DNA of 64,000 nt, taken from assembly GCA_964540145.1 (NCBI GenBank), contig CAZILS010000001.1, forward strand, positions 19,640 to 83,639, in the 5' to 3' direction. Source of the stretch: an uncultured archaeon (lineage in GTDB: Archaea; Iainarchaeota; Iainarchaeia; Iainarchaeales; CAZILS01). The notes beneath the pieces were generated by a model. That model did no database searches, was not told the origin of the DNA, and was given only the letters and a program-made list of their open reading frames with translations. The translations under genes and the position numbers were made by a program. Of the stretch, positions 1-64,000 are shown piece after piece. Within the stretch, counting starts at the first letter, position 1. Each line of letters starts with the position of its first letter.

Positions 1-644
1 AAATTATGGAAACCGAAAAGGTTGATTTTATGGAATTGGTCTCGGGAAAAAAGCCGTTTGTTGTGCTGTTCCTCGGGCCTAACGGCGCGGGAAAAACCAC
101 GACTATGGCGAAGCTCACCAAGAAGCTCCAGGATAACGGAAAGAAAGTTGTCTGGGCGGCGGGCGATACGTTTAGGGCGGCCTCCATAGAACAGCTTGAG
201 AAGCACGGCGAGAAGTTGGGTGTGAGGATTGTCAAGCACAATTATGGTGCGGATCCTGCCGCAGTTGCATTTGATGCGGTTGAGTCGGCGAAGGCGAAGG
301 GAATTGATGTCGTTATGATTGACAGCGCAGGAAGGCAGGTTACCAACAAAAACCTTATGGAAGAGCTGAAAAAAATAAACAGGGTTGCGAAGCCTGATTT
401 GAAGCTGTTTGTGGGGGAGGCGCTTGCGGGGGTGAGCCTGCTTGAGCAGGCCAGGGCTTTCCACGAGAATTTGGGGATTGACGGGTTTATACTTACAAAG
501 ATAGACACCGACACAAAGGGCGGAACCATGATTTCACTCCTTTACAACATCAAGAAGCCTGTCCTTTATCTTGGGACAGGACAGGGTTACGGCGACATCA
601 TGGATTTTACGCCTAATTATGTTCTCGACAGGATTGTAGCTTAA
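1..644 (+). CDS. ftsY: Signal recognition particle receptor FtsY, C-terminal NG domain (5' end cut by the window edge)
   Basis: P-loop LGPNGAGKTTT, AAGDTFRAASIEQL, DSAGRQ and TKIDTDTKGG match SRP-GTPase motifs G1-G4. The frame is open to position 1. Confidence 0.85.
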   Translation, partial: IMETEKVDFMELVSGKKPFVVLFLGPNGAGKTTTMAKLTKKLQDNGKKVVWAAGDTFRAASIEQLEKHGEKLGVRIVKHNYGADPAAVAFDAVESAKAKGIDVVMIDSAGRQVTNKNLMEELKKINRVAKPDLKLFVGEALAGVSLLEQARAFHENLGIDGFILTKIDTDTKGGTMISLLYNIKKPVLYLGTGQGYGDIMDFTPNYVLDRIVA

Positions 645-659
645 AAGAGGTGAAAGAAT

Positions 660-803
660 ATGATGGAAATAGATGAAAAGTTGAGGCTGAAGCTCCTTGA
701 GGAGGAGTTTAAGCTGAGGGAAAAGCAGCCGGAGGCATGGACGAAGACAAAGTACAGGCCTTACGCGAATTTTAAGACCAGGAAGTCGGAATCTTCTACA
801 TAA
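660..803 (+). CDS. Small hypothetical protein (47 aa, charged)
   Basis: ATG preceded by AAGAGGTGA. It fills the ftsY-srp54 gap. No recognisable motif. Confidence 0.3.
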   Translation: MMEIDEKLRLKLLEEEFKLREKQPEAWTKTKYRPYANFKTRKSESST

Positions 804-830
804 GGATTCCGTAACTTTCTTCTCTTTATC

Positions 831-838
831 TTTATATT
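831..838 (+). promoter_or_regulatory. Putative TATA box for srp54
   Basis: TTTATATT lies 31-38 nt upstream of the ATG at 869. Confidence 0.4.
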
Positions 839-868
839 GGCTTCGCATGAATATCTAGTTGTGGTTAG

Positions 869-3800
869 ATGGGCCTGGGAGAGAAACTAAGGCAGGCAAT
901 GGACAGGCTAAGGGGAGCCAGTGCCTTAGATAAGGAGACTGTTAAGGCGGTCGTCAAGGATTTGCAAAGGGCGCTGATTGCCGGGGATGTCGATGTTTCC
1001 CTGGTTTTGCAGGCAACCAAAGAGATAGAGAAAGAGGCGTTTGGGGAGCTCCCTAAGGGGATGAACAGGAGGGAGCATGTCCTTAAGGCCACTTATGACC
1101 GGCTTGCGGGGCTGCTGGGCAAGGCAGGGGAGATTCCCGAGAAGCCCTCACGGATACTCTTGGTGGGGCTGTTTGGTTTTGGAAAATGCGTCCATCCCAA
1201 AACCATTATTCCGCTTGCAGACGGCAGAAACCTTCAAGCACAAGAATTGTATGAAACTATTCCTGAAAACGAATTTGTGCTGGAAGACGGAACCGTAAAG
1301 GAACTGGAAAAACCTATAGAAGTATTTTCCTTTGACCCATTTACGCTGAAAATGGTGCGGGGAAAGGCAACCCACATATGGAAACTGAAAAAAGACAGGC
1401 CGCTGTTTAAGGTGTGGCTGGATAATGGGGGAAATCACAACATCACAGTTACTCCCGAGCACCCTTTTTTTGCGATGGAAGACGGAGAAATTAGAAAAGT
1501 CAGGGCCGACCGTATCAGTGCGGGTTGCTTTGTTGCAGCCCCTGGAAAAATACCTGTAAGGAAAAATGACCCCCTTAATAAAGATTTTATGGAGAAATTT
1601 GCAGGAATCGCAGACATCCATGACAACCTACTTTCTGAAAGAATAAAGGGCTTCTTGAAAAATGAATTTGGCACCCTTGGGGAGGCGCACAATGCAATTG
1701 GGAAAGAATATGCATACTGCAACCTGTGCAGTTCCCTAAAAAAAGGGGTTGTTTTTGGTTCAATAATTAACCAGGCTGAAAGGATTGGGCTGCCGGTTTC
1801 ACTGGGGGATGAAGCAACTGTTTCTCTCAGGGGGAATTGTGCCAGAAAAATAAGGGTTCCCCTGAAAATGAGTCCCGGACTTTCCGAGTTCCTGGGATAC
1901 CTGTATGCTGACGGCCATATGAGGAAACGCTATGTGGGCATAACAAACGAGGATCAGAAACTGCTTAAGCGGTGTGCTTTGCTCGGGAAAAACTTGTTTG
2001 GAATAGAAGGGAAAATAAAAAAAGACAAACGAAAAGACCTGTTGTTTACGATTGTTTTCTGTTCCAAAACCCTTGTTAGTTTTTTGAACGTGATTTTTGG
2101 CATACCTATAAACAAAAAAAGCAGGATAATTAGGCTTCCTCCTGCCATCCAGACAAGCCCTGAAAAGTGCAGGAAACGTTTCTTAAGGGCTTTTTTTGAT
2201 TGCGACGGGCACATATCCAAAAACAGCCGTACGATAGAAATCTGTACTGCCAGCAGGCGTTTCTCGGAAGACATGAGAACGTTACTGGCGGGGCTTTCCC
2301 TAACCCCCGGCATCGGCAAAAAAACCATTAATGGAAAACGATATTTCAGGATTCTGATAAAGGCAAGAGATACTGAGTGGTTTGCTGAAGAGGTGGGTTC
2401 GCTCATTGCTTCAAAGAGCAGGAGGCTTGGGAACTGCGGGGCTATGGGGGTTGGGCAGTCCCTTGGGAAACAGGAAATGGTTCCTGTGGGGGAGAAGCTT
2501 AAGGAATGCCGGGAAATACACGGCGCCACAATTGGGGAAATCCAAAAATACGTTTCCGCGTACGGAACTTACGAGAAAGAGGGCCTAATTTCCAGAAGTG
2601 CACTGAGTAAATTTCTGGATGCACTGGCCCACACCAAAAACAAGAACAATGAAATTCTGCGGCTTGTATCCGAAGGAGCAGATTATAAAAATATTCTGGA
2701 GGCGTTGGGAGAAAATAGAGGCTGGCTTAATGCAAACCTCTTTAGGCTGGGGCAGATTGGCCTTGTGGAACATCAGTCCGGGCTTATGCAAATAAGCCAA
2801 AAAGGCAAAGATTTGCTGGAAAAATCATCCTCTTCCCCCGAGGGGCTTGTTAAGCAGCTATCTGCCCTTGTGCAATCTGAAATCCGGTGGATAAAAATAA
2901 AAAAGATTGAGCTTGTTGAAGATACCGATTATGTGTATGATCTAAGCGTTGATGAGTACCATAATTTTGTTGCCAACCAGGTAATTATTCACAACACAAC
3001 CACAACCGCAAAGCTTGCGAACTACTACAAGAAGCGCGGCTTGAAGGTTGGGGTTATAGGCGCGGATGTCATGAGGCCCGCCGCCTATGAGCAGCTTCAG
3101 CAGTTGAGTGAGCAGCTGAAAATCGATTTTTATGGAAACCCAAAGGAGAAGAAGGCGGAGAAAGTTGTCAAGGAAGGGGTTGAGAAGTTAAAGGGCGTTG
3201 ACTTGATTATAGTTGACAGTGCGGGAAGGAGCGCCCTGGATTCGGAGCTTACCGAGGAAATGAAAAACATCCATAAGGAGTTCAGGCCCGAGCACACCTG
3301 GCTCATCCTTGGGGCGGATATGGGGCAGCTTGCGGGGAAGCAGGCACAGGCTTTCCACGATGCTGTCGGGGTCAATGGTTTGGTTATAACAAGGATGGAC
3401 GGGAGTGCGAAGGGAGGGGGCGCCCTTGCAGCATGTGCAAAGACAAAGGCGCCTGTTTATTTCATAGGAACGGGGGAGAAGGCAAACGACCTGGAGGCAT
3501 TCGATTCCCAGAGGTATCTTGGAAGGATAATGGGGTATGGGGACATACAGGGCCTGCTTGAGAAGGCGAAGGAAGCGGAAAGCGGGGAGATAGACATCGA
3601 GGCGATGATGAAGGGCGAATTTAACCTCGATATGTTCTACAAGCAGCTGAAGCAGGCGAGGCAGATTGGGCCTTTGAACAAGATTGCGGAAATGCTCGGG
3701 ATAAGCATGCAGGTTCCGAAAGAACAGCTCGAGCTGGGGGAGGAAAAACTTGATGCGTTCAAGTGCATTATGGATTCTATGACGGGGCAAGAAAAATTAG

Positions 3801-4021
3801 AGCCAGAATTGTTGAACAGCAGCAGGATTTCTAGGATTGCGAAGGGAAGCGGCACTAAGGATGAGGAAGTGAGGGAGCTTATAAAGCATTATAAGCAGAT
3901 GAAAAAGATGTTCAAGAAAATGAAGGATTTAAACCCTGAAAAGATGGCCGGGGGGAAAGGCTTCGATATGTCCTCGTTTGGGAAAAAATTCGGGAAGAAG
4001 AAAAAGTTCAGGATAAGGTAG
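869..4021 (+). CDS. srp54: Signal recognition particle protein SRP54, interrupted by an intein (exteins about 447 aa)
   Basis: N domain, then GLFGFGK | intein | TTTTAKLANYY. Also DSAGR, TRMDGSAKGG and a Met-rich M domain with a basic tail. Confidence 0.9.
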   Translation: MGLGEKLRQAMDRLRGASALDKETVKAVVKDLQRALIAGDVDVSLVLQATKEIEKEAFGELPKGMNRREHVLKATYDRLAGLLGKAGEIPEKPSRILLVGLFGFGKCVHPKTIIPLADGRNLQAQELYETIPENEFVLEDGTVKELEKPIEVFSFDPFTLKMVRGKATHIWKLKKDRPLFKVWLDNGGNHNITVTPEHPFFAMEDGEIRKVRADRISAGCFVAAPGKIPVRKNDPLNKDFMEKFAGIADIHDNLLSERIKGFLKNEFGTLGEAHNAIGKEYAYCNLCSSLKKGVVFGSIINQAERIGLPVSLGDEATVSLRGNCARKIRVPLKMSPGLSEFLGYLYADGHMRKRYVGITNEDQKLLKRCALLGKNLFGIEGKIKKDKRKDLLFTIVFCSKTLVSFLNVIFGIPINKKSRIIRLPPAIQTSPEKCRKRFLRAFFDCDGHISKNSRTIEICTASRRFSEDMRTLLAGLSLTPGIGKKTINGKRYFRILIKARDTEWFAEEVGSLIASKSRRLGNCGAMGVGQSLGKQEMVPVGEKLKECREIHGATIGEIQKYVSAYGTYEKEGLISRSALSKFLDALAHTKNKNNEILRLVSEGADYKNILEALGENRGWLNANLFRLGQIGLVEHQSGLMQISQKGKDLLEKSSSSPEGLVKQLSALVQSEIRWIKIKKIELVEDTDYVYDLSVDEYHNFVANQVIIHNTTTTAKLANYYKKRGLKVGVIGADVMRPAAYEQLQQLSEQLKIDFYGNPKEKKAEKVVKEGVEKLKGVDLIIVDSAGRSALDSELTEEMKNIHKEFRPEHTWLILGADMGQLAGKQAQAFHDAVGVNGLVITRMDGSAKGGGALAACAKTKAPVYFIGTGEKANDLEAFDSQRYLGRIMGYGDIQGLLEKAKEAESGEIDIEAMMKGEFNLDMFYKQLKQARQIGPLNKIAEMLGISMQVPKEQLELGEEKLDAFKCIMDSMTGQEKLEPELLNSSRISRIAKGSGTKDEEVRELIKHYKQMKKMFKKMKDLNPEKMAGGKGFDMSSFGKKFGKKKKFRIR
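1187..2995 (+). mobile_element. Intein with a LAGLIDADG homing endonuclease domain, inserted in the SRP54 Walker A motif
   Basis: Starts with Cys (CVHPKTIIPLADG). Has block B VTPEHPF, LAGLIDADG motifs LGYLYADGHM and LRAFFDCDGHI, and ends VYDLSVDEYHNFVANQVIIHN followed by Thr+1. 1809 nt = 603 codons, in frame. Confidence 0.85.
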
Positions 4022-4025
4022 AGGC

Positions 4026-4829
4026 ATGGATATATTTTTGATTAGGGCTGCGGTGGTTGTTATAGGCTGTGTTGCCGCTTCCTATACTGATTTGAAGACA
4101 GGGCTTATCCCCGATAGGATAACCTATCCCATGATGGCTTTGGGGGTGTTGTTCAATTTCATCGCTTTTGATGAGTATGCGCTGGCGGTTGCCGCGGCCA
4201 CTTTTGGGGTTAGTTACCTATTCTACCATTTGGGAAAGCTGGGTGGAGGAGATTTGAAACTTTTTGTAGGGATTGCTTTGCTCCTGCCGATGATGAATGG
4301 CTTTCCTTTCATACTTAGTTCGGTGTTCTTTGCGTCGGTTGCCGCGGTTATTATGCTCTCAACCTACTATGTTGGGAGGTATGCCCTGCGGGGAGTAAGG
4401 TGGAAAGAGAATGTTTACAGGATGGTGCATGCCGGCTTTTTGGGGGCTGCGGTCGGGTTCTATCTTTACATACTTTACGGCTTCCGGATGGTTCCCTTGG
4501 AGTATATCCTGCTTGTCGCAGTAACCGTTTTTTTCGGGCTGCTTTTCATGGCGTTTGAGCGGGGGATAAAGAGGGAGTTCTTCCTCAAGAAGGCAGGGGT
4601 TAAGGATTTGGAGGAGGATGAGCTTGTTGCAGCCGAATTTTTGGAGCCCGGAACAAGGGCTGTGCTTGGGATGAAGTGGAAGGGCATCCTCGGGGAGAGG
4701 GAAATCAGGAAGCTCAATGATGCAGGCATCAAGGAAATTTTTGTGTACAGGAATTTGCCCAAGTTTGCGCCTTTCATCCTGGCGGGGGTTGTCCTGGCGC
4801 TGGCGTTCCCAATCTTCCCTTTGGGCTAA
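4026..4829 (+). CDS. A24-family prepilin/preflagellin peptidase (FlaK/PibD-like), polytopic membrane protein
   Basis: Catalytic Asp contexts SYTDLKTGLIPD and GGGDLKLF (GxGD). Several hydrophobic segments. Confidence 0.7.
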   Translation: MDIFLIRAAVVVIGCVAASYTDLKTGLIPDRITYPMMALGVLFNFIAFDEYALAVAAATFGVSYLFYHLGKLGGGDLKLFVGIALLLPMMNGFPFILSSVFFASVAAVIMLSTYYVGRYALRGVRWKENVYRMVHAGFLGAAVGFYLYILYGFRMVPLEYILLVAVTVFFGLLFMAFERGIKREFFLKKAGVKDLEEDELVAAEFLEPGTRAVLGMKWKGILGEREIRKLNDAGIKEIFVYRNLPKFAPFILAGVVLALAFPIFPLG

Positions 4830-4832
4830 ACT

Positions 4833-4840
4833 TTAAATAA
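4833..4840 (+). promoter_or_regulatory. Putative TATA box for a near-leaderless glycosyltransferase transcript
   Basis: TTTAAATA lies 21-28 nt upstream of the ATG at 4861. Confidence 0.4.
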
Positions 4841-4860
4841 TCCAAGCGCATTGTTATTGC

Positions 4861-6090
4861 ATGAAGGATTACAGGGAGGGGGCCGGCAGGATTCTTGGCA
4901 AGGAAACCTTTCATGAGCTTGAGAAGAAGAAGCTTGATATCATAATCGGTATCCCTTCATATAATTCGGCGCACAGCATTGGGTTTGTTACGGAGCAGGC
5001 ATCGAAAGGCCTTATAAAGTACTTTCCCAAGGCTAATTCCATAATAATCAACACCGACGGGAATTCCGGAGACGGCACTAAAACCGCATTTTTAGGGGCG
5101 AAAACCGAGGTTGAGAAGCTTTTTTCCCCGCATAAGGGACCAAGGGGAAAGGGGGCGCAGCTCAAGGATGTGCTTATAATAGCGGCTGCGCTGAATGCCA
5201 AGGCCTGCCTTTTCATCGATTCGGATTTGCAGAGCATAAACGAGGAGTGGGTGTATGCCATGCTCTCCCCTATATACGAGGGGTTCGATATGGTAACGCC
5301 CCATTACTCGAGGTATAAGTATGATGGGACAATAACAAACAATATTTGTTTCCCGATTGTGTATGGGCTGCTGTGCAAGAACCTTAGGCAGCCAATCGGA
5401 GGGGACTTTGCTTTTTCAAGGAGGCTGCTGCTTTTTTGGCTGAGGGATTCTATGTGGGACAGTGACATCTCAAAGTTTGGGATTGATATATATATGAGTA
5501 CGCTTGCCTTGCTCGGCGGGTTTAAGGTCACGCAGACCTATTTGGGGGCCAAGGTCCATGATGCGAAAGACCCCTCCGGGCTGAAGCCGATGTTCAAGCA
5601 GGTTGTTGGCACTTTGTTCAAGGTGCTTTATGCATACAAAAAAAAGTGGATAAACCGGAAATTCCCTTATGCCGTGAAAATTGCGGGGGTCGGATATTTT
5701 GCCGAGCCGATGAAGTTTGATGTTAACATAAGGAAAATGAAGAACACCTTCATGAGGGGCTTTGCATCGAACAAAAAGCACCTGCAGAGGATTATAAGCA
5801 AGAAGAACTACGATAAGCTTGAGTTCATGGCGAAGGAGAGGAATGTCTTCATAGACAACAGGATGTGGGCCGAGATTGTTTATGATTGTGTGCTGGCCTT
5901 CCCGAAAGAGGGGAAAAACAGGATTACGGATGTCCTTTTCCCGCTTTACCAGGGACGGAACTATACCTTTGCGCTGGAGACTGTGGGTTACGAGGACAAG
6001 CATGCGGAGGAAAGGATAATGCTGCAGGCAAAGGCGTTCCATATAAAGAGGAAACACTTGATTAAAGGGCTGAACAATTTTAATATTTGA
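4861..6090 (+). CDS. Glycosyltransferase family 2-like protein
   Basis: N-terminal IIIGIPSYNSAHSIG ... IINTDGNSGDGT and an acidic FIDSD motif typical of GT-A fold enzymes. Confidence 0.55.
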   Translation: MKDYREGAGRILGKETFHELEKKKLDIIIGIPSYNSAHSIGFVTEQASKGLIKYFPKANSIIINTDGNSGDGTKTAFLGAKTEVEKLFSPHKGPRGKGAQLKDVLIIAAALNAKACLFIDSDLQSINEEWVYAMLSPIYEGFDMVTPHYSRYKYDGTITNNICFPIVYGLLCKNLRQPIGGDFAFSRRLLLFWLRDSMWDSDISKFGIDIYMSTLALLGGFKVTQTYLGAKVHDAKDPSGLKPMFKQVVGTLFKVLYAYKKKWINRKFPYAVKIAGVGYFAEPMKFDVNIRKMKNTFMRGFASNKKHLQRIISKKNYDKLEFMAKERNVFIDNRMWAEIVYDCVLAFPKEGKNRITDVLFPLYQGRNYTFALETVGYEDKHAEERIMLQAKAFHIKRKHLIKGLNNFNI

Positions 6091-7129
6091 ATGAAATTCC
6101 CTTCACTTTTATTTTCCCGGCTTCGTTTTCCTTGCCCTCAACCTCGAATTTTACGCCGAGGAACTTCTCTGTTGTCCGGATGTTTGTCAGGGTGTGGGCG
6201 CTTATTTTGGCCGGCGTGATTTCAGAGTTTCCTTTCGCAAGCGCCATAAAGGGGATTAACTGGTCTGCGAGGTGTTCGTCGACCGCCCCATCCCTCGATA
6301 GCGCTTCTATCAATTTTTTTGCGGCCTCATTTCCCACTTCGTGTGCCGGCTTTCCTCTTTTTCCGAGGGCGTTTGTGCCGAACCTTGCCCCTGTCGAAAA
6401 TTCCGCTATAAGGTCTATCCCGCTCCCTGCCGGGCCCGCCCGGGAGGTTGCTATGCTTTCATTTACGTCAACGCCGAGTTCATCGAGTTTTTTTATTGCC
6501 GCACTTGCCTGGTTTTTTGCGACGTGGTCCGGGAGGGAAGCGGCATGCGAGAACAGGTTTATTTTTTTCAGTGCGCCTCTCTTTGTAAGGCGCAGGGGCG
6601 AAAGTGGCAGTTTTGACTTTTTAGATTCGAACAGGATTTTCCCCCTGCCTTTCGGATAGTAGCCGTGGGCAAGCAGGGACAATTTGAACTTTGCCCCCAT
6701 TTTCTTTAGCGCGGGAACCAGCACATGCGAGGCGTAATTTGCGGGCGGGCTCCACATGACATCGCTCCCGCCTATAACCCTCATCTTTATCTCCGCCGCC
6801 AGGGACAGGGGAAGCACCGACTGGAGAAGCAGGGTTATGCTGCCCGCAGTGCCTATATTTACCGCAAGGCGCCGGCCTGTGATTTTTGAGGGGGTGAAAC
6901 TTATGGCTGTCGAGTGGAGCTCTGCGCCTTCCGGCCACGGGTGCCCCGCATTGCACAGTTCTGCAACTGTTTTTAGGCACGTGAGGTGCTGCATCGAGAG
7001 GCCCGGATTTGGCCTGTTTGCCCTTATATTTGAGAGCTTAAACGGCTTTCCCGTAAGTGCCGAGAGGCCTAACGCCGTTCTCAGTATCTGTCCCCCTCCG
7101 GAACCGTATGAACCGTCTATTTCAAGCAT
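6080..7129 (-). CDS. rtcA: RNA 3'-terminal phosphate cyclase
   Basis: MLEIDGSYGSGGGQILRTALGLSALTGKPFKLSNIRANRPNPGL is the characteristic RtcA N-terminus. Length is 349 aa. Confidence 0.85.
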   Translation of the reverse strand: MLEIDGSYGSGGGQILRTALGLSALTGKPFKLSNIRANRPNPGLSMQHLTCLKTVAELCNAGHPWPEGAELHSTAISFTPSKITGRRLAVNIGTAGSITLLLQSVLPLSLAAEIKMRVIGGSDVMWSPPANYASHVLVPALKKMGAKFKLSLLAHGYYPKGRGKILFESKKSKLPLSPLRLTKRGALKKINLFSHAASLPDHVAKNQASAAIKKLDELGVDVNESIATSRAGPAGSGIDLIAEFSTGARFGTNALGKRGKPAHEVGNEAAKKLIEALSRDGAVDEHLADQLIPFMALAKGNSEITPAKISAHTLTNIRTTEKFLGVKFEVEGKENEAGKIKVKGISFKY

Positions 7130-7178
7130 AAAATAAGCAGTCTATAACGTTATTAATAATTTGATGTATAATTTTGGC

Positions 7179-8090
7179 ATGAAAGTGTTGGTTACGGGGA
7201 GCAGCGGCTTTGTCGGGAAGAGGCTCTGCACAGCCCTGGAGGAAAGGGGCCATAAAGCCAGGAAGTTTTCCAGGAAAGAGGGGGGGGATTTACTCGACCC
7301 TAAAAAGATAGATATTGCGGTTAGGGGGGTTGATGCGGTTGTGCACCTTGCGGCGCAGGTTGATGAGGAAGCGAAGGATTTGTTTAAGGTTAATGTCGAG
7401 GGAACTAAAAATTTGCTTAAGGCATGCGAGAAGGGGGGGATTGAACATTTCATTTACCTTAGCAGCTGCGGGGTTATGGGGGATATTCACGGCAAGGTTG
7501 ATGAAAGCGCGCCCTACAAGCCTAAGACAAGGTATGAGAAAAGCAAGATGCTGGGGGAGCAGGCTGTGCTTAGCTACCAGGAAGTTATGCATGTTACTGT
7601 GCTTAGGTCCGCCATTGTTTATGGGGAAAACAAATATTGGGGGCAGCTGTTCAGTTATGTAAAAAATGGGAAGCCGATGATAGGTTCCGGGGGGAACAAG
7701 TGGCAAATGGTTTATGTCGATGATTTGGTTGACGCAATTATTTTTGTCCTTGGGAATGAAGAGGCTTCCGGGGAGGTTTACATTGTTGCCGAGGAAGGGG
7801 GGGAAACGCTTGAGGAGATTTATCTTGAGATAGGGAGGCTTGTGGGTGTTTCAGAAAAGCCCGTAAAAAGCCCTTTGGCGCTTGCGAGGGCTGTTGCATT
7901 GGTTCTTTGGGCCATGTCGAAGCTTACGAGGAGAAGGGGGATAATCACCCCTTCGCATATCGAGAGGGCGGTAAGGATAAGGGATTATGATATCTCAAAA
8001 ATAAAGAAGCTTGGATGGAAACCAAAGTACGGCACAAAAAAAGGCTTGAAAAAAACCTTTGGCGATTTGAACAGGGACCGGCTTAACTGA
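7179..8090 (+). CDS. NAD-dependent epimerase/dehydratase (SDR family)
   Basis: MKVLVTGSSGFVG Rossmann motif and YEKSK catalytic motif. Start moved to ATG 7179, downstream of an AT-rich TATA-like stretch. Confidence 0.8.
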   Translation: MKVLVTGSSGFVGKRLCTALEERGHKARKFSRKEGGDLLDPKKIDIAVRGVDAVVHLAAQVDEEAKDLFKVNVEGTKNLLKACEKGGIEHFIYLSSCGVMGDIHGKVDESAPYKPKTRYEKSKMLGEQAVLSYQEVMHVTVLRSAIVYGENKYWGQLFSYVKNGKPMIGSGGNKWQMVYVDDLVDAIIFVLGNEEASGEVYIVAEEGGETLEEIYLEIGRLVGVSEKPVKSPLALARAVALVLWAMSKLTRRRGIITPSHIERAVRIRDYDISKIKKLGWKPKYGTKKGLKKTFGDLNRDRLN

Positions 8091-8101
8091 AATTAAATTG
8101 G

Positions 8102-8881
8102 TTAGCGTTTTTCCTTGCCTGCTTTTTTTGCCGCGCCGCAGATTTTTGTGAGTTTTTTCTTTGCGACAGAAACGTCGCCGTCAGCTTTTTCTATTGCGGT
8201 GCCGACATGGATTACGTCGGCTCCGGCCTTTATTGTCTCGTAGGCGTATTTTTCATCTTTAACGCCGCCTGCAACTATGAGGGGGATGTCGATTGCCGCC
8301 TTTGCCTTTGCAACCATCTTTGGGGGCGCCGGGCTGTCTGCTCCCCCCCCTGACTCCAGGATTACCGCTTTTGACCCCATGTACTGGCCCGCGAGCGCAG
8401 TGACCATCGCAAGGTAAGGCAGGTTCCTGGGGATTGGCTGTGCCCGGCCTACCCAGCCCACGGCGCGGCCCGGCTCGGTTATGATATATGAGGTCGGGAT
8501 AACCTCTAGCCCCAGTTCCTTGACTGTCCAGGCTGATGCTACCTGGGCTCCCGTGATGTAGTAGGGGTCGGTTGAGTTAAGCATTGACATGAAGTAAACC
8601 GCATCGGCGTGCTTGCTCAGGGTGGCTATGTTTCCCGGAAAGAGAACGGTCTGCAGACCCGAGTTTTCCTTTATTTCGATGAGAGTCTTGTCAAGAAGTT
8701 CTCCCTGCGCACCTACGCTTCCCCCGACCGCAACCGCGTTTACGCCCGCCTCTTCGGCGGCCTTTGCAATCCTGCCTGCGGTTTCGGGGGTTTGGTTCGG
8801 CGGGTCGACTACCAAAAACACAAGGCCTCCCATGGACTCGATGTCCTTGAGCATTTTGGAATAGAACTTTTTCTGCTGCAT
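8102..8881 (-). CDS. Geranylgeranylglyceryl phosphate synthase family protein (archaeal lipid synthesis)
   Basis: TIM-barrel PcrB/GGGPS pattern: AVAVGGS, VLFPGN, YFMSMLNS, ILESGGG, PLIVAGGV. Confidence 0.8.
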   Translation of the reverse strand: MQQKKFYSKMLKDIESMGGLVFLVVDPPNQTPETAGRIAKAAEEAGVNAVAVGGSVGAQGELLDKTLIEIKENSGLQTVLFPGNIATLSKHADAVYFMSMLNSTDPYYITGAQVASAWTVKELGLEVIPTSYIITEPGRAVGWVGRAQPIPRNLPYLAMVTALAGQYMGSKAVILESGGGADSPAPPKMVAKAKAAIDIPLIVAGGVKDEKYAYETIKAGADVIHVGTAIEKADGDVSVAKKKLTKICGAAKKAGKEKR

Positions 8882-8969
8882 GTTATCGCGGATATATTTA
8901 GAAAAGGACGTCTATAAAAAGGTAATTAGTGGCTTTTTTCGCGATTAGGGCGGGAATCCGGGGTTTTCG

Positions 8970-9614
8970 CTAGATAAACGAAAGCGCGGTTTCTGGACCG
9001 AAGTCTCTTGAAGCGAGGCCGTGCCCGGGCATAAGGGTGTGGAAATCCAACCCAGAAATTTTCGCAAGCGAGGCGGTTAGGTCGCGCTTGCTTGACGAGG
9101 GGAGATCATATCGCCCGATCCCGTTGATGAAAAGCGTATCGCCTGAAATGAGGAATTTGTGTTTTTGGTCGTAAAGTGAAATGCTTCCTTTTGTGTGGCC
9201 GGGGGTGGGGATTACTCTAAGGGAAAATGGCTTTGCACCTATTGTTTCTGTGCCGTTTAGCTTTGCGGTAACTTTGGGGAAGTACTTGTTGCCGAAGAAG
9301 GCCGAGGCTGTGAAAATTTCATCGTGCATATTGACGAATTCTGCGTCGTGGTGGTGCATGGCAACCTCTGCTTTCTTGAAAATTCCGGCGCCCCCGAAAT
9401 GGTCTGCATGGCCGTGGGTTATTAGCACAAGGTCGATGTCGTTGGGGGCAAGGCCTATCGCTTTCATCGCATCTTCGAGAAGCGGGCTGTTTTCCTTGAG
9501 GCCTGTGTCGACGATTATATTCTTCTTACCTACTAAAAGATAGGCATTGGAGCTCGGGCCGGGAGGATATAAAACAAAAAGGTTGGGGAAGATTCGCTCA
9601 AACACCTGAAACAC
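8970..9614 (-). CDS. MBL-fold metallo-hydrolase
   Basis: ITHGHADHFGG zinc-binding motif and a later PTPGHTKGS. GTG start with an upstream GGAGG. Confidence 0.75.
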   Translation of the reverse strand: MFQVFERIFPNLFVLYPPGPSSNAYLLVGKKNIIVDTGLKENSPLLEDAMKAIGLAPNDIDLVLITHGHADHFGGAGIFKKAEVAMHHHDAEFVNMHDEIFTASAFFGNKYFPKVTAKLNGTETIGAKPFSLRVIPTPGHTKGSISLYDQKHKFLISGDTLFINGIGRYDLPSSSKRDLTASLAKISGLDFHTLMPGHGLASRDFGPETALSFI

Positions 9615-9706
9615 CTGCCTCCCCGCCGACCGGCCGGGAGAGTTTTATAAAATGAATACCGGATAATATTAGTGAAACTGGTTAATAAAGCTAAGGTGGG
9701 GGAAGT

Positions 9707-11131
9707 ATGGAATTGGATAAGGACACGGCGATAGAAAGGATTTCCGCAGGGAGCGGGAAGAGCATAGAGGAAGTGCAGTCCCTTATCTCCGGCAAAAAAG
9801 GCAAATTTTCGGGCCTTTTGACAGATGTAGGCGCCGCACATATGGTTGCGCGCGAGTTGGGGGTTGAGATTGATGCGCCTAATGGGGCCGGGGGGTTCGG
9901 GCCGGGGGGAGGGGCGTCATCTCGCTCGCGGGGAGAGCCCCTGGAAGCCAAGATTGGCAAGATGCGGCCGGGGATGAATAACATTACGCTTGAGGCAAGG
10001 GTTAAGCATGCGTTTCCAAGCAAGTCTTTTGAGAAGGGGGACAAGAAAGGGGTGTTGTGCAATTTGCTTATCGAAGACGGGAGTGGCGAAATAAGGCTGA
10101 CCTTGTGGAATAATGATGCCAAGAGGTTTGAGCAGGAGAAATTGGAGCGGGGCGCGGCGATAAAACTTGAGGGCTGCTATACGACAGCCTGGAATGATAA
10201 GGTGCAGCTTAACCTTGGGTTTGGCGGAAGCTTTAATATTATTGGCCAAACAGAAGTTCCGGAAGTAGCTGCCGAAATTGTGAAGATTGCCGCACTTAAG
10301 GAAGGCATGGATAACGTTGATTTGTTTGCGAGGGTTTCAAGGATATATGAGGAGCGGAGCTTCGAGAAAGACGGTAAAGAGGGGAAGTTGCTTTCTTTCG
10401 AGTTGGTTGACGAAACAGGAAGGGCGCGGGCAACCGCCTGGAATGATTTGGTTGATGATGCAAAAAAGCTTAGCGCGGGGGAGGCGATTAAGGTTGAAGG
10501 AGGCTATACTAAGGAAGGGCTTAGGGGAATTGACGTTAATTTAGGGTGGAAATCAAGGATTATCCGCAATCCAAAAACAGCAAAGCTTCCCGAGCTTGGG
10601 GAACTTGCCTACGGGGATTCTGCGCCTGTTGAAAACAAGAAAATCACGAAGTTGGAAGACGGGGACTTTGTCGAGTTGGAGGCGAAGGTTGTTGACCTGC
10701 AGAGAGGAAAGTTCCATTACAAAGTCTGCCCAAAGTGCGGCAAGAAGGTTGTTGATATTGATGGAGGGTTGATTTGTGAGGGGTGCGGCGAGGTTGAAGA
10801 GCCTGATATGAAGGCGCTTGTCGGGATTACTTTGGATGACGGAAACGGGGTTATACGGGCTGTTGCCTTCGGGGAGCAGGCCGAGAAGTTGGTTGGGAAG
10901 CAGGGAGATATGTTCAGGGAGCTTTTGCTTAACAGCGCTCCTGAAGAGCTTGAAACAGGGTTTAGGAGTTTTATCCTCGGGAAGACGGTGAAAGTCAGGG
11001 GCCGGTCAAAGATAAACCCGCGGAACGAGGAGCTTGAGCTTGTTATCAATTCGGTTGAGTGTGTTTCAGGGGGGGAGGAAACGCCTTCTTCCAAAGGCAG
11101 CGGCCTCGATATCGAAAAGGAGTATGTCTAA
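9707..11131 (+). CDS. rpa: Replication protein A (ssDNA-binding, multiple OB folds plus zinc ribbon)
   Basis: Three repeated OB-like units (for example GEIRLTLWNNDA and GRARATAWNDLV) and CPKCGKKVVDIDGGLICEGCG. Confidence 0.75.
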   Translation: MELDKDTAIERISAGSGKSIEEVQSLISGKKGKFSGLLTDVGAAHMVARELGVEIDAPNGAGGFGPGGGASSRSRGEPLEAKIGKMRPGMNNITLEARVKHAFPSKSFEKGDKKGVLCNLLIEDGSGEIRLTLWNNDAKRFEQEKLERGAAIKLEGCYTTAWNDKVQLNLGFGGSFNIIGQTEVPEVAAEIVKIAALKEGMDNVDLFARVSRIYEERSFEKDGKEGKLLSFELVDETGRARATAWNDLVDDAKKLSAGEAIKVEGGYTKEGLRGIDVNLGWKSRIIRNPKTAKLPELGELAYGDSAPVENKKITKLEDGDFVELEAKVVDLQRGKFHYKVCPKCGKKVVDIDGGLICEGCGEVEEPDMKALVGITLDDGNGVIRAVAFGEQAEKLVGKQGDMFRELLLNSAPEELETGFRSFILGKTVKVRGRSKINPRNEELELVINSVECVSGGEETPSSKGSGLDIEKEYV

Positions 11132-11308
11132 TTAGGGCGTATGCCGACCAATGGCGGCCTGCGGAGCGAGGTGCATTTGGCACCGGAAATCTCTGCCTTA
11201 AAGAGCTTTAAAAAGCTCGGTGTGTAGTATTATTGAATCGGGCTGCAAGGTGGAACCTCTTTTCCCAAGGGAGTTCTTCAAAAAGCCGCACCGAAGGAGG
11301 ATGATAAA

Positions 11309-12259
11309 ATGGGAGCTAAAGATATCAAGGAAGTCAGTGATTTGCCGGGCATTGGGCCACAGGCACTAGAGAAGCTATTTTCTGCAGGATACAAGTCATT
11401 GGAGAGCATCGCTGTGGCGAGCCCTATGGAGCTTGTTGAGGCCGCGGGTGTGGGGGACGGAACCGCAGACAAGGCGATAAAGGCTGCGAGGGATGCCCTT
11501 GAGATGGGGTATGAGAGTGCGGACAGGATTGCCGAGAGAAGGAAGACTGTAGGAAAGGTCAGTACGGGGAGCACGGAAGTTGATGCCCTGATTGGCGGGG
11601 GAATAGAAACACAGAGCATAACCGAGATTTATGGAAAGTTTGCAAGCGGCAAAACGCAGTGGTGCTTCCAGACCGCCGTGACTACCCAGCTGCCTGTTGA
11701 TAAGGGGGGGCTTGGCGGAAATGTTTTGTACATCGACTCTGAAAACTCATTCAGGCCCGAGAGGGTTATAGCCATTGCAAATAACAATAACCTTGACTCT
11801 GAAAAAGCGCTGAAGAATATTTTTGTTGCAAGGGCGTACAATGCGGACCACCAAATGCTTCTTGTCGATAAGGCCGAGGAGCTTGTCAAGGAGAAAAAGG
11901 TGAAGCTGGTTATTGTCGATTCCCTTACATCCCACTTCCGCTCCGAATTCATCGGCAGGGGAACGCTTGCCAGAAGGCAGCAGAAACTCAGCAAGCATAT
12001 GAGGGCTTTGATGAAACTTGCGGAGATGAATAACATTGCCGTGCTTGTAACAAACCAGGTTATGGAAAGGCCGGATATCATGTTTGGAGACCCTACCGCC
12101 CCGATTGGGGGGAATATTGTGGGGCACGCCTCAAAGACAAGGCTCTATTTAAGAAAGAGCAAGGGCGAGAAGAGAATTGCCAAATTGGTTGATTCCCCGA
12201 GTTTGCCCGATGGCGAAGCAATTTACAGGGTTACGGAGAACGGGCTCGAGGATGTTTAA
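11309..12259 (+). CDS. radA: DNA repair and recombination protein RadA
   Basis: N-terminal HhH (LPGIGPQALEKL), Walker A GKFASGKTQ, Walker B LVIVDS. 316 aa. No intein. Confidence 0.9.
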   Translation: MGAKDIKEVSDLPGIGPQALEKLFSAGYKSLESIAVASPMELVEAAGVGDGTADKAIKAARDALEMGYESADRIAERRKTVGKVSTGSTEVDALIGGGIETQSITEIYGKFASGKTQWCFQTAVTTQLPVDKGGLGGNVLYIDSENSFRPERVIAIANNNNLDSEKALKNIFVARAYNADHQMLLVDKAEELVKEKKVKLVIVDSLTSHFRSEFIGRGTLARRQQKLSKHMRALMKLAEMNNIAVLVTNQVMERPDIMFGDPTAPIGGNIVGHASKTRLYLRKSKGEKRIAKLVDSPSLPDGEAIYRVTENGLEDV

Positions 12260-12747
12260 GATTCCCGGAATGCACGTTCCAAAACAGTCATCTTGTCTCC
12301 GCCGAGGTTGGGGTCAAGGGTGTCAATGCACGCTTCCCTAATCTCGGCATCCTGTATTTTATTGCAGGAAGATTCACTTCTCAGTTCAATGCCTATGTCA
12401 AGGTAGCACTTATCTTTGAAATAGCTGTCCTCAATTCTTGTGCAGATTGAATCGTTTTCTTTTTCAAGGGCAACCGCCTTGTAGCACAAGTCCTTGTGGA
12501 AGTTTTCTTCGGGGGGGTGTTCGGCCTCACATTCCTCGAGGGTGTCGGCGAGGACATCGGTTGCAATTACCTGGGTTTCGGTGAGGGGAAGGTATTCAAC
12601 CAGCTCCTCGGGGCCCTGAATTGTGTCAGGGGCTGAAACCTGCGGCTCGGGCAAAGGCCTGCCTATGCCAAGCAAAAAATAGGCCGCGACGAGTAGCAGC
12701 GCTGCGGCAGCTATTGCGGCAAAGTACGGCTGTCTTTTATCCACCAT
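12256..12747 (-). CDS. Hypothetical membrane-anchored, Cys-containing extracytoplasmic protein
   Basis: N-terminal hydrophobic anchor AAIAAAALLLVAAYFLLGIG, followed by a repeated D-x-C-Y/C pattern. Confidence 0.5.
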   Translation of the reverse strand: MVDKRQPYFAAIAAAALLLVAAYFLLGIGRPLPEPQVSAPDTIQGPEELVEYLPLTETQVIATDVLADTLEECEAEHPPEENFHKDLCYKAVALEKENDSICTRIEDSYFKDKCYLDIGIELRSESSCNKIQDAEIREACIDTLDPNLGGDKMTVLERAFRES

Positions 12748-12800
12748 GCACTATATATGCCCTAAAATGGTTTTTATTGGTTTGCACACCCAAAAAAACT

Positions 12801-13850
12801 ATGGCGTGGCGAAGAAAAGGCAGTATTATTGTTCGTGTTGCCGCGGCGGCGATTGTTTTGGCGGGGTTAGGGCTTTTTTTCGCTCCTGCCCAAATCACCC
12901 CGGCCGAAGGATACGGCGGTGCCGGCGGGTTTGGGGAGGGGGGGCTTTCGGAGGCTGCGGGGGCTGAGGCGCATTTTTGCCCGGAAGAGGATTGTGAAGG
13001 GCTCCTTGCATCGGAGATAGAAAATGCCGGTGATAGTGTCCATTGCGCGTTTTATGACCTTGGTTTGGAGAGGGTTGTGAATGCGTTTGGAGATGCTTCC
13101 GAAAGAGGGGTTGATGCCGGAATTGTTGCAGACAGCGGGATTCGGGGAGCGGGAAAAATAGCCGCGTTGGAAAGCAAAGGCATTATCAGGTTTGACGAGA
13201 GTAGCTCCGACTATATGCACAATAAGTTCTGTGTTTTTGACGGGAAGAAAGTTTTGGTCGGCTCTTTTAACCCCACATTCAACGGGGCGTACAGAAACAA
13301 CAATAATTTTCTGGTAATTGAGAACAGGAAGGTTGCGGAGAATTTTGAGAGGGAGTTCAATGAAATGTGGCAGGGTAAATTTTCGGGGAGTTCCCCAAAG
13401 GAAACCGTGAATGATTTTGAAAGCGGGTATGAGGTGGTGTTCTGCCCGGAGGATGGCTGCGGGGATAAGCTGATTGAGTATGTGGGGAAGGCCAGGTTTA
13501 GGATTGACTGCATGTTCTTTTCATTTACGCACGATGCTGTTGCGGAGGCGATGAATGAGGCAAATGAACAGGGTGTTGGGGTGAGGGTTGTGTTTGAGAA
13601 ACGCCAAAACAGCAAATATTCCGCATACCATAAACTGGATGAGGGCATCGAAAAATTGGTTGACGGCAACCCTTACAATATGCACAATAAGTTCTGTGTT
13701 TTTGACAATGAGATTGTTATGGCGGGGTCTATGAACCCCTCTAAACATTCGGACAATGACAATGACGAGAGTGTTGTGTTTTTGAGGAATAAGGAAATTG
13801 CCAAAGAGTACGGCGAGTACTTTCTCGGCAAGTGGAATGAATGGAGTTAG
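12801..13850 (+). CDS. Phospholipase D/nuclease superfamily protein (two HKD motifs), N-terminal membrane anchor
   Basis: HNKFCVFDGKKVLVGSFNPT and HNKFCVFDNEIVMAGSMNPS. Start moved to ATG 12801 because the longer ORF overlaps the converging upstream gene. Confidence 0.8.
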   Translation: MAWRRKGSIIVRVAAAAIVLAGLGLFFAPAQITPAEGYGGAGGFGEGGLSEAAGAEAHFCPEEDCEGLLASEIENAGDSVHCAFYDLGLERVVNAFGDASERGVDAGIVADSGIRGAGKIAALESKGIIRFDESSSDYMHNKFCVFDGKKVLVGSFNPTFNGAYRNNNNFLVIENRKVAENFEREFNEMWQGKFSGSSPKETVNDFESGYEVVFCPEDGCGDKLIEYVGKARFRIDCMFFSFTHDAVAEAMNEANEQGVGVRVVFEKRQNSKYSAYHKLDEGIEKLVDGNPYNMHNKFCVFDNEIVMAGSMNPSKHSDNDNDESVVFLRNKEIAKEYGEYFLGKWNEWS

Positions 13851-14470
13851 CTTTCCGACTTTGCGCTGATTTTCTTCAGGCGGAAGATGTCTTCCCTTTC
13901 CATCTCCTCAAGCCTAAGCCTTATGAAACGGGCCTGGCCCTCGAGCACGGGTATAACCCTGTACTCAAGTGCGTTAACTCGCCTCTTGGTCTTGTCTATC
14001 TCGGCCAAAAGCTTTTTCAGTGTGTTTTCTATCTCCGCCGCGGTGATGACGTTCTTCAGGACTTCTTCATATTTCGCGGCGGCGTTGTCTATGTAGCTGC
14101 TTGTTCCTATCGCGCCATAGCCTCTTTCATTGAATGCCCTTACGGTGTGCTCCGACCTTATTTCGGGAACGACAACACCCATAACGTTTCTTGTTTTGAG
14201 TTCAATATCTGCTTTGTTCTTCAACGCCAGGCTTGCGGAGGTTACCGCCATTGTTCCGTCGACTGCCCTTGCGACATTTATCGCCTCGATTGCCTTGATA
14301 TAAACATCTGACATCGCGGACTTTGCCTCTTTGGCCTGCTCAAGCACATTGAAGAATTCCTTTATCAGGCCGTCCCTCTTTCGCTTAAGGAGGGAATGGC
14401 CTGACTTGGCGAGCTTTATCTTTTTCCTTAGCTTAATCAGCTCGCTCCGGGTTGGTTTTATGTTTGCCAT
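13847..14470 (-). CDS. atpD: A-type ATP synthase subunit D
   Basis: MANIKPTRSELIKLRKKIKLAKSGHSLLKRKRDGLI. Last gene of the atp operon. Confidence 0.9.
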   Translation of the reverse strand: MANIKPTRSELIKLRKKIKLAKSGHSLLKRKRDGLIKEFFNVLEQAKEAKSAMSDVYIKAIEAINVARAVDGTMAVTSASLALKNKADIELKTRNVMGVVVPEIRSEHTVRAFNERGYGAIGTSSYIDNAAAKYEEVLKNVITAAEIENTLKKLLAEIDKTKRRVNALEYRVIPVLEGQARFIRLRLEEMEREDIFRLKKISAKSES

Positions 14471-14479
14471 TCGCTAACC

Positions 14480-15961
14480 CTATTTCTTTTTGGCCTTTGC
14501 CTTATTCCTTGGCTTGGCTTTCCCTTTTGGGGCGGGCTTTCCCTTTTGGGGCGGGGTTTCCTTTGGCGCCCCCGCTGCAGGAGCGGGTTTCTTCGCTGCC
14601 TGCGGGCCCTTGCCCATGTATTTGTCGATGAGGGCATCCTCTATCCTTGTTAGCTCCTCTTTCGGCAGCAGCTCGAGAAGTTCCCAGCCGATGTCAAGGG
14701 TTTTTCCTATATCCCTGTCTTCTGTCTCGGCCTGCTTGACAAACTTGTTTTCAAACGCTTCCGCGAATTTTAGGAAACTCCTGTCCCTTTCCGTCAGGGC
14801 CTCTTCCCCGACAATTGCGACAAGTCCCCTAAGAGCAACGCCCTCGGCATAGCCCGCATATATCTGGTTGGACAGTGCCTTGTGGTCTTCTCTTGTTGTC
14901 TTTGGGCCTATTCCCGCGTTCATCAGCCTCGATAGGCAGGGCATGACATCTATCGGGGGGTAGATTCCTTTCATGTGCAGTTCCCTGCTAAGGACAATCT
15001 GGCCTTCGGTGATGTAGCCTGTCAGGTCGGGGATAGGGTGTGTTATGTCGTCTCCCGGCATTGTCAGGATAGGGAGCTGTGTTATAGAGCCCTCCTTGCC
15101 TTCAATCAGGCCCGCCCTCTCGTAAATGGAGGCGAGGTCTGTGTACATGTATCCCGGGTAGCCTCTCCTTCCGGGAACCTCCTCCCTCGCAGCCCCTATT
15201 TCCCTCAAGGCCTCGCAGTAGTTGGTCATATCTGTGAGGATAACCAAAACCTGGTAGCCGTGCTCGTATGCGAGGTATTCGGCCGCGGTTAGCGCCATCT
15301 TCGGGGTTATCAGCCTTTCAATTGCGGGGTCGTCCGCAAGGTTGAGGAAAAGGATTGCCCTTTCGAGAGCGCCTGTTTCCTCAAAATCCTTTATGAACTG
15401 CTTTGATTCCTCGTTTGTTATTCCCATTGCCGCAAAAACAACCGCTGTGTTGCCTGTTATCTTCACCTGCCTCGCAATCTGCAGGGCGATTGAGTTGTGG
15501 GGCAGGCCAGAACCCGAAAAAATCGGGAGCTTCTGCCCTTTTACAAGTGTGTTCATCCCGTCAATGGATGATACTCCTGTCTGGATGAAGTCTTTGGGCG
15601 AGGCTCTTGCAAACGGATTTATTGAAGCGCCGACAATGTCCCTTCGCTCCTCCGGAACGATTGCCGGGCCGTTGTCGATTGGCTCGCCCAAGCCGTTCAA
15701 AACCCTCCCGAGGAGATTGGCGGTTACTGAAAGCTTTATGGTTTCTCCTGTGAAACGGACAACCGACTTTCTGCTTATTCCCGAGGTGCCTTCGAAGACC
15801 TGTGCAACGACCAAATCGTCGCTTGTGTCCAGCACTTGCCCTTTCTTTATCGAGCCGTCGGCGAGCCTTATGTTTATCAGCTCGGCGTACGCGATTGGCT
15901 CTGTCTTCTCGACAAAGACAAGCGGGCCTGTTACTTTGGTTATTGTCTTGTATTCCTTCAT
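14480..15961 (-). CDS. atpB: A-type ATP synthase subunit B, with a Lys/Pro/Ala-rich C-terminal tail
   Basis: Conserved B-subunit core ([15 protein letters not shown]). ATG 15961 has GGTGG 5 nt upstream. Confidence 0.9.
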
Positions 15962-15971
15962 CGAAACCACC

Positions 15972-17714
15972 TCACTTCCCCATTCCCGCGAATTCCTTTT
16001 TCATTTCCTCGCGGATGGATTTTACTTCCGCTTCGAACTTGTTTTCAGGCGTGAAGCGTATTTTTGTCAGTTTTGCCTTTGCCTTTGAGCCCAGAATCGG
16101 CTCAATCGGGACTTCCGAGGCGAGGGCGCCTTCGGCAAGCTCGGAGTAGAGCATTATCGCCTTCATCATCCCGTACTGTTTTTTCATCGAGCAGAAACTG
16201 TCTATTTCATGGAACGCATCCTGCTGGAGGAAGCCTTCCCTTATCAGCTTCGCAACCTCGAGGGTTATCCTCTCCCTTTCCGGGAGGGCGTCGCTTCCAA
16301 CCAACTGCACGATTTCCTGGAGGGAAGACTCTTTCTGGAGAATGTTCATTGCCTTCGCCCTGACCTCGGGCCACTCCTCCGCAATCTCCCTCTTGAACCA
16401 TGCCTTGAGGGTGTTTGCGTAGAGTGTGTAGCTGTCAAGCCAGTTAATTGCAGGGAAGTGCCTCCTCTGCGAGAGCTTGCTGTCTAATGCCCAGAAAACC
16501 TTTGTTATTTTCAGGGTGTTCTGTGTCACAGGCTCGGAGAAGTCCCCTCCCGGGGGCGAGACCGCCCCAACAGCGGTTACAGAACCATTTCTGCCTTCTT
16601 GCCCTATGCAGATGACCCTTCCCGCCCTCTCATAGAACTCGGAGAGCCTTGTTCCGAGGTAAGCAGGGTATCCTTCTTCCCCGGGCATCTCCTCAAGCCT
16701 TGAGGAGATTTCCCTCATCGCCTCCGCCCACCTCGAGGTCGAGTCGGCCATCAAAGAGACATCATAGCCCTGGTCCCTAAAATATTCTGCGAGTGTCATC
16801 CCGGTGTATATTGAGGCTTCCCTTGCGGCAACCGGCATGTTTGACGTATTCGCAATCAGCACAGTCCTCTCCATCAGGGGTTTCCCTGTTCTGACGTCCT
16901 GCAGCTCGGGGAATTCCTTCAAAACTTCGGTCATTTCGTTTCCTCGTTCTCCGCAGCCGATGTAGACAACAAGTTCGGTGTCGGACCATTTGGCAAGCTG
17001 GTGCTGTGTGACCGTCTTTCCGGAGCCGAACGGTCCGGGAATTGATGCTGCACCGCCTTTCGCGACGGGGAACAGGCCGTCAAGAATCCTCTGGCCTGTT
17101 ATCAGCGGTATTTCCGGGAGAAGTTTTTCCTTCACAGGGCGGGGTTTTCTGACCGGCCACTTGTGGGAGAGTTTTAACTTTGTCCCGTCTGCCAAAGTCC
17201 CTATAACCTCGGTTACCGTGTACTTCCCCGGCTTGATTTCTTTTATTGTTCCGCTTATTGTGGGGGGGACAAGTATTTTGTGGTCGATTGTCTCGGTTTC
17301 CTTGACTGTTCCGAGAACATCCCCGCCCCGGACTTCCTCGCCGGGCTTTACGGTTGCTTTGAAGTCCCATTTCTTGGAGCGGTCCAAGCCCGGCACTGAA
17401 ACCCCCCTCATTATGAAGTCCCCCATGCGTTCTTTCAGGACGGGCAAGGGCCTCTGTATGCCGTCGTAAATCTGCTTGAGCAGCCCCGGCCCCAATTCGA
17501 CAGAAAGGGGCTCTTTTGTGTTTACGACAGGCTCGCCCGGCTTCAGGCCTGTGGTGTCCTCGTAAACCTGTATTGTCAGGAGTTCGCCATCAATCCTGAT
17601 AACCTCCCCCATAAGCTTTTCATCGCCAACCTGCACAAGGTCATACATCTTTGCATCAAGGCCTTTTGCGACAACAACCGGCCCGGAAATCCTGTATATC
17701 TTCGCTACTTCCAT
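15972..17714 (-). CDS. atpA: A-type ATP synthase catalytic subunit A (intein-free)
   Basis: Walker [20 protein letters not shown]. 580 aa. Confidence 0.95.
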
Positions 17715-18004
17715 AGGTCTACCCCCAGTGTTCTTTTTATGGATTCTCTAAGGTCGGACTTGCCTTCTTTTTCCGTAATCGTGACAATTACAGGCCTTAC
17801 CGCCCTATCAAGCATTTTTTTTGTTTTGTTATTGATTTTGTTCATGTCCTTTTCATCCATAACCAGAATTCCTATCTCTTCCCGCCCCATTACATCCGCT
17901 ATCTCGGCGTCGAGGTTGCCTTGGGAAACGATTGCGTTTCTAACACCGGCCAACCTAAAGCCTGTTACAAAATCATCTGTTCCAAGTATTGCTATCTCCA
18001 TCAT
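17705..18004 (-). CDS. atpF: A-type ATP synthase subunit F
   Basis: 99 aa, [18 protein letters not shown]. Position between C and A. Confidence 0.8.
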
Positions 18005-18903
18005 ACCACCATGTGTTTCTCGATTGTTTCCTCGGGGAGGCCAGAATGTTTGCCCCTTGCAAGTATCCTTATGTTCCTTGTTTCGTTTTCCTTCGCAAGG
18101 AAGTACCCCATCATGGGCCGCGGGGTGTATGAGAACTCATGTAACATCCGGTTTCCGAGTTTCATAAGCTTCTCCCGGTAAGCGATCTCCAAATCCTGGA
18201 GATTTTCCACACCTATTTCTTTTAGGTTCCTTGTTCCGCCTTCCAGGGGCATGAAGTTTATTGCGGATGCCTTTGACCTCGCGGTGTTTAGTGAGTTGAC
18301 AAGGTCAATCTCCGCCCTTATGTATTTTGAGAGTGATGCAGGGGCTCCCTTGGCAAGGTCCTTGTAATACTGCCTGTCAAGGGCATCTTCCATTGCGGAA
18401 AGGTCTTTTGAGTGTTTTTTAAGGAGCGGGTAGTAGGGTGTTCTTGCGAATGCCTCTATTGCCTCCTCGACAGACCTTGCTTTTGATATCGTTTCCTTAA
18501 GGAAGCTTTCCTCCAGCTTTCCTGCGGGAATTAGGAGAACAAATATTTCCTCATCGCTTGCCCCTGTCTGCTTTCCACGCAGGACTGTCTTTATGTTCCA
18601 GATATCCCACTTCGAGGTTAAGAGCGTTGCGTATTTCTTTGAGTCCTTTATCGAGAACTTCATTATTTTTGAGAATGTGTGGGCCAGGTTCCTCGCGAGC
18701 GCATACTCGATCAGGTTTACCCCCTCAAAATGCGTTCCCATCTCGTCGATTTCTCTCCTATAGCCCGCGTTCGAAATGAACGATGCAAGCTCGGGCAGGG
18801 ACATCTTTGCCATCTTGCCGTAGTCCTGCGGCTTGAGCAGCTTTCCCTTCATCGCCTTTATCCTCGTGTTGGTGTAGGAATAGCCACCCCCGCCCAGAAT
18901 CAC
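18001..18903 (-). CDS. atpC: A-type ATP synthase subunit C
   Basis: 300 aa, YSYTNTRIKAMKGKLL N-terminus, operon position. GTG start overlapping the atpE stop. Confidence 0.8.
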   Translation of the reverse strand: MILGGGGYSYTNTRIKAMKGKLLKPQDYGKMAKMSLPELASFISNAGYRREIDEMGTHFEGVNLIEYALARNLAHTFSKIMKFSIKDSKKYATLLTSKWDIWNIKTVLRGKQTGASDEEIFVLLIPAGKLEESFLKETISKARSVEEAIEAFARTPYYPLLKKHSKDLSAMEDALDRQYYKDLAKGAPASLSKYIRAEIDLVNSLNTARSKASAINFMPLEGGTRNLKEIGVENLQDLEIAYREKLMKLGNRMLHEFSYTPRPMMGYFLAKENETRNIRILARGKHSGLPEETIEKHMVV

Positions 18904-19457
18904 GCAAACACCTTTCCATAAATTTGCTTCATCTCGCTTTCAAGGACTTTCCGGAGGATTACATCGAAGGAGTAGTTCACCATCAGCTCTCCGTTTGCGT
19001 CTTCCAGGATTACTCCCCCCAATATGTTCGCCGGTTCCTTGAAAGAAAGGCCTTTGGCAAGCTTTGCAAACATCGGCTTATCCTTTTCAGCGCAATAGTA
19101 GTACTTTGCGTTTGGCAATTCCTTCTTTGCCTGCTGAAGGAGTTTTTTGGCCAAAGCCTCCTTGTCCTTGAGCTTGGATATTTTTTCCCTTGCTTTTTCG
19201 GAAACCTTTTCCATTATTTCCTTCTTTGTGCTAAGCTCTTCCTTTTTCAGGGCGATTTTGGTGGAGGAAGCCTGCCTTTGCTTCATTGCGCCAATTTCCG
19301 CATCAAGCTCTTTCCTTGTGTTTTCGGCTGCTTCATCGGCCTTTTTCTTCGCGTCAGAGATTATTTTTGAGGCTTCTTTCCTTGCTTCCGCCAGGTTTTT
19401 TTCGGCGCGCCTGTGCGCCTCATTCCCTATCTCCGAGATTACCTTTTCTAGGGCCAT
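18900..19457 (-). CDS. atpE: A-type ATP synthase subunit E
   Basis: 185 aa, charged coiled-coil N-terminus. Operon position. Confidence 0.75.
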   Translation of the reverse strand: MALEKVISEIGNEAHRRAEKNLAEARKEASKIISDAKKKADEAAENTRKELDAEIGAMKQRQASSTKIALKKEELSTKKEIMEKVSEKAREKISKLKDKEALAKKLLQQAKKELPNAKYYYCAEKDKPMFAKLAKGLSFKEPANILGGVILEDANGELMVNYSFDVILRKVLESEMKQIYGKVFA

Positions 19458-19469
19458 CTATATTTCCCC

Positions 19470-19736
19470 TTAGTGTGCAACTGCTGCTGCGGCATCTGCG
19501 GCGGGAATGTTTGCGGCAAGGCCGAGTATCATTATGGCGATGACCAATCCGAAGATGACGAGCGTTTCCGGTATGACTGTAAGGATAAGGCCCTTACCAA
19601 AAAGCTCCTCTTTTTCGGCCATTGCTCCGACCGCCGCCGTGCCAATCTCCTTTTCTGCGATGCCCGCACCTATTGCCGAGCCCGCCAAGGCGATGCCCGC
19701 ACCTATTGCTATTAGACCTAAATTCATGTCTGCCAT
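19470..19736 (-). CDS. atpK: A-type ATP synthase proteolipid subunit K (c)
   Basis: 88 aa two-helix hairpin, GAGIALAGSAIGAGIA, carboxylate in VIPETLVIFGLV. ATG 19736 is preceded by AGGAGGAG. The longer track ORF would overlap atpI. Confidence 0.85.
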   Translation of the reverse strand: MADMNLGLIAIGAGIALAGSAIGAGIAEKEIGTAAVGAMAEKEELFGKGLILTVIPETLVIFGLVIAIMILGLAANIPAADAAAAVAH

Positions 19737-19749
19737 GGTTTTCTCCTCC

Positions 19750-21558
19750 TTAGTTATTTTTCGCTCCGAAAGGGATATATTCCTTACCTCCGCCTTCGAA
19801 GAACTTTGTGAAGAACTCCACATAGTGGAGCCTCATCGAGTGTAAAAATCCGCCCAGGATTCCGAGCAGGATGTTTATTCCGTGTCCGAGTAATATGACG
19901 AGGATTGCGGCGAGGATCATGAAACCGCCTTGTGCCATAAACTGCCCTGCAAATGTGTTGACAACAATCGCGAGCTGGACAGACGCAAGGCCGACCGCAA
20001 ACAGCCTTGCGTAGGACAGGGTGTTGCTTAGCAGGCCGGGCAGTTCAACTATGCCCCTTACGCCCTCCCCCATGTAAAGGTAGGCGAGGCCCGCGGCGGT
20101 TACCAAAATTCCCGTAATCATAAGGCCCTGCGCGCCCTCAATAAGGGAAAGGTATTCGATTGCGATAAGCGCTATGCCTATTTCGAGGAGTATCCAGCTT
20201 ATTTTCTCCTTGAAAGCGTGGGAGAAGCCGTGGTGCTTAAGCACATTGTAAAAACCTAAGAGGAAACCAAGGTTTAGGTGGAAAACCCCGATAGCGATTG
20301 AGACCATGAGCATTGTGTTTATGTCGTGCGCGCGGTTGATTAGGGGGTGATAAATTTCGGCCCCGAAAAACTCCGCAAAGGCAAGGCCAAACAGGATTGT
20401 GCCTATTGCCGAGAAAACAAGGGTTGTGAGGAGTTTTCTTCCTTCACCCTGCATCTTGCCCCTAAGGTAGAGGAAAGCCGCAAGGCATACTATTCCATAG
20501 CCTATGTCCCCCAGGATAAAGCCGAAGAACAGGGGGAAAGTGAACGCCATCAGGGCTGTGGGATCAATCTCATGGTATTTCGGCAGGGAATAAAGGCCCA
20601 TGAAGAACTCGAACGGTTTTGCCGGCCCGGGGTTGTCGAGGGAGATAGGGGCACCTTTCCCGCCCTCAAGGGCTTCAACAAAAACCTTGCCGCGGGAAAT
20701 TGTGTCGAGCTTCCTTTGCAGGGTTTCGAACTTGCCTGTCGGCACCCAGCCTGTCGCAAAGAATGCGTTTCTTGACGAGGCAAATCGAACCGGGGCCATT
20801 GCCTTTGAATTTTCTTCTTCCAGTGCGGTTTGGTAGCCGAGGAGGAACGGGGCATTCTTTTTGGAGAATGCCGAAATCTTTGATTCAAGAACCGATATTT
20901 TTGAGGTGGTTCTTTCTATCTCCGCCTGGACATCCTTCACAAACTCCTTTTCGGGGAGGGTTAGCTGCGAAAATCCCTGCTCGTCAAGGATTTGCTGTGC
21001 TGCAACCTTGTTTTCCAAAGGAACGTAAAGCGCAATAACCTGTTTCTTGCCGTAAGTGCCCTCTACCAGCTCAAACTGCAGCCCCTTTTCCTCGAGAATT
21101 CTCCTTGGGCTTTTCTTGACAAAGCCCACGAGGACAGAGAGCATTGTGTAGTCCTTAAGCAAACGCCGGCTAAGGCCAAGAGAGCTTATCGGAAGGAGTT
21201 GGGAAAGCTGCTGGGTTAAGGCCCTTAGTTCATCTTTTGTGTTTTGGAGTTCTGTGGTAAGGCGGTTGTATTCCGAGCTTAGCTGGGGAATTATTGAGGC
21301 TGCGCCTTTGAAGTCGCGAATAGGCCTTTCGTTCCCGGTTGGTTTTAGGCCTAAGCCCGAAACCATTGCGTTAACCTTGACAATCTGCGAACTGTAAAAT
21401 TCCGCGGATTCCATCGGCTCCCCGATGTCGAAGAAATTGTCCTTTTCATGGTCGTCTAAATGAAGGAGACCTGTGCTGTAAAGTTCCCTGACCGCCTGCT
21501 CAAGAGCCCCCTTGGGGCCAACAACCCTTGCTTTGGTCATTCTTTTTGCCTTGAGCAT
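19750..21558 (-). CDS. atpI: A-type ATP synthase subunit I (a)
   Basis: Soluble N-terminal half plus polytopic C-terminal half with LSYARLFAVGLAS. ATG at 21558. Confidence 0.85.
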   Translation of the reverse strand: MLKAKRMTKARVVGPKGALEQAVRELYSTGLLHLDDHEKDNFFDIGEPMESAEFYSSQIVKVNAMVSGLGLKPTGNERPIRDFKGAASIIPQLSSEYNRLTTELQNTKDELRALTQQLSQLLPISSLGLSRRLLKDYTMLSVLVGFVKKSPRRILEEKGLQFELVEGTYGKKQVIALYVPLENKVAAQQILDEQGFSQLTLPEKEFVKDVQAEIERTTSKISVLESKISAFSKKNAPFLLGYQTALEEENSKAMAPVRFASSRNAFFATGWVPTGKFETLQRKLDTISRGKVFVEALEGGKGAPISLDNPGPAKPFEFFMGLYSLPKYHEIDPTALMAFTFPLFFGFILGDIGYGIVCLAAFLYLRGKMQGEGRKLLTTLVFSAIGTILFGLAFAEFFGAEIYHPLINRAHDINTMLMVSIAIGVFHLNLGFLLGFYNVLKHHGFSHAFKEKISWILLEIGIALIAIEYLSLIEGAQGLMITGILVTAAGLAYLYMGEGVRGIVELPGLLSNTLSYARLFAVGLASVQLAIVVNTFAGQFMAQGGFMILAAILVILLGHGINILLGILGGFLHSMRLHYVEFFTKFFEGGGKEYIPFGAKNN

Positions 21559-21566
21559 CACAAACA

Positions 21567-21923
21567 CTATTTTAGAATTGCCTTTTTGAATGCTGAGACA
21601 ACGTGGTCGGCCTGCTCTTCCACTCTGGATTCGGCCCTGCTGCGCATGCCGGATATTGTTTTCTGCGCCTCGGAAAATGATTTTTCCTTCTGCTGCGAAA
21701 TCGAAGCCTCCGCTCTCCTGAGCTCGGTTTCCCTTATCGAAGACCGTTCCTTTTCCTGCCCGGAAAGAATTTCTCCTGCCTCTTTTTTCGCATTTTCGAG
21801 GATTTTTGAGCGCTCCTGCTCGCCTTTGGCCTCTGCTTCCGCAGCCTTCGCCTCGGCGGCCTTTACCTGTTCAAGAGTGTCGGTATTCCCCACCTTGCTC
21901 ACCAGAATATAAGATAAAAGCAT
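21567..21923 (-). CDS. atpH: A-type ATP synthase subunit H (probable)
   Basis: Small Ala/Glu/Lys-rich coiled-coil protein at the head of the operon. Called from position and composition only. Confidence 0.6.
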   Translation of the reverse strand: MLLSYILVSKVGNTDTLEQVKAAEAKAAEAEAKGEQERSKILENAKKEAGEILSGQEKERSSIRETELRRAEASISQQKEKSFSEAQKTISGMRSRAESRVEEQADHVVSAFKKAILK

Positions 21924-22004
21924 AAACCTTTAAGAAGTATCTGTTCTTTCGGCGAATGGCGTGTTGTCCCCCGCCAGTGGTTTTTCCCCGCTATTCATTG
22001 CGCC

Positions 22005-22652
22005 CTATGGGCGTATCGCTCCGCTCCGCTTGGTGGGGGAGGAGGGGCATTCGGGGGCAAGGGGGCATTCCCCGCATTTGGGGGAGATTGGTTTGCAGAT
22101 GCGCCGGCCGTATTTTACCATGAGTTCGTTGAGGGGCAGCCACAAGTGCTTGGGAAAGTAGGCGCGGAGGGCTTGCTCTGTCTGCTCCGGGGTTTTGGTT
22201 TTCACTATCCCAAGGCGGTTTGAAATTCTATGCACGTGGGTGTCGACCGGAATTGCCGGCTTTGAGAAGGCGAACACCAAAACGCAGTTTGCTGTCTTTC
22301 TCCCTACCCCGGGGAGCAGGGTTAACTCCTCGATGCTTTGAGGAACTTTGCCTTTATATTTCTTTAATAGAATCCCGGATACAGACTTGACTTTCTTTGC
22401 CTTCTCGTTGTAGAAGCCGCTTGGTTTTATCAGTTTCTTTATTTGGGAAAGGGGGGCTTTTGCGAGCTTTTGCGGAGAGGGGTATTTTGAGAACAGGTTT
22501 TCGGATGCGAGCGCCGTGTTCTCATCGCGGGTTCGCTGTGAGAGGATTGTTGAGATAAGGACTTGGAAAGGGCTTCTGAAACCGACAACCGGTTTTGTCT
22601 TTCCGAGCTTGCCCCGCATCCGGGAAACTATTTTTTCGGGGGATAGAGCCAT
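22005..22652 (-). CDS. nth: Endonuclease III (HhH-GPD DNA glycosylase with 4Fe-4S cluster)
   Basis: LPGVGRKTANCVL HhH motif, catalytic D in PVDTHV, cluster CKPISPKCGECPLAPEC. Confidence 0.85.
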   Translation of the reverse strand: MALSPEKIVSRMRGKLGKTKPVVGFRSPFQVLISTILSQRTRDENTALASENLFSKYPSPQKLAKAPLSQIKKLIKPSGFYNEKAKKVKSVSGILLKKYKGKVPQSIEELTLLPGVGRKTANCVLVFAFSKPAIPVDTHVHRISNRLGIVKTKTPEQTEQALRAYFPKHLWLPLNELMVKYGRRICKPISPKCGECPLAPECPSSPTKRSGAIRP

Positions 22653-22688
22653 GGCTATGTTGTATTGGAAAATAAAGAAAAGGAGATG

Positions 22689-22925
22689 TTATTCCTCGAT
22701 GCCGAGCGCTTCCGCGATAGCCGCCCTGTCGAAGCCGACAATTGCCTTGCCGCCTATGTCGATGACGGGAACGCCCTGCTGGCCTGTCTTATCTATCATT
22801 TCCTTGGCCTTCTCCCGGTCTGTGCTGACATCATAGTCCTTGAACTCGATTCCCTTCTCTTTTAGGAAATCCTTGAGCATGACGCAGTAGGGACAGCTTT
22901 GTGTCGAATAGACTGTTACGTTCAT
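22689..22925 (-). CDS. Glutaredoxin-like protein
   Basis: 78 aa, VYSTQSCPYC active site, GVPVIDIGG. Confidence 0.8.
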   Translation of the reverse strand: MNVTVYSTQSCPYCVMLKDFLKEKGIEFKDYDVSTDREKAKEMIDKTGQQGVPVIDIGGKAIVGFDRAAIAEALGIEE

Positions 22926-23040
22926 TTTGGTACCTCCTTAGGAATTATGCTAAGGGAGTATAAAAGGATTGCGGAATTGTCCGCAGGGAAGATGGCGAAG
23001 CCTAGCCTTGATTAAAAAAGAAAATAGGGTGGCGGTGGTT

Positions 23041-24126
23041 TTAACCACAGTCGCCTGTTGACGCCGAGGCGCTGTCCGAAAGCGCGACTTCGCATGCTTC
23101 GGGAGCGTCTAAGTATGCGCCGCATATCCCCGACTTGTAATTTTCAGGGGAGCGCCCGCCGGAGTACGCAACATCGTTGATGAAGACGCTTGGGGAGCCT
23201 CTCACACCAAACTTCTCATTGAGGGCGACTTCGTTTGCGAGCAGGGTTTCCGCTTCCTCATCGTAGCATCCCTGGATTTCATCGCTGTCAAGGCCGGCTG
23301 CTTCGGCTGCTGTTTCCCAGCAACTGTCGATGTTTGCGTTGGAGCAGTTCGCATTGACATAGTTCACATAATCCCAGAACTTGTCCTTGTTGTACTTGAA
23401 GATGCAGAGCTGCCTAACCCCCTCCTCCAATTCTGTGCGGCCGTGCATCGAGCAGTAATCATCGAGGCAATACTGGCTCTCAACGCCGGCATAGCCTGCG
23501 GAGTCATAGATTACGAAGTGCGGCTCGAAGTCGACTGTATTGCCGAGCGCCTCAAGAGCGGGGCCAAGCCCTGCCTCGGCCTGCTGGCCGTAAGGGCAGA
23601 ATGTCATAACAAACATCTTTACGTTCGGTGTTTCTGTCTTGGCCACTTCCGGGGCTGCTTTCGCAGGAGCTGCGGTTTCCGGTTCAGGGAGCTCTTCGTC
23701 CAAATCCAAAGGCGCCTGGACAAGGTGCTTTCCGTCCTTTGTTAAGTAAACTGCGAATGTGTCGAGCAATTCACCATTATCGTAGAGTTCTAATTCTGCC
23801 TCGTTGAGGTTGTCAGAATATGATTTCATGGAGATTACCTTTACATCCGGGTTTTCAAGGCCCTGCAAAGCAAGCAGGCCTTCCAAATGTGTCTCTGCCT
23901 TGGCTGTTAGGTCTGCCTCGGAAATTGGCGGGGTTGCGTCGCATGTTGCGGTTGCGCCCCCATTTGAAGCAGTGTCGGTTGCCGCGGGCATTGCCATAAG
24001 CCCTGTTGCAGGCAAAACACTGTATGAGATTATTATGCCCAAAACAAGGGCAACAGCCGCGATTCCTGCGGCATAGTTAAAAGAAAATGTCTTTTCCAGA
24101 ATGCTTCCCGAATTGTTGTCTGTCAT
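23041..24126 (-). CDS. Membrane-anchored thioredoxin-fold/DsbA-like thiol-disulfide oxidoreductase
   Basis: N-terminal TM helix, FCPYGQQ redox motif, many paired Cys in the C-terminal domain. Confidence 0.6.
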   Translation of the reverse strand: MTDNNSGSILEKTFSFNYAAGIAAVALVLGIIISYSVLPATGLMAMPAATDTASNGGATATCDATPPISEADLTAKAETHLEGLLALQGLENPDVKVISMKSYSDNLNEAELELYDNGELLDTFAVYLTKDGKHLVQAPLDLDEELPEPETAAPAKAAPEVAKTETPNVKMFVMTFCPYGQQAEAGLGPALEALGNTVDFEPHFVIYDSAGYAGVESQYCLDDYCSMHGRTELEEGVRQLCIFKYNKDKFWDYVNYVNANCSNANIDSCWETAAEAAGLDSDEIQGCYDEEAETLLANEVALNEKFGVRGSPSVFINDVAYSGGRSPENYKSGICGAYLDAPEACEVALSDSASASTGDCG

Positions 24127-24238
24127 TTAGAACCCCCTAAAAATGGTTTTGGATTTTGGGCTGCAAAACCTATTTAAAACCCTTATATATATGCAGCTTT
24201 TCTCCTTTATAAAGGTTTCCCTTTGTTCGGTTAATTAG

Positions 24239-24916
24239 TTAATGGGCTGGAAACCCCTGAAGGAGGCGCTCTATTGCCTGCTTCGGGTCTTGGGAGGTTA
24301 CTATCGCACTCGAGACAAAGACCCCCTCAACCCCGAGCCCTATCGCCTTCTTCACGTCCCCGGTGTTCCTTATACCTGCGCCGGTAACAACGTTGATTTT
24401 CTTGCTTACTTCCGCGATTGCATTGACCGCGCCGGAGATAAGGTCGGGCTTTGCGTCGGAGATTGAGACAGTCCCGCCTATCAGCCCTGGAATTTCAACG
24501 GAGATTATGTCCGGGGAGAGCTCCGCTATTTCCTTTGCGCGGGCGACGCTTTCCGCACAGGCCATAACCTCAAGGCCGGCATCCTTCGCCCGCTCCACGG
24601 AAGCCGCAAGGGCGCGGGCGCCGAGCGGCCTTTCAGGGTGGTTAAGGACCGTGCCTTCGGCGCCTGCCGCCTTAACCCCTTCGGGAAGGGTGTGACCTGC
24701 GTGCTTGCCGTAGGCTATGGGGTCTATGTGCTGCGCATATGTTGGTAAAGAAACCGCTTCTGAAACAGGTTTTATGTCAACTGCCTGAACAACAAGGCAG
24801 ACTGTTGCCCTGTTTTTGGAGGCGGCCTCCTCGGCAAGTTTTGCGAGGGTAATTGCGTTCTCTCCGGTGGCTTCCCGGTAAGTCTTGAAATTTATGAATA
24901 ATGCCGGTGTTTTCAT
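24239..24916 (-). CDS. tpiA: Triosephosphate isomerase (archaeal short form)
   Basis: LFINFKTYREATG, LNHPERP, VTGAGI. ATG 24916 gives 225 aa. The track start at 24946 is a TTG. Confidence 0.8.
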   Translation of the reverse strand: MKTPALFINFKTYREATGENAITLAKLAEEAASKNRATVCLVVQAVDIKPVSEAVSLPTYAQHIDPIAYGKHAGHTLPEGVKAAGAEGTVLNHPERPLGARALAASVERAKDAGLEVMACAESVARAKEIAELSPDIISVEIPGLIGGTVSISDAKPDLISGAVNAIAEVSKKINVVTGAGIRNTGDVKKAIGLGVEGVFVSSAIVTSQDPKQAIERLLQGFPAH

Positions 24917-25028
24917 CCTATCGAAAAGAAGCTGGGGCAAAGCCAATATAAATGTTGGGGGTTTTTCTTGGCATATTCGAAAAACAGAACCCCTTAAAAT
25001 AACAACTTCGCCATATTATTTTTTTACC

Positions 25029-26882
25029 ATGGGCAGGGAATCCGAGCTTATTTTAGAAAACAGCCTTATTACTTCCGGGGCGGACAAGGGATTCGTGGAG
25101 AGGGCTGTCGATTTCGCCAAGGGGCTTTGTGACGAGACAGACCTTACCGGGGAGGGGGTGTTCCCGCACAACCTTGCTGTCGGGAAGATACTTGCGGATA
25201 TGGGGCTGGGCCCCAAAATTATTGCCGCAGGCTTGCTGCACAATGCGATTGATAATTGTGCTGTGCCTGCGCAGATAGAGAAGCAATTTGGGAAGGATGT
25301 TCTTGAGCTTGTCGAGCTTCACCACAAGTTCAGGAAAAGTGTCAGGGGCAGGGAAAGAAAAGCGGGAAAGATGCTGATTGCGATTTCCCAGAACCTTGGC
25401 TTTGTTTTTGTCGAGCTGGCAGATACCAAGGCGAACCTTGAAAGAGCCGGGAAGCTCCCTGCGGAAAGGAGGGCGTGGTTTGTCAAGGCTGCGAAGGAGC
25501 TCTATGCGCCGCTTGCGTACAGATTGGGAATTTACAGGATGAAGGCTGATTTGGAGGATTTGGTTTTCAGGGCGGAAAATCCCGAAAAATACAGGGAAAT
25601 TGAGGCAAAGGTTGAGAACAGCAGGGCGGAAATGGAAAAGCGGCTTGAAAAGCTGGGAGAAATTCTTAGGGGGGCGCTGAGGAAGGAGGGGATTAAAGCA
25701 GAGATGCTGACAAGGGTCAAGCACATCTATGGGATATATGGCAAGATGCTTAGGCGGGGGAAGGCATTCGATGAAATCTATGACCTAAGGGGGATAAGGG
25801 TTATCGCAAAGAGCGTTGATGACTGCTACAAGGTTTTGGGGGTGGCGCACAGCCTTTGGAAACACATTCCCGCGGAATTCGACGACTACATAATGAAGCC
25901 GAAGGAGAATAATTACAGGTCGATACATACCACTGTTATAGGGCCTATGGGAAACCCTTTGGAGATACAAATAAGGACAGGGGAGATGGACCGGGCTGCG
26001 GAGCTTGGGCTTGCCGCCCACTGGAGTTACAAGGGCGGGAAAGCGACAAAGCACGAGAAGAAACTTGAGTGGGCCAGGCAGTTGCTTGAGTGGCAAAGGA
26101 ATTCCGAGGAGGCATTGTCCGAGCTTATCAATGTCGATTTCTTCGACAACGTTATATTTGTGCTTACCCCCAAGGGGGATGTCATAGAGCTTCCGCAGGG
26201 CGCGACCCCGATTGACTTTGCGTATGCAATACATACAAAACTTGGGGAAAAATGCGAGAAGGCAAAGGTGAACAGCAGGCTTGTGAGCCTTAACTATGCG
26301 CTCAAGAACGGGGATTTGGTCGATGTCATAATAAGCCCTTCGCAAAAGCCAAAGAGGGCCTGGCTGACTTTTGTGAAGACGGAGAAGGCCAAGCTGAAGA
26401 TAAGGCAGGCCCTGAACTTGCAGAAGAGTTTTGAGCCCGCCAAAAAGGAGAAAAGGCGGGATGTGCTCACCGCCCCAAAAGGGGCGGGGAAAATAAGGGT
26501 GGGAAAGTGCTGCTCGCCTTTGCCGGGGGACGAGCTTGTGGGGTTCTGGACAACGAAAAGGAAATTGTCGGTGCACAGGAAAGGCTGTGATGAGGTTGGG
26601 AAAATGGCCGAGGGGAGGAAAATTTTTTCGGTTGATTTGGGGGGCGCAGGGGGCGAGGCAACGATAGAGCTCACCGCAGCGGACAGGGCGGGCCTTCTCA
26701 CCGACCTTCTTTCCGCAATGTCCTCGTTCAACGCAAAGGTGGTGGGGGCAACCGCGAAAACCTCGCAGACAAACAAAACCACATGCAGGTTTGATGTCAG
26801 GGTAAGGGACAGGGCGGAGCTTGAGAAGATAACCGAAAGGCTGGGGAAGCTTCCCGGGGTTAAGGGCATCAGAAGGATTTAG
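25029..26882 (+). CDS. Long RelA/SpoT homolog: degenerate HD domain, (p)ppGpp synthetase, TGS, zinc-finger and ACT domains
   Basis: Synthetase motifs RVKHIYGIYGKM, YDLRGIRVI, NNYRSIHTTV, LEIQIRTGEMD, AAHWSYKG. TGS VLTPKGDVIELPQGATPIDFAYAIHT. CCSPLPGD...HRKGC. ACT IELTAADRAGLL. The HD motif reads LLHNAID. Confidence 0.85.
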   Translation: MGRESELILENSLITSGADKGFVERAVDFAKGLCDETDLTGEGVFPHNLAVGKILADMGLGPKIIAAGLLHNAIDNCAVPAQIEKQFGKDVLELVELHHKFRKSVRGRERKAGKMLIAISQNLGFVFVELADTKANLERAGKLPAERRAWFVKAAKELYAPLAYRLGIYRMKADLEDLVFRAENPEKYREIEAKVENSRAEMEKRLEKLGEILRGALRKEGIKAEMLTRVKHIYGIYGKMLRRGKAFDEIYDLRGIRVIAKSVDDCYKVLGVAHSLWKHIPAEFDDYIMKPKENNYRSIHTTVIGPMGNPLEIQIRTGEMDRAAELGLAAHWSYKGGKATKHEKKLEWARQLLEWQRNSEEALSELINVDFFDNVIFVLTPKGDVIELPQGATPIDFAYAIHTKLGEKCEKAKVNSRLVSLNYALKNGDLVDVIISPSQKPKRAWLTFVKTEKAKLKIRQALNLQKSFEPAKKEKRRDVLTAPKGAGKIRVGKCCSPLPGDELVGFWTTKRKLSVHRKGCDEVGKMAEGRKIFSVDLGGAGGEATIELTAADRAGLLTDLLSAMSSFNAKVVGATAKTSQTNKTTCRFDVRVRDRAELEKITERLGKLPGVKGIRRI

Positions 26883-26941
26883 CGGAAAGTTAATTTCCCG
26901 GGGGGTTTTTATATACTTTATTGCCAATATGTGTGGGGAGC

Positions 26942-27652
26942 ATGGCGAAGGATTTTGTTATAAGCGCGGATAATGTCTGCAAGACATATCTTATGGGGGA
27001 TGTCGAGGTTAAGGCGCTCAGCGAGGTTAATTTGGGGGTTGGCCGTGGGGATTATATTTCCATTATGGGGCCTTCGGGGAGCGGGAAAACCACTTTGCTT
27101 AATGTGCTCAGCTGTTTGCTAAGGCCGAGTGCGGGGGAAATCAAGATTAACAACAGCCCTATCTCAAAAATGGATGATGATGAGCTTGCGAGAATCAGGG
27201 GGAAGACTATCGGGTTTATTTTCCAGACATTTAACCTCCTGGGGAGGATGACGGCATTGGAGAATGTGATGTTGCCGCTCTGGTTTGAGGGGATTCCTCT
27301 TGAGGAAAGGAGGGAGATAGCGGTTACGATGCTTGGGCAGGTTGGATTGGGGGACAGGATGCACCACAGGCCGAGCGAGCTTTCCGGGGGGCAGAGGCAA
27401 AGGGTTGCGATTGCGAGGGCGCTTGCGAACGACCCCGACATTATTGTTGCGGACGAGCCGACAGGGAACCTTGATTCCAAATCCGGCGATCAAATTTTGG
27501 AGATAATCGATAGGCTTAATAAGAAGGACGGCAAAACAGTACTAATGGTTACCCACGAGGAATATGTTGCGAAAAGAGCCCACAAAACAATATTCCTAAA
27601 AGACGGAAAAATAGTGAAAGAGGTAAAAAACGGGGGGAGGAACTTTTCATGA
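26942..27652 (+). CDS. ABC transporter ATP-binding protein (MacB/LolD-like)
   Basis: [39 protein letters not shown]. Confidence 0.9.
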
Positions 27653-28869
27653 AGAAATTGCTGTTGGTGATTGCACTTGTTCTGGTTTCTGCGGGGGTAT
27701 TTGCGGGAAATGTCTATGTTTCGCATGTGAATTATACTCCTGCGCCGGCCCAGCCGGGAAAGTACCTCGAGTTGTGGGTGTGGATTGATAACAACAGCAA
27801 TTTTGGCGCCGAGGATGTCAAGGTTTGGCTTGATTTGAAATATCCCTTTTCACTCGACCCGGGGAAGAATAACGAAAGGCTGCTTGGAAACATAAAGAAT
27901 TTCGAAAGTGCGACTGTCAAATACGATTTGAGGGTAGACCCCATGGCGCTCGACGGCAGCTATGACCTTGAGGTCTATGCGAACGAAAAGGACGCCCTCG
28001 GCGGGAAAAAACAGAAGTTTACGATAACAATCCAGCAGATTAGCCCTGTTCTTGAGATTGTTGACAGCTCGGCAGCCAAATTGAGGCCGGGCGAGGATGT
28101 CGAGGCTGTTCTCACAATCAGGAATTTGGGGAAGGCTCCTGCGAACAACATAAGGGTTGTTTTTGAGGAAGACAGGACAGTTACAACGACAGGGGGTGTT
28201 GTCGAGAGGGAGATAATGCCGATAGGCGCCGCCGCCACATTTATTGAGGAAATAAAGGCGGGGGAAGAGGCGCGGATAAAGGTAATGCTTTCGGTCAACC
28301 CCGATGCCGAACTTAAGAACTACATGCTGCCTGTCGAGATTAGGTATTATGACCCTTCGGGAAGCTCGATGAGCAATACCTCTTATCTGGGGATAAGAGT
28401 GGATGGAGGCCCGATAATAGACGGTGTGGTAAGCGACGTTGATCCCGCGGCATATCCCGGGGCGATAACCGAAGTTACTTTCGACCTGTTCAATATAGGT
28501 GTGGGAAGTGCGTACTATGCTGTTGCGAAGATTGAGAGTGAGGGGCTTGGCCTTGAGGAGAAAAAGAATTTCATAGGGACTTTGGAGGCGGATGATTTCG
28601 ATTCGTTCAAGGAAACAATCAATGTTCCCGCGGGGATAACGCCCGGAAAATATCCGATAAATTTGACGCTTGAGTATCTTGACTCGGCCTCAAGGAACAA
28701 GAAGGAGACAATAACTGTTTACCTCGATGTGCTGAGTGTCGACGAGGCAATGGCGGCAAGCGGGCAGGGCGGCTCCATACTTGGCAGTATTGTCTTCCTG
28801 GCAATACTTGCGGTTGTCGGCTGGTTCGCATACAAAAAAGTTGTTAAGCCGAGGCTGCAGAAACGCTGA
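27649..28869 (+). CDS. Secreted, C-terminally anchored beta-rich protein (CARDB / S-layer-domain-like) associated with the ABC exporter
   Basis: Signal peptide [19 protein letters not shown], repeated beta-sandwich-like modules, C-terminal TM helix plus KKVVKPRLQKR. ATGA overlap with the ATPase gene. Confidence 0.55.
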   Translation: MKKLLLVIALVLVSAGVFAGNVYVSHVNYTPAPAQPGKYLELWVWIDNNSNFGAEDVKVWLDLKYPFSLDPGKNNERLLGNIKNFESATVKYDLRVDPMALDGSYDLEVYANEKDALGGKKQKFTITIQQISPVLEIVDSSAAKLRPGEDVEAVLTIRNLGKAPANNIRVVFEEDRTVTTTGGVVEREIMPIGAAATFIEEIKAGEEARIKVMLSVNPDAELKNYMLPVEIRYYDPSGSSMSNTSYLGIRVDGGPIIDGVVSDVDPAAYPGAITEVTFDLFNIGVGSAYYAVAKIESEGLGLEEKKNFIGTLEADDFDSFKETINVPAGITPGKYPINLTLEYLDSASRNKKETITVYLDVLSVDEAMAASGQGGSILGSIVFLAILAVVGWFAYKKVVKPRLQKR

Positions 28870-28880
28870 AGCCGGTTGCG

Positions 28881-30083
28881 ATGATCGATTTTGAGATTTT
28901 TTACGTTGCCGCTTACAATCTCCTAAAGCAGCCGCTTAGGAGCGCACTGACGCTAATCGGGATTGTGATAGGGATTGCGGCGATTGTTGCGCTTATCACT
29001 TTGGGCCAGGGCCTGCAGCTTGCCGTTACCTCGATGTTTGAGGAAATGGGCCTTAACACTATTTTTGTCGAGCCGGGAACGAGCATGATGTCCGCGGTTT
29101 TCGGGAACACCATCAGGGAATCGGACATCGGTCTTATCGAGGATATCCCGGGGGTTGATGCGGTGATTCCTTTCTACGAAACAAGTGCTACTTTAAAGTA
29201 TAAGGGCGAGGAGGAAGGGGCATTTATCATCGGTTACGACCCTGCCGACAGCGGGTTTATGGAGGAAATTGGCTATTTGGATATGGTCGAGGGAAGGCAA
29301 CTTACCTCCGCGGATAAATACGCGGTTGTTATAGGGGATACCTTTGCAGAAAGGGCATTTGATAACAAAGTTTCAATAAGGGAAAAGCTGGAGATGAAAG
29401 GCAAGAAGTTCAGGGTTATAGGCACTTTTTCCGAGGACGGGATGTTTGTTGGGGGCATGAACATAGGCGGGATTGTTTATATGACCGATGACGGGTTTAA
29501 GGAATTATTTGGGGTGGAAGACCCTTTTGAGCTCGTGGTTAAGGTGGGGAGCAAAGCCTCTGTTCCCGAGGTTGCGGAAAGGATTGAAAAGGCGTTGGAA
29601 GATGACCACGGGGAAAAAGATACGCAGATTCTGACAAGCGAACAGCTTATTGAGGGCGCGGGAATTATCCTCGGGATTATCCAGCTGGTTTTGGTGGGGA
29701 TTGCCGCAATTTCCCTTTTGGTCGGGGGAATAGGGATAATGAACACGATGATGATGTCGGTTGTCGAGAGGACAACGGAAATAGGCACGATGAAGGCTAT
29801 CGGCGCCACCAACAAGACAATACTTTCCCTGTTTTTGATTGAGGCCGGCGTTGTTGGTCTTGCCGGCGGGGGTATAGGCGTTGCTCTGGGGTTGGGCGCT
29901 GCGGTGTTTGTTTCCGCGATTGCGAAAAGCGCGGGGTTCGACCTGCCCACCGACTTTTCATTGCCGTTGATTGCGGGGGCGATGCTTTTCTCGATGGGGG
30001 TGGGGATGGTTTCCGGGATATTGCCTGCGAAAAGGGCTGCCGGGCTTGACCCTGTTGATGCCTTGCGGGAGGGGAAAGGATGA
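28881..30083 (+). CDS. ABC transporter permease, FtsX/MacB-like
   Basis: TM1, large periplasmic-type loop, then three TM helices with GGIGIMNTMMMSVVERTTEIGTMKAIGA. Confidence 0.85.
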   Translation: MIDFEIFYVAAYNLLKQPLRSALTLIGIVIGIAAIVALITLGQGLQLAVTSMFEEMGLNTIFVEPGTSMMSAVFGNTIRESDIGLIEDIPGVDAVIPFYETSATLKYKGEEEGAFIIGYDPADSGFMEEIGYLDMVEGRQLTSADKYAVVIGDTFAERAFDNKVSIREKLEMKGKKFRVIGTFSEDGMFVGGMNIGGIVYMTDDGFKELFGVEDPFELVVKVGSKASVPEVAERIEKALEDDHGEKDTQILTSEQLIEGAGIILGIIQLVLVGIAAISLLVGGIGIMNTMMMSVVERTTEIGTMKAIGATNKTILSLFLIEAGVVGLAGGGIGVALGLGAAVFVSAIAKSAGFDLPTDFSLPLIAGAMLFSMGVGMVSGILPAKRAAGLDPVDALREGKG

Positions 30084-31279
30084 GTGTCGATGCGGAAATT
30101 TTCACTTTCACGATGGAGAGCCTCAAGGACAGGAAGTGGAGGAGTTACTTAACACTGCTTGGAATTGTTATCGGGATTGCGGCGATTGTTGCGTTTATTT
30201 CCATAGGGCAGAGCCTCAACAATGCGGTTGAGGCGCAATTTGAGCAGATGGGGAGCAACACAATTATGGTGCTTGCCGGAAAAAACATAATACAGTCTGC
30301 TTTCGCCGAGCTTGACCCTGATGACCCCGCGCTGATTGAAAACATAAAGGGGGTTGAATCGGTTGCCGCAATCTACTTTGAGCTGAAGACCGCGGAATAC
30401 AAGGGCGAGGCAAAATCGGTTATTATTGCGGGAATAGACCCCGATGATTTTCCCGGCCTTAGGGATGCGGGGCTTATGCAAATCGGGGAGGGGAGAGAAC
30501 TCACGAATTCAGACCTGCATTCCATCATGGTCGGCGGGGATTTTGTAGAAAGGGCGTTTGTCAAGGAGCTTGGCTTGAGGAACAAGATTAATATTGAGGA
30601 CAACGAGTACAGGATTGTGGGAATCACGGAACCTGCAGGGCACTCTTTCGGAAGTTTTTACGACAGCGCGATTATAGTCGGGGAGAAGACACTGAAACTT
30701 ATTACTGGGGGAGAAGACCTTGTCCCTTACAGGATTATAGCCAAAACAGTTGATGCGGACGACGTTCCCGACATCAAGGCGGAGATTTGGGAAACGCTGG
30801 AGGATGCCCACGGAGAAGAGGATTTCCAGGTGATGACCCCTGCGCAGATAGGGGAAGGCGCGCTTGGGATACTTGGGCTTATCCAGCTTGTTGTTGCGGG
30901 GATTGCCGCTATTGCGCTTGTGGTTGGGGGAATCGGGATAATGAACACCATGTTAATGACGGTTATCGAAAGGACGAGGGAGATAGGCACGATGAAGGCC
31001 ATCGGCGCGACAAGCGGGAAGATTATGCGGTTGTTTGTATTTGAAGCAGGGCTTATAGGCCTTGCCGGCGGGGTTATTGGGATGTTCTTTGGGTTCTTTA
31101 TTTCGTTCCTTATTTCTGTGGTTGCCGATGTTTCCGGCTTCCCGCTGCCGTTTGCGTTTGACCCTGTTCTTGCGGCGGGAACCCTTCTTTTTGCCGTGGG
31201 GGTGGGAATGGTTTCGGGGGTTTATCCTGCAAGAAGGGCCGCAAAGATGGATCCTGTCGATGCACTGCGGTACGAATAG
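30080..31279 (+). CDS. ABC transporter permease, FtsX/MacB-like (paralog of the preceding gene)
   Basis: Same architecture, GGIGIMNTMLMTVIERTREIGTMKAIGA. ATGA overlap. Confidence 0.85.
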   Translation: MSVDAEIFTFTMESLKDRKWRSYLTLLGIVIGIAAIVAFISIGQSLNNAVEAQFEQMGSNTIMVLAGKNIIQSAFAELDPDDPALIENIKGVESVAAIYFELKTAEYKGEAKSVIIAGIDPDDFPGLRDAGLMQIGEGRELTNSDLHSIMVGGDFVERAFVKELGLRNKINIEDNEYRIVGITEPAGHSFGSFYDSAIIVGEKTLKLITGGEDLVPYRIIAKTVDADDVPDIKAEIWETLEDAHGEEDFQVMTPAQIGEGALGILGLIQLVVAGIAAIALVVGGIGIMNTMLMTVIERTREIGTMKAIGATSGKIMRLFVFEAGLIGLAGGVIGMFFGFFISFLISVVADVSGFPLPFAFDPVLAAGTLLFAVGVGMVSGVYPARRAAKMDPVDALRYE

Positions 31280-31322
31280 TCAGGATTAAATATTAGTTCT
31301 GCGATATGATAGTGGTGATAAT

Positions 31323-32063
31323 ATGAATAGGGTTCCAACAGGGGTTACAGGGCTTGACGAATTGATTGAGGGCGGCTTTCCCGAGGGGAGGAGCGTTCTC
31401 CTTACGGGGGCGTGCGGGACGGGAAAGACAATTTTTTCCATGCAGTACATTTACAACGGCGCTACGCAGTATTCAGAACCCGGGGTTTATGTTACATTGG
31501 ATGAGCGGCCCGACCTGATAAGGCAGGATGTGAAAAGGTTTGGGTGGGATTTGCAAAAGCTTGAGGACGAAAATATGGTCAACATTATTGACGGGAGCAT
31601 TGCGAAGCTCGGAGTTCCTTCCGAGGAGGAGCTGTCTATGCCCGCAACAGGCTTTGACCTTGACAGGCTTCTTCTTGAGATAATGAGGGTTACTAAAAGG
31701 ATAGGCGCAAAGAGGATTGTGATTGATTCCATTCCCGCGCTTGGTTTTACGTATGACAATGAAGAGGAGATTAGGAAAGCCATTCTCAAGGTCAGCTATA
31801 TGCTTATGAAAACAGGAGTTACTTCCCTTCTCACGTCCGAAGTGCAGGAAGGGGAAAACAGGTTTAGCAAGTATGGTGTTGAGGAGTATGTTGTTGATGC
31901 CGTCCTTGTTATGCATTACATGGGAATAGGGACCCAGTCTAACAGGACGATGCACATAAGGAAGATGAGGGCCACGCACCACTCGGAAGATTTGCACCCT
32001 ATTGAGATAACCGGAAAGGGCATTGTGGTGCACAAGATAGAGGAAGAGTATGAGGAAGCCTAA
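31323..32063 (+). CDS. KaiC-like RecA-superfamily ATPase (single domain)
   Basis: RVPTGVTGLDELIEGGFPEGRSVLLTGACGTGKT, Walker B RIVIDS. Confidence 0.75.
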   Translation: MNRVPTGVTGLDELIEGGFPEGRSVLLTGACGTGKTIFSMQYIYNGATQYSEPGVYVTLDERPDLIRQDVKRFGWDLQKLEDENMVNIIDGSIAKLGVPSEEELSMPATGFDLDRLLLEIMRVTKRIGAKRIVIDSIPALGFTYDNEEEIRKAILKVSYMLMKTGVTSLLTSEVQEGENRFSKYGVEEYVVDAVLVMHYMGIGTQSNRTMHIRKMRATHHSEDLHPIEITGKGIVVHKIEEEYEEA

Positions 32064-33118
32064 ATTTTCCTTTCTGTTACAAAGTCCGCAAATTCCTTGA
32101 GGAGGGATTTTGCCTCGCTCTCTTTTAGAACGGGATTCAGGTCATCCCATGCTTTCTTGACAAGGGCGCTTGCCTTTTCCTTCGCATACCCTACAGAGCC
32201 GTACTTTTTGATAATCGCAATCGCTTCCTTTATTTTCTTTTCGTCTTCGGTGTGTGAATCCAGGATTTCGATTAGTTTTTCCGCGTCTTCCTTCTCGGCT
32301 TTTTCAAGGGCGTGAATTACGAGAAGCGTTCTCTTTCCCTCGTTGATGTCATCCCCGACTTCCTTTCCCCAGCCTTCGGGGGGCGAAATATTCATTAGGT
32401 CGTCCTGTATCTGGAACGCAACGCCCAGCATGGAGGCAAACCTCGCAAGTTTTTCCTGCTGTTCGGGGCTTGCGTTCCCCAAGATTGCGCCGATGTTTGC
32501 CGAGAGCCTTGAGAGGGAACCTGTCTTGTATGAGCACATCTGTAAATACTGGCCTTCGGTTATGTCGTTCCTGTGGCCGTTGTGCCAGTAGATGTCGGTT
32601 GCCTGGCCGAAAGAAAGCCTATTCATTTCCTCGGCGTAAACATTGTAAATCTTTGCTGTCTTCTCCGGGGGAAGGTTGTTTGTGTTTCGGTAAAGCAGGA
32701 TTGTTGGAAGGTAGTACATCAGGTTGCCATCGTTTATTGCAATGTCCTGGCCGAAAAGCAAATGCGTGCAGGGTTTTCCCCGCCTTAGTTTTGAGTTGTC
32801 CTCTACGTCATCCACCATGATGGTCCCTGTATGCGTAAGTTCAGGAAGCACGACAAATGAAATGTGTTTCTCGCAGTCGCCTCCAACAGCTTCGCAGCAC
32901 AGGAGCATAAGCGCGGGCCTCCATCTTTTTCCGCCCCTTTCAAGGAAGTCCCATATCGGTTTGGATGTGGCATCGGTTGCTGTCCGCTCATCGTATTCGA
33001 AATCGGGTTTCCCCAAAGCGAATTCCATCCACTCGCGGTCAAGTTTCTTGGGAAAAAGTTTTTCCATTTCAGCATCTACTTTTTTCGCGGTTTCCTTGAG
33101 GTATTCCTGCAGGAGCAT
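32060..33118 (-). CDS. Polyprenyl (geranylgeranyl) diphosphate synthase
   Basis: First Asp-rich motif MVDDVEDNSKLRRG, second Asp-rich motif FQIQDDLMN. Confidence 0.85.
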   Translation of the reverse strand: MLLQEYLKETAKKVDAEMEKLFPKKLDREWMEFALGKPDFEYDERTATDATSKPIWDFLERGGKRWRPALMLLCCEAVGGDCEKHISFVVLPELTHTGTIMVDDVEDNSKLRRGKPCTHLLFGQDIAINDGNLMYYLPTILLYRNTNNLPPEKTAKIYNVYAEEMNRLSFGQATDIYWHNGHRNDITEGQYLQMCSYKTGSLSRLSANIGAILGNASPEQQEKLARFASMLGVAFQIQDDLMNISPPEGWGKEVGDDINEGKRTLLVIHALEKAEKEDAEKLIEILDSHTEDEKKIKEAIAIIKKYGSVGYAKEKASALVKKAWDDLNPVLKESEAKSLLKEFADFVTERKI

Positions 33119-33136
33119 AGCAACACATTTGGGGAG

Positions 33137-34765
33137 TTAAGCTTTAAAGTCGGCAAGTTCCTTTATCCGTTTTAATGATTTTTCCTTGCCAAGCGCAATT
33201 ATAAGCGAGCCCATCTTTGGACCGCGTTCCCGCCCTATAAGCGAGAAATAGAGCAATTTGAAAAACGCCCTTGGGGAAACCCCTGTTTCTTTTGCGGATT
33301 CAAAAACCGCATTCTGCGCATCTTCCGCGCTTTCCGCTTTCGGGAGCTGTTCCGCGAGTTTTATGAGGGCGGGTTTTGCCTCAAGGATTAGTTCGTTCGC
33401 CTCCTCGGGTATTTTCTCCGCGAACGAAAGTTTCTGTTCCGCAGGAAGGTATTTCTCAACCCAGGCTCTTGCAAAGGATATTCTTTCCCGAAGCGAGGAG
33501 AGTTCTTCCCTGTTTTCCTTGCCCGTCAGGTGCGCCATGTCCTTGAGAATTCCTAAAACCCCTTTTTCATCCGGGAAGAGCTGGACAAGCGCGCTTACCA
33601 GGGCGTAGTCCGCAGGAACTTCCACAATCTCCCGCCCCTTTATCCTCGAGTAAGTGTAGAGGCTCTTGTTTTGCGGGGTTTGTTTTCCCCCCTCTTTGGA
33701 AAAATGCGCCTTTGCAACCGAGTCGAGTTCGCTTTCGAGGAGGGGGATGTCTGTCCATGAAAAGCTCCTTGACTTGTCGATGCGTTTCATGTACAGGAGC
33801 TTTAATGTTTCGGGCCTGGAAACTTCCTTCCATTCCGCGGGGTAGACAACGTTTCCCACCGATGCGCTCATCTTCCGCCCGCCTATTAGGAGGTGTTCGT
33901 AGAAGACGGGCAGGGGCCTCGGAAAATCCAGGATTTCTTCGCAGATTTTTGCGTTGACGAAGAATGATGAGTTGGGCGCATTGTATTCCTTTCCCGCGCC
34001 TTCCGCACAGACATTCCATCTTTTCCATTGCGCGGCCCACTCGCTTTTCCAGACGAGTTTTCCGTTTGCTTTTTTTAGGTCCGAGTTTCCCTCGTAGCCG
34101 CAGCCTTTTGCGGTGTGTTTTTCAAAAGAATAGTCCCTGCAGGCGTAGGATATTTTTCCGTTTTCAAATCCTGTTATGTCTGTTGTCTGGAGCTGGCCGC
34201 ACTTATCGCAGATCGGTTTCCAGGGGGACCAGCTCTTCGGGGAATTTCCCTGGACTTTTTCGATTATTGCCCTTGCCTTGTCCGCATTCTCAACAAGCGT
34301 AATTATTGAGTCCGTAAAGTTTCCTTTCCCGTATTCGTCCCTCATTGAATGGACTTTTGGCTCGAACTCGAGGAAAGATGTGAAAACCTCGAGGAACTCG
34401 TTCGTGAATTTTTCAGCGTAGCTTTTGAAGTTTCCTTCCGGGTCGGGGATGTCGGAAACCGGATGCCCTATGTAGTTTATGAAGTCTTTTGGCACGCCTT
34501 CGGGAACGCTCCTTAAGGGGTCCATGTCTTCGGTAACATAAATGAATTCCGCTGGGAAGCCTATTTCCTTAAGGGCGCGGTAAACCGCCTCGCCCCTTAT
34601 GACATCGCTAAGGCGCCCTATGTGAAGAACCCCGGATAGGGAAGAGGAGGATTTTACAGACCATTTTTTGGGGGCGGGTATTTTTCTGTCGAGGTATGTG
34701 AATTTTTCTCGTTTCGCAACCTTGTCCGCATACTGCTCCGCCCAGAAAGTAGTCTCTTCAGACAT
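33137..34765 (-). CDS. lysS: Lysyl-tRNA synthetase, class I
   Basis: HIGRL (HIGH-like), TEDMDPLRSVP, YIGHPVSDIPDPEG, KMSASVGN (KMSKS-like). 542 aa. Confidence 0.85.
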   Translation of the reverse strand: MSEETTFWAEQYADKVAKREKFTYLDRKIPAPKKWSVKSSSSLSGVLHIGRLSDVIRGEAVYRALKEIGFPAEFIYVTEDMDPLRSVPEGVPKDFINYIGHPVSDIPDPEGNFKSYAEKFTNEFLEVFTSFLEFEPKVHSMRDEYGKGNFTDSIITLVENADKARAIIEKVQGNSPKSWSPWKPICDKCGQLQTTDITGFENGKISYACRDYSFEKHTAKGCGYEGNSDLKKANGKLVWKSEWAAQWKRWNVCAEGAGKEYNAPNSSFFVNAKICEEILDFPRPLPVFYEHLLIGGRKMSASVGNVVYPAEWKEVSRPETLKLLYMKRIDKSRSFSWTDIPLLESELDSVAKAHFSKEGGKQTPQNKSLYTYSRIKGREIVEVPADYALVSALVQLFPDEKGVLGILKDMAHLTGKENREELSSLRERISFARAWVEKYLPAEQKLSFAEKIPEEANELILEAKPALIKLAEQLPKAESAEDAQNAVFESAKETGVSPRAFFKLLYFSLIGRERGPKMGSLIIALGKEKSLKRIKELADFKA

Positions 34766-34772
34766 ATAAAAA

Positions 34773-37004
34773 TCACTTGAAAATTTCGAGGGTTGTTTGC
34801 CTGCCCTTTTTCTTGAACAGCTTTCCGATGCCGCCCCGCCCCCTCACAAGCATGAAAACAACCACAAGGAGGATTATGATTACCGCAACAAGAATCCCCA
34901 CGACCACAATTCCGATTGTTGTTGTACTGTCCGCCCCGAAGTCGGGGATTAAGGACCCAAGGTTTGGCAGGACAAACCCGAAGCTTCCCTCTGAAACCCC
35001 GCCGGTCATGTTAACGACAATCGGGGCCGAGGCGAACTTATTGATTATGTTGTCTTCCAGGATTTTTTCCGCGTCTTCCTCTGTGAGGGGCTTTCCCGTG
35101 CCATAGGTAAGCTCGATTTCCTTCCCCGAAGACACTGTCCCAACATCGAACATTATTATCGGGTCTTCTCTCAGGATGTTGAAATCGCGGCTGCTCCTGA
35201 TGGCGGATGCGTTCTGCGAAAATTCTTTCGGCACAACCTCGACAACGGTTATTGGAAATGCGTTCAGGTCCAGGTTCTTGAACCTCACAACTATATTTGC
35301 AACATAGTAGGTAAGTTCGCCCTCGGTTACTTTTGTCAGCTTTAGGGAGCGTGTGATTTCATGGTTGTTGACCATTTCGGTTGCCTCATCCACTAAATGG
35401 GTTGCGAGGCCTGTTGAGGAGAAAAGGGTTCTTGCCTGCTCCTTGTTGTAGATATATTCTTCCTGCTTGTAGTCCGCCACGCTTATTGAGTCGAGTGCCT
35501 CGCCGTAAAGACCTATCGCCTTCTCGGAAATCCTCTGGGAAATTTCATAGTCCGCTATGTCGAGTTCTTTTTTTGCGAGCGCGAGGTTTCCGTCGGCCCA
35601 TTCCACCCGGTTGTAAAATTCATCGGTGTAGACATTGGCTGCCGCAAGGATTTTCTCCTTGTCCTGCGCCGACTTCTGCTTCTCCCTCGCCGCATCTATC
35701 AGGTTTCTTGTTTCCTGGATTGTGTTGCCCATATTCTTTATTATAACGGTTGTTTCATCGGTTGCGGTGTTGCCGGCCCTGTCGGTTACTGTGGCTGTGA
35801 TTGTATATCTGCCGTTATCAACATGGATTGTGTCCCAGCTTGCTGTGTAGGTGTCCCCCGACTTTTCTGCGGGGATTGAACCGAACGAACCGTTTTCCTT
35901 GGCATAATTGAAAACAACGCTTTCTATCCCGGAGAAGCCGCCGCCGTCATCCGAGGCGACTGCGGAAAGCTCTATTTCCCCTGTGACAATCGCCTTGCCA
36001 TTGTGGGAGGTTATCGAGATTGTCGGGGGAGTTGTGTCGTAAATGACAAGGTACTCTGTGTCGCACGCATCCCCTACCACGTCGTCAACTGCATAAAGCC
36101 GGAATTTGTAGGTTCCCTCGCTTTCGAACTCGTATGTTGTTGCTATGCTTGTGCGGTTGTCCTGCTCCACGAAAGTTTCCGGCTCGCCGCCTGTTTTGGT
36201 TACGTCTATTTTTGAGCGGTACATTGTCAATCCGTTTGCATCGCTGATTTCTATGCCAAGCGTACTTTCATTGGTTGCCGCGGGGATGCTTGAGTTCAAA
36301 GCGAGGCTGCACTTCGAGACTGTTTCCGCGAAGGAAAGAACGCTGAGGTTCCCTACATTGCCTGCGTTGTCGATTGCGGAAATTTTGTAGAAGTAAGTTC
36401 TTCCTTCCTCCAGCCCCCAGTCAAGGAATTCACCTATGTCGTGGTACGTTGTTTCCGGCTGCTCGATTGAAACAAGAGAAGAGTCGTTGGGCTCGAAGTC
36501 CATTGTCATTCCCCGATATATGTTGTAGCCCTTTATGCCCGCTGTTTGGCTTCCCTGGTCTATCGAGGGCTCCCAAGTAACTACTATTGAGCCGTCTTCC
36601 TGCGGCTCTGCGGTTATTTTTTGGGGTGCCCTTGGCGCGGTCTTGTCTATTTTGTAAGTGTAGTGGGCGGTTTGGGAGCAACCTGTGCTGCCGCATGCCC
36701 TGACATGGAACTGCCATGTGCCGTTCTGCTTGCATTGTGCCCTTAAGTAATTGGTGTCAAGGGCTGTCTTCTCCGCATACTCTTCGGGGGGCTCGGTATT
36801 GCCCATCTGGTCTATCTTGTAGGAGAACCATGTCGAGTTTTCCGGGTGGGACCACTTGAAGATTGCGGAGCATTCCTTATACCACGAGAGCTGGTCCGGG
36901 TGGGTTGAGCTCTCTATTACAGGGGTGTCAATGGCGAGCGCTGTGGGGAGCACCAGTGCCATCAATGCCAATAAAACAAGCAAATTACGCATCATAATAC
37001 ACAT
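34773..37004 (-). CDS. Large secreted surface protein with FN3/Ig-like modules and a C-terminal membrane anchor
   Basis: Signal peptide, FN3-like KGYNIYRG...YFYKISAIDNAGN, C-terminal TM helix plus basic tail. Paralog of 50098..51774. Confidence 0.7.
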   Translation of the reverse strand: MCIMMRNLLVLLALMALVLPTALAIDTPVIESSTHPDQLSWYKECSAIFKWSHPENSTWFSYKIDQMGNTEPPEEYAEKTALDTNYLRAQCKQNGTWQFHVRACGSTGCSQTAHYTYKIDKTAPRAPQKITAEPQEDGSIVVTWEPSIDQGSQTAGIKGYNIYRGMTMDFEPNDSSLVSIEQPETTYHDIGEFLDWGLEEGRTYFYKISAIDNAGNVGNLSVLSFAETVSKCSLALNSSIPAATNESTLGIEISDANGLTMYRSKIDVTKTGGEPETFVEQDNRTSIATTYEFESEGTYKFRLYAVDDVVGDACDTEYLVIYDTTPPTISITSHNGKAIVTGEIELSAVASDDGGGFSGIESVVFNYAKENGSFGSIPAEKSGDTYTASWDTIHVDNGRYTITATVTDRAGNTATDETTVIIKNMGNTIQETRNLIDAAREKQKSAQDKEKILAAANVYTDEFYNRVEWADGNLALAKKELDIADYEISQRISEKAIGLYGEALDSISVADYKQEEYIYNKEQARTLFSSTGLATHLVDEATEMVNNHEITRSLKLTKVTEGELTYYVANIVVRFKNLDLNAFPITVVEVVPKEFSQNASAIRSSRDFNILREDPIIMFDVGTVSSGKEIELTYGTGKPLTEEDAEKILEDNIINKFASAPIVVNMTGGVSEGSFGFVLPNLGSLIPDFGADSTTTIGIVVVGILVAVIIILLVVVFMLVRGRGGIGKLFKKKGRQTTLEIFK

Positions 37005-37068
37005 AGATTGGCTGTAAATTAATATAAATTTGTGCTATTTGGAAAGTTTACTTTCCGGGGCGGCGGGA

Positions 37069-37142
37069 TGGGGAGAGCGGGATTTGGACCCGCGACACCA
37101 TGGTCTTCAGCCATGTGCTCTCCCAGGCTGAGCTACCTCCCC
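37069..37142 (-). tRNA. tRNA-Phe (GAA)
   Basis: Hand-folded cloverleaf: acceptor GGGGAGG/TCTCCCC, D arm GCTC..GAGC, anticodon stem CATGG/CCATG with loop CTGAAGA, T arm GCGGG-TCCAAAT-CCCGC. No encoded CCA. Confidence 0.85.
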
Positions 37143-37205
37143 GAGAGTAATCTATATTGTCTATTAGTTATTTTATAAACGTTTGTGGTTGAGCAAAAAT
37201 AAGGA

Positions 37206-37280
37206 TGAGCCCGGTGGGATTCGAACCCACGGCGCCCTGGTTAAGAGCCAGGTGCTCTGACCAGACTGAGCTACGGGCCC
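37206..37280 (-). tRNA. tRNA-Lys (CTT)
   Basis: Acceptor GGGCCCG/CGGGCTC, anticodon stem CCTGG/CCAGG with loop CTCTTAA, T arm GTGGG-TTCGAAT-CCCAC. Confidence 0.9.
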
Positions 37281-37342
37281 ATCATAAGGTATTTGGCTGT
37301 GATAGGTTATTTAATATTTGGTGTTCCTGCATTTTGCCTGTT

Positions 37343-37416
37343 TGAGCCCGGCGGGATTCGAACCCACGACACCCTGGTTAAAAGCCAGGTGCTCTGCCAG
37401 ACTGAGCTACGGGCCC
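37343..37416 (-). tRNA. tRNA-Lys (TTT)
   Basis: Near-identical body to the CTT isoacceptor. Anticodon loop CTTTTAA. Confidence 0.9.
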
Positions 37417-37461
37417 CCTTTAAGGGAGATATATGATTTTAGGTTTATGAACCTTAATAAA

Positions 37462-38748
37462 TCATTTGTTTTTAGGTTTTGGGCGGATTTCTTTGAAGGG
37501 GAGATAGGGGTGCAGGGCTTTCGGGATTTTTATGCCGCCATCTTCTTCCTGGAAGTTTTCCAGGATTGCGACAAGCGCCCTTGGGGTTGCCACAGCGGTG
37601 CTGTTCAGGGTATGGATGTGCCTATTCCCTTTGTTTGTGCGATAGCGGATGTTAAGGCGGGCGGCCTGGTAAGCGGTGCAGTTTGAGCAGGATGCCATCT
37701 CCCTGTAAGTGTTCTGGGCAGGCATCCATGCCTCGATATCGTATTTTTTTGCGGCAACTGTTCCTATGTCACCGGTGCAGATGCTGACAACGCGGTAAGG
37801 GATTTCAAGGGATTTGAAAACCTCTTCGGCATTTGCTATCAGCTCATCGTGGAGTTTCCAGCTCTCATCGGGGCGGCAAAAGATGAACTGCTCGACTTTG
37901 TTGAACTGGTGAACCCTGAAAATTCCTTTGGTGTCTTTTCCGTGGGCGCCTGCCTCCTTCCTAAAGCAGGGGCTTATGCCCGCGTATTTTATCGGGAGTT
38001 CGTTCTGTTCGAAGAGCTCGTCCATATGCATTGCCGCGAGCGGGTGTTCCGATGTCGCTATGAGGTAGAGGTCCTCGCCCTCGATTTTGTACATCACGTC
38101 CTCAAAATCGCCAAGGTCGGTTACCCCCTCATAGGGCTTGCGCCGCATCATGAAGGGGGGAAGGATCGGGGTGTAGCCTTTCTCATTCAATTTGTCCAGG
38201 GCGAACCTCAGGACAGCCTGGTCGAGGAGTACCAGCTCTCCTTTAAGGTAGTAAAAGCGCGCTCCCGCGACTTTTGCCGCCCGTGGGATGTCGCCTATGC
38301 CAAGCTTCTCGAGGAGGTCGACATGGCTCTGCGGCTTGAAACTAAAGTTTGGCTTCTTGCCTGCTTCCCGCAGCACTTTGTTTTCGGAATCGTCTTTGCC
38401 TTTTGGCACAGACTCGTGCAGGATGTTTGGAAGGCGCAAAAGGCAGTAGCCTATTTTTTCTTTTAGGGAAATCAGGTTTGTCTCGTTATCCTTGATTTTT
38501 GCGGGGATTGACTTTGCTTCCTTTAGGAGTTTATCCGTGGATTTTCCCGCTTTCTTCGCTTCCATTATCTCTTTGCTTATTTGGTTTCTTCGCGCGCGGA
38601 GCTGCTCGCTATCCCGGAGGAGTTTCCTGTACTCCCTGTCCTTGCCGAGGAGGTCCCCAATCCAGCCCTGTTTTTCTTTATCGCCGCGTTTTTCGAGGTC
38701 TTTCTTTACCAAGGCCGGATTTTCCCTCACAAAACGAATGTCAAGCAT
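37462..38748 (-). CDS. serS: Seryl-tRNA synthetase
   Basis: MLDIRFVRENP, N-terminal coiled coil, class II motifs (FRKEAGAHGKDTKGIFRVHQF, GDIGTVAAKKYDIEAW). Confidence 0.9.
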   Translation of the reverse strand: MLDIRFVRENPALVKKDLEKRGDKEKQGWIGDLLGKDREYRKLLRDSEQLRARRNQISKEIMEAKKAGKSTDKLLKEAKSIPAKIKDNETNLISLKEKIGYCLLRLPNILHESVPKGKDDSENKVLREAGKKPNFSFKPQSHVDLLEKLGIGDIPRAAKVAGARFYYLKGELVLLDQAVLRFALDKLNEKGYTPILPPFMMRRKPYEGVTDLGDFEDVMYKIEGEDLYLIATSEHPLAAMHMDELFEQNELPIKYAGISPCFRKEAGAHGKDTKGIFRVHQFNKVEQFIFCRPDESWKLHDELIANAEEVFKSLEIPYRVVSICTGDIGTVAAKKYDIEAWMPAQNTYREMASCSNCTAYQAARLNIRYRTNKGNRHIHTLNSTAVATPRALVAILENFQEEDGGIKIPKALHPYLPFKEIRPKPKNK

Positions 38749-38788
38749 AATAAAGGTAATTGTGGATAATACATAAAAGGGTGAGTAT

Positions 38789-39331
38789 TTGGAACATGCC
38801 GGGCATAAGGAAGTTGTTGTTCTGCGTTATGGGCACAGGCACGTACGTGATTACAGGGTTAGCTCCCATTGCGGCCTGGTGGCAAGGGCCTTTGGGGCAA
38901 AAAAAATTTTGGTTATCGGGGAAGAGGATTCGGAGTTGAAGGGCAGTGTGGACAGGGTTAGCGAGAATTGGGGGGGTGATTTTGAGGTCGAATTTTCCCG
39001 GAACTGGGAGAGGGAGTTCGGGAAGTATAGGAAGTCGGGGTATAAGATAGTGCATACGACGATGTATGGCCTGCCTCTGCCGAAGGCAATCGGGGAAATT
39101 AAAGAACAGGGGAAAATACTGCTGGTTCTTGGTTCGCAGAAGGTTGAAAAAGAGGTTTATGAGCGGGCGGATTATAACATCTCGATTACGCAGCAGCCCC
39201 ATTCGGAGATTGCCGCACTTGCTGTTTTCCTGCACGAATTTTTCGGGGGCAATGAATTGGAGATTGAATTTAAGGGTGCGAAAAAGAAAATTGTTCCTCT
39301 GGCGAGGGGAAAGAAGGTTATTTCCCAGTAA
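38789..39331 (+). CDS. trm56: tRNA (cytidine56-2'-O)-methyltransferase aTrm56 (SPOUT)
   Basis: VVVLRYGHRHVRDYRVSSHCGLVARAFGA and HSEIAALAVFLHEF. TTG start per the ORF track, so the exact start is uncertain. Confidence 0.7.
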   Translation: MEHAGHKEVVVLRYGHRHVRDYRVSSHCGLVARAFGAKKILVIGEEDSELKGSVDRVSENWGGDFEVEFSRNWEREFGKYRKSGYKIVHTTMYGLPLPKAIGEIKEQGKILLVLGSQKVEKEVYERADYNISITQQPHSEIAALAVFLHEFFGGNELEIEFKGAKKKIVPLARGKKVISQ

Positions 39332-39374
39332 TGGTTTATAAAGAGTTTTCAGGGGAAATACTATCGGGTTGCGG

Positions 39375-39935
39375 ATGGGCGCGAATAAAATTCTTTCTTT
39401 CACAATAACTAACGAATTCTTGGTTAAGGCTGCCGGGGAACGGGCGCCTGAACTCGTTAACATATGTGACAGCTGCAGGTCTGAAATCACCGATGAGAAG
39501 ATTGGGAAGAAAATGAAGGACCTCAAGATAACGGAAATCCGCACTATTTTGAATAAGCTGCATTATTGGGGCATTGCCCACTACCAGAAGACAAGGGATG
39601 CCAAGACAGGCTGGTATTCTTATTCCTGGCAAATTAAGGTTCCGAGGATTGCCGCGTTGATTCTTGAAGGGCAGTGTGAGGAAATTGGCAAGTTGGAAAA
39701 TACCATTTCTTTGGAGAATGATTACATGATGTTTGCGTGCAAGAGGGCGTGCGACAGTGCGCCTTTCGAGATTGCTGCAGAGTACCAATTTGTCTGCCCG
39801 AATTGTGGGGGGACCATGGCTGCGGTTGACAACAAGAAACGGGTTAGGGGGATGAAAAAGAGGCTTGAGGTTATGAAATGTGAGATGAAAACTCTTGAGG
39901 GATTGTGCAAAAAACACAATTTGTTGGACAAATGA
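39375..39935 (+). CDS. tfe: Transcription factor E (TFIIE-alpha homolog)
   Basis: Winged helix (ITEIRTILNKLHYWGIAHYQKTRD) followed by a zinc ribbon CKRAC...CPNCGG. Confidence 0.75.
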   Translation: MGANKILSFTITNEFLVKAAGERAPELVNICDSCRSEITDEKIGKKMKDLKITEIRTILNKLHYWGIAHYQKTRDAKTGWYSYSWQIKVPRIAALILEGQCEEIGKLENTISLENDYMMFACKRACDSAPFEIAAEYQFVCPNCGGTMAAVDNKKRVRGMKKRLEVMKCEMKTLEGLCKKHNLLDK

Positions 39936-40125
39936 TGAAGCAGGCTTAGGCCCTAGATTGGCAAGAATTTTTGGAAAATAAAGTTTAATTATCGTTTTTT
40001 TTGTTGTTTGGGTTTTATTTTAGGGTTAAATCTTAAAATAAGGTTAAAAACGGCTTTCTCTTGGAAGGAGGTGGCTGACAAGCCATTATAAAGCTTTTGC
40101 AATAAGGGGATTATACCAGTTTACT

Positions 40126-40200
40126 AGCGGGATGGGGCAGCCAGGAGTGCCCGTCGGGCTCATAACCCGAAGGTCGAAGGTTCAAATCCTTCTCCCGCTA
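40126..40200 (+). tRNA. Initiator tRNA-Met (CAT)
   Basis: A1:U72 acceptor AGCGGGA/TCCCGCT. Three G:C pairs closing the anticodon stem (TCGGG-CTCATAA-CCCGA). T arm GAAGG-TTCAAAT-CCTTC. Confidence 0.85.
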
Positions 40201-40244
40201 TCTCTATTTTTACCCTGTTCTACGGCAGGGTGTGTTTTAGCTCC

Positions 40245-40616
40245 CTTACTTTTAAGCACCTTGGTTTTGCGCTTGGTTTATGGCTGCGGTCCTGGGTTAC
40301 TTTTAGCCTCGTTTTTTGCAGGCGTTGGTAATTACCGCTTACTTTCAGACCTGTTTTTTGGAATCCGCATAAAACCGCGCTTACTTTCGGCGCATTTCTA
40401 TGCCGGGCAGGGGTGCGCCCTTGATTTTTCACTTACTTTTTGTACAACTCCTCCAAATTGTGCGAAAACCAAGTAAATGTTCACTTACTTTTAGGTGTGT
40501 TTTTCGGCTGTTTTTCCTCATTTTTAGCCTTGAGTGGCTTAAATTACGCTTAAAGTCGGATTTAGTGCGGATATTGAAGGTAATTACTATTAATTAAAGT
40601 AAGAAATAAAAGTAAA
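40245..40616. repeat. Iteron-like array of CTTACTTT: six direct copies plus two inverted copies
   Basis: Direct copies start at 40245, 40296 (GTTACTTT), 40338, 40380, 40432 and 40484, giving spacings of 51, 42, 42, 52 and 52 bp. Inverted copies are AAAGTAAG at 40596 and AAAGTAAA at 40609, just upstream of the ATG at 40642. Confidence 0.75.
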
Positions 40617-40641
40617 TACCCTCAATATAATAACGAGTATC

Positions 40642-41097
40642 ATGAAATTTATTGTTAGGGGATTCGTAAATCTCTTTAGAAAGCTTTCAAACTGGGCCGA
40701 AGACGAGCCCGAGGTTGTTGAGAGAAGCGTTTACGAGGCAGGGGAGGAAATGGGGGCGGGGGAGGAAATTCACAGCCTCTGGGACTACCTCAAATTCATC
40801 GATAACACCCAGGCAGCACATATTACAGGGGTGCTTGGTTTCGATGAGTGGGTTACGATGGATGAAATCAAGCGAAGGATAATGGCTGTTTTCAATATTA
40901 GATACACTAATGACAGGAGTTTGTATCCGTATGTAAAGACTTTAGTTGATTGCGGCCTGCTCGAGACGACCAGCGCCGGCGGAAGGAGAAGCTGGAGAAA
41001 AAAAGACCTGATTATAAAAACCGAGCGCGGGGAAGAGAAGGAAGGCGCTTGGGAGAAAAAGAAGGCCAAGGTGAAAAAGAGCATCTCGGTGAGCTAA
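40642..41097 (+). CDS. Hypothetical protein with a probable winged-helix domain and a Lys/Glu-rich tail
   Basis: WVTMDEIKRRI...YPYVKTLVDCGLLETTSAGGRRSWRKK. Lies immediately downstream of the iteron array. Confidence 0.5.
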   Translation: MKFIVRGFVNLFRKLSNWAEDEPEVVERSVYEAGEEMGAGEEIHSLWDYLKFIDNTQAAHITGVLGFDEWVTMDEIKRRIMAVFNIRYTNDRSLYPYVKTLVDCGLLETTSAGGRRSWRKKDLIIKTERGEEKEGAWEKKKAKVKKSISVS

Positions 41098-41523
41098 TTC
41101 GCACACTGTTTTGGTGGAACCCCTGTCTTATACATAACACCCTTTTGTGGCCAGGATAGTGGTAAGTGCGCCCCCCCTTTAACGAATCCTTGCGATATAG
41201 GTTGCGGGCTTTGGTGTGTTTGGTAAAGGCCGCCCCTTGTGGGGCTTATTATTTTTGTGGTAATGCCTTATTTTTTCAGGTTTCTTTAACAGGGAGAATT
41301 AGCTTCCGCCCGCAATCGACCCCTTGGCTAATTTCAGGAGGGTTGCGGTCCACACGGCAGCGCTCCCTTGTTTTGGTGAAGGACGCCGGTGCGGGTTTTT
41401 TGGTTTTGTTGGCCGGGCCGGCGGGCGCCGGTTTTGGGAAATTTGTGTTTTGCCACCTTAAACAGCGCGGTTAGGGTTGTGTTAAGGGTTATTTGTGCCG
41501 GGGTTGCCGGGGTAAAAAGAAGA

Positions 41524-42117
41524 TTATTTCCGGATTGCTTTGTAGTTTGAATAAAAGTTGGTCAGCTTAGGGGATGCTTTATAAGAATCCCTAAACCAGG
41601 GGTTTGAGACAACTTTTTCGGCTTCCTTCAGGAGGAGTGATTTATAGCCGGGGTCAACGGCAGAGCCTTTTGAAAGGATTGTGCCGATGTTGTTGAGCTC
41701 GTTGTCCAGGCTTTCATGTTCGGCAGAGGTTGTTGTGACAAACTTCCTGACGAGCATGTTTTCTATGGCTTTTGCGGCCTCTTGGGGAGTAACGCTCTTC
41801 TCATTCATATAATAAACCGCCTTCCAGTCCCCCTTCCCCTGCCAATAGTGGCTCGGGTTCTTTCCGGTCTTGAAAAAGTCGGTTAATTGGGTAAAAACAC
41901 CTTTTGGGATGACAACGCAGTTCTTCCCCGGCCTTAGGTATGGGACATCCGAAAGAATGCCGGCCCGATGGTATTTGTACACTTTTCCAGAGGATTTACA
42001 GACGTTTTGGGTGTAGCCATATAGTGCCCGGAATAGCTTTTGGTATGTGTAGGATGAGTGCTTGATTGTTTCAGGCACAATAAATTTGTACTGGATGAAA
42101 TAACCTTCCAAGACCAT
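41524..42117 (-). CDS. Hypothetical protein (197 aa)
   Basis: Clean ORF with ATG and an upstream AATATATAAT box. No motif recognised. Confidence 0.5.
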   Translation of the reverse strand: MVLEGYFIQYKFIVPETIKHSSYTYQKLFRALYGYTQNVCKSSGKVYKYHRAGILSDVPYLRPGKNCVVIPKGVFTQLTDFFKTGKNPSHYWQGKGDWKAVYYMNEKSVTPQEAAKAIENMLVRKFVTTTSAEHESLDNELNNIGTILSKGSAVDPGYKSLLLKEAEKVVSNPWFRDSYKASPKLTNFYSNYKAIRK

Positions 42118-42283
42118 TCTGACCCCCCACAGTTCCGCTAATAACCCATATTATATATTGAGTTTTCTTATGTATAATTTTATAACATAATAAATAAAAA
42201 GCTACTCCACAAAACAGAGTTATATAAGATAAAAATCCTATAATTAGTGGAACCTGCGCCAAAAGACGAAAACGCAGAAACAA

Positions 42284-42580
42284 CTAGCGCCTATACCTGT
42301 AATGGCTGGGCTTGCTTACTTCTTCCTTTTCCGGGGCGGAAGCACCGCTGCCGGCAACCAAAACAATGTCCTTGGCAGCCTTGACATTCTTATACGGAAT
42401 ACTCTTTTCACTTATAATTTTCTTGGCTTCTTGCTTGGACTTGGCCTTGAGAGCCTCTGTTGTAATGGTCTCTAGGCGGCCCTTCTCGAGGTTAATAACC
42501 AGGTCGAAGACCTTGCCCCTAAACTCCGCATTAGTGGTGTAGATGTCCATCCCGAAAAGCTTTGAAAGTTTCATAGACAT
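42284..42580 (-). CDS. PRC-barrel domain protein
   Basis: KLFGMDIYTTNAEFRGKVFDLVINLEKGRLETI pattern. AGGAGGT before the ATG and TTTAAATACATAAAAG upstream. Confidence 0.6.
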   Translation of the reverse strand: MSMKLSKLFGMDIYTTNAEFRGKVFDLVINLEKGRLETITTEALKAKSKQEAKKIISEKSIPYKNVKAAKDIVLVAGSGASAPEKEEVSKPSHYRYRR

Positions 42581-42830
42581 GCTTATTACCTCCTTGCTGT
42601 CTAAAGCGTTATTATAAAGTCTTTTATGTATTTAAACATTTGCTTTAAATCGAGGTGTATCTTTAAATAACACCTGAAAAAAACGTGTTCTACATAACTG
42701 CGGTGTCCCGCAGAAAGCACCTGCCCAAACCACACGCCGCGGCAAAGGCCGCAAAGTGGCGTCTACATAATAGATAAGCCGAGTTTATAGCTTAGATTAG
42801 ATAGTTTTTAATTAATAATTCTGCTAAAGA

Positions 42831-43124
42831 ATGCCTATTATGGATTTCAGAAAAGGCTTGCCGAGTTACTTTTTCAGGGAGAAGCAGGCGCTTGCCTTGC
42901 TTTATTTGTATGCTGAAGACAGGGAATGGTATCCTATGCTTTTGGCGAAGGCCATTGACTGCACATATCCCCACATTTCCCACATGTGCGGGCAGTTCGA
43001 GGAACTTGGCCTTATTGAGGTTTCGGCCAGGGGGAGAAAGAAGATTATAAAACTCAGCCCAAAAGGGGCGAAATTGGGGAAGATTTTGGCCGAGTTTGTG
43101 GAGCAGTTTCCCACCCAAAAATAG
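42831..43124 (+). CDS. Small winged-helix transcriptional regulator
   Basis: YPMLLAKAIDCTYPHISHMCGQFEELGLIEVSARGRKKIIKLSPKG. Confidence 0.6.
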   Translation: MPIMDFRKGLPSYFFREKQALALLYLYAEDREWYPMLLAKAIDCTYPHISHMCGQFEELGLIEVSARGRKKIIKLSPKGAKLGKILAEFVEQFPTQK

Positions 43125-43148
43125 TTGTTTTTTAGATGGGGGGAGACT

Positions 43149-43235
43149 GGCGTTATTAGCGGAAGTGAGCGGAAATGGCGGCAATGGCCGCTCTATTGTG
43201 GAAAAGTGAGGGTGGGCGTTATTAGCGGAAGTGAG
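43149..43235 (+). repeat. Exact 21-bp direct repeat GGCGTTATTAGCGGAAGTGAG (two copies, 66 bp apart)
   Basis: Copies at 43149-43169 and 43215-43235, plus a third AAGTGAG at 43204. Located between the converging wHTH and recombinase genes. Confidence 0.8.
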
Positions 43236-43260
43236 GGGCCTGCCGGTCCCCATGCCCACA

Positions 43261-44184
43261 CTACATGTTGTCGAAGGGGCTCTTAACTTTTTTCAGTTCA
43301 TCTGTCGAGACCTTGGTGTAAATCTGGGTTGTTGAGAGGTCGTTATGGCCCAACAAAACCTGGATTTTACGAATACTCTCTCCGGCCTCGAGGAGGTGGG
43401 TTGCATAGCTGTGCCTTAGGGAGTGAGGTGTAACATGTTTCTGAAGGCCTGCTTTTCCCGCAGCAAGCTTGATTATCCTCTGGATTGTGTCCGGGGAAAT
43501 AGGCTTTCCATTCTTCTTGGAGAAGACATATTCACTCTTGATTTTCTTGCGCTTGAGGTATTTTTTCAGCTCAGTAATCCACGAGGTTGAGAGTATAATC
43601 ACACGGTCCTTGCCGCCTTTCCCGCCGCGAATTCTTGCAATCTTTTCCCTGAAGTCAAGGTCTTCGGTCCTGAGCTTGACAGCTTCGCTGACCCTGCAGC
43701 CCGCAGAGTAGAGGAACTCCAGGGTGAGGCGGTTTCTTCCGGCCTTGGTTGCCTTGAACAAGGCCTTGATTTCCGGCTTTGTCAAAACAGTGGGGAGTTT
43801 CTTGGATTTTTTTGGGATTTTGATATCATCAACAATCTTGGATTTGAGGTAGTTGTGGAAGTAATATTTTAGGGCGGCGTGTGCGAGGGCGAGGGTGGCG
43901 CCCGAGCAGTTCTGGCTTTCGCGTTTATAGGCCATGAAATTGACAATGTCCTCGCGCCGTGCGTCCACCGGGGCTTTTTTAGCATAGTTGAGGAAGTCCT
44001 TGACGTACATCAAATACATATCAAGGGTTTTTGGGGAGTAGCCTGCTATGAGGAGCTCCGAGCGGAAGCCCTTCAGGGAGTGTTCGTGTTTTTGCCAGGG
44101 CTTCGGGGCGGCGGTTCCGGCAGAGGCCCCTGTCCGCGCCTTCACACTTTCAGGGACTGCGGCTTGTTTTTCAGCATAATCCAT
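43261..44184 (-). CDS. Tyrosine recombinase, XerA/XerD-like
   Basis: SAGCRVSEAVKL (Arg I), GKGGKDRVI, HSLRHSYATHLLEAG (box II H-x-x-R), LLGHNDLSTTQIYTKV (catalytic Tyr). Confidence 0.85.
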   Translation of the reverse strand: MDYAEKQAAVPESVKARTGASAGTAAPKPWQKHEHSLKGFRSELLIAGYSPKTLDMYLMYVKDFLNYAKKAPVDARREDIVNFMAYKRESQNCSGATLALAHAALKYYFHNYLKSKIVDDIKIPKKSKKLPTVLTKPEIKALFKATKAGRNRLTLEFLYSAGCRVSEAVKLRTEDLDFREKIARIRGGKGGKDRVIILSTSWITELKKYLKRKKIKSEYVFSKKNGKPISPDTIQRIIKLAAGKAGLQKHVTPHSLRHSYATHLLEAGESIRKIQVLLGHNDLSTTQIYTKVSTDELKKVKSPFDNM

Positions 44185-44280
44185 GTTACTATTGGGGTTC
44201 CTGTCTTTTTAATCTCTCTGTCCGCACCGGAAATTTCGCCTTTGGCAAGGATTTAAACAACATCGGAATACAATAAATGT

Positions 44281-44955
44281 ATGTTCAAGGCTGTGCTTTT
44301 TGATTTGGACAATACGCTCATGGATTTCATGAGCATGAAGAAAATTAGCTGTGAGGCCGCGATTTCGGCGATGATAGATGCGGGCCTTGATTTGGAGCAC
44401 GACAAGGCATATGACAAGCTGTTTGAGCTCTATGGGAAGTATGGGATAGAGCACCAGAAGATTTTCCAGGAGTTTCTTAGTGCGGTGAATGGGGAGATTG
44501 ACTACAAGATTTTGTCCAGCGGGGTAACCGCATACAGGAGGGTGCAGGCAGGGTTTATGCGGCCTTATCCTCATGTGCGGGCAACGCTTATTGCATTAAG
44601 GGAGCGCGGGATTAAACTTGGGATTTTGAGTGACGCCCCAAAAATGAGAGCCTGGCTTAGGCTGAGCGAGATGAGCCTTACGGATTTCTTTGATACTGTT
44701 ATAACTTTGGACGATACCGGGGAGATGAAGCCCTCGCCGAAGGCGTTCAGTGCTGCGGTGAAGGGGCTGGGTGTTGAGGCCGGCAGGATACTTTTTGTCG
44801 GGGATAACCCCGAAAGGGACATCAAGGGCGCAAAAGCCGCGGGGATGAAGACAGCGCTTGCGAAGTACGGGCAGATATTCCCCGACGGGCATGTTAAGGC
44901 GGATTACGAGCTGAAGGGCGTGCGGGATTTGCTCGGGATTGTGGGCAAAAAGTGA
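44281..44955 (+). CDS. HAD-superfamily hydrolase
   Basis: AVLFDLDNTLMDF (DxD motif I), LSDAP, KPSPKAF, VGDNPERDIKGA. Confidence 0.8.
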   Translation: MFKAVLFDLDNTLMDFMSMKKISCEAAISAMIDAGLDLEHDKAYDKLFELYGKYGIEHQKIFQEFLSAVNGEIDYKILSSGVTAYRRVQAGFMRPYPHVRATLIALRERGIKLGILSDAPKMRAWLRLSEMSLTDFFDTVITLDDTGEMKPSPKAFSAAVKGLGVEAGRILFVGDNPERDIKGAKAAGMKTALAKYGQIFPDGHVKADYELKGVRDLLGIVGKK

Positions 44956-45019
44956 TTCGGTTTCCGAATCGGATAGCTTTATATATATTACAATACCAAT
45001 TCCTGTGGAGGTGGGAGTT

Positions 45020-45187
45020 ATGGCATTGATGGCCAAAACTAAAATTGCGGGCGTTCCGCGGGCACCGGATTTTGCGAGGAGAGTTGTGCCGAAGTGCATG
45101 AACTGCGGGCACTATATTGAGAAGCCGGTGGGGATATACTCGAGGAGATTTTGTTCTGTCGAGTGCATGAACAGCTATTTGCTTTGA
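45020..45187 (+). CDS. Small TRASH / zf-FCS-type zinc-binding protein (55 aa)
   Basis: CMNCGHYI...FCSVEC spacing, GGAGGTGGGAG before the ATG, ATATATATTA box upstream. Confidence 0.5.
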   Translation: MALMAKTKIAGVPRAPDFARRVVPKCMNCGHYIEKPVGIYSRRFCSVECMNSYLL

Positions 45188-45192
45188 TTTCG

Positions 45193-45972
45193 ATGAATTC
45201 AATAGACTGCGGGGAAATACACAACAAGATAACCTCCGGGATGAAAACTTTTTTTTCGGAAAGCGGCACGAAGAGGGCTGTGCTTGGGCTGAGCGGGGGA
45301 GTAGATTCTGCGCTTTGTGCAAAGCTTGCGGGCGATGCTTTGGGGAAGGAGAATGTTACCGCCTTATTAATCCCCGAGAAAGGCGTTACCCCGGAAGCGA
45401 CGGTAACTGCTGCGGAAGTGCTCGCAAAGCAATTGGGCATCGAGTATGTTCGGCAGGAAATCAATGATTTCCTGGTGCCGTTTGGCAAGTTGGGATGGGC
45501 GCAGAATAAAACAGCGCAGGCGAACACAAAGGCGAGGGTGAGGGCTGTGCTGCTTTACAATTACGCAAATTCTAATAAGGCGTTGGTGGTAGGGACGGGG
45601 AACAAGAGCGAAATGCTTCTTGGTTATTTCACCAAGTTCGGGGATGCGGCCGCCGATTTATTGCCGATAGCGGATTTGTGGAAAAGCGAGGTGTTTGAGC
45701 TTTCCGATTATTTGGGTTTGCCGAAGGAGATTTTGGAGAGCGCGCCGAGCGCACACCTTTGGGAGGGGCAGACCGACGAGAAGGAGCTGGGTGCGGGCTA
45801 CGCAACAATCGATGCGATACTGAAGATGTATTTCGAGGGCGGGATGGGCGAGAAAAGCATTGTGGGAAAAGGCTATGGCGAGGGGCTGGTGCGGGGGCTG
45901 ATTAAGAGGGTTAATTTGTCGGAGCACAAGCGGCACATGCCCCGGATTGTTAAAATTGGGAAGGGCAAATAA
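45193..45972 (+). CDS. nadE: NH3-dependent NAD+ synthetase
   Basis: VLGLSGGVDSAL PP-loop, GTGNKSE, GYFTKFGD. Confidence 0.9.
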   Translation: MNSIDCGEIHNKITSGMKTFFSESGTKRAVLGLSGGVDSALCAKLAGDALGKENVTALLIPEKGVTPEATVTAAEVLAKQLGIEYVRQEINDFLVPFGKLGWAQNKTAQANTKARVRAVLLYNYANSNKALVVGTGNKSEMLLGYFTKFGDAAADLLPIADLWKSEVFELSDYLGLPKEILESAPSAHLWEGQTDEKELGAGYATIDAILKMYFEGGMGEKSIVGKGYGEGLVRGLIKRVNLSEHKRHMPRIVKIGKGK

Positions 45973-46005
45973 GCTTTATTAAGGGTTTCCCGCATTAATT
46001 ATTCG

Positions 46006-46203
46006 ATGGCAAGAACAGTTTACGGGGAATGCAAGATTTGCGGGCAGAAAACACAGCTTCTTGGGACAATATGCGAGAACTGCAAGCTCGAACTCGAGGC
46101 GAAGCACGACCCATCGAGAGAAAAAAAACAGGAAAAGCAAAGCAAGGAAGACATCGAGAAGGAGCTCGCCGAAAGGCGGAGAGACCCTTCGTTTTGGAGA
46201 TAG
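46006..46203 (+). CDS. Small zinc-ribbon protein with a charged tail
   Basis: CKICGQ...CENC. 65 aa. Confidence 0.4.
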   Translation: MARTVYGECKICGQKTQLLGTICENCKLELEAKHDPSREKKQEKQSKEDIEKELAERRRDPSFWR

Positions 46204-46263
46204 GTTCTTGAGGTTCCAAGGCATCTGCTTTTAGGTAGGCCGGAATCCGTTTTAGGGGGGGCA

Positions 46264-46887
46264 TCATTTGAAAGGCAGGGACTGCTGCATCGGCGGGAGC
46301 CGACCGTACGTTTCCACACTTTTCACGAGGTGCACAAGGTCTTTCATGGTGCCGTTCAAGAGGAGTTCCTCGAAATAGAGGAGCCTGTGCCTCGCACTTT
46401 CCCTCTTTTTGGGGTCCGAGAGGCTGAAGACAGCCTCGCCGTAGCCCATTTTCCTTAGGGACCCGTCCGATCTTCTCAGTCCGAGGGCTCCTTTCACCTC
46501 GGCATAGCCCGCCCTCCTGAGAAGCCTTGAGTTGAGTATGTTTTTTGAGTATAGTTGCATTTCGGCCTTTTCCTTCGTGAGCTTGTCCAGAAGCACCGGG
46601 TCGAAGAGCTCGGCCATTTTGGTGAGATAGAAGTCCTTCTGGACCTGGGAAAGCTCCCTCCAGTCCCTCTTTAGGATGCCTATCTTTTTCGCCTTGCGGT
46701 CATACCAGGGGAAGTTCACGACTATTGCGCCGGTGGGGCCGACGCCGTAGCCGAATTTCATTTCCCTGATTTTTGATTTGAGAGCCATCCCCCGGGGCTT
46801 TACGATGGGGCGTGGGCGTGCCTTAGGGATTCTGTGCTTTACCCCTCCCCCTTTCTGGGCTTTTTTGCCGCCCTTTTTTCCAAGCAT
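46264..46887 (-). CDS. Hypothetical protein with a basic N-terminus (207 aa)
   Basis: Clean ORF with an ATG. No motif recognised. Confidence 0.5.
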   Translation of the reverse strand: MLGKKGGKKAQKGGGVKHRIPKARPRPIVKPRGMALKSKIREMKFGYGVGPTGAIVVNFPWYDRKAKKIGILKRDWRELSQVQKDFYLTKMAELFDPVLLDKLTKEKAEMQLYSKNILNSRLLRRAGYAEVKGALGLRRSDGSLRKMGYGEAVFSLSDPKKRESARHRLLYFEELLLNGTMKDLVHLVKSVETYGRLPPMQQSLPFK

Positions 46888-46939
46888 GGAAAACTATTGG
46901 GCGAACCAATATTAATTATTTGCCCCCTAGGGTATTCCT

Positions 46940-47635
46940 ATGGTTTATTATGATGCCCATGTGCATTTGGACATGTTCAGGGAGGGGGCGTTGGAAAACT
47001 TCGCCACAGGGGATGTGAGGGCAATCGCGAACTCCATCGATATGGAGAGCTATGGGTTTGCGGTGAAGGAGAAGAAGGCAAACCCGAATGTGGTGAGGGT
47101 GTTTTTGGGGCAGCATCCCGACAGGGCCGACCTTGCGAAGGCAAAGGGAATCGCTGCGTTCATAAAGGAAAATCCTGTTGACGGGGTTGGGGAGATTGGC
47201 CTTGACCCGAGGTACGGGGATATTGATGAGCAGAAGAAGGTGTTTAAGCTTTTTTTAAGGGTGGCGAAGGCGAAGAAGCTGCCTGTTGTTGTGCATTCGA
47301 GGGATGTTGTGCAGGACGCAATGGACCTTTTGAAGGGGTTTAAGGGGAGAGTGATGATGCACTGGTTTCCAGGGGGTGTTGAGGAGATGCGGGAGTGTGT
47401 TGCGAGAGGATATTTCATTGGGTTTACGCCTTCGCATGCCCGGCAGGACAAGCTTATCAAAGAAACGCCTGTCTCGAACATGCTGCTGGAGACCGACAGC
47501 CCTGTTCAAGGTCGGCAGCCGCATGATGTCAAGGATTTGTACAAGGTTATAGGGGAGAAGAAGTGGCTAGGGGAGAAGGAGTTTGAGCAGGCAATAGGGA
47601 GGAATGTTTTGCGGTTCTTGGGGATAGGGGAATAG
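46940..47635 (+). CDS. TatD-family metal-dependent hydrolase/DNase
   Basis: YYDAHVHLD, GEIGLD, VVVHSRD, LLETDSP. Confidence 0.85.
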   Translation: MVYYDAHVHLDMFREGALENFATGDVRAIANSIDMESYGFAVKEKKANPNVVRVFLGQHPDRADLAKAKGIAAFIKENPVDGVGEIGLDPRYGDIDEQKKVFKLFLRVAKAKKLPVVVHSRDVVQDAMDLLKGFKGRVMMHWFPGGVEEMRECVARGYFIGFTPSHARQDKLIKETPVSNMLLETDSPVQGRQPHDVKDLYKVIGEKKWLGEKEFEQAIGRNVLRFLGIGE

Positions 47636-48314
47636 TCTTTATACATAACATTTATACTAAAAGAGTTTTGGCTAAAATAAGAAACTTTGTTCTTTTCCCT
47701 TTTGGCTTTTTGGGGCCTATTTGTGCTGTAAGCACTACCCCAAATAGCGATTATGCAAAAATGGTTTGGAATTATTTACTATTTTACGCGTTTCCTTTCG
47801 GTAATCTTATAAAAAAGGGCATTATTTTTCGCTTTCCTAAGCTGGGGAAATTGATGTTTTTCAGGGTGCGCAGAGGCCTGAACTGGGCGAGCCCAGGATG
47901 AGAGATAGCATGCTTTTTTGAAACCCTCCTCAAACCACCCTAAAACAAGAGTTAGAAGGGGATAAGCCACGGACACTCCCTAAAAACAGGTCCTAATCGC
48001 TGAAATAACGCGTTTTTTGGAGGACGGGGGCTGAATGCCCGGTGTGTTGGGAAAGCCCTTTGCCGGCGCACGCTCCCCGCAGGAGCGATACTCGTTTTTT
48101 CATAGTCTACGCCCCGGCAAAAACAGGAAAAAACCTTGTCTACATAACAGATATTTGTGGTGTGGGGAGGGAGAAGGCTGCTCCCCCCTTGGGCAGGGCC
48201 GGGCGAAGCGAAGTGAAACGCCGCAGCACCCGCTTCAGGTTCCCCGGGAAAGATTGAATTTAAGCCAAGCTTTCAGGAGATGCTGATAGCAACTGCGGAG
48301 GAAAGGCAGGCAGG

Positions 48315-48680
48315 CTATATGTTTTTGGGATCTAAATCAATCGCATTTATGCTGCAGGCGAGTATCGGTTTGATATCCCGGTTCTTCAGGATTTGTATGA
48401 GGTCGTCGCTCTCGCTCCCCGGGTTGAGGTAGGCGGTTTTCACATTCTTCTTCGGGAGCTGTTTCGCAATCTCCTCCCCCGAGGCAGGAGGGACGTAGAA
48501 TGAAGCGATATCGATGTCCCCGGGAACGCCGATAATTGTGGGATAGCATTCCAGGTTTTCTATTTTGTCGTATTTCGGGTTTATTGGAAAGACATCCCAC
48601 CCTTTTTTGAGGTAGGCCCTAACAGCCTTGTTGGAAAATTTCTCTCTGTTTTGGCTTGCGCCGATAATTGCGATGCGCAT
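48315..48680 (-). CDS. CoA-binding domain protein
   Basis: MRIAIIGASQNREKFSNKAVRAYLKKGWDVFPINP. ATG at 48680 is preferred over the upstream GTG. Confidence 0.75.
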   Translation of the reverse strand: MRIAIIGASQNREKFSNKAVRAYLKKGWDVFPINPKYDKIENLECYPTIIGVPGDIDIASFYVPPASGEEIAKQLPKKNVKTAYLNPGSESDDLIQILKNRDIKPILACSINAIDLDPKNI

Positions 48681-48738
48681 GCAGTAGTTGCTCACTCCAG
48701 CTTAAATAGCTTTTGCCCTTTCTCTATTCGGTGATAAT

Positions 48739-48939
48739 ATGAAGTGCGCTGAATGCGGCAAGTCCGCAACAAATGTCAACTTACAAGGGGTCCCGGTGTG
48801 CGCAGCCCATGTCAAAACCAAGGTGAAGGTGCCGATGTGCCCGAATTGCGGCCTTGGGATGGTGGCAAGGCAGGGCAAGTTCGGGGCTTTCTGGGGATGC
48901 ATGGCATTTCCCTCCTGCGACGGCATAAGGAAGATGTAG
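48739..48939 (+). CDS. Stand-alone topoisomerase-type C4 zinc-finger protein
   Basis: CPNCGLGMVARQGKFGAFWGCMAFPSCDG matches the zf-C4_Topoisom pattern. An extra N-terminal CxxC...C motif is present. Confidence 0.7.
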   Translation: MKCAECGKSATNVNLQGVPVCAAHVKTKVKVPMCPNCGLGMVARQGKFGAFWGCMAFPSCDGIRKM

Positions 48940-48980
48940 GTTTCGGAAAGTGTTAAATAGGGCGGAACCGTAATTCATTT

Positions 48981-49488
48981 ATGGCGGAAAGGGTAAGGTA
49001 CAGGCTTTTCTCGGAACTTTCCCGCAAGGAGAAGGAGGCGTTTGCGGAGAAGGCGGGCTTCCCGAAGAACGGACTTGAGGAAAATCGGCTTTTCAGGCTG
49101 CGCATCATGCCCGGCGCCAAGGGTTCTTTTAACCCTGTAAGGGGGGGATATGGTGATTGCGTTTAGCTTCATAGACTTTTTGAGGAAACCGAGCTATGGC
49201 TTCCTAGAGTCCTACCATATTTATATCCGGCCTGAACACAGGGCAGGCGCGGGGAAGGTGAAGCGGTCCTTTGCGGGGGAGCTGAGCGAGAGGCTGGCCG
49301 AATACGCGAAGGCAAGGGGCCTGAAGCTCAAGATATGCCTTGATGGGAAGGGCGGCAGGTTCTCAAAAAGAGTTTTGCCCGGGCTCATTGAGAAGTTTCC
49401 CGGTTCGAAAGGGAAGTTCCACAATAGAGGGGATATCCCGGAACTGAGGATGCGGTTCACGCAAAGGGGGAAACCCCCGCGGAAATGA
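48981..49488 (+). pseudogene. GNAT-type acetyltransferase-like gene split by a frameshift at a G7 run
   Basis: ORFs 48981..49166 and 49150..49488 overlap at GGGGGGG (49141-49147). Removing one G fuses them. The downstream part has YIRPEHRAGAGK (R-x-x-G-x-G/A). Confidence 0.45.
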
Positions 49489-49509
49489 AATGGAAAGAGG
49501 AATTATTAA

Positions 49510-50082
49510 ATGCCGAGAAAAAACGACCTGCGGCTGAGGAACACAGTTAGGCTGAATTATGCGCTGACGAGGAAGCAGTTAGAGCTTTTCCACAAGGGAA
49601 ACACTGCGCACAATCCCCTTGCGAGGAAGAAGCTGGCCAACTCCTTGAGACAGATACCGAGGGGCGGAAGGGTTTTCACGCAGGAAAGGAGAGCTGCACT
49701 TATGAGGTTCTTTTCCGTGCTGCCGGAGGCGAGGCAGCAGGAGCTCCTGGAAAGGATATTCCTCACAAACGCCTCCACACTGGCAAAGCGGGTTGTTGTT
49801 GCGGCTGGCATCCCCGGCAACAATACTGAGGGGAGGGAGGAGGTGGTTGGCGCACTTGTCAAGTCGGAGCTGTGTGCGTGGTTCCGGCACCTTGAGGAAA
49901 ACCCCGAGAAAAAGGCCGGATACGGGAAGGAAATGTGGCTGTGGATGTGGGCTGCGAAGAAGGCGGCAAAGGGCTATGCGAGGAATAAGGGCGGGGTCGA
50001 TAGGGCAATCGAGGATTTCAGGCAGGATATGGTTGTTGTGCACAACGAGCTGAACGAGATTGCCGAGGCGATTACGGACTAG
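49510..50082 (+). CDS. Hypothetical protein (190 aa)
   Basis: Clean ORF. No motif recognised. Confidence 0.5.
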   Translation: MPRKNDLRLRNTVRLNYALTRKQLELFHKGNTAHNPLARKKLANSLRQIPRGGRVFTQERRAALMRFFSVLPEARQQELLERIFLTNASTLAKRVVVAAGIPGNNTEGREEVVGALVKSELCAWFRHLEENPEKKAGYGKEMWLWMWAAKKAAKGYARNKGGVDRAIEDFRQDMVVVHNELNEIAEAITD

Positions 50083-50097
50083 TTTTTCTACGGGCAT

Positions 50098-51774
50098 TCA
50101 TTTTTCCATTTCCTCCCTCATCTCCTCGAGAATCGCTTTTTTCAGGCGCTCTTTTTCAGTGAGAGGCGCTTTATTTTCAGCAGGGGGTTTCGGCGCGGCT
50201 TTGGCTGTGGGCTTTGGTTTCTCAACAGATTTATTCCTTGTATCTTCCCTTTCCCTTCTCCGTCTCACCCTCTCGGAGATTCTTTCAGCAGCCTCCATAT
50301 CTCCCAGTATTTCATCTTTTTCTGTTTTTTTTGCGGGTTTCTTCATTGCGGCAAAGGCTTCCTTCGCCTTTGCAACGCCTATATCAAAGAGATCCCTCCG
50401 GAGGAAGTAGGCTGCGGCAATTCCTGTTCCTGCGAGGAGAATAAGGGCGAAGATAACGAATAAAAGCGTTAAATCATCGCTTCCTTCGGCAGGGGCTGTT
50501 TCTCCGTTGCCGTCCGTAGAAGGGAAAAAATTCCCGATATTGTTGACAGTGAGATTAAGTTCCTTCGCGGAAATGTTCCCGGTCTTGTCTGTTGCGGTTA
50601 TTGTTAGAGTGTAAGTGCCGTTAGGAACCTGCAAAGTGTTCCACTTGGCGACGTAGCCTGAAGCAGATTTTTCAGTGAACAAGGTGCCTTCGGCAGCCCC
50701 CGAATAGGAGAAGTTTATTGAATCAAGGCCGGAAGCATACTCCCCGGAATCGGAGACAGCTGCGCCGAAACGTGTTTGCCCGGAAACAGTTCCTTTGGGG
50801 GCGTAGGTAACCTTCACTTTGGGGGAAGTGCTGTCATAAACAACATAGAAATTTTTGTCGCAAAGATCCCCAAAAGCGGCATCTGCAGCCAGGAACACGA
50901 AGTTGTATGTTCCTTCCTTTGTGAGGGCGTACTTTGTCGAGAGTTTTGTGCCTGTGCGCCCATCCGCCAATTCTTCGGCAGTTCCATCCGGCAGTTCCAC
51001 CGAAAGCACAGGCCAATACATTGTCTGTGAGCTTATTTCCCTGATTTCAATTTCCAAATCCCGGGTGTTTGTGTAGGCAGGCAAATTTGACTTGAAATGC
51101 AGGTCGCAGGTTGAGGCTGCTTCAGCAAAAGCGAGTAAACTGTAAGGGCCGTTTGTTCCCGCCCTGTCGATTGCTGAAACCTTGTAGAAGTATGTCTTTC
51201 CCTCGCGAAGGCCTCCCTCTATTCCTTTTCCCTTGTCGTGGTATGAAAGGCTTTCCTGCTCTTCCGAAACAAGCGTAGAAAGGTTAGTTTCCAGTTCCAT
51301 TGTGAAGTCCCTGTAAACATTGTAGCCTTTGATGCCGGAAGGGCTTTCGCCGCGGTCTTCGGCCGCATCCCACGTAACCATGATGGTGCCGTCCTTCTGG
51401 GGGGTTGCGGTAACGTTTTTTACGACTGAGGGGGCAAGCCTGTCTATGTTAACCCTGTAATGCGAGGTTTCGGAACAGCTTGAGCCGAAACAGGCCTTGA
51501 TATGGAAGAACCAAGTGCCGTCTTTCTTGCAGCCTGCACGGTAAGAGGTTTCGGAAAGGTCTATCACAGAGTCTGGTTCGGTTGCGGGGAGGGAATCATA
51601 TTCATAGGAGTAGCCGGTTGCGCCCTCAACCTCGTTCCATTTGAATATCGGGTTGCAGTCCCTTGACCACTCGCTTTGGGCGGGGTGGGTTGAGGAGGAG
51701 AGCTGCGGTTTTGAGATTCCGAAGGCTAAAGGGAGCAGCAATAGCAGCATCAAAATAACGATTTTTTTGCGCAC
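50098..51774 (-). CDS. Secreted surface protein (FN3/Ig-like), single C-terminal TM helix and a long Lys/Glu-rich cytoplasmic tail
   Basis: Paralog of 34773..37004 (see findings). The start is uncertain: GTG 51774 or ATG 51750, ahead of the signal peptide LLLLLPLAFG. Confidence 0.7.
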   Translation of the reverse strand: MRKKIVILMLLLLLPLAFGISKPQLSSSTHPAQSEWSRDCNPIFKWNEVEGATGYSYEYDSLPATEPDSVIDLSETSYRAGCKKDGTWFFHIKACFGSSCSETSHYRVNIDRLAPSVVKNVTATPQKDGTIMVTWDAAEDRGESPSGIKGYNVYRDFTMELETNLSTLVSEEQESLSYHDKGKGIEGGLREGKTYFYKVSAIDRAGTNGPYSLLAFAEAASTCDLHFKSNLPAYTNTRDLEIEIREISSQTMYWPVLSVELPDGTAEELADGRTGTKLSTKYALTKEGTYNFVFLAADAAFGDLCDKNFYVVYDSTSPKVKVTYAPKGTVSGQTRFGAAVSDSGEYASGLDSINFSYSGAAEGTLFTEKSASGYVAKWNTLQVPNGTYTLTITATDKTGNISAKELNLTVNNIGNFFPSTDGNGETAPAEGSDDLTLLFVIFALILLAGTGIAAAYFLRRDLFDIGVAKAKEAFAAMKKPAKKTEKDEILGDMEAAERISERVRRRREREDTRNKSVEKPKPTAKAAPKPPAENKAPLTEKERLKKAILEEMREEMEK

Positions 51775-51894
51775 GCCATTAATAGGCAGTCTAAAATAAT
51801 ATAGTTTTCGGCGCACGCAGCTTCGCTGCAAATTGCATTTCGCCAAGCCCTGAAAAAGAAAACAATTTTATAGCTAAAAGACGTAATATTAACA

Positions 51895-52146
51895 ATGCCA
51901 AGAAAATACTTAGTCGGGGCTATCGATGCCTGCAAGGTGGGGAATTACAGGCCGATGGAGTCCTTTTTGAAAAAGCACAGGCCGAGTGCGGGGTTCCTTG
52001 TGGAGAACGGGGCAGATGCGGAAAAACTTATCGGATTGGGCCTTACCGCAGGGATGCTGAGGGAGATCGACCCCGGCCACTTCACACAGGACTTCCTGGA
52101 AGAATTGGGCTTTGAAAGGATGCAGGCGAGCTGCGCATGCAGGTAG
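51895..52146 (+). CDS. Hypothetical protein (83 aa)
   Basis: ATG with TTTTATAGC about 30 nt upstream. No motif recognised. Confidence 0.4.
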   Translation: MPRKYLVGAIDACKVGNYRPMESFLKKHRPSAGFLVENGADAEKLIGLGLTAGMLREIDPGHFTQDFLEELGFERMQASCACR

Positions 52147-52365
52147 AAAAAAGGTTAATTGCCGCATATAAGTATTGGGTTGGCTTAGTTAAGGAAGAGG
52201 TAAAAAACCTGAAAAAGAGCTGAATGCTACATAACCTTTTTTTGTTTTAGTGAATTTTTGATGTGGCTCCCCTAGTATTGGACTTGTAAGGGTTCCGATT
52301 ATTTTTGGCAGAGGAAATCTGCGCCCCCAGAGGGCTTTTTATAATCACTCACATTATTAGTAAAT

Positions 52366-52698
52366 GTGAGCGCATATTTAAATAGTAGGAAAAAGATAAT
52401 ACTTACAAGGCACTTTGCGGAAAAGTGGGCGGATAGGATTGCGGCATCCGGAACCATAGCAAAGTCTGAACAGGATAAGGAAATAATCCCCGCGGTGAGA
52501 TTAGCACTAGAGACGAAAGCCCATAAGCTTGTCTACGATGGTGAGGAACATAACGGCAAAAAATACCGGATGGTTTGCGAAGTAAAAAAAGAGGCAATTA
52601 CTTTGGTTGTTGTTGATACTGAAAAGGCCTTGGTTTTCAAAACTGCTTGGAAGGCCAAGCCGTGGGAGAAGAGTTATTTTAGGGAGGCGGGACTATGA
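52366..52698 (+). CDS. Putative toxin (DUF4258-like small RNase-type fold), partner of the downstream antitoxin
   Basis: IILTRHFAEKWADR near the N-terminus and ITLVVVDTEKALVFKTAW near the C-terminus. GTG start. 4-nt overlap with the next gene. Confidence 0.4.
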   Translation: MSAYLNSRKKIILTRHFAEKWADRIAASGTIAKSEQDKEIIPAVRLALETKAHKLVYDGEEHNGKKYRMVCEVKKEAITLVVVDTEKALVFKTAWKAKPWEKSYFREAGL

Positions 52699-53012
52699 AA
52701 TGCCCGATTTGTGACGGAGAGCTTACGGAAAAAGAACACAAGTATAAGCTGGGCGGCAAGGAGATAGGATACCAGTCGTTCAAATGCTCTAACTGCAAGG
52801 AAGACCTTGTTTTCGGGGAAGAAGCAGACAGGGTTTTTAGGGATGTTGCCAAATACAAGAAAGAGCTGCATTACAAGAAAAAGCTGAGTTATGCGGGGAA
52901 TTCCCTTGTTTTGAGGATTCCTGCGAAGCTTGCGAAGAGCATGGATATGCACAAGGGAACAACAGTCGATATTGTTCCCGGGAAGAAGGAGTTTACTGTT
53001 AGTGTTAAGTGA
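52695..53012 (+). CDS. Antitoxin-like fusion: MqsA/YgiT-type zinc ribbon plus SpoVT/AbrB domain
   Basis: MKCPICDGEL...FKCSNCKEDLVFGEEADRVF, then GNSLVLRIPAKLAKSMDMHKGTTVDIV. Confidence 0.65.
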   Translation: MKCPICDGELTEKEHKYKLGGKEIGYQSFKCSNCKEDLVFGEEADRVFRDVAKYKKELHYKKKLSYAGNSLVLRIPAKLAKSMDMHKGTTVDIVPGKKEFTVSVK

Positions 53013-53016
53013 TTTT

Positions 53017-53139
53017 ATGGAAGTAAGAGAAGATGTTGTCAAGGAAGTAATCAGGGAATGCGAAGCCATGGAAAAGCGCGGCGACAAGGCAATGCCCCTG
53101 GATGAGATAGACAAATTGTGCGGGGAAAATCCCAAGTAA
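53017..53139 (+). CDS. 40-aa ORF resembling the C-terminal half of the two antitoxins at 53367 and 63096
   Basis: The ending MPLDEIDKLCGENPK compares with MSLKELKKLSGA and MSLKELDKLCGK. Confidence 0.3.
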   Translation: MEVREDVVKEVIRECEAMEKRGDKAMPLDEIDKLCGENPK

Positions 53140-53366
53140 ATCCTTATTGCTACATAACCTTTTTTTGTTATAGTGGGGCAAACGTGTGCGCCCCCCCGTA
53201 GGAAAAAATCTCTTGGTTTCGCACAGGAAGTTTGGCAGCGGAAATCCGCACCGCTACCAATGCGTTAAAGCCGGCGTTTTCGCTAATCACAGGTATGCTC
53301 CAAAAGGACATTCCCGAAAGGCTTAAATATCACCTAAGCACACATTATGTGAGTAGAGGTGAGTTT

Positions 53367-53624
53367 ATGCACAACGTGAATTTTAGGGGGATAATTTCCG
53401 AGTACACTAACAGGGTTCTTGGAGTCATTAAGGAAAAATATGGCCTTAAGGACAAGTCAGAGGCTCTGGATAAGTTCGCCGAGCTCTATGGAGAGAAATT
53501 TGTTGAACCGGAGATCAGGAAGGAACTTATTGAGGAAGTACTGGAAACAGCCAAAGAGGCTAGAGAAGAGCACCCTGACCGAAGGATGTCCCTGAAGGAG
53601 CTGAAAAAGCTCTCAGGCGCATGA
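53367..53624 (+). CDS. Antitoxin-like protein (paralog of 63096..63356)
   Basis: YTNRVLGVIKEKYGLKDKSEALDKFAELYGEKFVE...HPDRRMSLKELKKLSGA. GAGGTGAG before the ATG. Confidence 0.6.
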   Translation: MHNVNFRGIISEYTNRVLGVIKEKYGLKDKSEALDKFAELYGEKFVEPEIRKELIEEVLETAKEAREEHPDRRMSLKELKKLSGA

Positions 53625-53625
53625 T

Positions 53626-53908
53626 TTGTTTGAGTTTGACCTAACCGAAAAGTGCAAAAAAGCGCTAGAGAAATTGGAAAAGTCTGATCAGAAGCTTAGC
53701 CAGGCGCTTTACCGGAAAATGGCAGATTATTTCTCGGGACCACGAGACCATTGATTTCTACAAGAATTTGAAGCACGACAGCAAGGAATTCAAGCGGGTT
53801 CATCTCACAAAGCAACTTGTATTCACCTTTAAGGTTGATAAACGCAGGAATTTCATTAGGTTTGATGTCCTCGACCACCGCGGCAAGGCGTACAAAAAGA
53901 AAAAATAG
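53626..53908 (+). pseudogene. RelE/ParE-like toxin gene disrupted by a frameshift
   Basis: Frame 1 reads MFEFDLTEKCKKALEKLEK...GPRDH and stops at 53752. The next frame continues IDFYKNLKHDSKEFKRVHLTKQLVFTFKVDKRRNFIRFDVLDHRGKAYKKKK, colinear with the intact paralog at 63361..63645. Confidence 0.65.
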
Positions 53909-54787
53909 CCTAACTTATACATAACGGATTTTTGATTTCATATCTTGCCGGCCCTAGCTCCCCCCTAAGCAGCACTGAGCCGGAGATAGCTTCGAATTCC
54001 GCGCGCTAATTTCCCGGAAATAACCTCAAATTAGCCTTTAGTCCCCAGATACGTGTGTTCTGGACGTATTTGGCTATTTGGAGTGGCTTGGAATGCCTTA
54101 CGAGATTAAGCATAACCATGATTATGCTGTAAAATTGCGAAGGGAATTGGAAAAAAAGTGTCAAAAATTAGGCTCTTTTTTGAGTAGGGGAAGTAAGGGC
54201 CCCTGTTCATTTCGCTTCGCTCAAGGGGGAGCGGCTGTGGGGAGCACAGCCCACGGATGTTTGTTATGTAGAAGATGAGGTGTGAGTGGCCTTGAATTTC
54301 CCTGTTTTAGGGTGGCTTTGAAACAAGGAGTAGCTTTGAACCCTTCGGGCAGGCTGTGAGGAATGGGGTTAGTTTCCTTTCATATGTGCGCATGTGTGAA
54401 TACAGCGTACGCACACCCCTGAAATAATGGATTTTTGGGAAAATCCGGGGAAATTGAGCCGGCCGGAACAGCGGGATTGTAATGAGGATACGCACAGTAA
54501 ATCCAGACAAAGTTGTATGTTTTGGGCTATATCATCGGGTACTGTTTTGTCCGCGCACTCATTGGCCTTACTGGGGAGCAACACTTTTCTCTGCCCGCCT
54601 GCGCAAACCAGATGCGCCTGCGAACGTGTCCAAGAATTTGTGCAAAAAAATCCGTGGGGTTGAAATGCGGAAAGTGCGCTCCCCCTTGGAGCAAGGGAAT
54701 GGCCCTGAATAGCTGTTATTCCCCCGACCTATTTTGGCGTTTTTTTGGGCGTTTTAAGCAGGGGCTAGGGGGCGGTAATAGAGGTGT

Positions 54788-54812
54788 GTTATGTAGTATT
54801 TAGATACATAAC
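54788..54812. repeat. Inverted pair GTTATGTA-N9-TACATAAC (imperfect 11-7-11 palindrome)
   Basis: GTGTTATGTAG TATTTAG ATACATAACTA. The arms match at 8 of 11 positions. Lies about 200 bp upstream of the HTH gene at 55019. Confidence 0.7.
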
Positions 54813-55018
54813 TAATATTCGTTTAAGAAGCCAGAACCAAGCGGTTAGTTAAGGAAGCAATGCAACTTTTTGATGCCTGACAACTAACTTTTACGCCCCC
54901 TTCATATTATGTAGCAAAATAACCTCAAAGATTATTAAAGACAAATTTCCAAATATTTTCGATGCCACAAACTGCTATTCTTTCCATAATTCTTTCCGCG
55001 GAGCACTCCGGTAAAGAA

Positions 55019-55171
55019 ATGAAGCGTCTCCGTGAAGAAGCTCGATTATCCAAATCCGATTTGGCCAAGCGTATGGGCATAAGTGTTTCCACTTTGAACG
55101 ATTATGAGGAAAGAAGGTCCCCCCGAAGTCAAAAAATACTCGAGAACTTCGTAAACGCGCTTGAATCATAG
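55019..55171 (+). CDS. XRE-family HTH protein (controller-protein-like, 50 aa)
   Basis: MKRLREEARLSKSDLAKRMGISVSTLNDYEERR. Confidence 0.6.
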   Translation: MKRLREEARLSKSDLAKRMGISVSTLNDYEERRSPRSQKILENFVNALES

Positions 55172-55561
55172 GGCTTTCTGTATTTTCTTGATGCACTTTT
55201 CCGGGCTCTTTTTTAACTCGTGTTCCCAAACTCGGATTACCTTCCAACCCCGCTTTTTTAGCTCCCTGTTTACCTTGCGGTCCCTTTCTTTATTTGCGCT
55301 TATTTTTGGTTCCCAAAAGCCCCTATTCGTGGCGGGAATCGTTTTGCATTTGCAACCGTGCCAAAAACACCCGTCCAGGAACAAGACCGCCCTATGTCCG
55401 ACCAGCCGAAAATCCGGGGTGCCGTACAACTTCGGATGGCCCCTGTAGCGAATCCCGTTCTTTCTAAGCAAAGAGGCCAATTTTCGCTCTATTTTGGTTT
55501 TTTTGCCCTTTATTTGGGACATTAGCTCGCTTCGCTTTTCTTTTGTAAAAATATCCGCCAT
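55166..55561 (-). CDS. vsr: Very short patch repair endonuclease
   Basis: FTKEKRSELMSQIKGKKTKIE, GTPDFRLVGHRAVLFLDGCFWHGC, WKVIRVWEHEL. ATG at 55561. Confidence 0.85.
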   Translation of the reverse strand: MADIFTKEKRSELMSQIKGKKTKIERKLASLLRKNGIRYRGHPKLYGTPDFRLVGHRAVLFLDGCFWHGCKCKTIPATNRGFWEPKISANKERDRKVNRELKKRGWKVIRVWEHELKKSPEKCIKKIQKAL

Positions 55562-55607
55562 CGAAAGACATATATTGGCAAAGTTACAAAAAGATAGCGG
55601 GAAACGC
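55562..55607. promoter_or_regulatory. 46-bp divergent control region between vsr and the HNH gene
   Basis: Contains ACATATATTGG. It is the only non-coding DNA between the two start codons. Confidence 0.4.
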
Positions 55608-56252
55608 ATGGCTGCGAAAGATCTTATCCTTGACCTGCTAAAGAAGAATGTTGGAAAGCGGGTGCCGTCGTCCGAAATAAGAAAGAAAGCGAAAATATCG
55701 GATTGGGCCCGGTGCATCAGGACGCTTCGTCAAGAGGGTTGGAAAATCGAGTTGAGTCGGAAGGATGGGGGCGGGTACAAACTCGTTTCTCTGAGCAAAG
55801 GGCGAGGCGTAACGCGAACGCAAATCGACGCAAAAACGGCTTATTTAATCAGGTCGAGAGACAACTTCGTTTGCCAAGCCTGCGGTAAAAACGTAAGGGG
55901 CAAGGAAAATCACATCGACCATATTGTCCCGGTGGATTTTGGGGGCACCAACGAACTTGATAATTTGCAATTGCTGTGCAAGGCTTGCAACTTGGGAAAG
56001 AAGAATTTATACAAGGAACAAGATAAGGCACTTATGAAAAAGATCTTTGCTTCAACTTCTTCCAAAGAACGGCTTAGGCTATTTTTTGAAGGAAATCCGA
56101 ATAAGCTCTTATCCCCGTCCGTTTTGCAAGGGGTTGCTCACGTTAGGGACTGGGAGCGTGCTTTGAGATACGTACGTTCCGAAAACGTGATGAATATTAA
56201 ATATGCCCCCAAGAGCAAAAATTCGGAAGAAGGATATATCTATACTCCTTGA
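55608..56252 (+). CDS. HNH endonuclease with an N-terminal winged-helix-like domain (candidate restriction enzyme)
   Basis: CQACGKNVRGKENHIDHIVPVDFGGTNELDNLQLLCKACNLGKKN. Confidence 0.75.
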   Translation: MAAKDLILDLLKKNVGKRVPSSEIRKKAKISDWARCIRTLRQEGWKIELSRKDGGGYKLVSLSKGRGVTRTQIDAKTAYLIRSRDNFVCQACGKNVRGKENHIDHIVPVDFGGTNELDNLQLLCKACNLGKKNLYKEQDKALMKKIFASTSSKERLRLFFEGNPNKLLSPSVLQGVAHVRDWERALRYVRSENVMNIKYAPKSKNSEEGYIYTP

Positions 56253-57223
56253 TTTTTGTCCAAAACATTCTTAATGCTCCTTGCAATCGTTTCCACTACG
56301 GGCACCGGAACCGAGTTTGCAAACTGCTTATAGGCCTGGGTTTTGGAAACGGGAATCTTGAAATTTTCGCCGAACCCCTGTAAACGGGCGCACTCTCGTT
56401 CCGTCAAATATCTTATTCCCTCGTCGTTGAATCTTTTCTTATCGGGATCTTTTATTTTGGCAAAGGCCTGCGGGTCTCTTACGAGATTTCTCTCCCGGCC
56501 CATTCCTCCGCAAACCAATGCATTGGCTATCTTGTTCTTTTCATGAACCAAATACCCGAATCCGTTTCCCTTACTCTCGTGCCTTTTTTTATGTTGTTTC
56601 ATCCCCGCCAGCCTTTTTTTGGTGATGAAGTACTTTAGGGGGACTTCCTTTTCCAGAATGTCTTTCAAGGTTACCCCATTATCTTTTTTTTCCGGTATTT
56701 GATATCCGAACCAATCCAGATCTTTTCTGAATCCGACAATAAATATTCTTTCTCGATTTTGCGGCAGTTTAAAGTTTTTCGCATTCAGAACCTTGTGGAA
56801 TACGACGTAATCCATTTCCTCCAAAGAGGCCTTTATTATCCCGAATGTTTTGCCTTTGTCGTGTCTTTCCAGATTTTTTACATTTTCCAATAAGAACGCT
56901 TTCGGCTTTTTTTCTTTAATTATCCTCGCCACGTCGAAAAATAGTGTTCCCCTAGTGTCTTCGAAACCTTTTTTTTGGCCCGCTATGCTGAATGCCTGAC
57001 AAGGGAAACCCCCGACCAAAACATCGAAATTCGGGAGGGTTTTTGGATTAACTTGAGTTATATCTCCGGTAGGGTCTTCTCCGAAGTTTTCCTTATATGT
57101 TACCGCACAAAAATGGTCTATTTCGTTTGAGTATACCGCTTGAAACGCACGGGTGTTTTCGAAGCCTTTTCTAAGGCCCCCGATTCCCGCAAAAAGATCG
57201 ATTATTTTGAATTTATCGGACAT
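56240..57223 (-). CDS. dcm: DNA (cytosine-5)-methyltransferase
   Basis: Motif I IDLFAGIGG, motif IV GGFPCQAFS, motif VI ENVKNL, motif VIII QNRERIFIVG, motif X FANSVPVPV. 327 aa. Confidence 0.9.
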   Translation of the reverse strand: MSDKFKIIDLFAGIGGLRKGFENTRAFQAVYSNEIDHFCAVTYKENFGEDPTGDITQVNPKTLPNFDVLVGGFPCQAFSIAGQKKGFEDTRGTLFFDVARIIKEKKPKAFLLENVKNLERHDKGKTFGIIKASLEEMDYVVFHKVLNAKNFKLPQNRERIFIVGFRKDLDWFGYQIPEKKDNGVTLKDILEKEVPLKYFITKKRLAGMKQHKKRHESKGNGFGYLVHEKNKIANALVCGGMGRERNLVRDPQAFAKIKDPDKKRFNDEGIRYLTERECARLQGFGENFKIPVSKTQAYKQFANSVPVPVVETIARSIKNVLDKNQGV

Positions 57224-57324
57224 TCAATTTCCCCGGATAAATGTTGTTCTAACTCCCTTTAAATCCTTAGCCAGCAGGGTAGAGATTTCCGGTGTGGGTT
57301 ATGTATAAAACCACGCCCACTTTT

Positions 57325-57555
57325 TTATTTTTCCTTCTTCTTCGCATGGAATTCGGCATTGGCCCTCTCAATTACCGCGACCAAATCCTCAAGGTCTTCT
57401 TTGGTCGGGTTTTCGGGGACATAAAGGGCATGCACATTATCCTTCCGCTTGACCGCCTTCGCTTTCCCTGCCTGAACTGTTGTTGGCATAGTATCTATGT
57501 GTGTGAAGGTTGCTTTAACCCTTCCCCCACAACCAATAAATACCGCCTTGCGCAT
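57325..57555 (-). CDS. Hypothetical small protein (76 aa)
   Basis: Its composition is more protein-like than the overlapping plus-strand ORF. No motif recognised. Confidence 0.35.
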   Translation of the reverse strand: MRKAVFIGCGGRVKATFTHIDTMPTTVQAGKAKAVKRKDNVHALYVPENPTKEDLEDLVAVIERANAEFHAKKKEK

Positions 57556-57564
57556 ATCTCTCAC

Positions 57565-57900
57565 ATGGTTTCGCTGAAAACGCTTTCAATTCCCGTTGCG
57601 GCAATAGGCCTCCTCCACGCCGCCTACCGCCGCTCTCCCCTGGTCCATAAGGTAATTTATGCCCCCGAGGAGAAGAAGGAGATAATCACTTTGCCGCTCC
57701 TCGACTTCTCGCTTTCGGAGTCGCAGCAGCGCATGCTGGAGGCCATAAAGGAGGATTCGAGCATCGCCGGCCTTGCGGAAAAGGTCGGGCAGTCCAGGGC
57801 GATGCTTTACCGCCACATAAAGGAGCTCAAGGCAAAGGGCCTCCTTGAGGATAGCGACGGCTTTAAGGCCACTGATGCGGGAAAAATAGCGGTGATGTGA
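57565..57900 (+). CDS. Winged-helix transcriptional regulator (start uncertain)
   Basis: SESQQRMLEAIKEDSSIAGLAEKVGQSRAMLYRHIKELKAKGLL. Its stop overlaps the next ATG (ATGTGATGG). Confidence 0.5.
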   Translation: MVSLKTLSIPVAAIGLLHAAYRRSPLVHKVIYAPEEKKEIITLPLLDFSLSESQQRMLEAIKEDSSIAGLAEKVGQSRAMLYRHIKELKAKGLLEDSDGFKATDAGKIAVM

Positions 57901-59207
57901 TGGGCGGCAGCCTTAACCTTTTTTGGAGGGAGCCTATACTGCCAAAACCGGGCCGCATGGAGGAAAAAGAAAACAACGTAACCCATGCTTTCCTCGCCAC
58001 CCTCGCAAACGACAGGGCAGTCACCGCCGCCCTTTTGCAGGAAATACTTTCAAAATCTAGCTTGCGCAATGCCGCAAGTGCACTGGGCCGCTCCCCTGAG
58101 TTCGATTTTCAGGTAAGCGAATCCAGAAAGGCAGAGTTACGAACAAAACAGGTGCAGATAATACTTTTCATAGACTCTGAATATGACGAGTCTCTAGTTG
58201 CGGATACTGCGTTTCATCCTATCCCTGAAGCGGGTCCCCAAAATCGCGATTCGGGCACAGGCCGCGACAGACCCGACGGCCTCATCCTCGGAAAGAACGC
58301 CGCAGTGCTCATCGAGTCCAAAATACGGAAATGCAACCCGCAAGCAAGGGAAGAGCAGATTGGCCGCTATAACCGGGTTTTTTTCGGCGGCGCGGCCAGC
58401 AAGGTATATTTAACTTGGCAGCAACTATATAGGTGGCTTTCCCGCCGGAACAGCAAAGAAACAATAACAAAACATTTCCTAAAGTATTTGGAGGCGATAA
58501 ACTTGAGCGGATTCAGGGGAATACCCTTTTTTGATAAAAAAAACGAATGGAATGATGCTGAGGCAGAAGCGGTTGCAAAGGAACTCAGCGCGGAGCTAAA
58601 AAAGTGGTTTGACACGGAAAACGTGGGATTGTCTATGAACATCCGCCCAAAAGGGAAAAAAGCGGGCCTTTGGGATTATTTTTATTACCCTGCGCTTGCG
58701 GAAAAGGCAAAGAAGTCAGGCCCCCAATCCATACCCCACATGGCAGTTTATATGAATTCAAACCATTTTGGGATATCAGTAACATTCAACAAAAAAGCGG
58801 TCATAAAAAAAATATTGGGCTCGGAAAAGCGGTATTCCGAATTTTTTGAAAAGGTAAAGGGGCTTTCTAAAAACCCCGATGCCTATCTTGCCCTAAACCA
58901 TTACAAAATGCTCGCCCATAAACGCGAGTACAAACACAACCGCCAGGGCCCAAAATACGAGGATTTCAAGCTCGAATACCAGCTCTCACGGCTCAAAAAC
59001 AACCCTGCCGAGGAAGATTTTTTTAAGAGCTTGATGAAATTATCCCTAAGAATCCCCCTGAAAGAAATAGCTCTATTAGAAAAGTTTTATTACGAGGATT
59101 CATCCGATAACAAGGTTTTTTGCGATGGAGAATCCGCCTTGAAAAAGATAAAGTCGGTAATAACCGGCTTGAAACCGAATTATGAATTCATTGCAGGGCT
59201 AATTTAA
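57900..59207 (+). CDS. PD-(D/E)xK nuclease-fold protein with an uncharacterised 260-aa C-terminal region
   Basis: EEKENNVTHAF...DRPDGLILGKNAAVLIESKIRK (D...E-x-K at nt 58266-58322). Confidence 0.55.
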   Translation: MGGSLNLFWREPILPKPGRMEEKENNVTHAFLATLANDRAVTAALLQEILSKSSLRNAASALGRSPEFDFQVSESRKAELRTKQVQIILFIDSEYDESLVADTAFHPIPEAGPQNRDSGTGRDRPDGLILGKNAAVLIESKIRKCNPQAREEQIGRYNRVFFGGAASKVYLTWQQLYRWLSRRNSKETITKHFLKYLEAINLSGFRGIPFFDKKNEWNDAEAEAVAKELSAELKKWFDTENVGLSMNIRPKGKKAGLWDYFYYPALAEKAKKSGPQSIPHMAVYMNSNHFGISVTFNKKAVIKKILGSEKRYSEFFEKVKGLSKNPDAYLALNHYKMLAHKREYKHNRQGPKYEDFKLEYQLSRLKNNPAEEDFFKSLMKLSLRIPLKEIALLEKFYYEDSSDNKVFCDGESALKKIKSVITGLKPNYEFIAGLI

Positions 59208-59283
59208 TTGCCACATTTTTTGCAGGCATTGCGCCCGCGCCCCGGCGCAGCCCAAGGCGAGGGCATCCATAACCAACCGCATA

Positions 59284-59308
59284 AACCTCTCCCGCTTCGT
59301 GCAGAAAA
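59284..59308 (+). repeat. Left copy of a 25-bp direct repeat AACCTCTCCCGCTTCGTGCAGAAAA
   Basis: 24 of 25 positions are identical to 63644-63668. Confidence 0.85.
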
Positions 59309-59342
59309 AGCTGGATGAGGCAAGCAAATAGGACTGATTTAC

Positions 59343-61781
59343 CTATTCTCCAATAATCCAATTGGTCTTGCCGCAGTTACAAGAAAGAGTTTTCCCCCCT
59401 TTTTCCAGAGGCGCCTTGCACTCATTACAATTAAATAGCGCAAATAAATCTTTAAATGCAGTTACAACTGGTGTGAAATCAGCTTTACTGAAGTTAGCCC
59501 ATTTGTTATAATGGACATTTTCATTAATCGCCCATTGCTCTACTTGGGATCGGGCAATTACTTTTCCCGCGTATTTTTCTATCTCACTTAATTCATCCAA
59601 CAAACTTTTGTTATTATATTTGCTTGCATTTTCCTTGGCACGTTTTAAATAATCTTTGTATGTGCCGATTGCAGCAGCAGTCAATTCTCCTAAATCCCAC
59701 CTAAAGCGCTCGTTATAGGGAACTTTGGCAGCAAGCAACGAACAAACCTCACTAAAAAAACATTCTGCATTCTTTCTTAGTTCAAAAGATGCCCCCGCAA
59801 TATTGTTCTCACCCAGTAGGTGATTAATTCGATCCCACAAATCTTCATCGTTTTTAAAAGTAGGTCCTGATTCAACATGCCAATTTAGAAACTGTATGCT
59901 GTTTGACTTACTGACAATCCCCTCACTCTTGAGCTGCTTTGCCCAGATTGTGTCATGAGTTGTTATTACAAACTGAGTATCTGGAAAAAACTTTTTTAGT
60001 AATTGGCACACTTTTCGCCTATGGTCGTTATCAATAGACATAACAACATCATCTAAAATAACCACCTTTATGTTTTCCCGAGATAAATATTTATTCAACG
60101 CTAGAAATAAACAAATCCCCATGCTGTCTTGGTGGCCTTCACTATGCAATGCGTGCGGTGGAACCATCGCTCTACCGTAGAAATCTACTTCAAAATTCAA
60201 CGCGGCCCCTGTGTGCGAAAACATCGCTGAGAAATTATCTTCATCTTCAGAATGAAGTGTCTTATAGAATATCTCAAAATCTTGTTTAATTTTTTCATAC
60301 AGCTCTCTTAGGACTTTGTCACGGGATTGTTTAAATAATTCCAGTGCTAACTTGGCCCTGCCGTTCAGAAGTTTTTTTCTTTTTTTAATATTTGCCTTTT
60401 CTTCATATTGGCTCCACAAAATCTCTATCTTTGAAAGGGTGTTGCGCGTATTCTCTTTTTTGGATACTCTATCCCCGATTTCTCTAACCTTATTTTCTAA
60501 GGGGCTTAGCAAATTCTTCTCTACTGCGCCCTTGGCTAAAGTTTCTTCTAAACTCACTTCCGGAAATTTATTGTTTTCAATCAATTTTTCAGGGTCTTGC
60601 AAAGTTGACATCCACAAAGAAAGACCTACAATGGTTTCGTTCACAACCGCTTCAGAATCAGGAGTTATGCGGAGTTGCTTTTTTGCTTTACTAAGTTTAG
60701 TTAAGTTGTCTCTTAGTAAATCTATTTTTTCAAGAGAAATCTTAAATAATGCCTTAAGTTGGTCATGTTTTTCTTTATTAGATTCTATTCTTTTTTTTCT
60801 ACGTTCCAAATGTTCTATAAACTTGCCTTCGGTCCAGCTTTGTCCGCATAATGGACATTGGGAAGAGTCTCCTGTTAGTTGAATGCCGGCCTCCAATAAC
60901 CTAATTTGATTAAGATAGTTTTTAAGCTCCGCATCCTTGCGGATGTTTTCAATAATTGATTTTATTTTATCAATCTTTTCAAAAACACCTTCTTTTTCAA
61001 GCAGCGCATTTTTAGCACCTAATATAAACTTTCTTATTTGTGTAATCGTGAAATGGTCTTGCTCGTTGTGATATTCTGCACCCCCCGCACCTTTTATTTT
61101 TTCTATTGTCAATTCATCAATTTTTATAGCGCCCAAATCTTTTTTTAGCAAATTTATTTTTGCGAGCAACTCTTCTTTAGAAAAAGAATTAATCGAAAAC
61201 AGATTGCATATCTCGTTCTCAGATTTTTTTAATTCTCGTTCTGCATTTCCAAGTTCCTGCTCAGAGCGGTTGTTGACTGTGCCAAGAGTCTTACGGAGGT
61301 CTTCAATGACTGATAAATCCAAAAGTGCTTGTATTTGTTCGCCTCTTTTTCCAGCCTCCGCAGTTATGTAACTAAGAATTTCTCTACGCGACAAAATGTA
61401 TTGCCCAATCCGTGATTTTTCAAAATATGATTCAACTAAGGCCTGTTTGCCGATAGGATCGACCTTGATCTTTCGAGGATCACTAATACTACGGCATATT
61501 GTTAATTTTTCTCCACCAAGTTCAACTTTTGCAGATATTGTCGCATTCTCCAAATTCTTTTGGGAGTCAACATGACAGCCGTGCTCCCCCAATTTTAGGC
61601 ACCTTGTTCCCTCCCCCGTAAGCCGCGAAATCTTCCCGGAAACCAGAAAATCAATAGCATCAACCACTGCACTTTTTCCTGTACCATTAGGTCCAAAAAT
61701 CACAAGGTTCTCGCCTTTTGGCGTGAATGAAGCGTCTTTTATTCCCCGGATATTTCTGATCTGGAGTTCATTAATCTTCAC
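59343..61781 (-). CDS. Rad50/SbcC-like ABC ATPase with a coiled-coil zinc hook and an extra C-terminal domain (RloC/PrrC-like architecture)
   Basis: Walker A GPNGTGKS, CPLCG hook (nt 60846-60857) inside a roughly 370-aa coiled coil, signature LHSEGHQDS, Walker B VVILDDVVMSID, H-loop FVITTHD. The C-terminal domain has LRKNAE, NENVHYN and CNEC...CNCG. GTG start. Confidence 0.75.
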   Translation of the reverse strand: MKINELQIRNIRGIKDASFTPKGENLVIFGPNGTGKSAVVDAIDFLVSGKISRLTGEGTRCLKLGEHGCHVDSQKNLENATISAKVELGGEKLTICRSISDPRKIKVDPIGKQALVESYFEKSRIGQYILSRREILSYITAEAGKRGEQIQALLDLSVIEDLRKTLGTVNNRSEQELGNAERELKKSENEICNLFSINSFSKEELLAKINLLKKDLGAIKIDELTIEKIKGAGGAEYHNEQDHFTITQIRKFILGAKNALLEKEGVFEKIDKIKSIIENIRKDAELKNYLNQIRLLEAGIQLTGDSSQCPLCGQSWTEGKFIEHLERRKKRIESNKEKHDQLKALFKISLEKIDLLRDNLTKLSKAKKQLRITPDSEAVVNETIVGLSLWMSTLQDPEKLIENNKFPEVSLEETLAKGAVEKNLLSPLENKVREIGDRVSKKENTRNTLSKIEILWSQYEEKANIKKRKKLLNGRAKLALELFKQSRDKVLRELYEKIKQDFEIFYKTLHSEDEDNFSAMFSHTGAALNFEVDFYGRAMVPPHALHSEGHQDSMGICLFLALNKYLSRENIKVVILDDVVMSIDNDHRRKVCQLLKKFFPDTQFVITTHDTIWAKQLKSEGIVSKSNSIQFLNWHVESGPTFKNDEDLWDRINHLLGENNIAGASFELRKNAECFFSEVCSLLAAKVPYNERFRWDLGELTAAAIGTYKDYLKRAKENASKYNNKSLLDELSEIEKYAGKVIARSQVEQWAINENVHYNKWANFSKADFTPVVTAFKDLFALFNCNECKAPLEKGGKTLSCNCGKTNWIIGE

Positions 61782-61941
61782 GAGGTGATGCCCCCAGTAA
61801 TTTTTCGACCGTATTATCCGTTGCGTTCCCTTTCCTAATTAGTTCGATTAGCTCTTTTGATATCCCGGAGAATAACTCATTGCCTTCAAGCGATTTTTCA
61901 AATTCATAAAAAACACTTTCCGGCACGGTTTTCGCTGTCAA
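61771..61941 (-). CDS. Small acidic protein (56 aa if started at the TTG)
   Basis: TTG lies 5 nt after GAGGGTG, begins 11 nt past the HD gene stop, and the ORF overlaps the ATPase start by 11 nt. The longer track ORF overlaps the HD gene. Confidence 0.35.
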   Translation of the reverse strand: MTAKTVPESVFYEFEKSLEGNELFSGISKELIELIRKGNATDNTVEKLLGASPRED

Positions 61942-61951
61942 AAAAACACCC

Positions 61952-62938
61952 TCACTTAAGATAAATATTCGTCCCAAAATCCTTGCTGTAAACGAAATTA
62001 TCCTCGGTTTCGGCGTTTTCCTTGTAGTCAATCATTTGCATCGCCAATGCATCCAGCTCGTCGGCCTTTGCAATAATAAACGCCTCCGGGAAGCTCGGCA
62101 GTTTCGGGCAGCCATACTCGAGGCAACCGTGGTGGCTTATTAGGATGTGGAGCAGCTTGTCCTTAAGTATTTCCGGGATTTCCCCGCCATCCAGTTTATG
62201 GGAGAGCATTTGGACCCCAAGCGTTATGTGCCCCAGCAGATTCCCCCTATCGGTGACCTTTATCAGGGAGGTTGTTTCAAACTCCTCGATTTTTCCGATG
62301 TCGTGGAGTACCGCTCCCGCCACAAGGAGATCCCTGTCCAACTTATGATATTTCGCGAGGTCTGTGCAGATATTTACAACGCTGAGCGTGTGCTCGAGCA
62401 GCCCTGAAACCCAGCCGTGGTGTTTGTACATCGCGCCGGGGCTGCTCTTGAACCGCCCTACAAAATCGTCATCATCAAAAAAGGAGCCAAGCACCTTTTT
62501 GAGGCCTGCATTTTCAACGGAATCAATGTGCTTCTTCAGCTCAGCAAACATCTCTTCGGCATCCTTCCCGCTCGCCCTCACAAAATCGCTTAATTCATAT
62601 TCTTCCGGCTTCAGCAGCTTTATCCCGCCCTCGTTTACGCTAAGCTCGAGCTTCCCGTTGTATTCGTTTACCGCGCCCTCGACATAAACCACGGAGTCGT
62701 TTTTTATGAGGTTATAGAGCTCCTCGACTTTCGCCTTATCCTCCCCGCCCCAGTACTTGAGCATCATGTCCCCGAGCGAATCCTGCACTTTAAGGCTGAA
62801 ATAATAAGTTCCGCGCTTAGTCTCCTGCACCGGCTTCTTGAACCTGACCGCAAACAGGTCCTTTACCTGCTCATTGGCCTTCAGCTCGTTCAGGGTCTTT
62901 TGTTTCTTGTACAAGTTTTCACCATTAATAATGGGCAC
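61952..62938 (-). CDS. OB-fold plus HD-domain phosphohydrolase/nuclease (YhaM-like)
   Basis: N-terminal OB fold (YFSLKVQDSLGDMMLKYWG...VYVEGAVNEYNGKLEL). HD domain KHHGWVSGLLEHT, LHDIGK, LGHI, ISHHG, KADELDA. GTG start with AGGTG upstream. Confidence 0.8.
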   Translation of the reverse strand: MPIINGENLYKKQKTLNELKANEQVKDLFAVRFKKPVQETKRGTYYFSLKVQDSLGDMMLKYWGGEDKAKVEELYNLIKNDSVVYVEGAVNEYNGKLELSVNEGGIKLLKPEEYELSDFVRASGKDAEEMFAELKKHIDSVENAGLKKVLGSFFDDDDFVGRFKSSPGAMYKHHGWVSGLLEHTLSVVNICTDLAKYHKLDRDLLVAGAVLHDIGKIEEFETTSLIKVTDRGNLLGHITLGVQMLSHKLDGGEIPEILKDKLLHILISHHGCLEYGCPKLPSFPEAFIIAKADELDALAMQMIDYKENAETEDNFVYSKDFGTNIYLK

Positions 62939-63095
62939 CTAAACACCTTTAATATGGGCCCCGGCATATTTCCTAACAGCTGTACAAATTCCTTTCCGCC
63001 GGAATTCAATGCCCTCCGAGCGGAGCAAGGCGGAGGAGGCGGAACACGGAACCCTTATAAATAAGTTCAACTAAGTTTATATTAGGCGGTATTAT

Positions 63096-63356
63096 ATGGG
63101 CAAGACAGTCACCATGAACATAAAGGTAAGCGATTACACAAGCAGGGTTTTGGGGGTTGTGAAGGAGAAATACGGCCTCAGGGACAAGGGCCAGGCGCTG
63201 GACAGGTTCGCGGACATGCACGGCGAGGAATTTGTCGAGCGTGAGGTGAAGGACTCATACCTCAAAAAACTGCTGAAAATAGAGGAAGAACACCATAAAA
63301 AGCACCCCGACCGAAGGATGTCCCTGAAGGAACTGGACAAACTGTGCGGGAAGTGA
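63096..63356 (+). CDS. Antitoxin-like protein (paralog of 53367..53624)
   Basis: YTSRVLGVVKEKYGLRDKGQALDRFADMHGEEFVE...HPDRRMSLKELDKLCGK. Confidence 0.65.
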   Translation: MGKTVTMNIKVSDYTSRVLGVVKEKYGLRDKGQALDRFADMHGEEFVEREVKDSYLKKLLKIEEEHHKKHPDRRMSLKELDKLCGK

Positions 63357-63360
63357 GCTT

Positions 63361-63645
63361 TTGCCCCTTGAGTTTGATTTTTCGGATAAGCTCAGGAAAA
63401 TAATGGATGCCCTCCGCAGGAAAGACCCGAAAAAAGCAGAGATAATCCGCCGCAAGGCAAGGGAGATAGTGAGTTGCGACGAATTGTCAATAGCGCGCTA
63501 CAAAAATCTCCGCCATGGCCTGAAAGGCAGGAAACGTGTGCACATAGGCAAGAGTTTTGTCCTCACATTCAAATACGACCAAGCCCGGAATTTCATCCTT
63601 TTTTTGGATTTTGACCACCACGACAATATCTATAAGAAGAAGTAA
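63361..63645 (+). CDS. RelE/ParE-family toxin (intact copy)
   Basis: YKNLRHGLKGRKRVHIGKSFVLTFKYDQARNFILFLDFDHHDNIYKKK. TTG start 5 nt after the antitoxin stop. Confidence 0.7.
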   Translation: MPLEFDFSDKLRKIMDALRRKDPKKAEIIRRKAREIVSCDELSIARYKNLRHGLKGRKRVHIGKSFVLTFKYDQARNFILFLDFDHHDNIYKKK

Positions 63646-63668
63646 CCTCTCCCGCTCCGTGCAGAAAA
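63644..63668 (+). repeat. Right copy of the 25-bp direct repeat AACCTCTCCCGCTCCGTGCAGAAAA
   Basis: 24 of 25 positions are identical to 59284-59308. It overlaps the relE stop codon. Confidence 0.85.
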
Positions 63669-63771
63669 TCCGGATAAAACCACAAAGCAGCGGGGTTTCC
63701 TGAAGCGAGTATTTGCGAAGGTTGCAGATTGCAGCAACAGGTATTTATAACAGAATAGGGTTACTTTCTAC

Positions 63772-64000
63772 ATGTTTGACGGTCCGTTAACAGATTACGA
63801 TAAGTCTATCCAAAAGGCAATGCGGAAACAAGACAAGGACTTCAAAAAGAGCCTTTCCCTCTTCGACCAACTTCCTCCAAGAAAGAAGAAAAAGCTCAAA
63901 AAGAGGAAAAAGAGCAGCAAGAAAAAAACATCTTCTTGGGGACGCCCCGCCCAAAACTATCATAGAGTCCCTGTTGGAATTCCGCCGGAATTTGTGATTT
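63772..64000 (+). CDS. Hypothetical protein, 3' end beyond the window (Lys-rich)
   Basis: ATG with GTATTTATAAC about 25 nt upstream. The frame is open to the window edge. Confidence 0.35.
   Translation, partial: MFDGPLTDYDKSIQKAMRKQDKDFKKSLSLFDQLPPRKKKKLKKRKKSSKKKTSSWGRPAQNYHRVPVGIPPEFVI

Follow-up and report, generated by a model that had tools for sequence, protein, structure and literature searches.

The window, that is, the whole stretch of 64,000 nt analysed here, comes from an Iainarchaeota archaeon (DPANN, 'Diapherotrites'). Its 40.6-46 kb part includes gene A (40642-41097), gene B, PRC, gene C and, on the minus strand at 43261..44184, a syntenic housekeeping tyrosine recombinase that passed the archaeal XerA equivalog model NF040815 (264.5 bits vs a cut-off of 220). 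The initial annotation had placed the sequence TACATAAC in an "accessory region", a label that suits the variable stretch at ~46/52-63 kb, where GC is lower and TA and defence genes are carried, but not 40.6-46 kb, which is core genome, collinear with several Iainarchaeota; the xerA gene order is conserved across all related genomes fetched.

TACATAAC is the most over-represented 8-mer of the window, with 13 exact copies on both strands, compared with 0.53 in dinucleotide shuffles (largest value 3) and 1.25 expected under a third-order Markov model. Eleven of the 13 are intergenic, eight on the plus strand (41131, 42691, 47642, 48141, 52228, 53151, 53918 and 54805) and three on the minus strand (54263, 54788 and 57298, the last being counted as intergenic since it overlaps only an over-called GTG ORF), and all eleven lie within 41-57 kb. 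The other two, both on the minus strand, fall at 7654..7661 inside an epimerase ORF (7161-8090), without the flanking consensus, and at 61363..61370 inside an LmuB-like ATPase ORF (59343-61781); neither gave an R1 hit, and they amount to chance expectation and stand outside the family. The initial annotation had reported eleven exact copies, all between 41.1 and 57.3 kb and all outside genes, and was right on every position, strand and intergenic placement it gave, but missed these two coding copies. Confinement to this region is real, but less striking than it looks at first, because 40.6-57.4 kb holds 52% of the window's intergenic bases (p ~7e-4 for all 11 copies falling inside). Intergenic TACATAAC is a real, strongly enriched and strand-oriented signal.

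Over 19 copies from five genomes, the motif reads TT(A/C)TACATAAC, in agreement with the context (C/T)T(A/C)TACATAAC given earlier, and position -1 is never G or T. The fuller consensus is AAAA-N6-TT(A/C)TACATAA(C/T), or, with its downstream part, AAAA-N6-TT(A/C)TACATAAC-a-N4-TTnGT. Sequence conservation extends downstream of the 8-mer only, making the motif asymmetric and oriented, and the flanks are enriched in downstream T-runs and upstream A-runs, with the opposite arrangement depleted; T4+ tracts within 30 nt accompany only about half of the copies, a modest excess (48% vs 29%, p ~0.02). Six window copies, which we call class I, are bipartite, with GC(T/G)CCC (box B) 29-31 nt 3′ of the motif and no TATA-like box downstream. 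In the wider set of 25 copies, eight have box B at +26 to +31, the background being ~1.4% per copy; the eight come from two genomes, and seven of them sit at unit ends. Copies share just the 11-mer and box B, their interiors being unrelated, although 53151 and 52228 are alike (z = 6.9) and 48141 and 54263(-) have CTCCCCC-TTGrGC..GCGAAGCGAArTGAA in common (z = 5.0).

The first class I element (41128..41181, +, 40.6 bits), with TTA-TACATAAC at 41131-41138, a T4 tract and box B GCGCCCCCCC at 41168-41177, lies 33 nt past the gene A stop within a 426-nt convergent spacer. The second (48138..48192, +, 42.9 bits) combines GTC-TACATAAC at 48141-48148 with box B GCTCCCCCC at 48180-48188, then TTGG, with 167 nt separating it from the stop of the convergent CoA-binding gene. 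Three more follow in the same direction: 52225..52275 (34.2 bits; TGC-TACATAAC at 52228-52235, T7 and T4 tracts, box B GCTCCCC at 52266-52272), 5 nt past a stop codon, with the TATA box of the next cassette, which has three ORFs, ~100 nt downstream; 53148..53200 (44.7 bits; TGC-TACATAAC at 53151-53158, T7 tract, box B GCGCCCCCCC at 53188-53197), 11 nt past the stop of this three-ORF cassette; and 53915..53969 (40.9 bits; TTA-TACATAAC at 53918-53925, T5 tract, box B GCTCCCCCC at 53957-53965), 9 nt past the relE pseudogene stop. Convergent with copy 53918(+) is the minus-strand element 54220..54273 (36.3 bits), with its motif at 54263-54270 and box B GCTCCCCC at ~54225-54232.

Motif-only copies occupy other positions. 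In the PRC-xerA spacer, a conserved pair begins with TTC-TACATAAC (42688..42698, +), which is separated by 111 nt from the ATG of PRC, a gene on the opposite strand, and by 132 nt from gene C downstream. The second member, GTC-TACATAAT (42761..42771, +), follows 73 nt later, with a TATA-like box 12 nt and the gene C ATG (42831) 59 nt downstream. A back-to-back pair, GTTATGTA-N9-TACATAAC, spans 54788..54812 (54788 on the minus and 54805 on the plus strand), and a further TACATAAT variant (54906..54916, -) is directly upstream of the TATA box (GATTATTAAAG) that belongs to HTH gene 54962-55171, on the opposite strand. TTA-TACATAAC at 57298..57308 (-) comes 22 nt past the stop of a minus-strand ORF of 79 aa and lies upstream of dcm, whose TATA box (ATTTAAAG) is ~33 nt and whose ATG is 67 nt away. 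Near the window start, the one-mismatch variant TTC-TACATAAG (794..804, +) precedes the SRP54 gene, with the TATA box 20 nt and the ATG 64 nt downstream. Both TACATAAT variants, at 42764(+) and 54906(-), and the related TACATAAG, at 797, had been noted previously.

An AT-richer, non-coding module of ~500 nt, unit 1 (47642..48148, +), has a copy in the same orientation at each end, the 48138..48192 element closing it. Its start (47639..47775, +) consists of TTA-TACATAAC (47642-47649), 6 nt past the TatD stop, and ~130 nt of conserved non-coding sequence, with stop codons in all frames and, ~65-85 nt beyond the motif, a small covarying hairpin and a T-run. This stretch is orthologous to L054:2863-3002(-) and L237:1646-1775(-) in related genomes (score 20.5 vs a null of 8.9 +/- 1.4), and the architecture of the unit is repeated there (L054 2995..2523, 472 nt; L237 1768..1303, 465 nt), so that unit 1 sits in three different gene neighbourhoods with a copy at each end.

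Across the lineage, the motif marks gene-unit edges. Seven related loci contain 13 exact TACATAAC in 20 kb of intergenic DNA, where ~0.6 is expected (about 20-fold enrichment), and four in 99 kb of coding DNA. In all nine genomes, the xerA-PRC spacer holds motif copies that are antisense to both flanking genes; the L233 pair orthologous to 42691/42764 keeps equal spacing, while the 66 nt between its copies have fully diverged. Between genomes whose XerA proteins are 57-85% identical, motif copies keep their orthologous positions although their flanks diverge, which indicates a host function rather than a mobile repeat. The gene A/gene B junction, orthologous to that of 41131, is only ~8 nt in L054, L236, L237 and L242, and carries a class I copy in L241. 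In L242, a copy is found 24 nt after tRNA-Met, co-oriented with it.

The initially proposed placement of the copies at junctions between gene units holds, and their orientation follows a strict rule: all 10 copies that lie 3-36 nt past a stop codon (window 41131, 47642, 52228, 53151, 53918 and 57298; L237-1768, L241-2771, L241-7388 and L241-13014) are co-oriented with that gene. In convergent spacers of 426, 679 and 485 nt, the copy stays close to the co-oriented gene, 33, 6 and 3 nt past its stop. There is one element per operon and not per gene, as in the three-ORF and two-ORF cassettes, and in L241, where an extra gene is inserted past gene A, it is this gene and not gene A that the element follows. 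From this geometry, we tentatively favour the view that the motif is an orientation-dependent transcription-unit boundary (terminator/insulator) element. TT(A/C)TACATAA(C/T) would then be a strand-oriented cis-signal marking transcription-unit boundaries lineage-wide in Iainarchaeota. Its full bipartite form (motif, often a short T-tract, and GC(T/G)CCC 26-31 nt downstream), located a few nt past the stop of the last gene, may act as a factor-dependent, orientation-dependent terminator or insulator of the co-oriented unit. At motif-only copies, which are just upstream of canonical promoters or paired in the xerA-PRC spacer, the same factor could block incoming or antisense transcription and shield the promoter. 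A dedicated protein would recognize either the DNA, as a polar roadblock, or the nascent RNA (UACAUAAC). Against a terminator stand ~8 independent copies in divergent regions where no annotated upstream gene is available to terminate (window 42691/L233 pair, window 54788/54805, L236-9415, L237-17317 and L239-1461/1512), as well as the xerA-PRC copies, antisense to both neighbours in all nine genomes. Furthermore, since most unit ends, including every unit end in the first 40 kb of the window, are devoid of the motif, it cannot be a general terminator.

A close rival, in line with the alternative of a promoter role offered in the initial annotation (for example for short non-coding transcripts) and with the boundary element one of the two leading explanations, is that the motif serves the downstream unit, either as a site upstream of it for an activator or operator function or as a core element of an unusual, TATA-like kind; we regard this as possible but doubtful. 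The downstream unit may be a short ncRNA with box B at its 5′ end (GCUCCCCC), whose C-rich stretch could pair with G-rich ribosome-binding sites. The spacing of 26-31 nt between motif and box B, which equals the archaeal TATA-to-start distance, argues for a promoter and against a terminator, and conservation restricted to the downstream side would also suit a promoter. The A/T-rich motif is similar to TATA-like sequences that this genome has at housekeeping genes (TACATAAA at SerRS/aTrm56 and PRC, TACATAAG at gene B); ATACATAA indeed occurs in TATA-like contexts at 38770 and 42624, as initially observed. Copies in divergent regions point to the downstream gene, the 54788/54805 pair has a normal divergent-promoter layout, and where the downstream gene is co-oriented the motif lies 12-38 nt upstream of a canonical TATA box (L236-9415, window 57298, window 797, L054-2523, window 42764 and L233-3411). 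The ~130 nt after 47642, conserved in three genomes, move with the motif, and this motif, the first of unit 1, stays associated with the unit and not with an upstream gene, the upstream neighbour in L054 being divergent; such behaviour suits a start signal no less than a stop signal. However, at least seven independent copies, among them L237-1303, L241-13014, L241-7388 and L236-10890, have nothing ahead of them but the 3′ end of a convergent gene, 9-91 nt away; at the distal unit 1 copy of L237, 9 nt from the stop of such a gene, there would be little sense in a promoter. The start codon lies at a variable distance (53-153 nt), and between it and the motif most downstream genes possess a canonical TATA box of their own, so that the motif is not their core promoter. 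Strict invariance, as seen in this 8-mer, is also uncharacteristic of TATA boxes, neither an AT-rich peak nor another promoter feature was found at a fixed offset from the motif, and the stretches downstream of copies showed no significant or conserved RNA structure and no Rfam match. Stop-codon proximity would be explained only indirectly, by genome compaction.

It is unlikely that the copies bind a nucleoid-associated or chromosome-organising protein, such as an SMC roadblock or a replication-origin-associated factor, with a secondary link to transcription units. The asymmetric, invariant 11-mer does fit a protein recognition site. In every genome, a motif pair is inside a block that has inverted copies of a second conserved box, TAG(C/T)GGAAGT(A/G) plus a G- or C-run, on its two sides, and the box core recurs 4-6 times after tRNA-Met; this box may resemble archaeal origin recognition boxes. 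The motif is flanked by A-tracts, and A-tracts are reported to help SMC stall in Thermococcus (PMC11840125). Against this reading, no Orc1/Cdc6 gene was detected among the scanned ORFs or in the flank gene tables of the relatives. The strict co-orientation with the upstream gene and the few-nt distance to its stop would be unexpected for a purely architectural site, and the clustering of copies in a TA/defence island also counts against it.

The main proposal of the initial annotation, a Xer/dif arm or integron core site served by the nearby XerA-like gene, was not supported, and we consider it very improbable that the copies are recombination sites bounding exchangeable cassettes, like integron attC sites or Xer pdif modules. 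Several arrangements would suit such sites, in addition to the proximity of xerA: direct repeats at 52228, 53151 and 53918 separate successive small TA-gene units, inverted copies at 54805 and 57298 flank an R-M module, unit 1 occurs with both flanking copies in three neighbourhoods, and the gene A/gene B junction is empty in four genomes but occupied in the window and in L241, with different content in each. Yet the orthologous-site conservation, the core-genome setting of 40.6-46 kb and the syntenic status of XerA largely refute it, together with the lack of a partner arm and hairpin described below. An intact relE cassette paralogue at 63.1-63.6 kb has no motif copy, and besides xerA no gene for a recombinase or transposase was detected between 40 and 64 kb. 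Least probable of all are small mobile or selfish repeats (MITE- or REP-like) spread into intergenic DNA: the element is short, extragenic, often just past stop codons and sometimes in inverted pairs, and that at 41131 is part of an insertion/deletion difference with four other genomes, but mobile repeats keep full-length similarity, whereas these copies have unrelated interiors, no terminal inverted repeats, no target duplications and deeply conserved orthologous sites, and no RAYT or IS200-type gene was detected.

Compared with known systems, the copies are not attC-like, since none is accompanied within 250 nt by a consistent inverted partner resembling GTTATGTA, and no conserved hairpin was found after the motif. 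They do not behave as dif sites either: the best inverted 11-nt arm, with spacers of 4-10, averages 5.03/11, vs 4.99 +/- 0.17 in shuffles (p = 0.44), a TAA-N6-8-TTA inverted repeat is absent from the whole window, and neither copy of the 54788/54805 pair has a dif-like right arm (3/11 and 5/11). The recombinase lacks the IntI additional domain and fails the integron-integrase model TIGR02249 (209.5 vs 265, split into two stretches); as far as these tests show, XerA is not part of the motif system. At 54788/54805, the arms point outward, opposite to the dif arrangement.

An exact search of the window for TACATAAC returned 13 copies, eight on the plus strand (41131, 42691, 47642, 48141, 52228, 53151, 53918 and 54805) and five on the minus strand (7654, 54263, 54788, 57298 and 61363), compared with 0.53 expected in dinucleotide shuffles of the window (maximum 3). 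It is the most over-represented 8-mer of the window, with 1.25 copies expected under a third-order Markov model. The search recovered all eleven positions listed in the initial annotation, together with its two TACATAAT variants (42764(+) and 54906(-)), a form used in AT-rich relatives, and added the copies at 7654 and 61363, which had been overlooked; these two lie within ORFs, lack the flanking consensus and correspond in number to the chance expectation. The other eleven are all intergenic, as had been claimed. Their reported confinement to 41-57 kb is real (p ~7e-4) but less extreme than it appears, as 40.6-57.4 kb holds 52% of the intergenic bases of the window. The second most over-represented 8-mer, GGAGATAG (14 copies vs. 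1.9 expected), lies on the sense strand in 9 of its 11 copies inside ORFs, in a single reading frame (G-GAG-ATA-G), which points to a Glu-Ile codon-pair effect rather than to a signal.

The motif belongs to the lineage and not to the window alone. Seven other Iainarchaeota loci, 119 kb in total, have 13 exact copies in 20 kb of intergenic DNA (~0.6 expected) and four in 99 kb of coding sequence, two of which are a conserved SerRS codon string; the motif is ~20-fold enriched in intergenic DNA. It was absent from two Micrarchaeota loci (L001 and L004), a search of viral contigs with the extended motif TACATAACCTTTTNTTGT gave only single chance matches in AT-rich marine contigs, and a search of metagenomes with CTACATAACCTTTTNTTGT gave, among the matches listed, only single chance matches in AT-rich marine contigs. 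The window itself is archaeal, encoding aTrm56, TFE-alpha and SerRS. Its proteins are singletons at 90% identity, the nearest relatives of its SerRS are from DPANN MAGs, and those of its XerA are from MAGs of “Candidatus Diapherotrites” (that is, Iainarchaeota), one at 85% identity and many at 57-69%.

Over ~26-46 kb, the window is collinear with L054, a locus of Candidatus Iainarchaeum, and the gene order NadE-HAD-XerA-PRC barrel-gene B-gene A-TFE-aTrm56-SerRS is also found in L233, L236, L237 and L239-L242, indicating that 40.6-46 kb is core chromosome and that the recombinase is its conserved resident. The label “accessory region” therefore does not hold for this part, while it suits the variable, lower-GC stretch at ~46/52-63 kb, whose cargo comprises TA cassettes, a relE pseudogene, a restriction-modification (R-M) module, a Csa3/CasR-like wHTH protein, a Lamassu-like LmuB ATPase and an HD nuclease. 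Within it, a defence island (54962-62938) is made up of a small Xre-type HTH gene (54962-55171) alongside the R-M genes (HNH type II REase, Dcm and Vsr), the wHTH protein (57346-57900), which is followed by a 436-aa protein without assigned function, the SMC-type LmuB ATPase (59343-61781) and the nuclease (Cas3''-like/YhaM-like, 61952-62938). The antitoxin and relE pair at 53367-53908, in which the toxin is frame-shifted, is a diverged duplicate of the intact YafQ/RelE pair at 63096-63645 (87% identity over 46 nt); elements carrying TACATAAC flank the decayed pair only, the intact paralogue having no copy. A 25-nt repeat, AACCTCTCCCGCT(T/C)CGTGCAGAAAA, occurs at 59284-59308, ~77 nt past the stop codon of the gene for the 436-aa protein, and at 63644-63668, where it begins at the relE stop codon; the copies agree in 24 of their 25 nt, and no similarity extends past these. 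Between the copies at 54263(-) and 54788(-) lie ~500 nt of relatively GC-rich DNA (54280-54787) with short overlapping ORFs only and no Pfam or Rfam match.

From 19 exact intergenic copies in five genomes we derived the consensus AAAA(-13..-10)-N6-TT(A/C)-TACATAAC-a-N4-TTnGT, in which G or T is never seen at position -1. When the flanks of the copies were aligned, similarity was found downstream of the 8-mer and not upstream (best local-alignment z-scores of 9.4, 6.9, 5.0 and 4.4 downstream vs. 3.8 at best upstream), indicating that the 8-mer marks the 5' border of a directional element. In 8 of 25 copies this element is bipartite: a second box, named box B, GC(T/G)CCC(C...) followed by T(T/A)(A/G), lies 26-31 nt after the motif, an offset at which the background chance is ~1.4% per copy. 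These class I copies are window 41131, 48141, 52228, 53151, 53918 and 54263(-) as well as two in L241, and a bipartite profile search of the window and 11 related loci revealed no further ones. Around the copies there is a modest excess of A-runs upstream and of T-runs downstream, and the opposite arrangement is depleted. A tract of at least four T lies within 31 nt downstream of 48% of 33 copies, compared with 29% of random intergenic positions (p ~0.016); T-tracts are strong (T5-T7) at 52228, 53151 and 53918 and absent at 54263, 57298 and 42691.

All ten copies that lie within 36 nt after a stop codon are co-oriented with the preceding gene, at distances of 3-36 nt, and in L242 a co-oriented copy lies 24 nt past tRNA-Met. 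Where convergent genes are separated by long spacers (426, 679 and 485 nt), the copy is close to the stop of the co-oriented gene. There is one element per operon, not per gene, and 7 of the 8 class I copies are at unit ends. Some motif-only copies, that is, those without box B, are found 12-38 nt 5' of the canonical TATA box of a co-oriented gene, as for dcm, gene C (a neighbor of xerA), SRP54 (with a one-mismatch variant), L054-2523 and L236-9415; others, in divergent regions, are directed at the downstream gene, and those of the xerA-PRC spacer run antisense to each of the neighboring genes. An intein carrying a LAGLIDADG homing-endonuclease domain splits the SRP54 gene (869-4021). As to the palindrome at 54788-54812, the only one formed by the copies, its arms face outward across a 9-nt gap, and the site is simply two back-to-back copies.

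Conservation of the element extends to position. The motif is kept at orthologous sites over genomes of 22% to 52% GC. In the xerA-PRC spacer, TACATAA(C/T) is present in 9 of 9 genomes in equal relative orientation, mostly as a pair 40-74 nt apart and 72-146 nt from the start codon of PRC. The pair is spaced by 74 nt in L233, the closest relative, vs. 73 nt in the window; the 66 nt inside the L233 pair are wholly different from those of the window, and the adjoining promoter of gene C is ~90% identical. The junction between gene A and gene B measures ~8 nt in four genomes, 426 nt starting with a class I element in the window, and in L241 holds an additional 192-aa gene, then a class I element. 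For a phylogenetic footprint of the element at 41131, L233 offers no homologous sequence past the terminator of gene B. Two proposals were discarded: gene C, encoding a wHTH protein, as a universal binding factor, as it is found only in the window, in L233 and, distantly, in L049; and a PRC-barrel regulon, as the second PRC paralogues of L240 and L242 lack the pair.

A non-coding module that we named unit 1 (47642-48148 in the window) is bounded by two same-orientation copies, 465-499 nt apart, that enclose AT-richer DNA. Its first ~130 nt are conserved, with a score of 20.5 between the window and L054 (null 8.9 +/- 1.4) and 63% identity across 132 nt between the window and L237; stop codons occur in every frame, and the lengths of the indels are not divisible by three. 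As unit 1 is found in three different gene neighborhoods, both flanking copies move with it. An nhmmer search with unit 1 found nothing past the training sequences. When the three orthologues were folded, the sole recurrent feature was a small hairpin with a T-run. Around the motif in general, folds of the 55 nt that follow 25 copies gave z from -2.4 to +2.5 without a common structure, the element alignment showed no paired columns, the long non-coding stretch at 41125-41523, folded on both strands, had no significant structure (z ~-0.2), and the curated models of Rfam 15, at gathering and permissive thresholds, detected only tRNAs in the window and L054. We also considered a small ORF: the frame TAC-ATA-ACN reads “YIT..FC..CAPP” in some copies, and GTG-CGC-CCC-CCC reads “MRPP..” in two. 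This reading was rejected on the basis of an inconsistent frame relative to upstream stops, intervening stop codons and indels that are not multiples of 3.

The enrichment, orientation, architecture and conservation of the element are observations, as are the family memberships that it fails, while its activity, and its reading as DNA or as RNA, are inferences. Our preference, a tentative one, is for an orientation-dependent terminator or insulator role at transcription-unit boundaries, because of the strict sense orientation and the closeness to stop codons, the presence of one element per operon, the specificity of box B and T-tracts for unit ends, and the copy closing unit 1 in L237, which lies only 9 nt from a convergent gene. 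Motif-only copies just before promoters also favor this role, by analogy with TTF-I/Reb1 sites. More specific versions are harder to credit: Iainarchaeota could have a dedicated, sequence-specific and orientation-dependent boundary system, in which a protein would recognize TT(A/C)TACATAA(C/T), plus, in the full form, the GC(T/G)CCC box 26-31 nt downstream, and would stop RNA polymerase at unit ends and shield the promoter that follows, as an archaeal counterpart of TTF-I/Reb1; or else the element could be a bipartite 3'-end signal read in the RNA, comparable to a poly(A) signal with its downstream element and feeding the CPSF73 homologue aCPSF1. Either of these we regard as unlikely. A terminator role leaves the divergent regions unexplained (~eight contexts).

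A close rival, possible though somewhat doubtful, is a promoter-side role, in which the motif would be an upstream element or the promoter of small RNAs with the C-rich box at their 5' end. The composition of the motif is TATA-like, the 26-31 nt spacing equals the distance from TATA to start, conservation is downstream only, and the first copy of unit 1 moves with the unit; such a role leaves unexplained the copies at convergent gene ends (~eight contexts). Neighboring protein genes do not have the motif as their core promoter. Typical promoters here have canonical TTTAAA/TTTATA boxes, 25-35 nt ahead of start codons that are mostly leaderless; the motif is 53 to 153 nt from the ATG, a canonical TATA box lies between the two for dcm, gene C, the HTH gene, cassette A, L236-9415 and L054-2523, and at least 7 copies have no co-oriented downstream gene. 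An initiator served by a TATA box at a fixed upstream offset was also rejected, such a box being found at 42691 and L233-3485 only, with no general AT peak. The observation made in the initial annotation was essentially correct, and its fallback, that the motif is related to transcription, survives in modified form.

The surroundings of xerA, gene A and tRNA-Met contain other conserved boxes. Directly 3' of tRNA-Met, at 40203-40620, the window has six direct copies of CTTACTTT(T), ~45-50 nt apart, and the spacer from tRNA-Met to gene A has 4-6 copies of CTCACTTT(T) in L054, L236, L237, L241 and L242, so that, as judged from the sequence, the spacer carries a lineage-conserved, iteron-like array. 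The tRNA-Met gene, located between TFE and gene A, has insertions of differing lengths in the anticodon-loop region in L237, L241 and L242, presumably introns, that are absent in the window, L054, L236, L239 and L240. Just 5' of gene A (40642-41097), which encodes a conserved wHTH-like protein of 151 aa, two or three GTAATTAC palindromes (window ~40560-40640, with equivalent sites in all relatives) look like a putative operator for its autoregulation. A second box, TAG(C/T)GGAAGT(A/G) followed by a G-run or C-run, forms an inverted pair in every genome (window 42130(-), 43157(+) and 43223(+); L233 2995/4043; L236 10868/11425; L237 10857/11474; L054 6311/7112). One member is at the xerA stop codon and the other just 5' of gene B, so that both the TACATAAY pair and the PRC gene are enclosed between them; read on the opposite strand, the core of the box, AAGTGAG, gives the iteron CTCACTT. 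We take this box to resemble archaeal origin recognition boxes. These neighboring boxes leave some room for the motif being a chromosome-architectural or origin-related site, a reading that we consider improbable, and no orc1/cdc6 gene was seen near them.

Recombination sites, either a Xer/dif arm or an integron core site, had been the main reading of the initial annotation. We now find it very improbable, as the tests for integron and dif/pdif sites failed and the copies are conserved at orthologous core positions, which leads us to reject membership of both families. The recombinase (43261-44184(-)) passes the NCBIfam equivalog model NF040815 XerA_Arch (264.5 bits, cut-off 220) and fails the integron-integrase model TIGR02249 (209.5 bits vs. 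a cut-off of 265), the match being split in two stretches, indicating that it lacks the IntI additional domain. That domain is a defining feature of archaeal and bacterial integron integrases (PMC9668308). In a search for attC sites, as imperfect inverted core sites R'' (RYYYAAC) and R' (GTTRRRY) ~50-150 nt apart, no consistent GTTATGTA-like inverted partner with at most 2 mismatches was found within 250 nt of the copies, matches occurring at chance frequency and scattered offsets, and the folded copies had no conserved single-strand hairpin of the attC type. Archaeal dif is a single site with 11-bp inverted arms and a 6-8 bp spacer, TAA-N6-8-TTA (PMC2958812, PMC11840125). A cognate Xer recombinase is indeed encoded, the XerA equivalog; the motif, rather than being a single site, occurs in 11 intergenic copies in 16 kb and several times per 20 kb in relatives. 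For 33 copies and spacers of 4-10 nt, the best inverted second arm matched on average 5.03 of 11 positions, compared with 4.99 +/- 0.17 in shuffles (p = 0.44), and the window has no TAA-N6-8-TTA inverted repeat with at least 9 of 11 matches. An apparent half-palindrome, TACATAA-N5-TTTTGT, occurs only in a subset of copies with T-tracts; neither L241 nor the conserved xerA-PRC pairs have it. Within 40-64 kb, we detected no recombinase or transposase gene besides xerA, and a reading as att sites of tandem integrations at tRNA-Met was rejected, there being no similarity to the 3' part of the tRNA. A mobile-repeat origin is unlikely, and of all readings the least credible, because only the 11-mer and box B are common to the copies, which are fixed at orthologous sites, at variance with REP or MITE elements, whose copies are alike along their entire length and have terminal inverted repeats or a conserved palindrome. 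The combination of TA and R-M cassettes, “...TAAC” repeats and a nearby “tyrosine recombinase/integron integrase” amounts to no integron here, which corrects a tempting mis-annotation.

A full-text literature search found no description of the motif, its matches being primers and unrelated sequences. To our knowledge, almost nothing is known about how gene expression is organized in DPANN archaea, because no Iainarchaeota are in pure culture. The motif lends itself to counting across all MAGs of the phylum, predicts transcript ends and could serve as bait for a binding factor; should it be a sequence-specific terminator or insulator, it would represent a new archaeal mechanism, where only U-tracts with aCPSF1 are established.

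The element shares some features with several known systems. Like BRE/TATA promoters and upstream activator sites (UAS), such as the archaeal Ptr2-type UAS, it is A/T-rich, lies 12-38 nt before a canonical TATA box in several cases and at times forms tandem pairs; unlike them, it is invariant and non-palindromic, and many copies have no downstream gene. With Xer dif sites and the pdif modules of plasmids it shares an arm-like ...CATAA sequence, a nearby XerA gene and small modules between copies, but it lacks an inverted second arm at spacers of 4-10 nt and has many copies, not one. As with attC sites of archaeal integrons (Ghaly et al. 2022, PMC9668308), repeats in one orientation follow small TA cassettes, and the ...TAAC end of the motif resembles the RYYYAAC inverse core site. 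In contrast to attC, there is no GTTRRRY partner, single-strand hairpin or integron integrase, and the copies occupy orthologous positions in the core genome. Described archaeal terminators consist of an oligo-U tract acting with aCPSF1/FttA (PMC8716108, PMC7515710). The element resembles them in lying just past stop codons at unit ends, in sense orientation and often followed by an oligo-T tract, but an invariant 8-11-mer combined with a C-rich box at a set distance of 26-31 nt is found in none of those described, and the element marks a minority of unit ends and also occurs before promoters and antisense between tandem genes. A lineage-specific extra terminator motif has reportedly been found in Haloferax. 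In eukaryotic rDNA, the polar roadblock sites of TTF-I (“Sal box”) and Reb1 are asymmetric and orientation-dependent, and are placed after units and before promoters; we know of no such system in archaea. The element resembles these sites in its asymmetry and placement and in its same-orientation, sometimes multiple copies, which fits the element-unit 1-element layout and the conserved pairs. The most fitting class for it is that of cis-acting transcription punctuation signals, in a lineage for which none had been described.

Follow-up and report, generated by a model that had tools for sequence, protein, structure and literature searches.

Among the described systems that most closely resemble the locus reported here is RloC, a zinc-hook ABC ATPase that carries an anticodon nuclease in the same polypeptide (Davidov & Kaufmann 2008; PMC2610378). 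RloC requires residues R692, E696, and H737 (PMC2610378, PMC3025547), and the essential residues of PrrC include R320, E324, N352, and H356 (PMC3025547). HEPN-type RNases are helical bundles with a histidine-bearing loop before the last helix (PMC3710099). The locus examined here lies in a 64,000-nucleotide stretch of DNA from an uncultured archaeon (the window), and its core is a gene for a small acidic protein followed by one for a zinc-hook ABC ATPase (Table 1). These two genes form a mobile cassette that is probably a defense module. In the interpretation that we favor, it joins sensor and effector much as RloC does and has a small regulator; for this reading we judge the balance to be about even.

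Table 1. Positions of the features discussed in the text, numbered from the first nucleotide of the window.
Feature	Position	Strand	Details and basis
Left copy of 25-nt direct repeat	59284..59308	.	35 nt past ATPase stop
Zinc-hook ABC ATPase with fused C-terminal domain	59343..61781	-	812 aa, GTG start, stop codon included
Family-specific C-terminal domain, residues 628-812, putative effector	59346..59900	-	AF2 domain model
Terminal Cys4 zinc ribbon C785, C788, C801, C803 (CNEC...CNCG)	59370..59429	-	Family conservation
Invariant N753-x3-H757(-Y758), loop NENVHY	59508..59525 (NENVHYN 59505-59525)	-	Family conservation
Invariant R669-x3-E673 in LRKNAE, first long helix of domain	59763..59777 (LRKNAE 59763-59780)	-	Family conservation
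ATPase head, C-terminal lobe, residues 518-620	59922..60230	-	Signature, Walker B/D-loop, and H-loop motifs
H-loop ITTHD	59952-59966	-	
Walker B/D-loop VVILDDVVMSID	60030-60065	-	
Signature LHSEGHQDS	60123-60149	-	
Antiparallel coiled-coil insert, residues 157-509	60255..61313	-	AF2 secondary structure; CPLCG hook
CPLCG zinc hook, residues 309-313	60843-60857	-	Motif and conservation
ATPase head, N-terminal lobe, residues 1-150	61332..61781	-	Walker A GPNGTGKS at 61671-61694
Small acidic partner protein	61771..61941	-	56 aa, TTG start at 61941, stop ending 61771
YhaM-like OB-fold + HD phosphohydrolase, archaeal host gene, outside the module	61952..62938	-	328 aa; KHHGW, LHDIGK, ISHHG
Right copy of 25-nt direct repeat	63644-63668	.	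1 mismatch to left copy

The original prediction described a three-gene operon, and its three ORFs and their motifs are all present where it had placed them. It proposed an analogue of Mre11-Rad50 in which an OB-HD nuclease replaces Mre11 and partners the hook ATPase, with the small protein as a possible adaptor. The three genes are indeed co-directional and tightly arranged, with a 10-nt gap between the HD stop codon and the small ORF. The final 11 nt of this ORF extend into the start codon region of the ATPase gene, an overlap that had been predicted. Furthermore, HD domains can be nucleases, and this HD protein gives weak Cas3-HD matches. However, no HD homologue was found within ~5 kb of the ATPase relatives in any of 85 non-redundant loci, and the HD family PF01966 is not among the Pfam families common to flanking ORFs. 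Conversely, HD orthologues at 76, 66, and 57% identity reside in other contexts with no adjacent ATPase. Codon composition also breaks sharply between the HD gene, which is host-like (GC 0.498, GC3 0.657), and the cassette, which is foreign (ATPase 0.378 and 0.347; small ORF 0.404 and 0.368; window 0.488 and 0.483). The HD gene is rejected as a cassette member, and the three-gene system is largely refuted and in our judgment extremely improbable.

The HD gene belongs instead to a large and widespread YhaM-like family of single genes, with 3645 homologues at E<=1e-10. It carries Pfam HD (57 bits) and tRNA_anti-codon OB (PF01336, 31.6 bits) domains, and thus has the same architecture as the YhaM-type OB-fold and HD 3′-5′ exoribonuclease. 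However, it is an archaeal homologue and scores under the equivalog cutoff of the NCBIfam YhaM model (1e-46 over residues 14-306; 159.5 bits versus 460). In this genome, the cassette landed 10 nt downstream of this native, unrelated gene.

Two further predictions about the surroundings stand in part. The operon was expected to be richer in AT than the core genes, which is true of the ATPase gene and the small ORF but not of the HD gene. It was also expected to be bracketed by direct repeats, and the repeat is real, since no 25-nt repeat with one mismatch is expected by chance. However, because the two copies also enclose the HD gene and a toxin-antitoxin (TA)-like gene pair (63096-63645, with no Pfam match), they do not delimit the AT-rich part. 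The proposed restriction-modification (R-M) neighbors, an HNH endonuclease and a C5 methylase, are genuine.

The small protein (pI 4.7, net charge -4) represents a family of 55-70 aa proteins encoded directly upstream of an ABC ATPase of ~815 aa. Of 81 loci, 62 have a small ORF that runs into the ATPase start, and 64 encode an acidic product. Hidden Markov models, each built from half of the related loci and tested on the held-out loci, recover an equivalent ORF in 75 of 81 cases, solely where it abuts the ATPase start, and find no match elsewhere among ~13,800 ORFs. These half-set models match the 56-aa ORF of this locus at E=7e-10 and 1e-7. In each of the nine plasmid loci that carry the small ORF, the RefSeq pipeline PGAP independently annotates it as a 'hypothetical protein'. 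Homologous loci thus retain the small ORF and the way it overlaps the start of the ATPase gene, although some of them lack the ORF (e.g., L020 and L027). Searches of Pfam, PADLOC, and PDB returned no relative of the protein. Because the small-protein frame stops at or within the start of the ATPase gene, the two genes are predicted to be translationally coupled.

The ATPase is of the Rad50/SbcC/LmuB/RloC (CxxC-hook) type, with a short coiled coil and an apical CPxC hook. Motifs, structural model, and family conservation all agree with the expectation of a zinc-hook Rad50/SbcC-type ATPase that has an extra conserved C-terminal domain. Walker A residues G30, N32, G33, G35, K36, and S37 are invariant, as are C309 and P310 of the hook, and C312 is at least 90% conserved (84 sequences). 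The AlphaFold (AF2) model of the full ATPase (pLDDT 81.5) places the anticipated coiled-coil insert, here ~350 aa, between both head lobes, with a hook loop (residues 304-320) joining the helices of residues 157-303 and 321-509. Pfam matches include SMC_N, AAA_23, and AAA_21. By sequence, the nearest relatives in PDB are Rad50 heads (2.5e-10 for a profile match of the C-terminal lobe), and the top Foldseek matches are Rad50, SMC heads, and LmuB (chains 9hqx_B, 2.4e-9, and 9hqu_A). The best PADLOC match is also LmuB (1.3e-31), which covers residues 1-618 and model positions 3-593 of 611. The resemblances to Lamassu and RloC that had been pointed out are therefore real leads. There is no end-to-end match to RloC or PrrC, and among relatives the AAA_13 matches are below threshold and end at model position 579 of 713.

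The LmuB matches raise the possibility of a compact Lamassu system. Here the ATPase would be a short LmuB with an LmuA effector fused to its C-terminus, and the small protein would be a miniature LmuC, with its origin in the SbcD C-terminal domain. Such a system would respond to DNA ends or to replication intermediates, and the fused domain would then kill the cell. The order of small protein and ATPase equals that of LmuC and LmuB, or of the SbcD C-terminal domain and SbcC, and some components are reportedly lost or remodeled in short Lamassu variants (PMC12663957). However, no LmuA or LmuC model matches the C-terminal domain, the small protein, or the neighbors, and the small protein is about one-third the size of LmuC. 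The C-terminal domain likewise has no structural match to the LmuA chains in PDB, and Lamassu effectors are separate tetramerizing proteins, whereas the domain in the cassette is fused. We consider this explanation plausible but unlikely.

The AF2 model of the C-terminal domain (pLDDT 84.7) comprises a beta-hairpin, four long helices packed into a bundle, and the Cys4 zinc ribbon, where it has three short strands. Its sole invariant polar residues are the R-x3-E and N-x3-H sets. Among 230 full-length family members, R669 and H757 are present in all, E673 in 229, and N753 in 228, and the four ribbon cysteines are conserved in 228-230. The loop carrying N753 and H757, modeled with low pLDDT, lies between bundle helices 3 and 4. 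As modeled, the domain would thus share with HEPN-type RNases both the helical bundle and the His loop before the last helix. The Foldseek matches to HEPN structures are non-significant (1o3u, prob 0.35; 2q00, prob 0.14), and the spacer between the Glu and His residues is 83 residues long. In addition, an invariant Trp (Trp750) replaces the essential R349 of PrrC, and therefore the canonical HEPN R-x4-6-H motif is absent.

A profile search with this domain against 1.84 billion representatives gave 852 matches, and the best 150 of these all lie at the C-terminal end of ~815-aa proteins. The domain has no Pfam or PADLOC family and no sequence relative in PDB, and Foldseek searches of PDB and BFVD gave nothing with E<0.4. 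The AAA_13 and PrrC models align to the ATPase part rather than to this domain, and these sequence and structure searches tie it to no nuclease. Its conserved residues and zinc ribbon could instead bind nucleic acid rather than catalyze a reaction.

Full-length ATPase homologues number 279 (37-48% identity). Among 185,579 species-representative genomes there are 383 matching stretches, and relatives are present in at least 383 species from more than 20 archaeal and bacterial phyla, with 31-48% identity across phyla and a patchy spread through both domains of life. The cassette is horizontally mobile. Plasmids carry it, some of them conjugative (21 records with query coverage of at least 80%), and integrases or transposases adjoin it in some loci, but among 2.9 million viral contigs it is present in only 2. 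A defense context is evident in a minority of loci. In one case, that of Halorhabdus tiamatea, a BREX-5 operon has the cassette inserted between pglX and pglZ; one other locus has it beside DUF499/DUF1156 genes, and one between DNA methylases and a ResIII helicase. Flanking genes match MTase_III, Hma, Mokosh, SoFic, and PD-T4-6 models, but many others are ordinary. No third partner emerged: when the flanks were clustered by BLAST, no family exceeded 5 of 85 loci, and no Pfam family was present in more than 4 of 150 flanking ORFs.

The many non-defense flanks, the frequent occurrence on large plasmids, and the rarity in viruses would also suit a Rad50/SbcC paralogue devoted to DNA repair or to plasmid or chromosome maintenance. 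In such a protein, the helical bundle and ribbon would bind DNA, and the small protein would be an accessory subunit. Rad50 is the closest solved relative, and PGAP assigns the ATPase the GO term 'double-strand break repair' (an automatic annotation). However, the patchy distribution and between-phylum identities described above, the foreign composition in this genome, and the lack of a nuclease partner such as Mre11 or SbcD all argue against this role, as does the insertion within a BREX operon. The invariant R/E/N/H set is also more typical of an active site. A function in repair or maintenance is thus quite unlikely.

Alternatively, the cassette might be a selfish, TA-like addiction element, with an ATPase-nuclease as the toxin and the small acidic protein as a labile antitoxin, that stabilizes plasmids or islands and has no specific anti-phage role. 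The tightly overlapping genes with the small acidic protein first, the association with plasmids, integrases, and transposases, and the match to AAA_21 (an 'AbiEii toxin'-type ATPase) are consistent with this proposal. Nevertheless, a toxin does not need anything nearly as elaborate as an 815-aa hook ATPase, and L020 and L027 lack the small ORF. TA and abortive-infection roles are also not mutually exclusive. We find the addiction proposal very doubtful.

We infer from these observations that the cassette might serve as a conflict or defense module that works like RloC and PrrC. Perhaps the ATPase dimerizes via its heads and zinc hook and monitors DNA, either for ends or damage or for the state of a co-resident R-M or BREX system. 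A nucleotide- and DNA-dependent rearrangement would then license the C-terminal domain, which would most likely be a metal-independent RNase with an Arg/Glu/Asn/His site like that of the PrrC/RloC anticodon nuclease. Its action would shut down translation and lead to abortive infection. It is tempting to speculate that the small acidic protein, co-translated with the ATPase, acts as a stoichiometric regulator. It might be an inhibitor or antitoxin that restrains the effector until it is itself removed by a trigger, or perhaps an adaptor at the base of the coiled coil, bound where LmuC or the SbcD C-terminal domain binds.

Several known systems share parts of this design. [quoted passage not shown] However, the cassette hook is CxxC rather than CxC, the C-terminal domain is fused, and no DndE, HKD-helicase, or other conserved partner lies nearby. 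Mre11-Rad50/SbcCD offers the closest solved head fold, together with a zinc hook and an antiparallel coiled coil. In contrast, the cassette coiled coil is much shorter, the C-terminal domain is extra, no Mre11/SbcD phosphoesterase is encoded near it, and its distribution is patchy and mobile. Lamassu (LmuA-LmuC-LmuB; PMC12663957) has a small gene directly before an SMC-like gene of the CxxC lineage derived from SbcC, and the ATPase and coiled coil match a short-LmuB model over nearly its whole length and also match LmuB structures. Unlike Lamassu, the cassette has neither an LmuA gene nor LmuC homology, its extra domain is part of the ATPase, and the partner is only ~60 aa.

PrrC combines an ABC NTPase with an RNase at its C-terminus but lacks a coiled coil and a hook. 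Nothing evident in the cassette ATPase corresponds to its essential R349 and H295, and the alignment of the PADLOC PrrC model is confined to the signature/Walker B region. Nevertheless, the spacings of R320-x3-E324 and N352-x3-H356 equal those of R669-x3-E673 and N753-x3-H757 (PMC3025547). PrrC is also embedded in a restriction locus, much as the Halorhabdus cassette is placed between pglX and pglZ.

RloC differs in that it lacks an upstream small protein and a terminal Cys4 ribbon, has a Glu-to-His spacer of 36-52 residues and a Ser rather than a Val before the His, and is reported to be almost purely bacterial, whereas the cassette is common in Archaea. The Pfam AAA_13 model matches the cassette protein below threshold and over the ATPase part only. 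Even so, both are single polypeptides of ~800 aa, in which a coiled coil tipped by a CxxC hook interrupts the series of Walker A, signature, Walker B/D-loop, and H-loop motifs. In both, an extra C-terminal domain begins straight after the H-loop and carries an invariant Arg-x3-Glu, with the Arg at about residue 670-690, and a distal His. They also have in common a GTG start, low-expression features, and an occasional embedding in restriction loci.

The original prediction described a tightly coupled minus-strand operon in which an OB-fold/HD nuclease, a small acidic protein, and a Rad50/RloC-like zinc-hook ABC ATPase would form one system. Upon re-deriving the coordinates, we found all three minus-strand open reading frames (ORFs) and all of the quoted motifs at the implied positions, and the ORF coordinates bear out the 11-nt overlap between the small ORF and the start of the ATPase gene. 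The HD stop codon lies 10 nt from the start of the small ORF. The operon had also been called AT-rich, which holds for the ATPase gene and the small ORF (GC3 of 0.347 and 0.368, against 0.483 for the whole window) but not for the HD gene (0.657), whose GC3 resembles that of its other neighbours.

Features of the locus and domains of the ATPase (nucleotide positions are those of the window; residue positions are those of the ATPase)
Feature	Position	Strand	Remarks
SRP54 gene	869-4021	+	1050 aa
RelA/SpoT-family gene	24885-26882	+	
HNH endonuclease gene	55494-56252	+	N-terminal wHTH; convergent with C5 methylase
C5 cytosine DNA methylase gene	56240-57223	-	3' ends overlap HNH gene by 13 nt
wHTH gene	57292-57900	+	overlaps 436-aa ORF by 4 nt
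436-aa ORF	57897-59207	+	convergent with ATPase
Direct repeat, copy 1	59284-59308		25 nt
ATPase gene	59343-61781	-	812 aa; GTG start; Pfam SMC_N, AAA_23, AAA_21
Antisense ORF	60316-60882	+	188 aa; within ATPase gene
Small ORF	61941 (TTG start) to 61771 (stop end)	-	56 aa
AATATTTAT stretch	61961-61969	-	in 3' end of HD gene
OB+HD gene	61952-62938	-	328 aa; Pfam HD and OB fold
TA-like ORF 1	63096-63356	+	86 aa
TA-like ORF 2	63361-63645	+	94 aa; 4 nt from ORF 1
Direct repeat, copy 2	63644-63668		25 nt
N-terminal head lobe	residues 1-150		AlphaFold model
Ascending helical arm	residues 157-303		AlphaFold model
Hook loop with CPLCG (309-313)	residues 304-320		AlphaFold model
Descending arm	residues 321-509		AlphaFold model
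C-terminal head lobe	residues 518-620		AlphaFold model
Separate C-terminal domain (CTD)	residues 628-812		AlphaFold model

Two further features of the locus deserve mention. The AATATTTAT stretch is situated approximately 20-28 nt upstream of the small-ORF TTG, and a GTGAGGGTG stretch is located within the spacer separating the HD stop codon from that TTG. Judged by sequence, the pair could represent a TATA-like element of archaeal type and a ribosome-binding site that provide the two downstream genes with their own expression signals. The antisense ORF is almost certainly not a gene; its counterparts in related loci owe their recurrence to conservation of the ATPase alone.

The proposed pairing of the HD nuclease with the ATPase did not survive comparison with related genomes. 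Both the OB fold and the HD domain score above Pfam cutoffs, and the protein belongs to a very large family of ~320-aa OB+HD proteins (3645 matches at E ≤ 1e-10), several members of which are named "3'-5' exoribonuclease" by JGI. Because its match to the NCBIfam YhaM model NF010007 (1e-46, 159.5 bits) falls below the equivalog cutoff of 460, the protein is YhaM-like rather than an equivalog. A tblastn search at E ≤ 1e-3 yielded no HD homologue in any of 88 ATPase loci (85 non-redundant). Likewise, no ATPase is found next to HD orthologues, whose neighbours are hypothetical genes (at 76% identity), housekeeping genes (66%), or, in locus L014 (positions 1-13646; 57%), a BREX cluster with a UvrD/PD-(D/E)xK helicase on one side and a Cas12a-Cas4-Cas1-Cas2 locus on the other. 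A search for the insertion site by flank synteny revealed no flanking genes shared between the window and the HD-orthologue loci. Furthermore, GC3 changes by 0.29 across the 10-nt spacer between the HD gene and the small ORF. Therefore, a foreign two-gene cassette, composed of the small gene and the ATPase gene, has been inserted directly behind a native HD gene. The HD gene is ruled out as a component of the system by the tblastn result, by the contexts of its orthologues, and by composition. The three-gene pairing is an accident of insertion, the HD-Rad50 model is essentially excluded, and annotators should leave the HD gene outside the system. As a separate observation, the HD orthologue seems to lie at the edge of a variable or defence region in several cases, that is, in more than one genome.

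The core genes of the window are archaeal, including those for A-type ATP synthase, RPA, class-I LysRS, and an intein-containing SRP54. The SRP54 gene is intein-interrupted, because the SRP54 match covers only residues ~709-1017 and the middle of the protein matches intein-containing proteins. The window, otherwise archaeal in its gene set, also encodes the RelA/SpoT-family protein, which scores 534 bits relative to an NCBIfam cutoff of 499.

The cassette itself is widely conserved. ATPase homologues number 279 in a set of 5.8 billion proteins; nearly all of them are 810-830 aa long and span the whole query (100%), with identities of 37-48%. When one genome per species was scanned, 383 encoded relatives were identified, from which 80 loci were fetched. 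The archaeal hosts among these 80 are Bathyarchaeia, Methanobacteriaceae (including Methanobacterium ferruginis NBRC 105197), Methanoculleus nereidis, Methanophagales, Halobacteriota, Thermoplasmatota, and Promethearchaeota, and the bacterial hosts are Planctomycetota, Omnitrophota, Patescibacteria, Chloroflexota, Actinomycetota, Nitrospirota, Bacteroidota, Cyanobacteria, Acidobacteriota, Clostridia, and others.

Almost every fetched locus carries a short ORF whose end coincides with the ATPase start or lies slightly within it. With one half of these ORFs as the training set, HMMs recovered the held-out members in 38 of 40 and 37 of 41 loci, found no match elsewhere among ~13,800 ORFs in six frames, and matched the small ORF of the window at 7e-10 and 1e-7. 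The ORF overlaps the ATPase start in 62 of 81 loci, most commonly through a 4-nt ATGA-type overlap, and in nine RefSeq plasmid loci the PGAP annotation independently includes a ~50-70-aa hypothetical protein whose gene overlaps that of the ATPase. The small ORF is a real, conserved gene, and the arrangement anticipated for homologous loci is indeed kept there; the overlaps also indicate that the two genes are translationally coupled. Its products are acidic (median pI of 4.9; net negative in 64 of 81) and share the pattern K-[ST]-[VL]-x3-I-x-D-x5-L-x5-F-x7-L-x2-L...L-K followed by an acidic tail, and they have no relative in Pfam, in PADLOC (79 members searched), or, by profile, in the PDB. 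The small ORF does not abut the ATPase start in three of the fetched loci (L020, L027, and L068). It is present in L068 at 58 nt from the estimated ATPase start, and in L020 a 498-aa ORF ends 21 nt before that start.

BLAST clustering of all flanking ORFs from 85 loci produced nothing common to more than five of them, and the clusters that did form are ATPase-antisense ORFs and lineage-specific neighbours that reflect lineage synteny. Among the 150 nearest long flanking ORFs, no Pfam family appears more than four times (ResIII/DEAD four, N6_N4_Mtase three), and no PADLOC family appears in more than four. These three surveys rule out a third conserved partner gene, and the cassette is independent of the HD gene.

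[quoted passage not shown] The Walker A, signature, Walker B/D-loop, and H-loop motifs are all present and invariant in the 84 homologues. At the hook, conservation is complete for C309 and P310 and reaches at least 90% for C312. By sequence, the nearest solved structures are Rad50 heads (PDB profile E of 2.5e-10). By fold, they are Rad50, SMC heads, and Lamassu LmuB (Foldseek; 7zr1 at 1e-12 and 9hqx_B at 2.4e-9, as well as 9hqu_A). The top defence-database model is the short LmuB model PDLC03859 of PADLOC (1.3e-31, 108.5 bits), with ATPase residues 1-618 aligned to model positions 3-593 of 611.

These matches invite two rival readings. One is that the cassette is a compact Lamassu with a fused effector, since its ATPase is LmuB-like in both PADLOC and Foldseek comparisons and a conserved gene of ~60 aa occupies the position of LmuC, which in Lamassu precedes LmuB as the SbcD CTD precedes SbcC (PMC12663957). 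However, none of 79 small proteins matches any LmuC model, no LmuA effector match is found in the HD gene, the small ORF, or the CTD, and the 85 loci hold no conserved third gene. A practical consequence is that PADLOC-type LmuB matches without LmuA can be members of the present ATPase family. The other reading is that the ATPase is a Rad50 paralogue without a defence function. Its ATPase part does resemble Rad50 of Mre11-Rad50/SbcCD, but there is no conserved nuclease partner, with the HD gene absent from 85 of 85 related loci.

Two variants of the ATPase hint at modular evolution of its output end. A Halomontanus protein of 657 aa (locus L117, 3822-5968) retains the small ORF and lacks the CTD, and a Hymenobacter protein of 797 aa (locus L118, 3992-9784) differs in its C-terminal region and comes with no annotated small ORF; an integrase precedes it and two large hypothetical genes lie downstream.

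The extra C-terminal domain of ~190 residues, predicted to carry an R-x3-E element, NENVHYN, and a zinc ribbon, was likewise recovered by modelling, and its key residues are invariant in the family. The model (pLDDT of 84.7) consists of a beta-hairpin, four long helices, and a three-stranded Cys4 ribbon. Searches at E ≤ 10 matched the domain to no Pfam family and to no PADLOC family (the sole match being PDC-M07B at 0.032), and no relative was detected by sequence profile in the PDB. Foldseek searches of the PDB and BFVD gave nothing better than E = 0.47, with two HEPN structures only amid noise. A profile of the CTD nevertheless finds 852 representative clusters among 1.84 billion proteins, and in the 150 matches listed of these 852 the domain is always C-terminal in proteins of ~815 aa or their fragments. 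Across 230 full-length members that are 31-54% identical within the CTD, R669 (230 of 230), E673 (229), N753 (228), and H757 (230) are essentially fixed, as are the four cysteines (228-230). No NCBIfam, Pfam, or PADLOC model covers either the CTD or the small protein, and annotations offer no family name beyond "AAA family ATPase" or "RecF/SbcC-like".

The surroundings of the cassette are consistent with a mobile existence. In the window, where the cassette is foreign by GC3, its neighbours are an HNH/C5-methylase pair, the wHTH gene with the 436-aa gene, and a TA-like pair. The suggestion that the locus sits among restriction-modification (R-M) and toxin-antitoxin modules is thus borne out for the HNH and C5 genes, which are likely a type II R-M pair, but less so for the TA-like pair, which looks like a toxin-antitoxin module by size and arrangement but has no Pfam match (E ≤ 0.01). 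The 436-aa ORF has no Pfam match and contains a PD-(D/E)xK-like stretch, PDGLILGKNAAVLIESKIR, and the wHTH protein has a 30%-identity relative beside the BREX genes of L014; the two may form another uncharacterised defence pair. The direct repeat said to bracket the operon is real, with one mismatch over 25 nt, an extension to ~32 nt with one gap, and none expected by chance. However, it also encloses the HD gene and the TA-like pair and does not coincide with the compositional break. With no recombinase between its copies either, it was rejected as an island boundary. On the minus strand the repeat opens with a T-run 35 nt past the ATPase stop, and by its sequence it might be a terminator.

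Elsewhere, the cassette adjoins integrases, resolvases, transposases, HigB/PIN toxins, and DNA methylases, and it occurs at full length on 21 plasmids, some of them conjugative. On Halorhabdus tiamatea pHTIA (locus L119, 1024-9667) it is inserted into an annotated BREX-5 system, with pglX and pglZ on either side and a helicase-related gene following. In Halobacterium noricense its neighbours are DUF499/DUF1156 genes. In a Nitrospirota genome two N6/N4 methylases lie on one side of it and an NTP-transferase/ResIII pair on the other, and in Rhizobium etli an N-6 methylase and a patatin gene are nearby. Flanking ORFs of other loci match type III methylase, Hma, Mokosh, SoFic, and PD-T4-6 models, and many flanks are ordinary genes. 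Only two of 2.9 million viral contigs encode a full-length relative. The cassette is mobile, and a third rival reading is that it serves as a plain addiction module, to which the plasmid copies and the coupled small gene might lend themselves.

We infer that the cassette is a conflict module resembling RloC and PrrC, with the design of an SMC/Rad50-like sensor and a fused effector. Perhaps the ATPase, as a dimer joined through its hook, senses DNA or the condition of co-resident restriction machinery and then licenses the fused CTD, which would most likely act as a metal-independent RNase and arrest translation. The small acidic protein might inhibit stoichiometrically or sense the trigger, or else it might be an adaptor at the position of LmuC or the SbcD CTD. 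A bolder reading, which we consider less likely than not, is that this is an undescribed cross-domain defence system: a hook ATPase whose new class of C-terminal nuclease has either converged on the PrrC/RloC anticodon nuclease or diverged extremely from it, and which is held in check by a co-translated mini-protein of ~60 aa and acts alone or as a back-up effector in R-M/BREX operons. If the RloC/PrrC-like role is real, the effector domain would be one that profile and fold libraries do not recognise and yet repeats the catalytic residue pattern of PrrC, and the translationally coupled, obligatory mini-protein would be a second unusual trait.

The cassette is common in Archaea, including methanogens, haloarchaea, Bathyarchaeia, and Asgard lineages, and to our knowledge few archaeal defence systems beyond CRISPR and R-M have been tested. 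It is present in cultivable strains or plasmids (M. ferruginis NBRC 105197, M. nereidis, H. tiamatea pHTIA, H. noricense, Phaeobacter inhibens pP88_b, and R. etli pRetNXC12e), and therefore the cassette is directly testable. Related designs, but not this combination, are described in papers on RloC (PMC2610378), ABC-HEPN fusions (PMC3710099), CxC-ABC/Pbe (PMC10853773), Lamassu (PMC12663957), and BREX auxiliary modules (PMC12839542); an earlier description elsewhere is possible.

Among known systems, RloC is defined by three features: the ABC motifs, a CxxC hook carried on a Rad50-like coiled coil, and a C-terminal triad of the form Arg-x3-Glu-x36-52-His (PMC2610378). The window ATPase shares the ABC motifs and the hook-bearing coiled coil, but its triad residues R669, E673, and H757 have a Glu-His spacer of 83 residues. 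RloC itself is a tRNase that excises the wobble nucleotide under the control of zinc, DNA, and ATP, and its hook mutants are hyperactive. An end-to-end match of the ATPase to the RloC profile would have counted against the prediction; no such match was found. AAA_13, which we take to be the RloC/PrrC family in Pfam, does not match the window ATPase at E ≤ 0.1, and it scores 28-34 bits against relatives (cutoff of 36) in alignments that stop at model position 579 of 713. For the PADLOC PrrC model, the alignment is confined to the signature/Walker B region. Because of the spacer and these partial, subthreshold matches, RloC family membership is not established. A tblastn search of plasmids returned no recognisable RloC, only family members and CTD-less or other variants.

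The CTD can also be compared with PrrC. In the E. coli protein, mutagenesis showed that R320, N321, E324, R349, N352, and H356 are essential (PMC3025547), a set that contains R-x3-E and N-x3-H. By these published residue positions, both elements are invariant at the same spacing in the present family, but R349, the canonical HEPN arginine, is replaced by an invariant tryptophan. HEPN domains carry an R-x4-6-H motif that opens the last helix of a four-helix bundle, and the CTD model shares this topology and places its histidine loop in a HEPN-like position between the third and fourth long helices (PMC3710099). However, the sequence there is W750-x2-N753-x3-H757, with no arginine 4-6 residues before the histidine, and Foldseek matches of the CTD to HEPN structures are not significant. 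The resemblance of this putative active site to that of PrrC is specific, and R-x3-E/N-x3-H is a motif-level lead for an RNase active site rather than proof of homology.

The CxC ABC ATPase of PbeABCD systems has a CxC hook, a linked DndE, and an HKD-SF2 helicase, together with a small disordered protein (PMC10853773). In contrast, the hook of the present family is C-P-L-C, and no neighbour family recurs. The copy between pglX and pglZ of the BREX-5 operon offers what may be a natural parallel to PrrC within the hsd locus. If the cassette is indeed a conflict module of the RloC/PrrC kind, it would add one more member, as yet unnamed, to the expanding group of SMC/Rad50-like immune sensors that includes RloC, Lamassu, Wadjet, and PARIS-type ABC systems.
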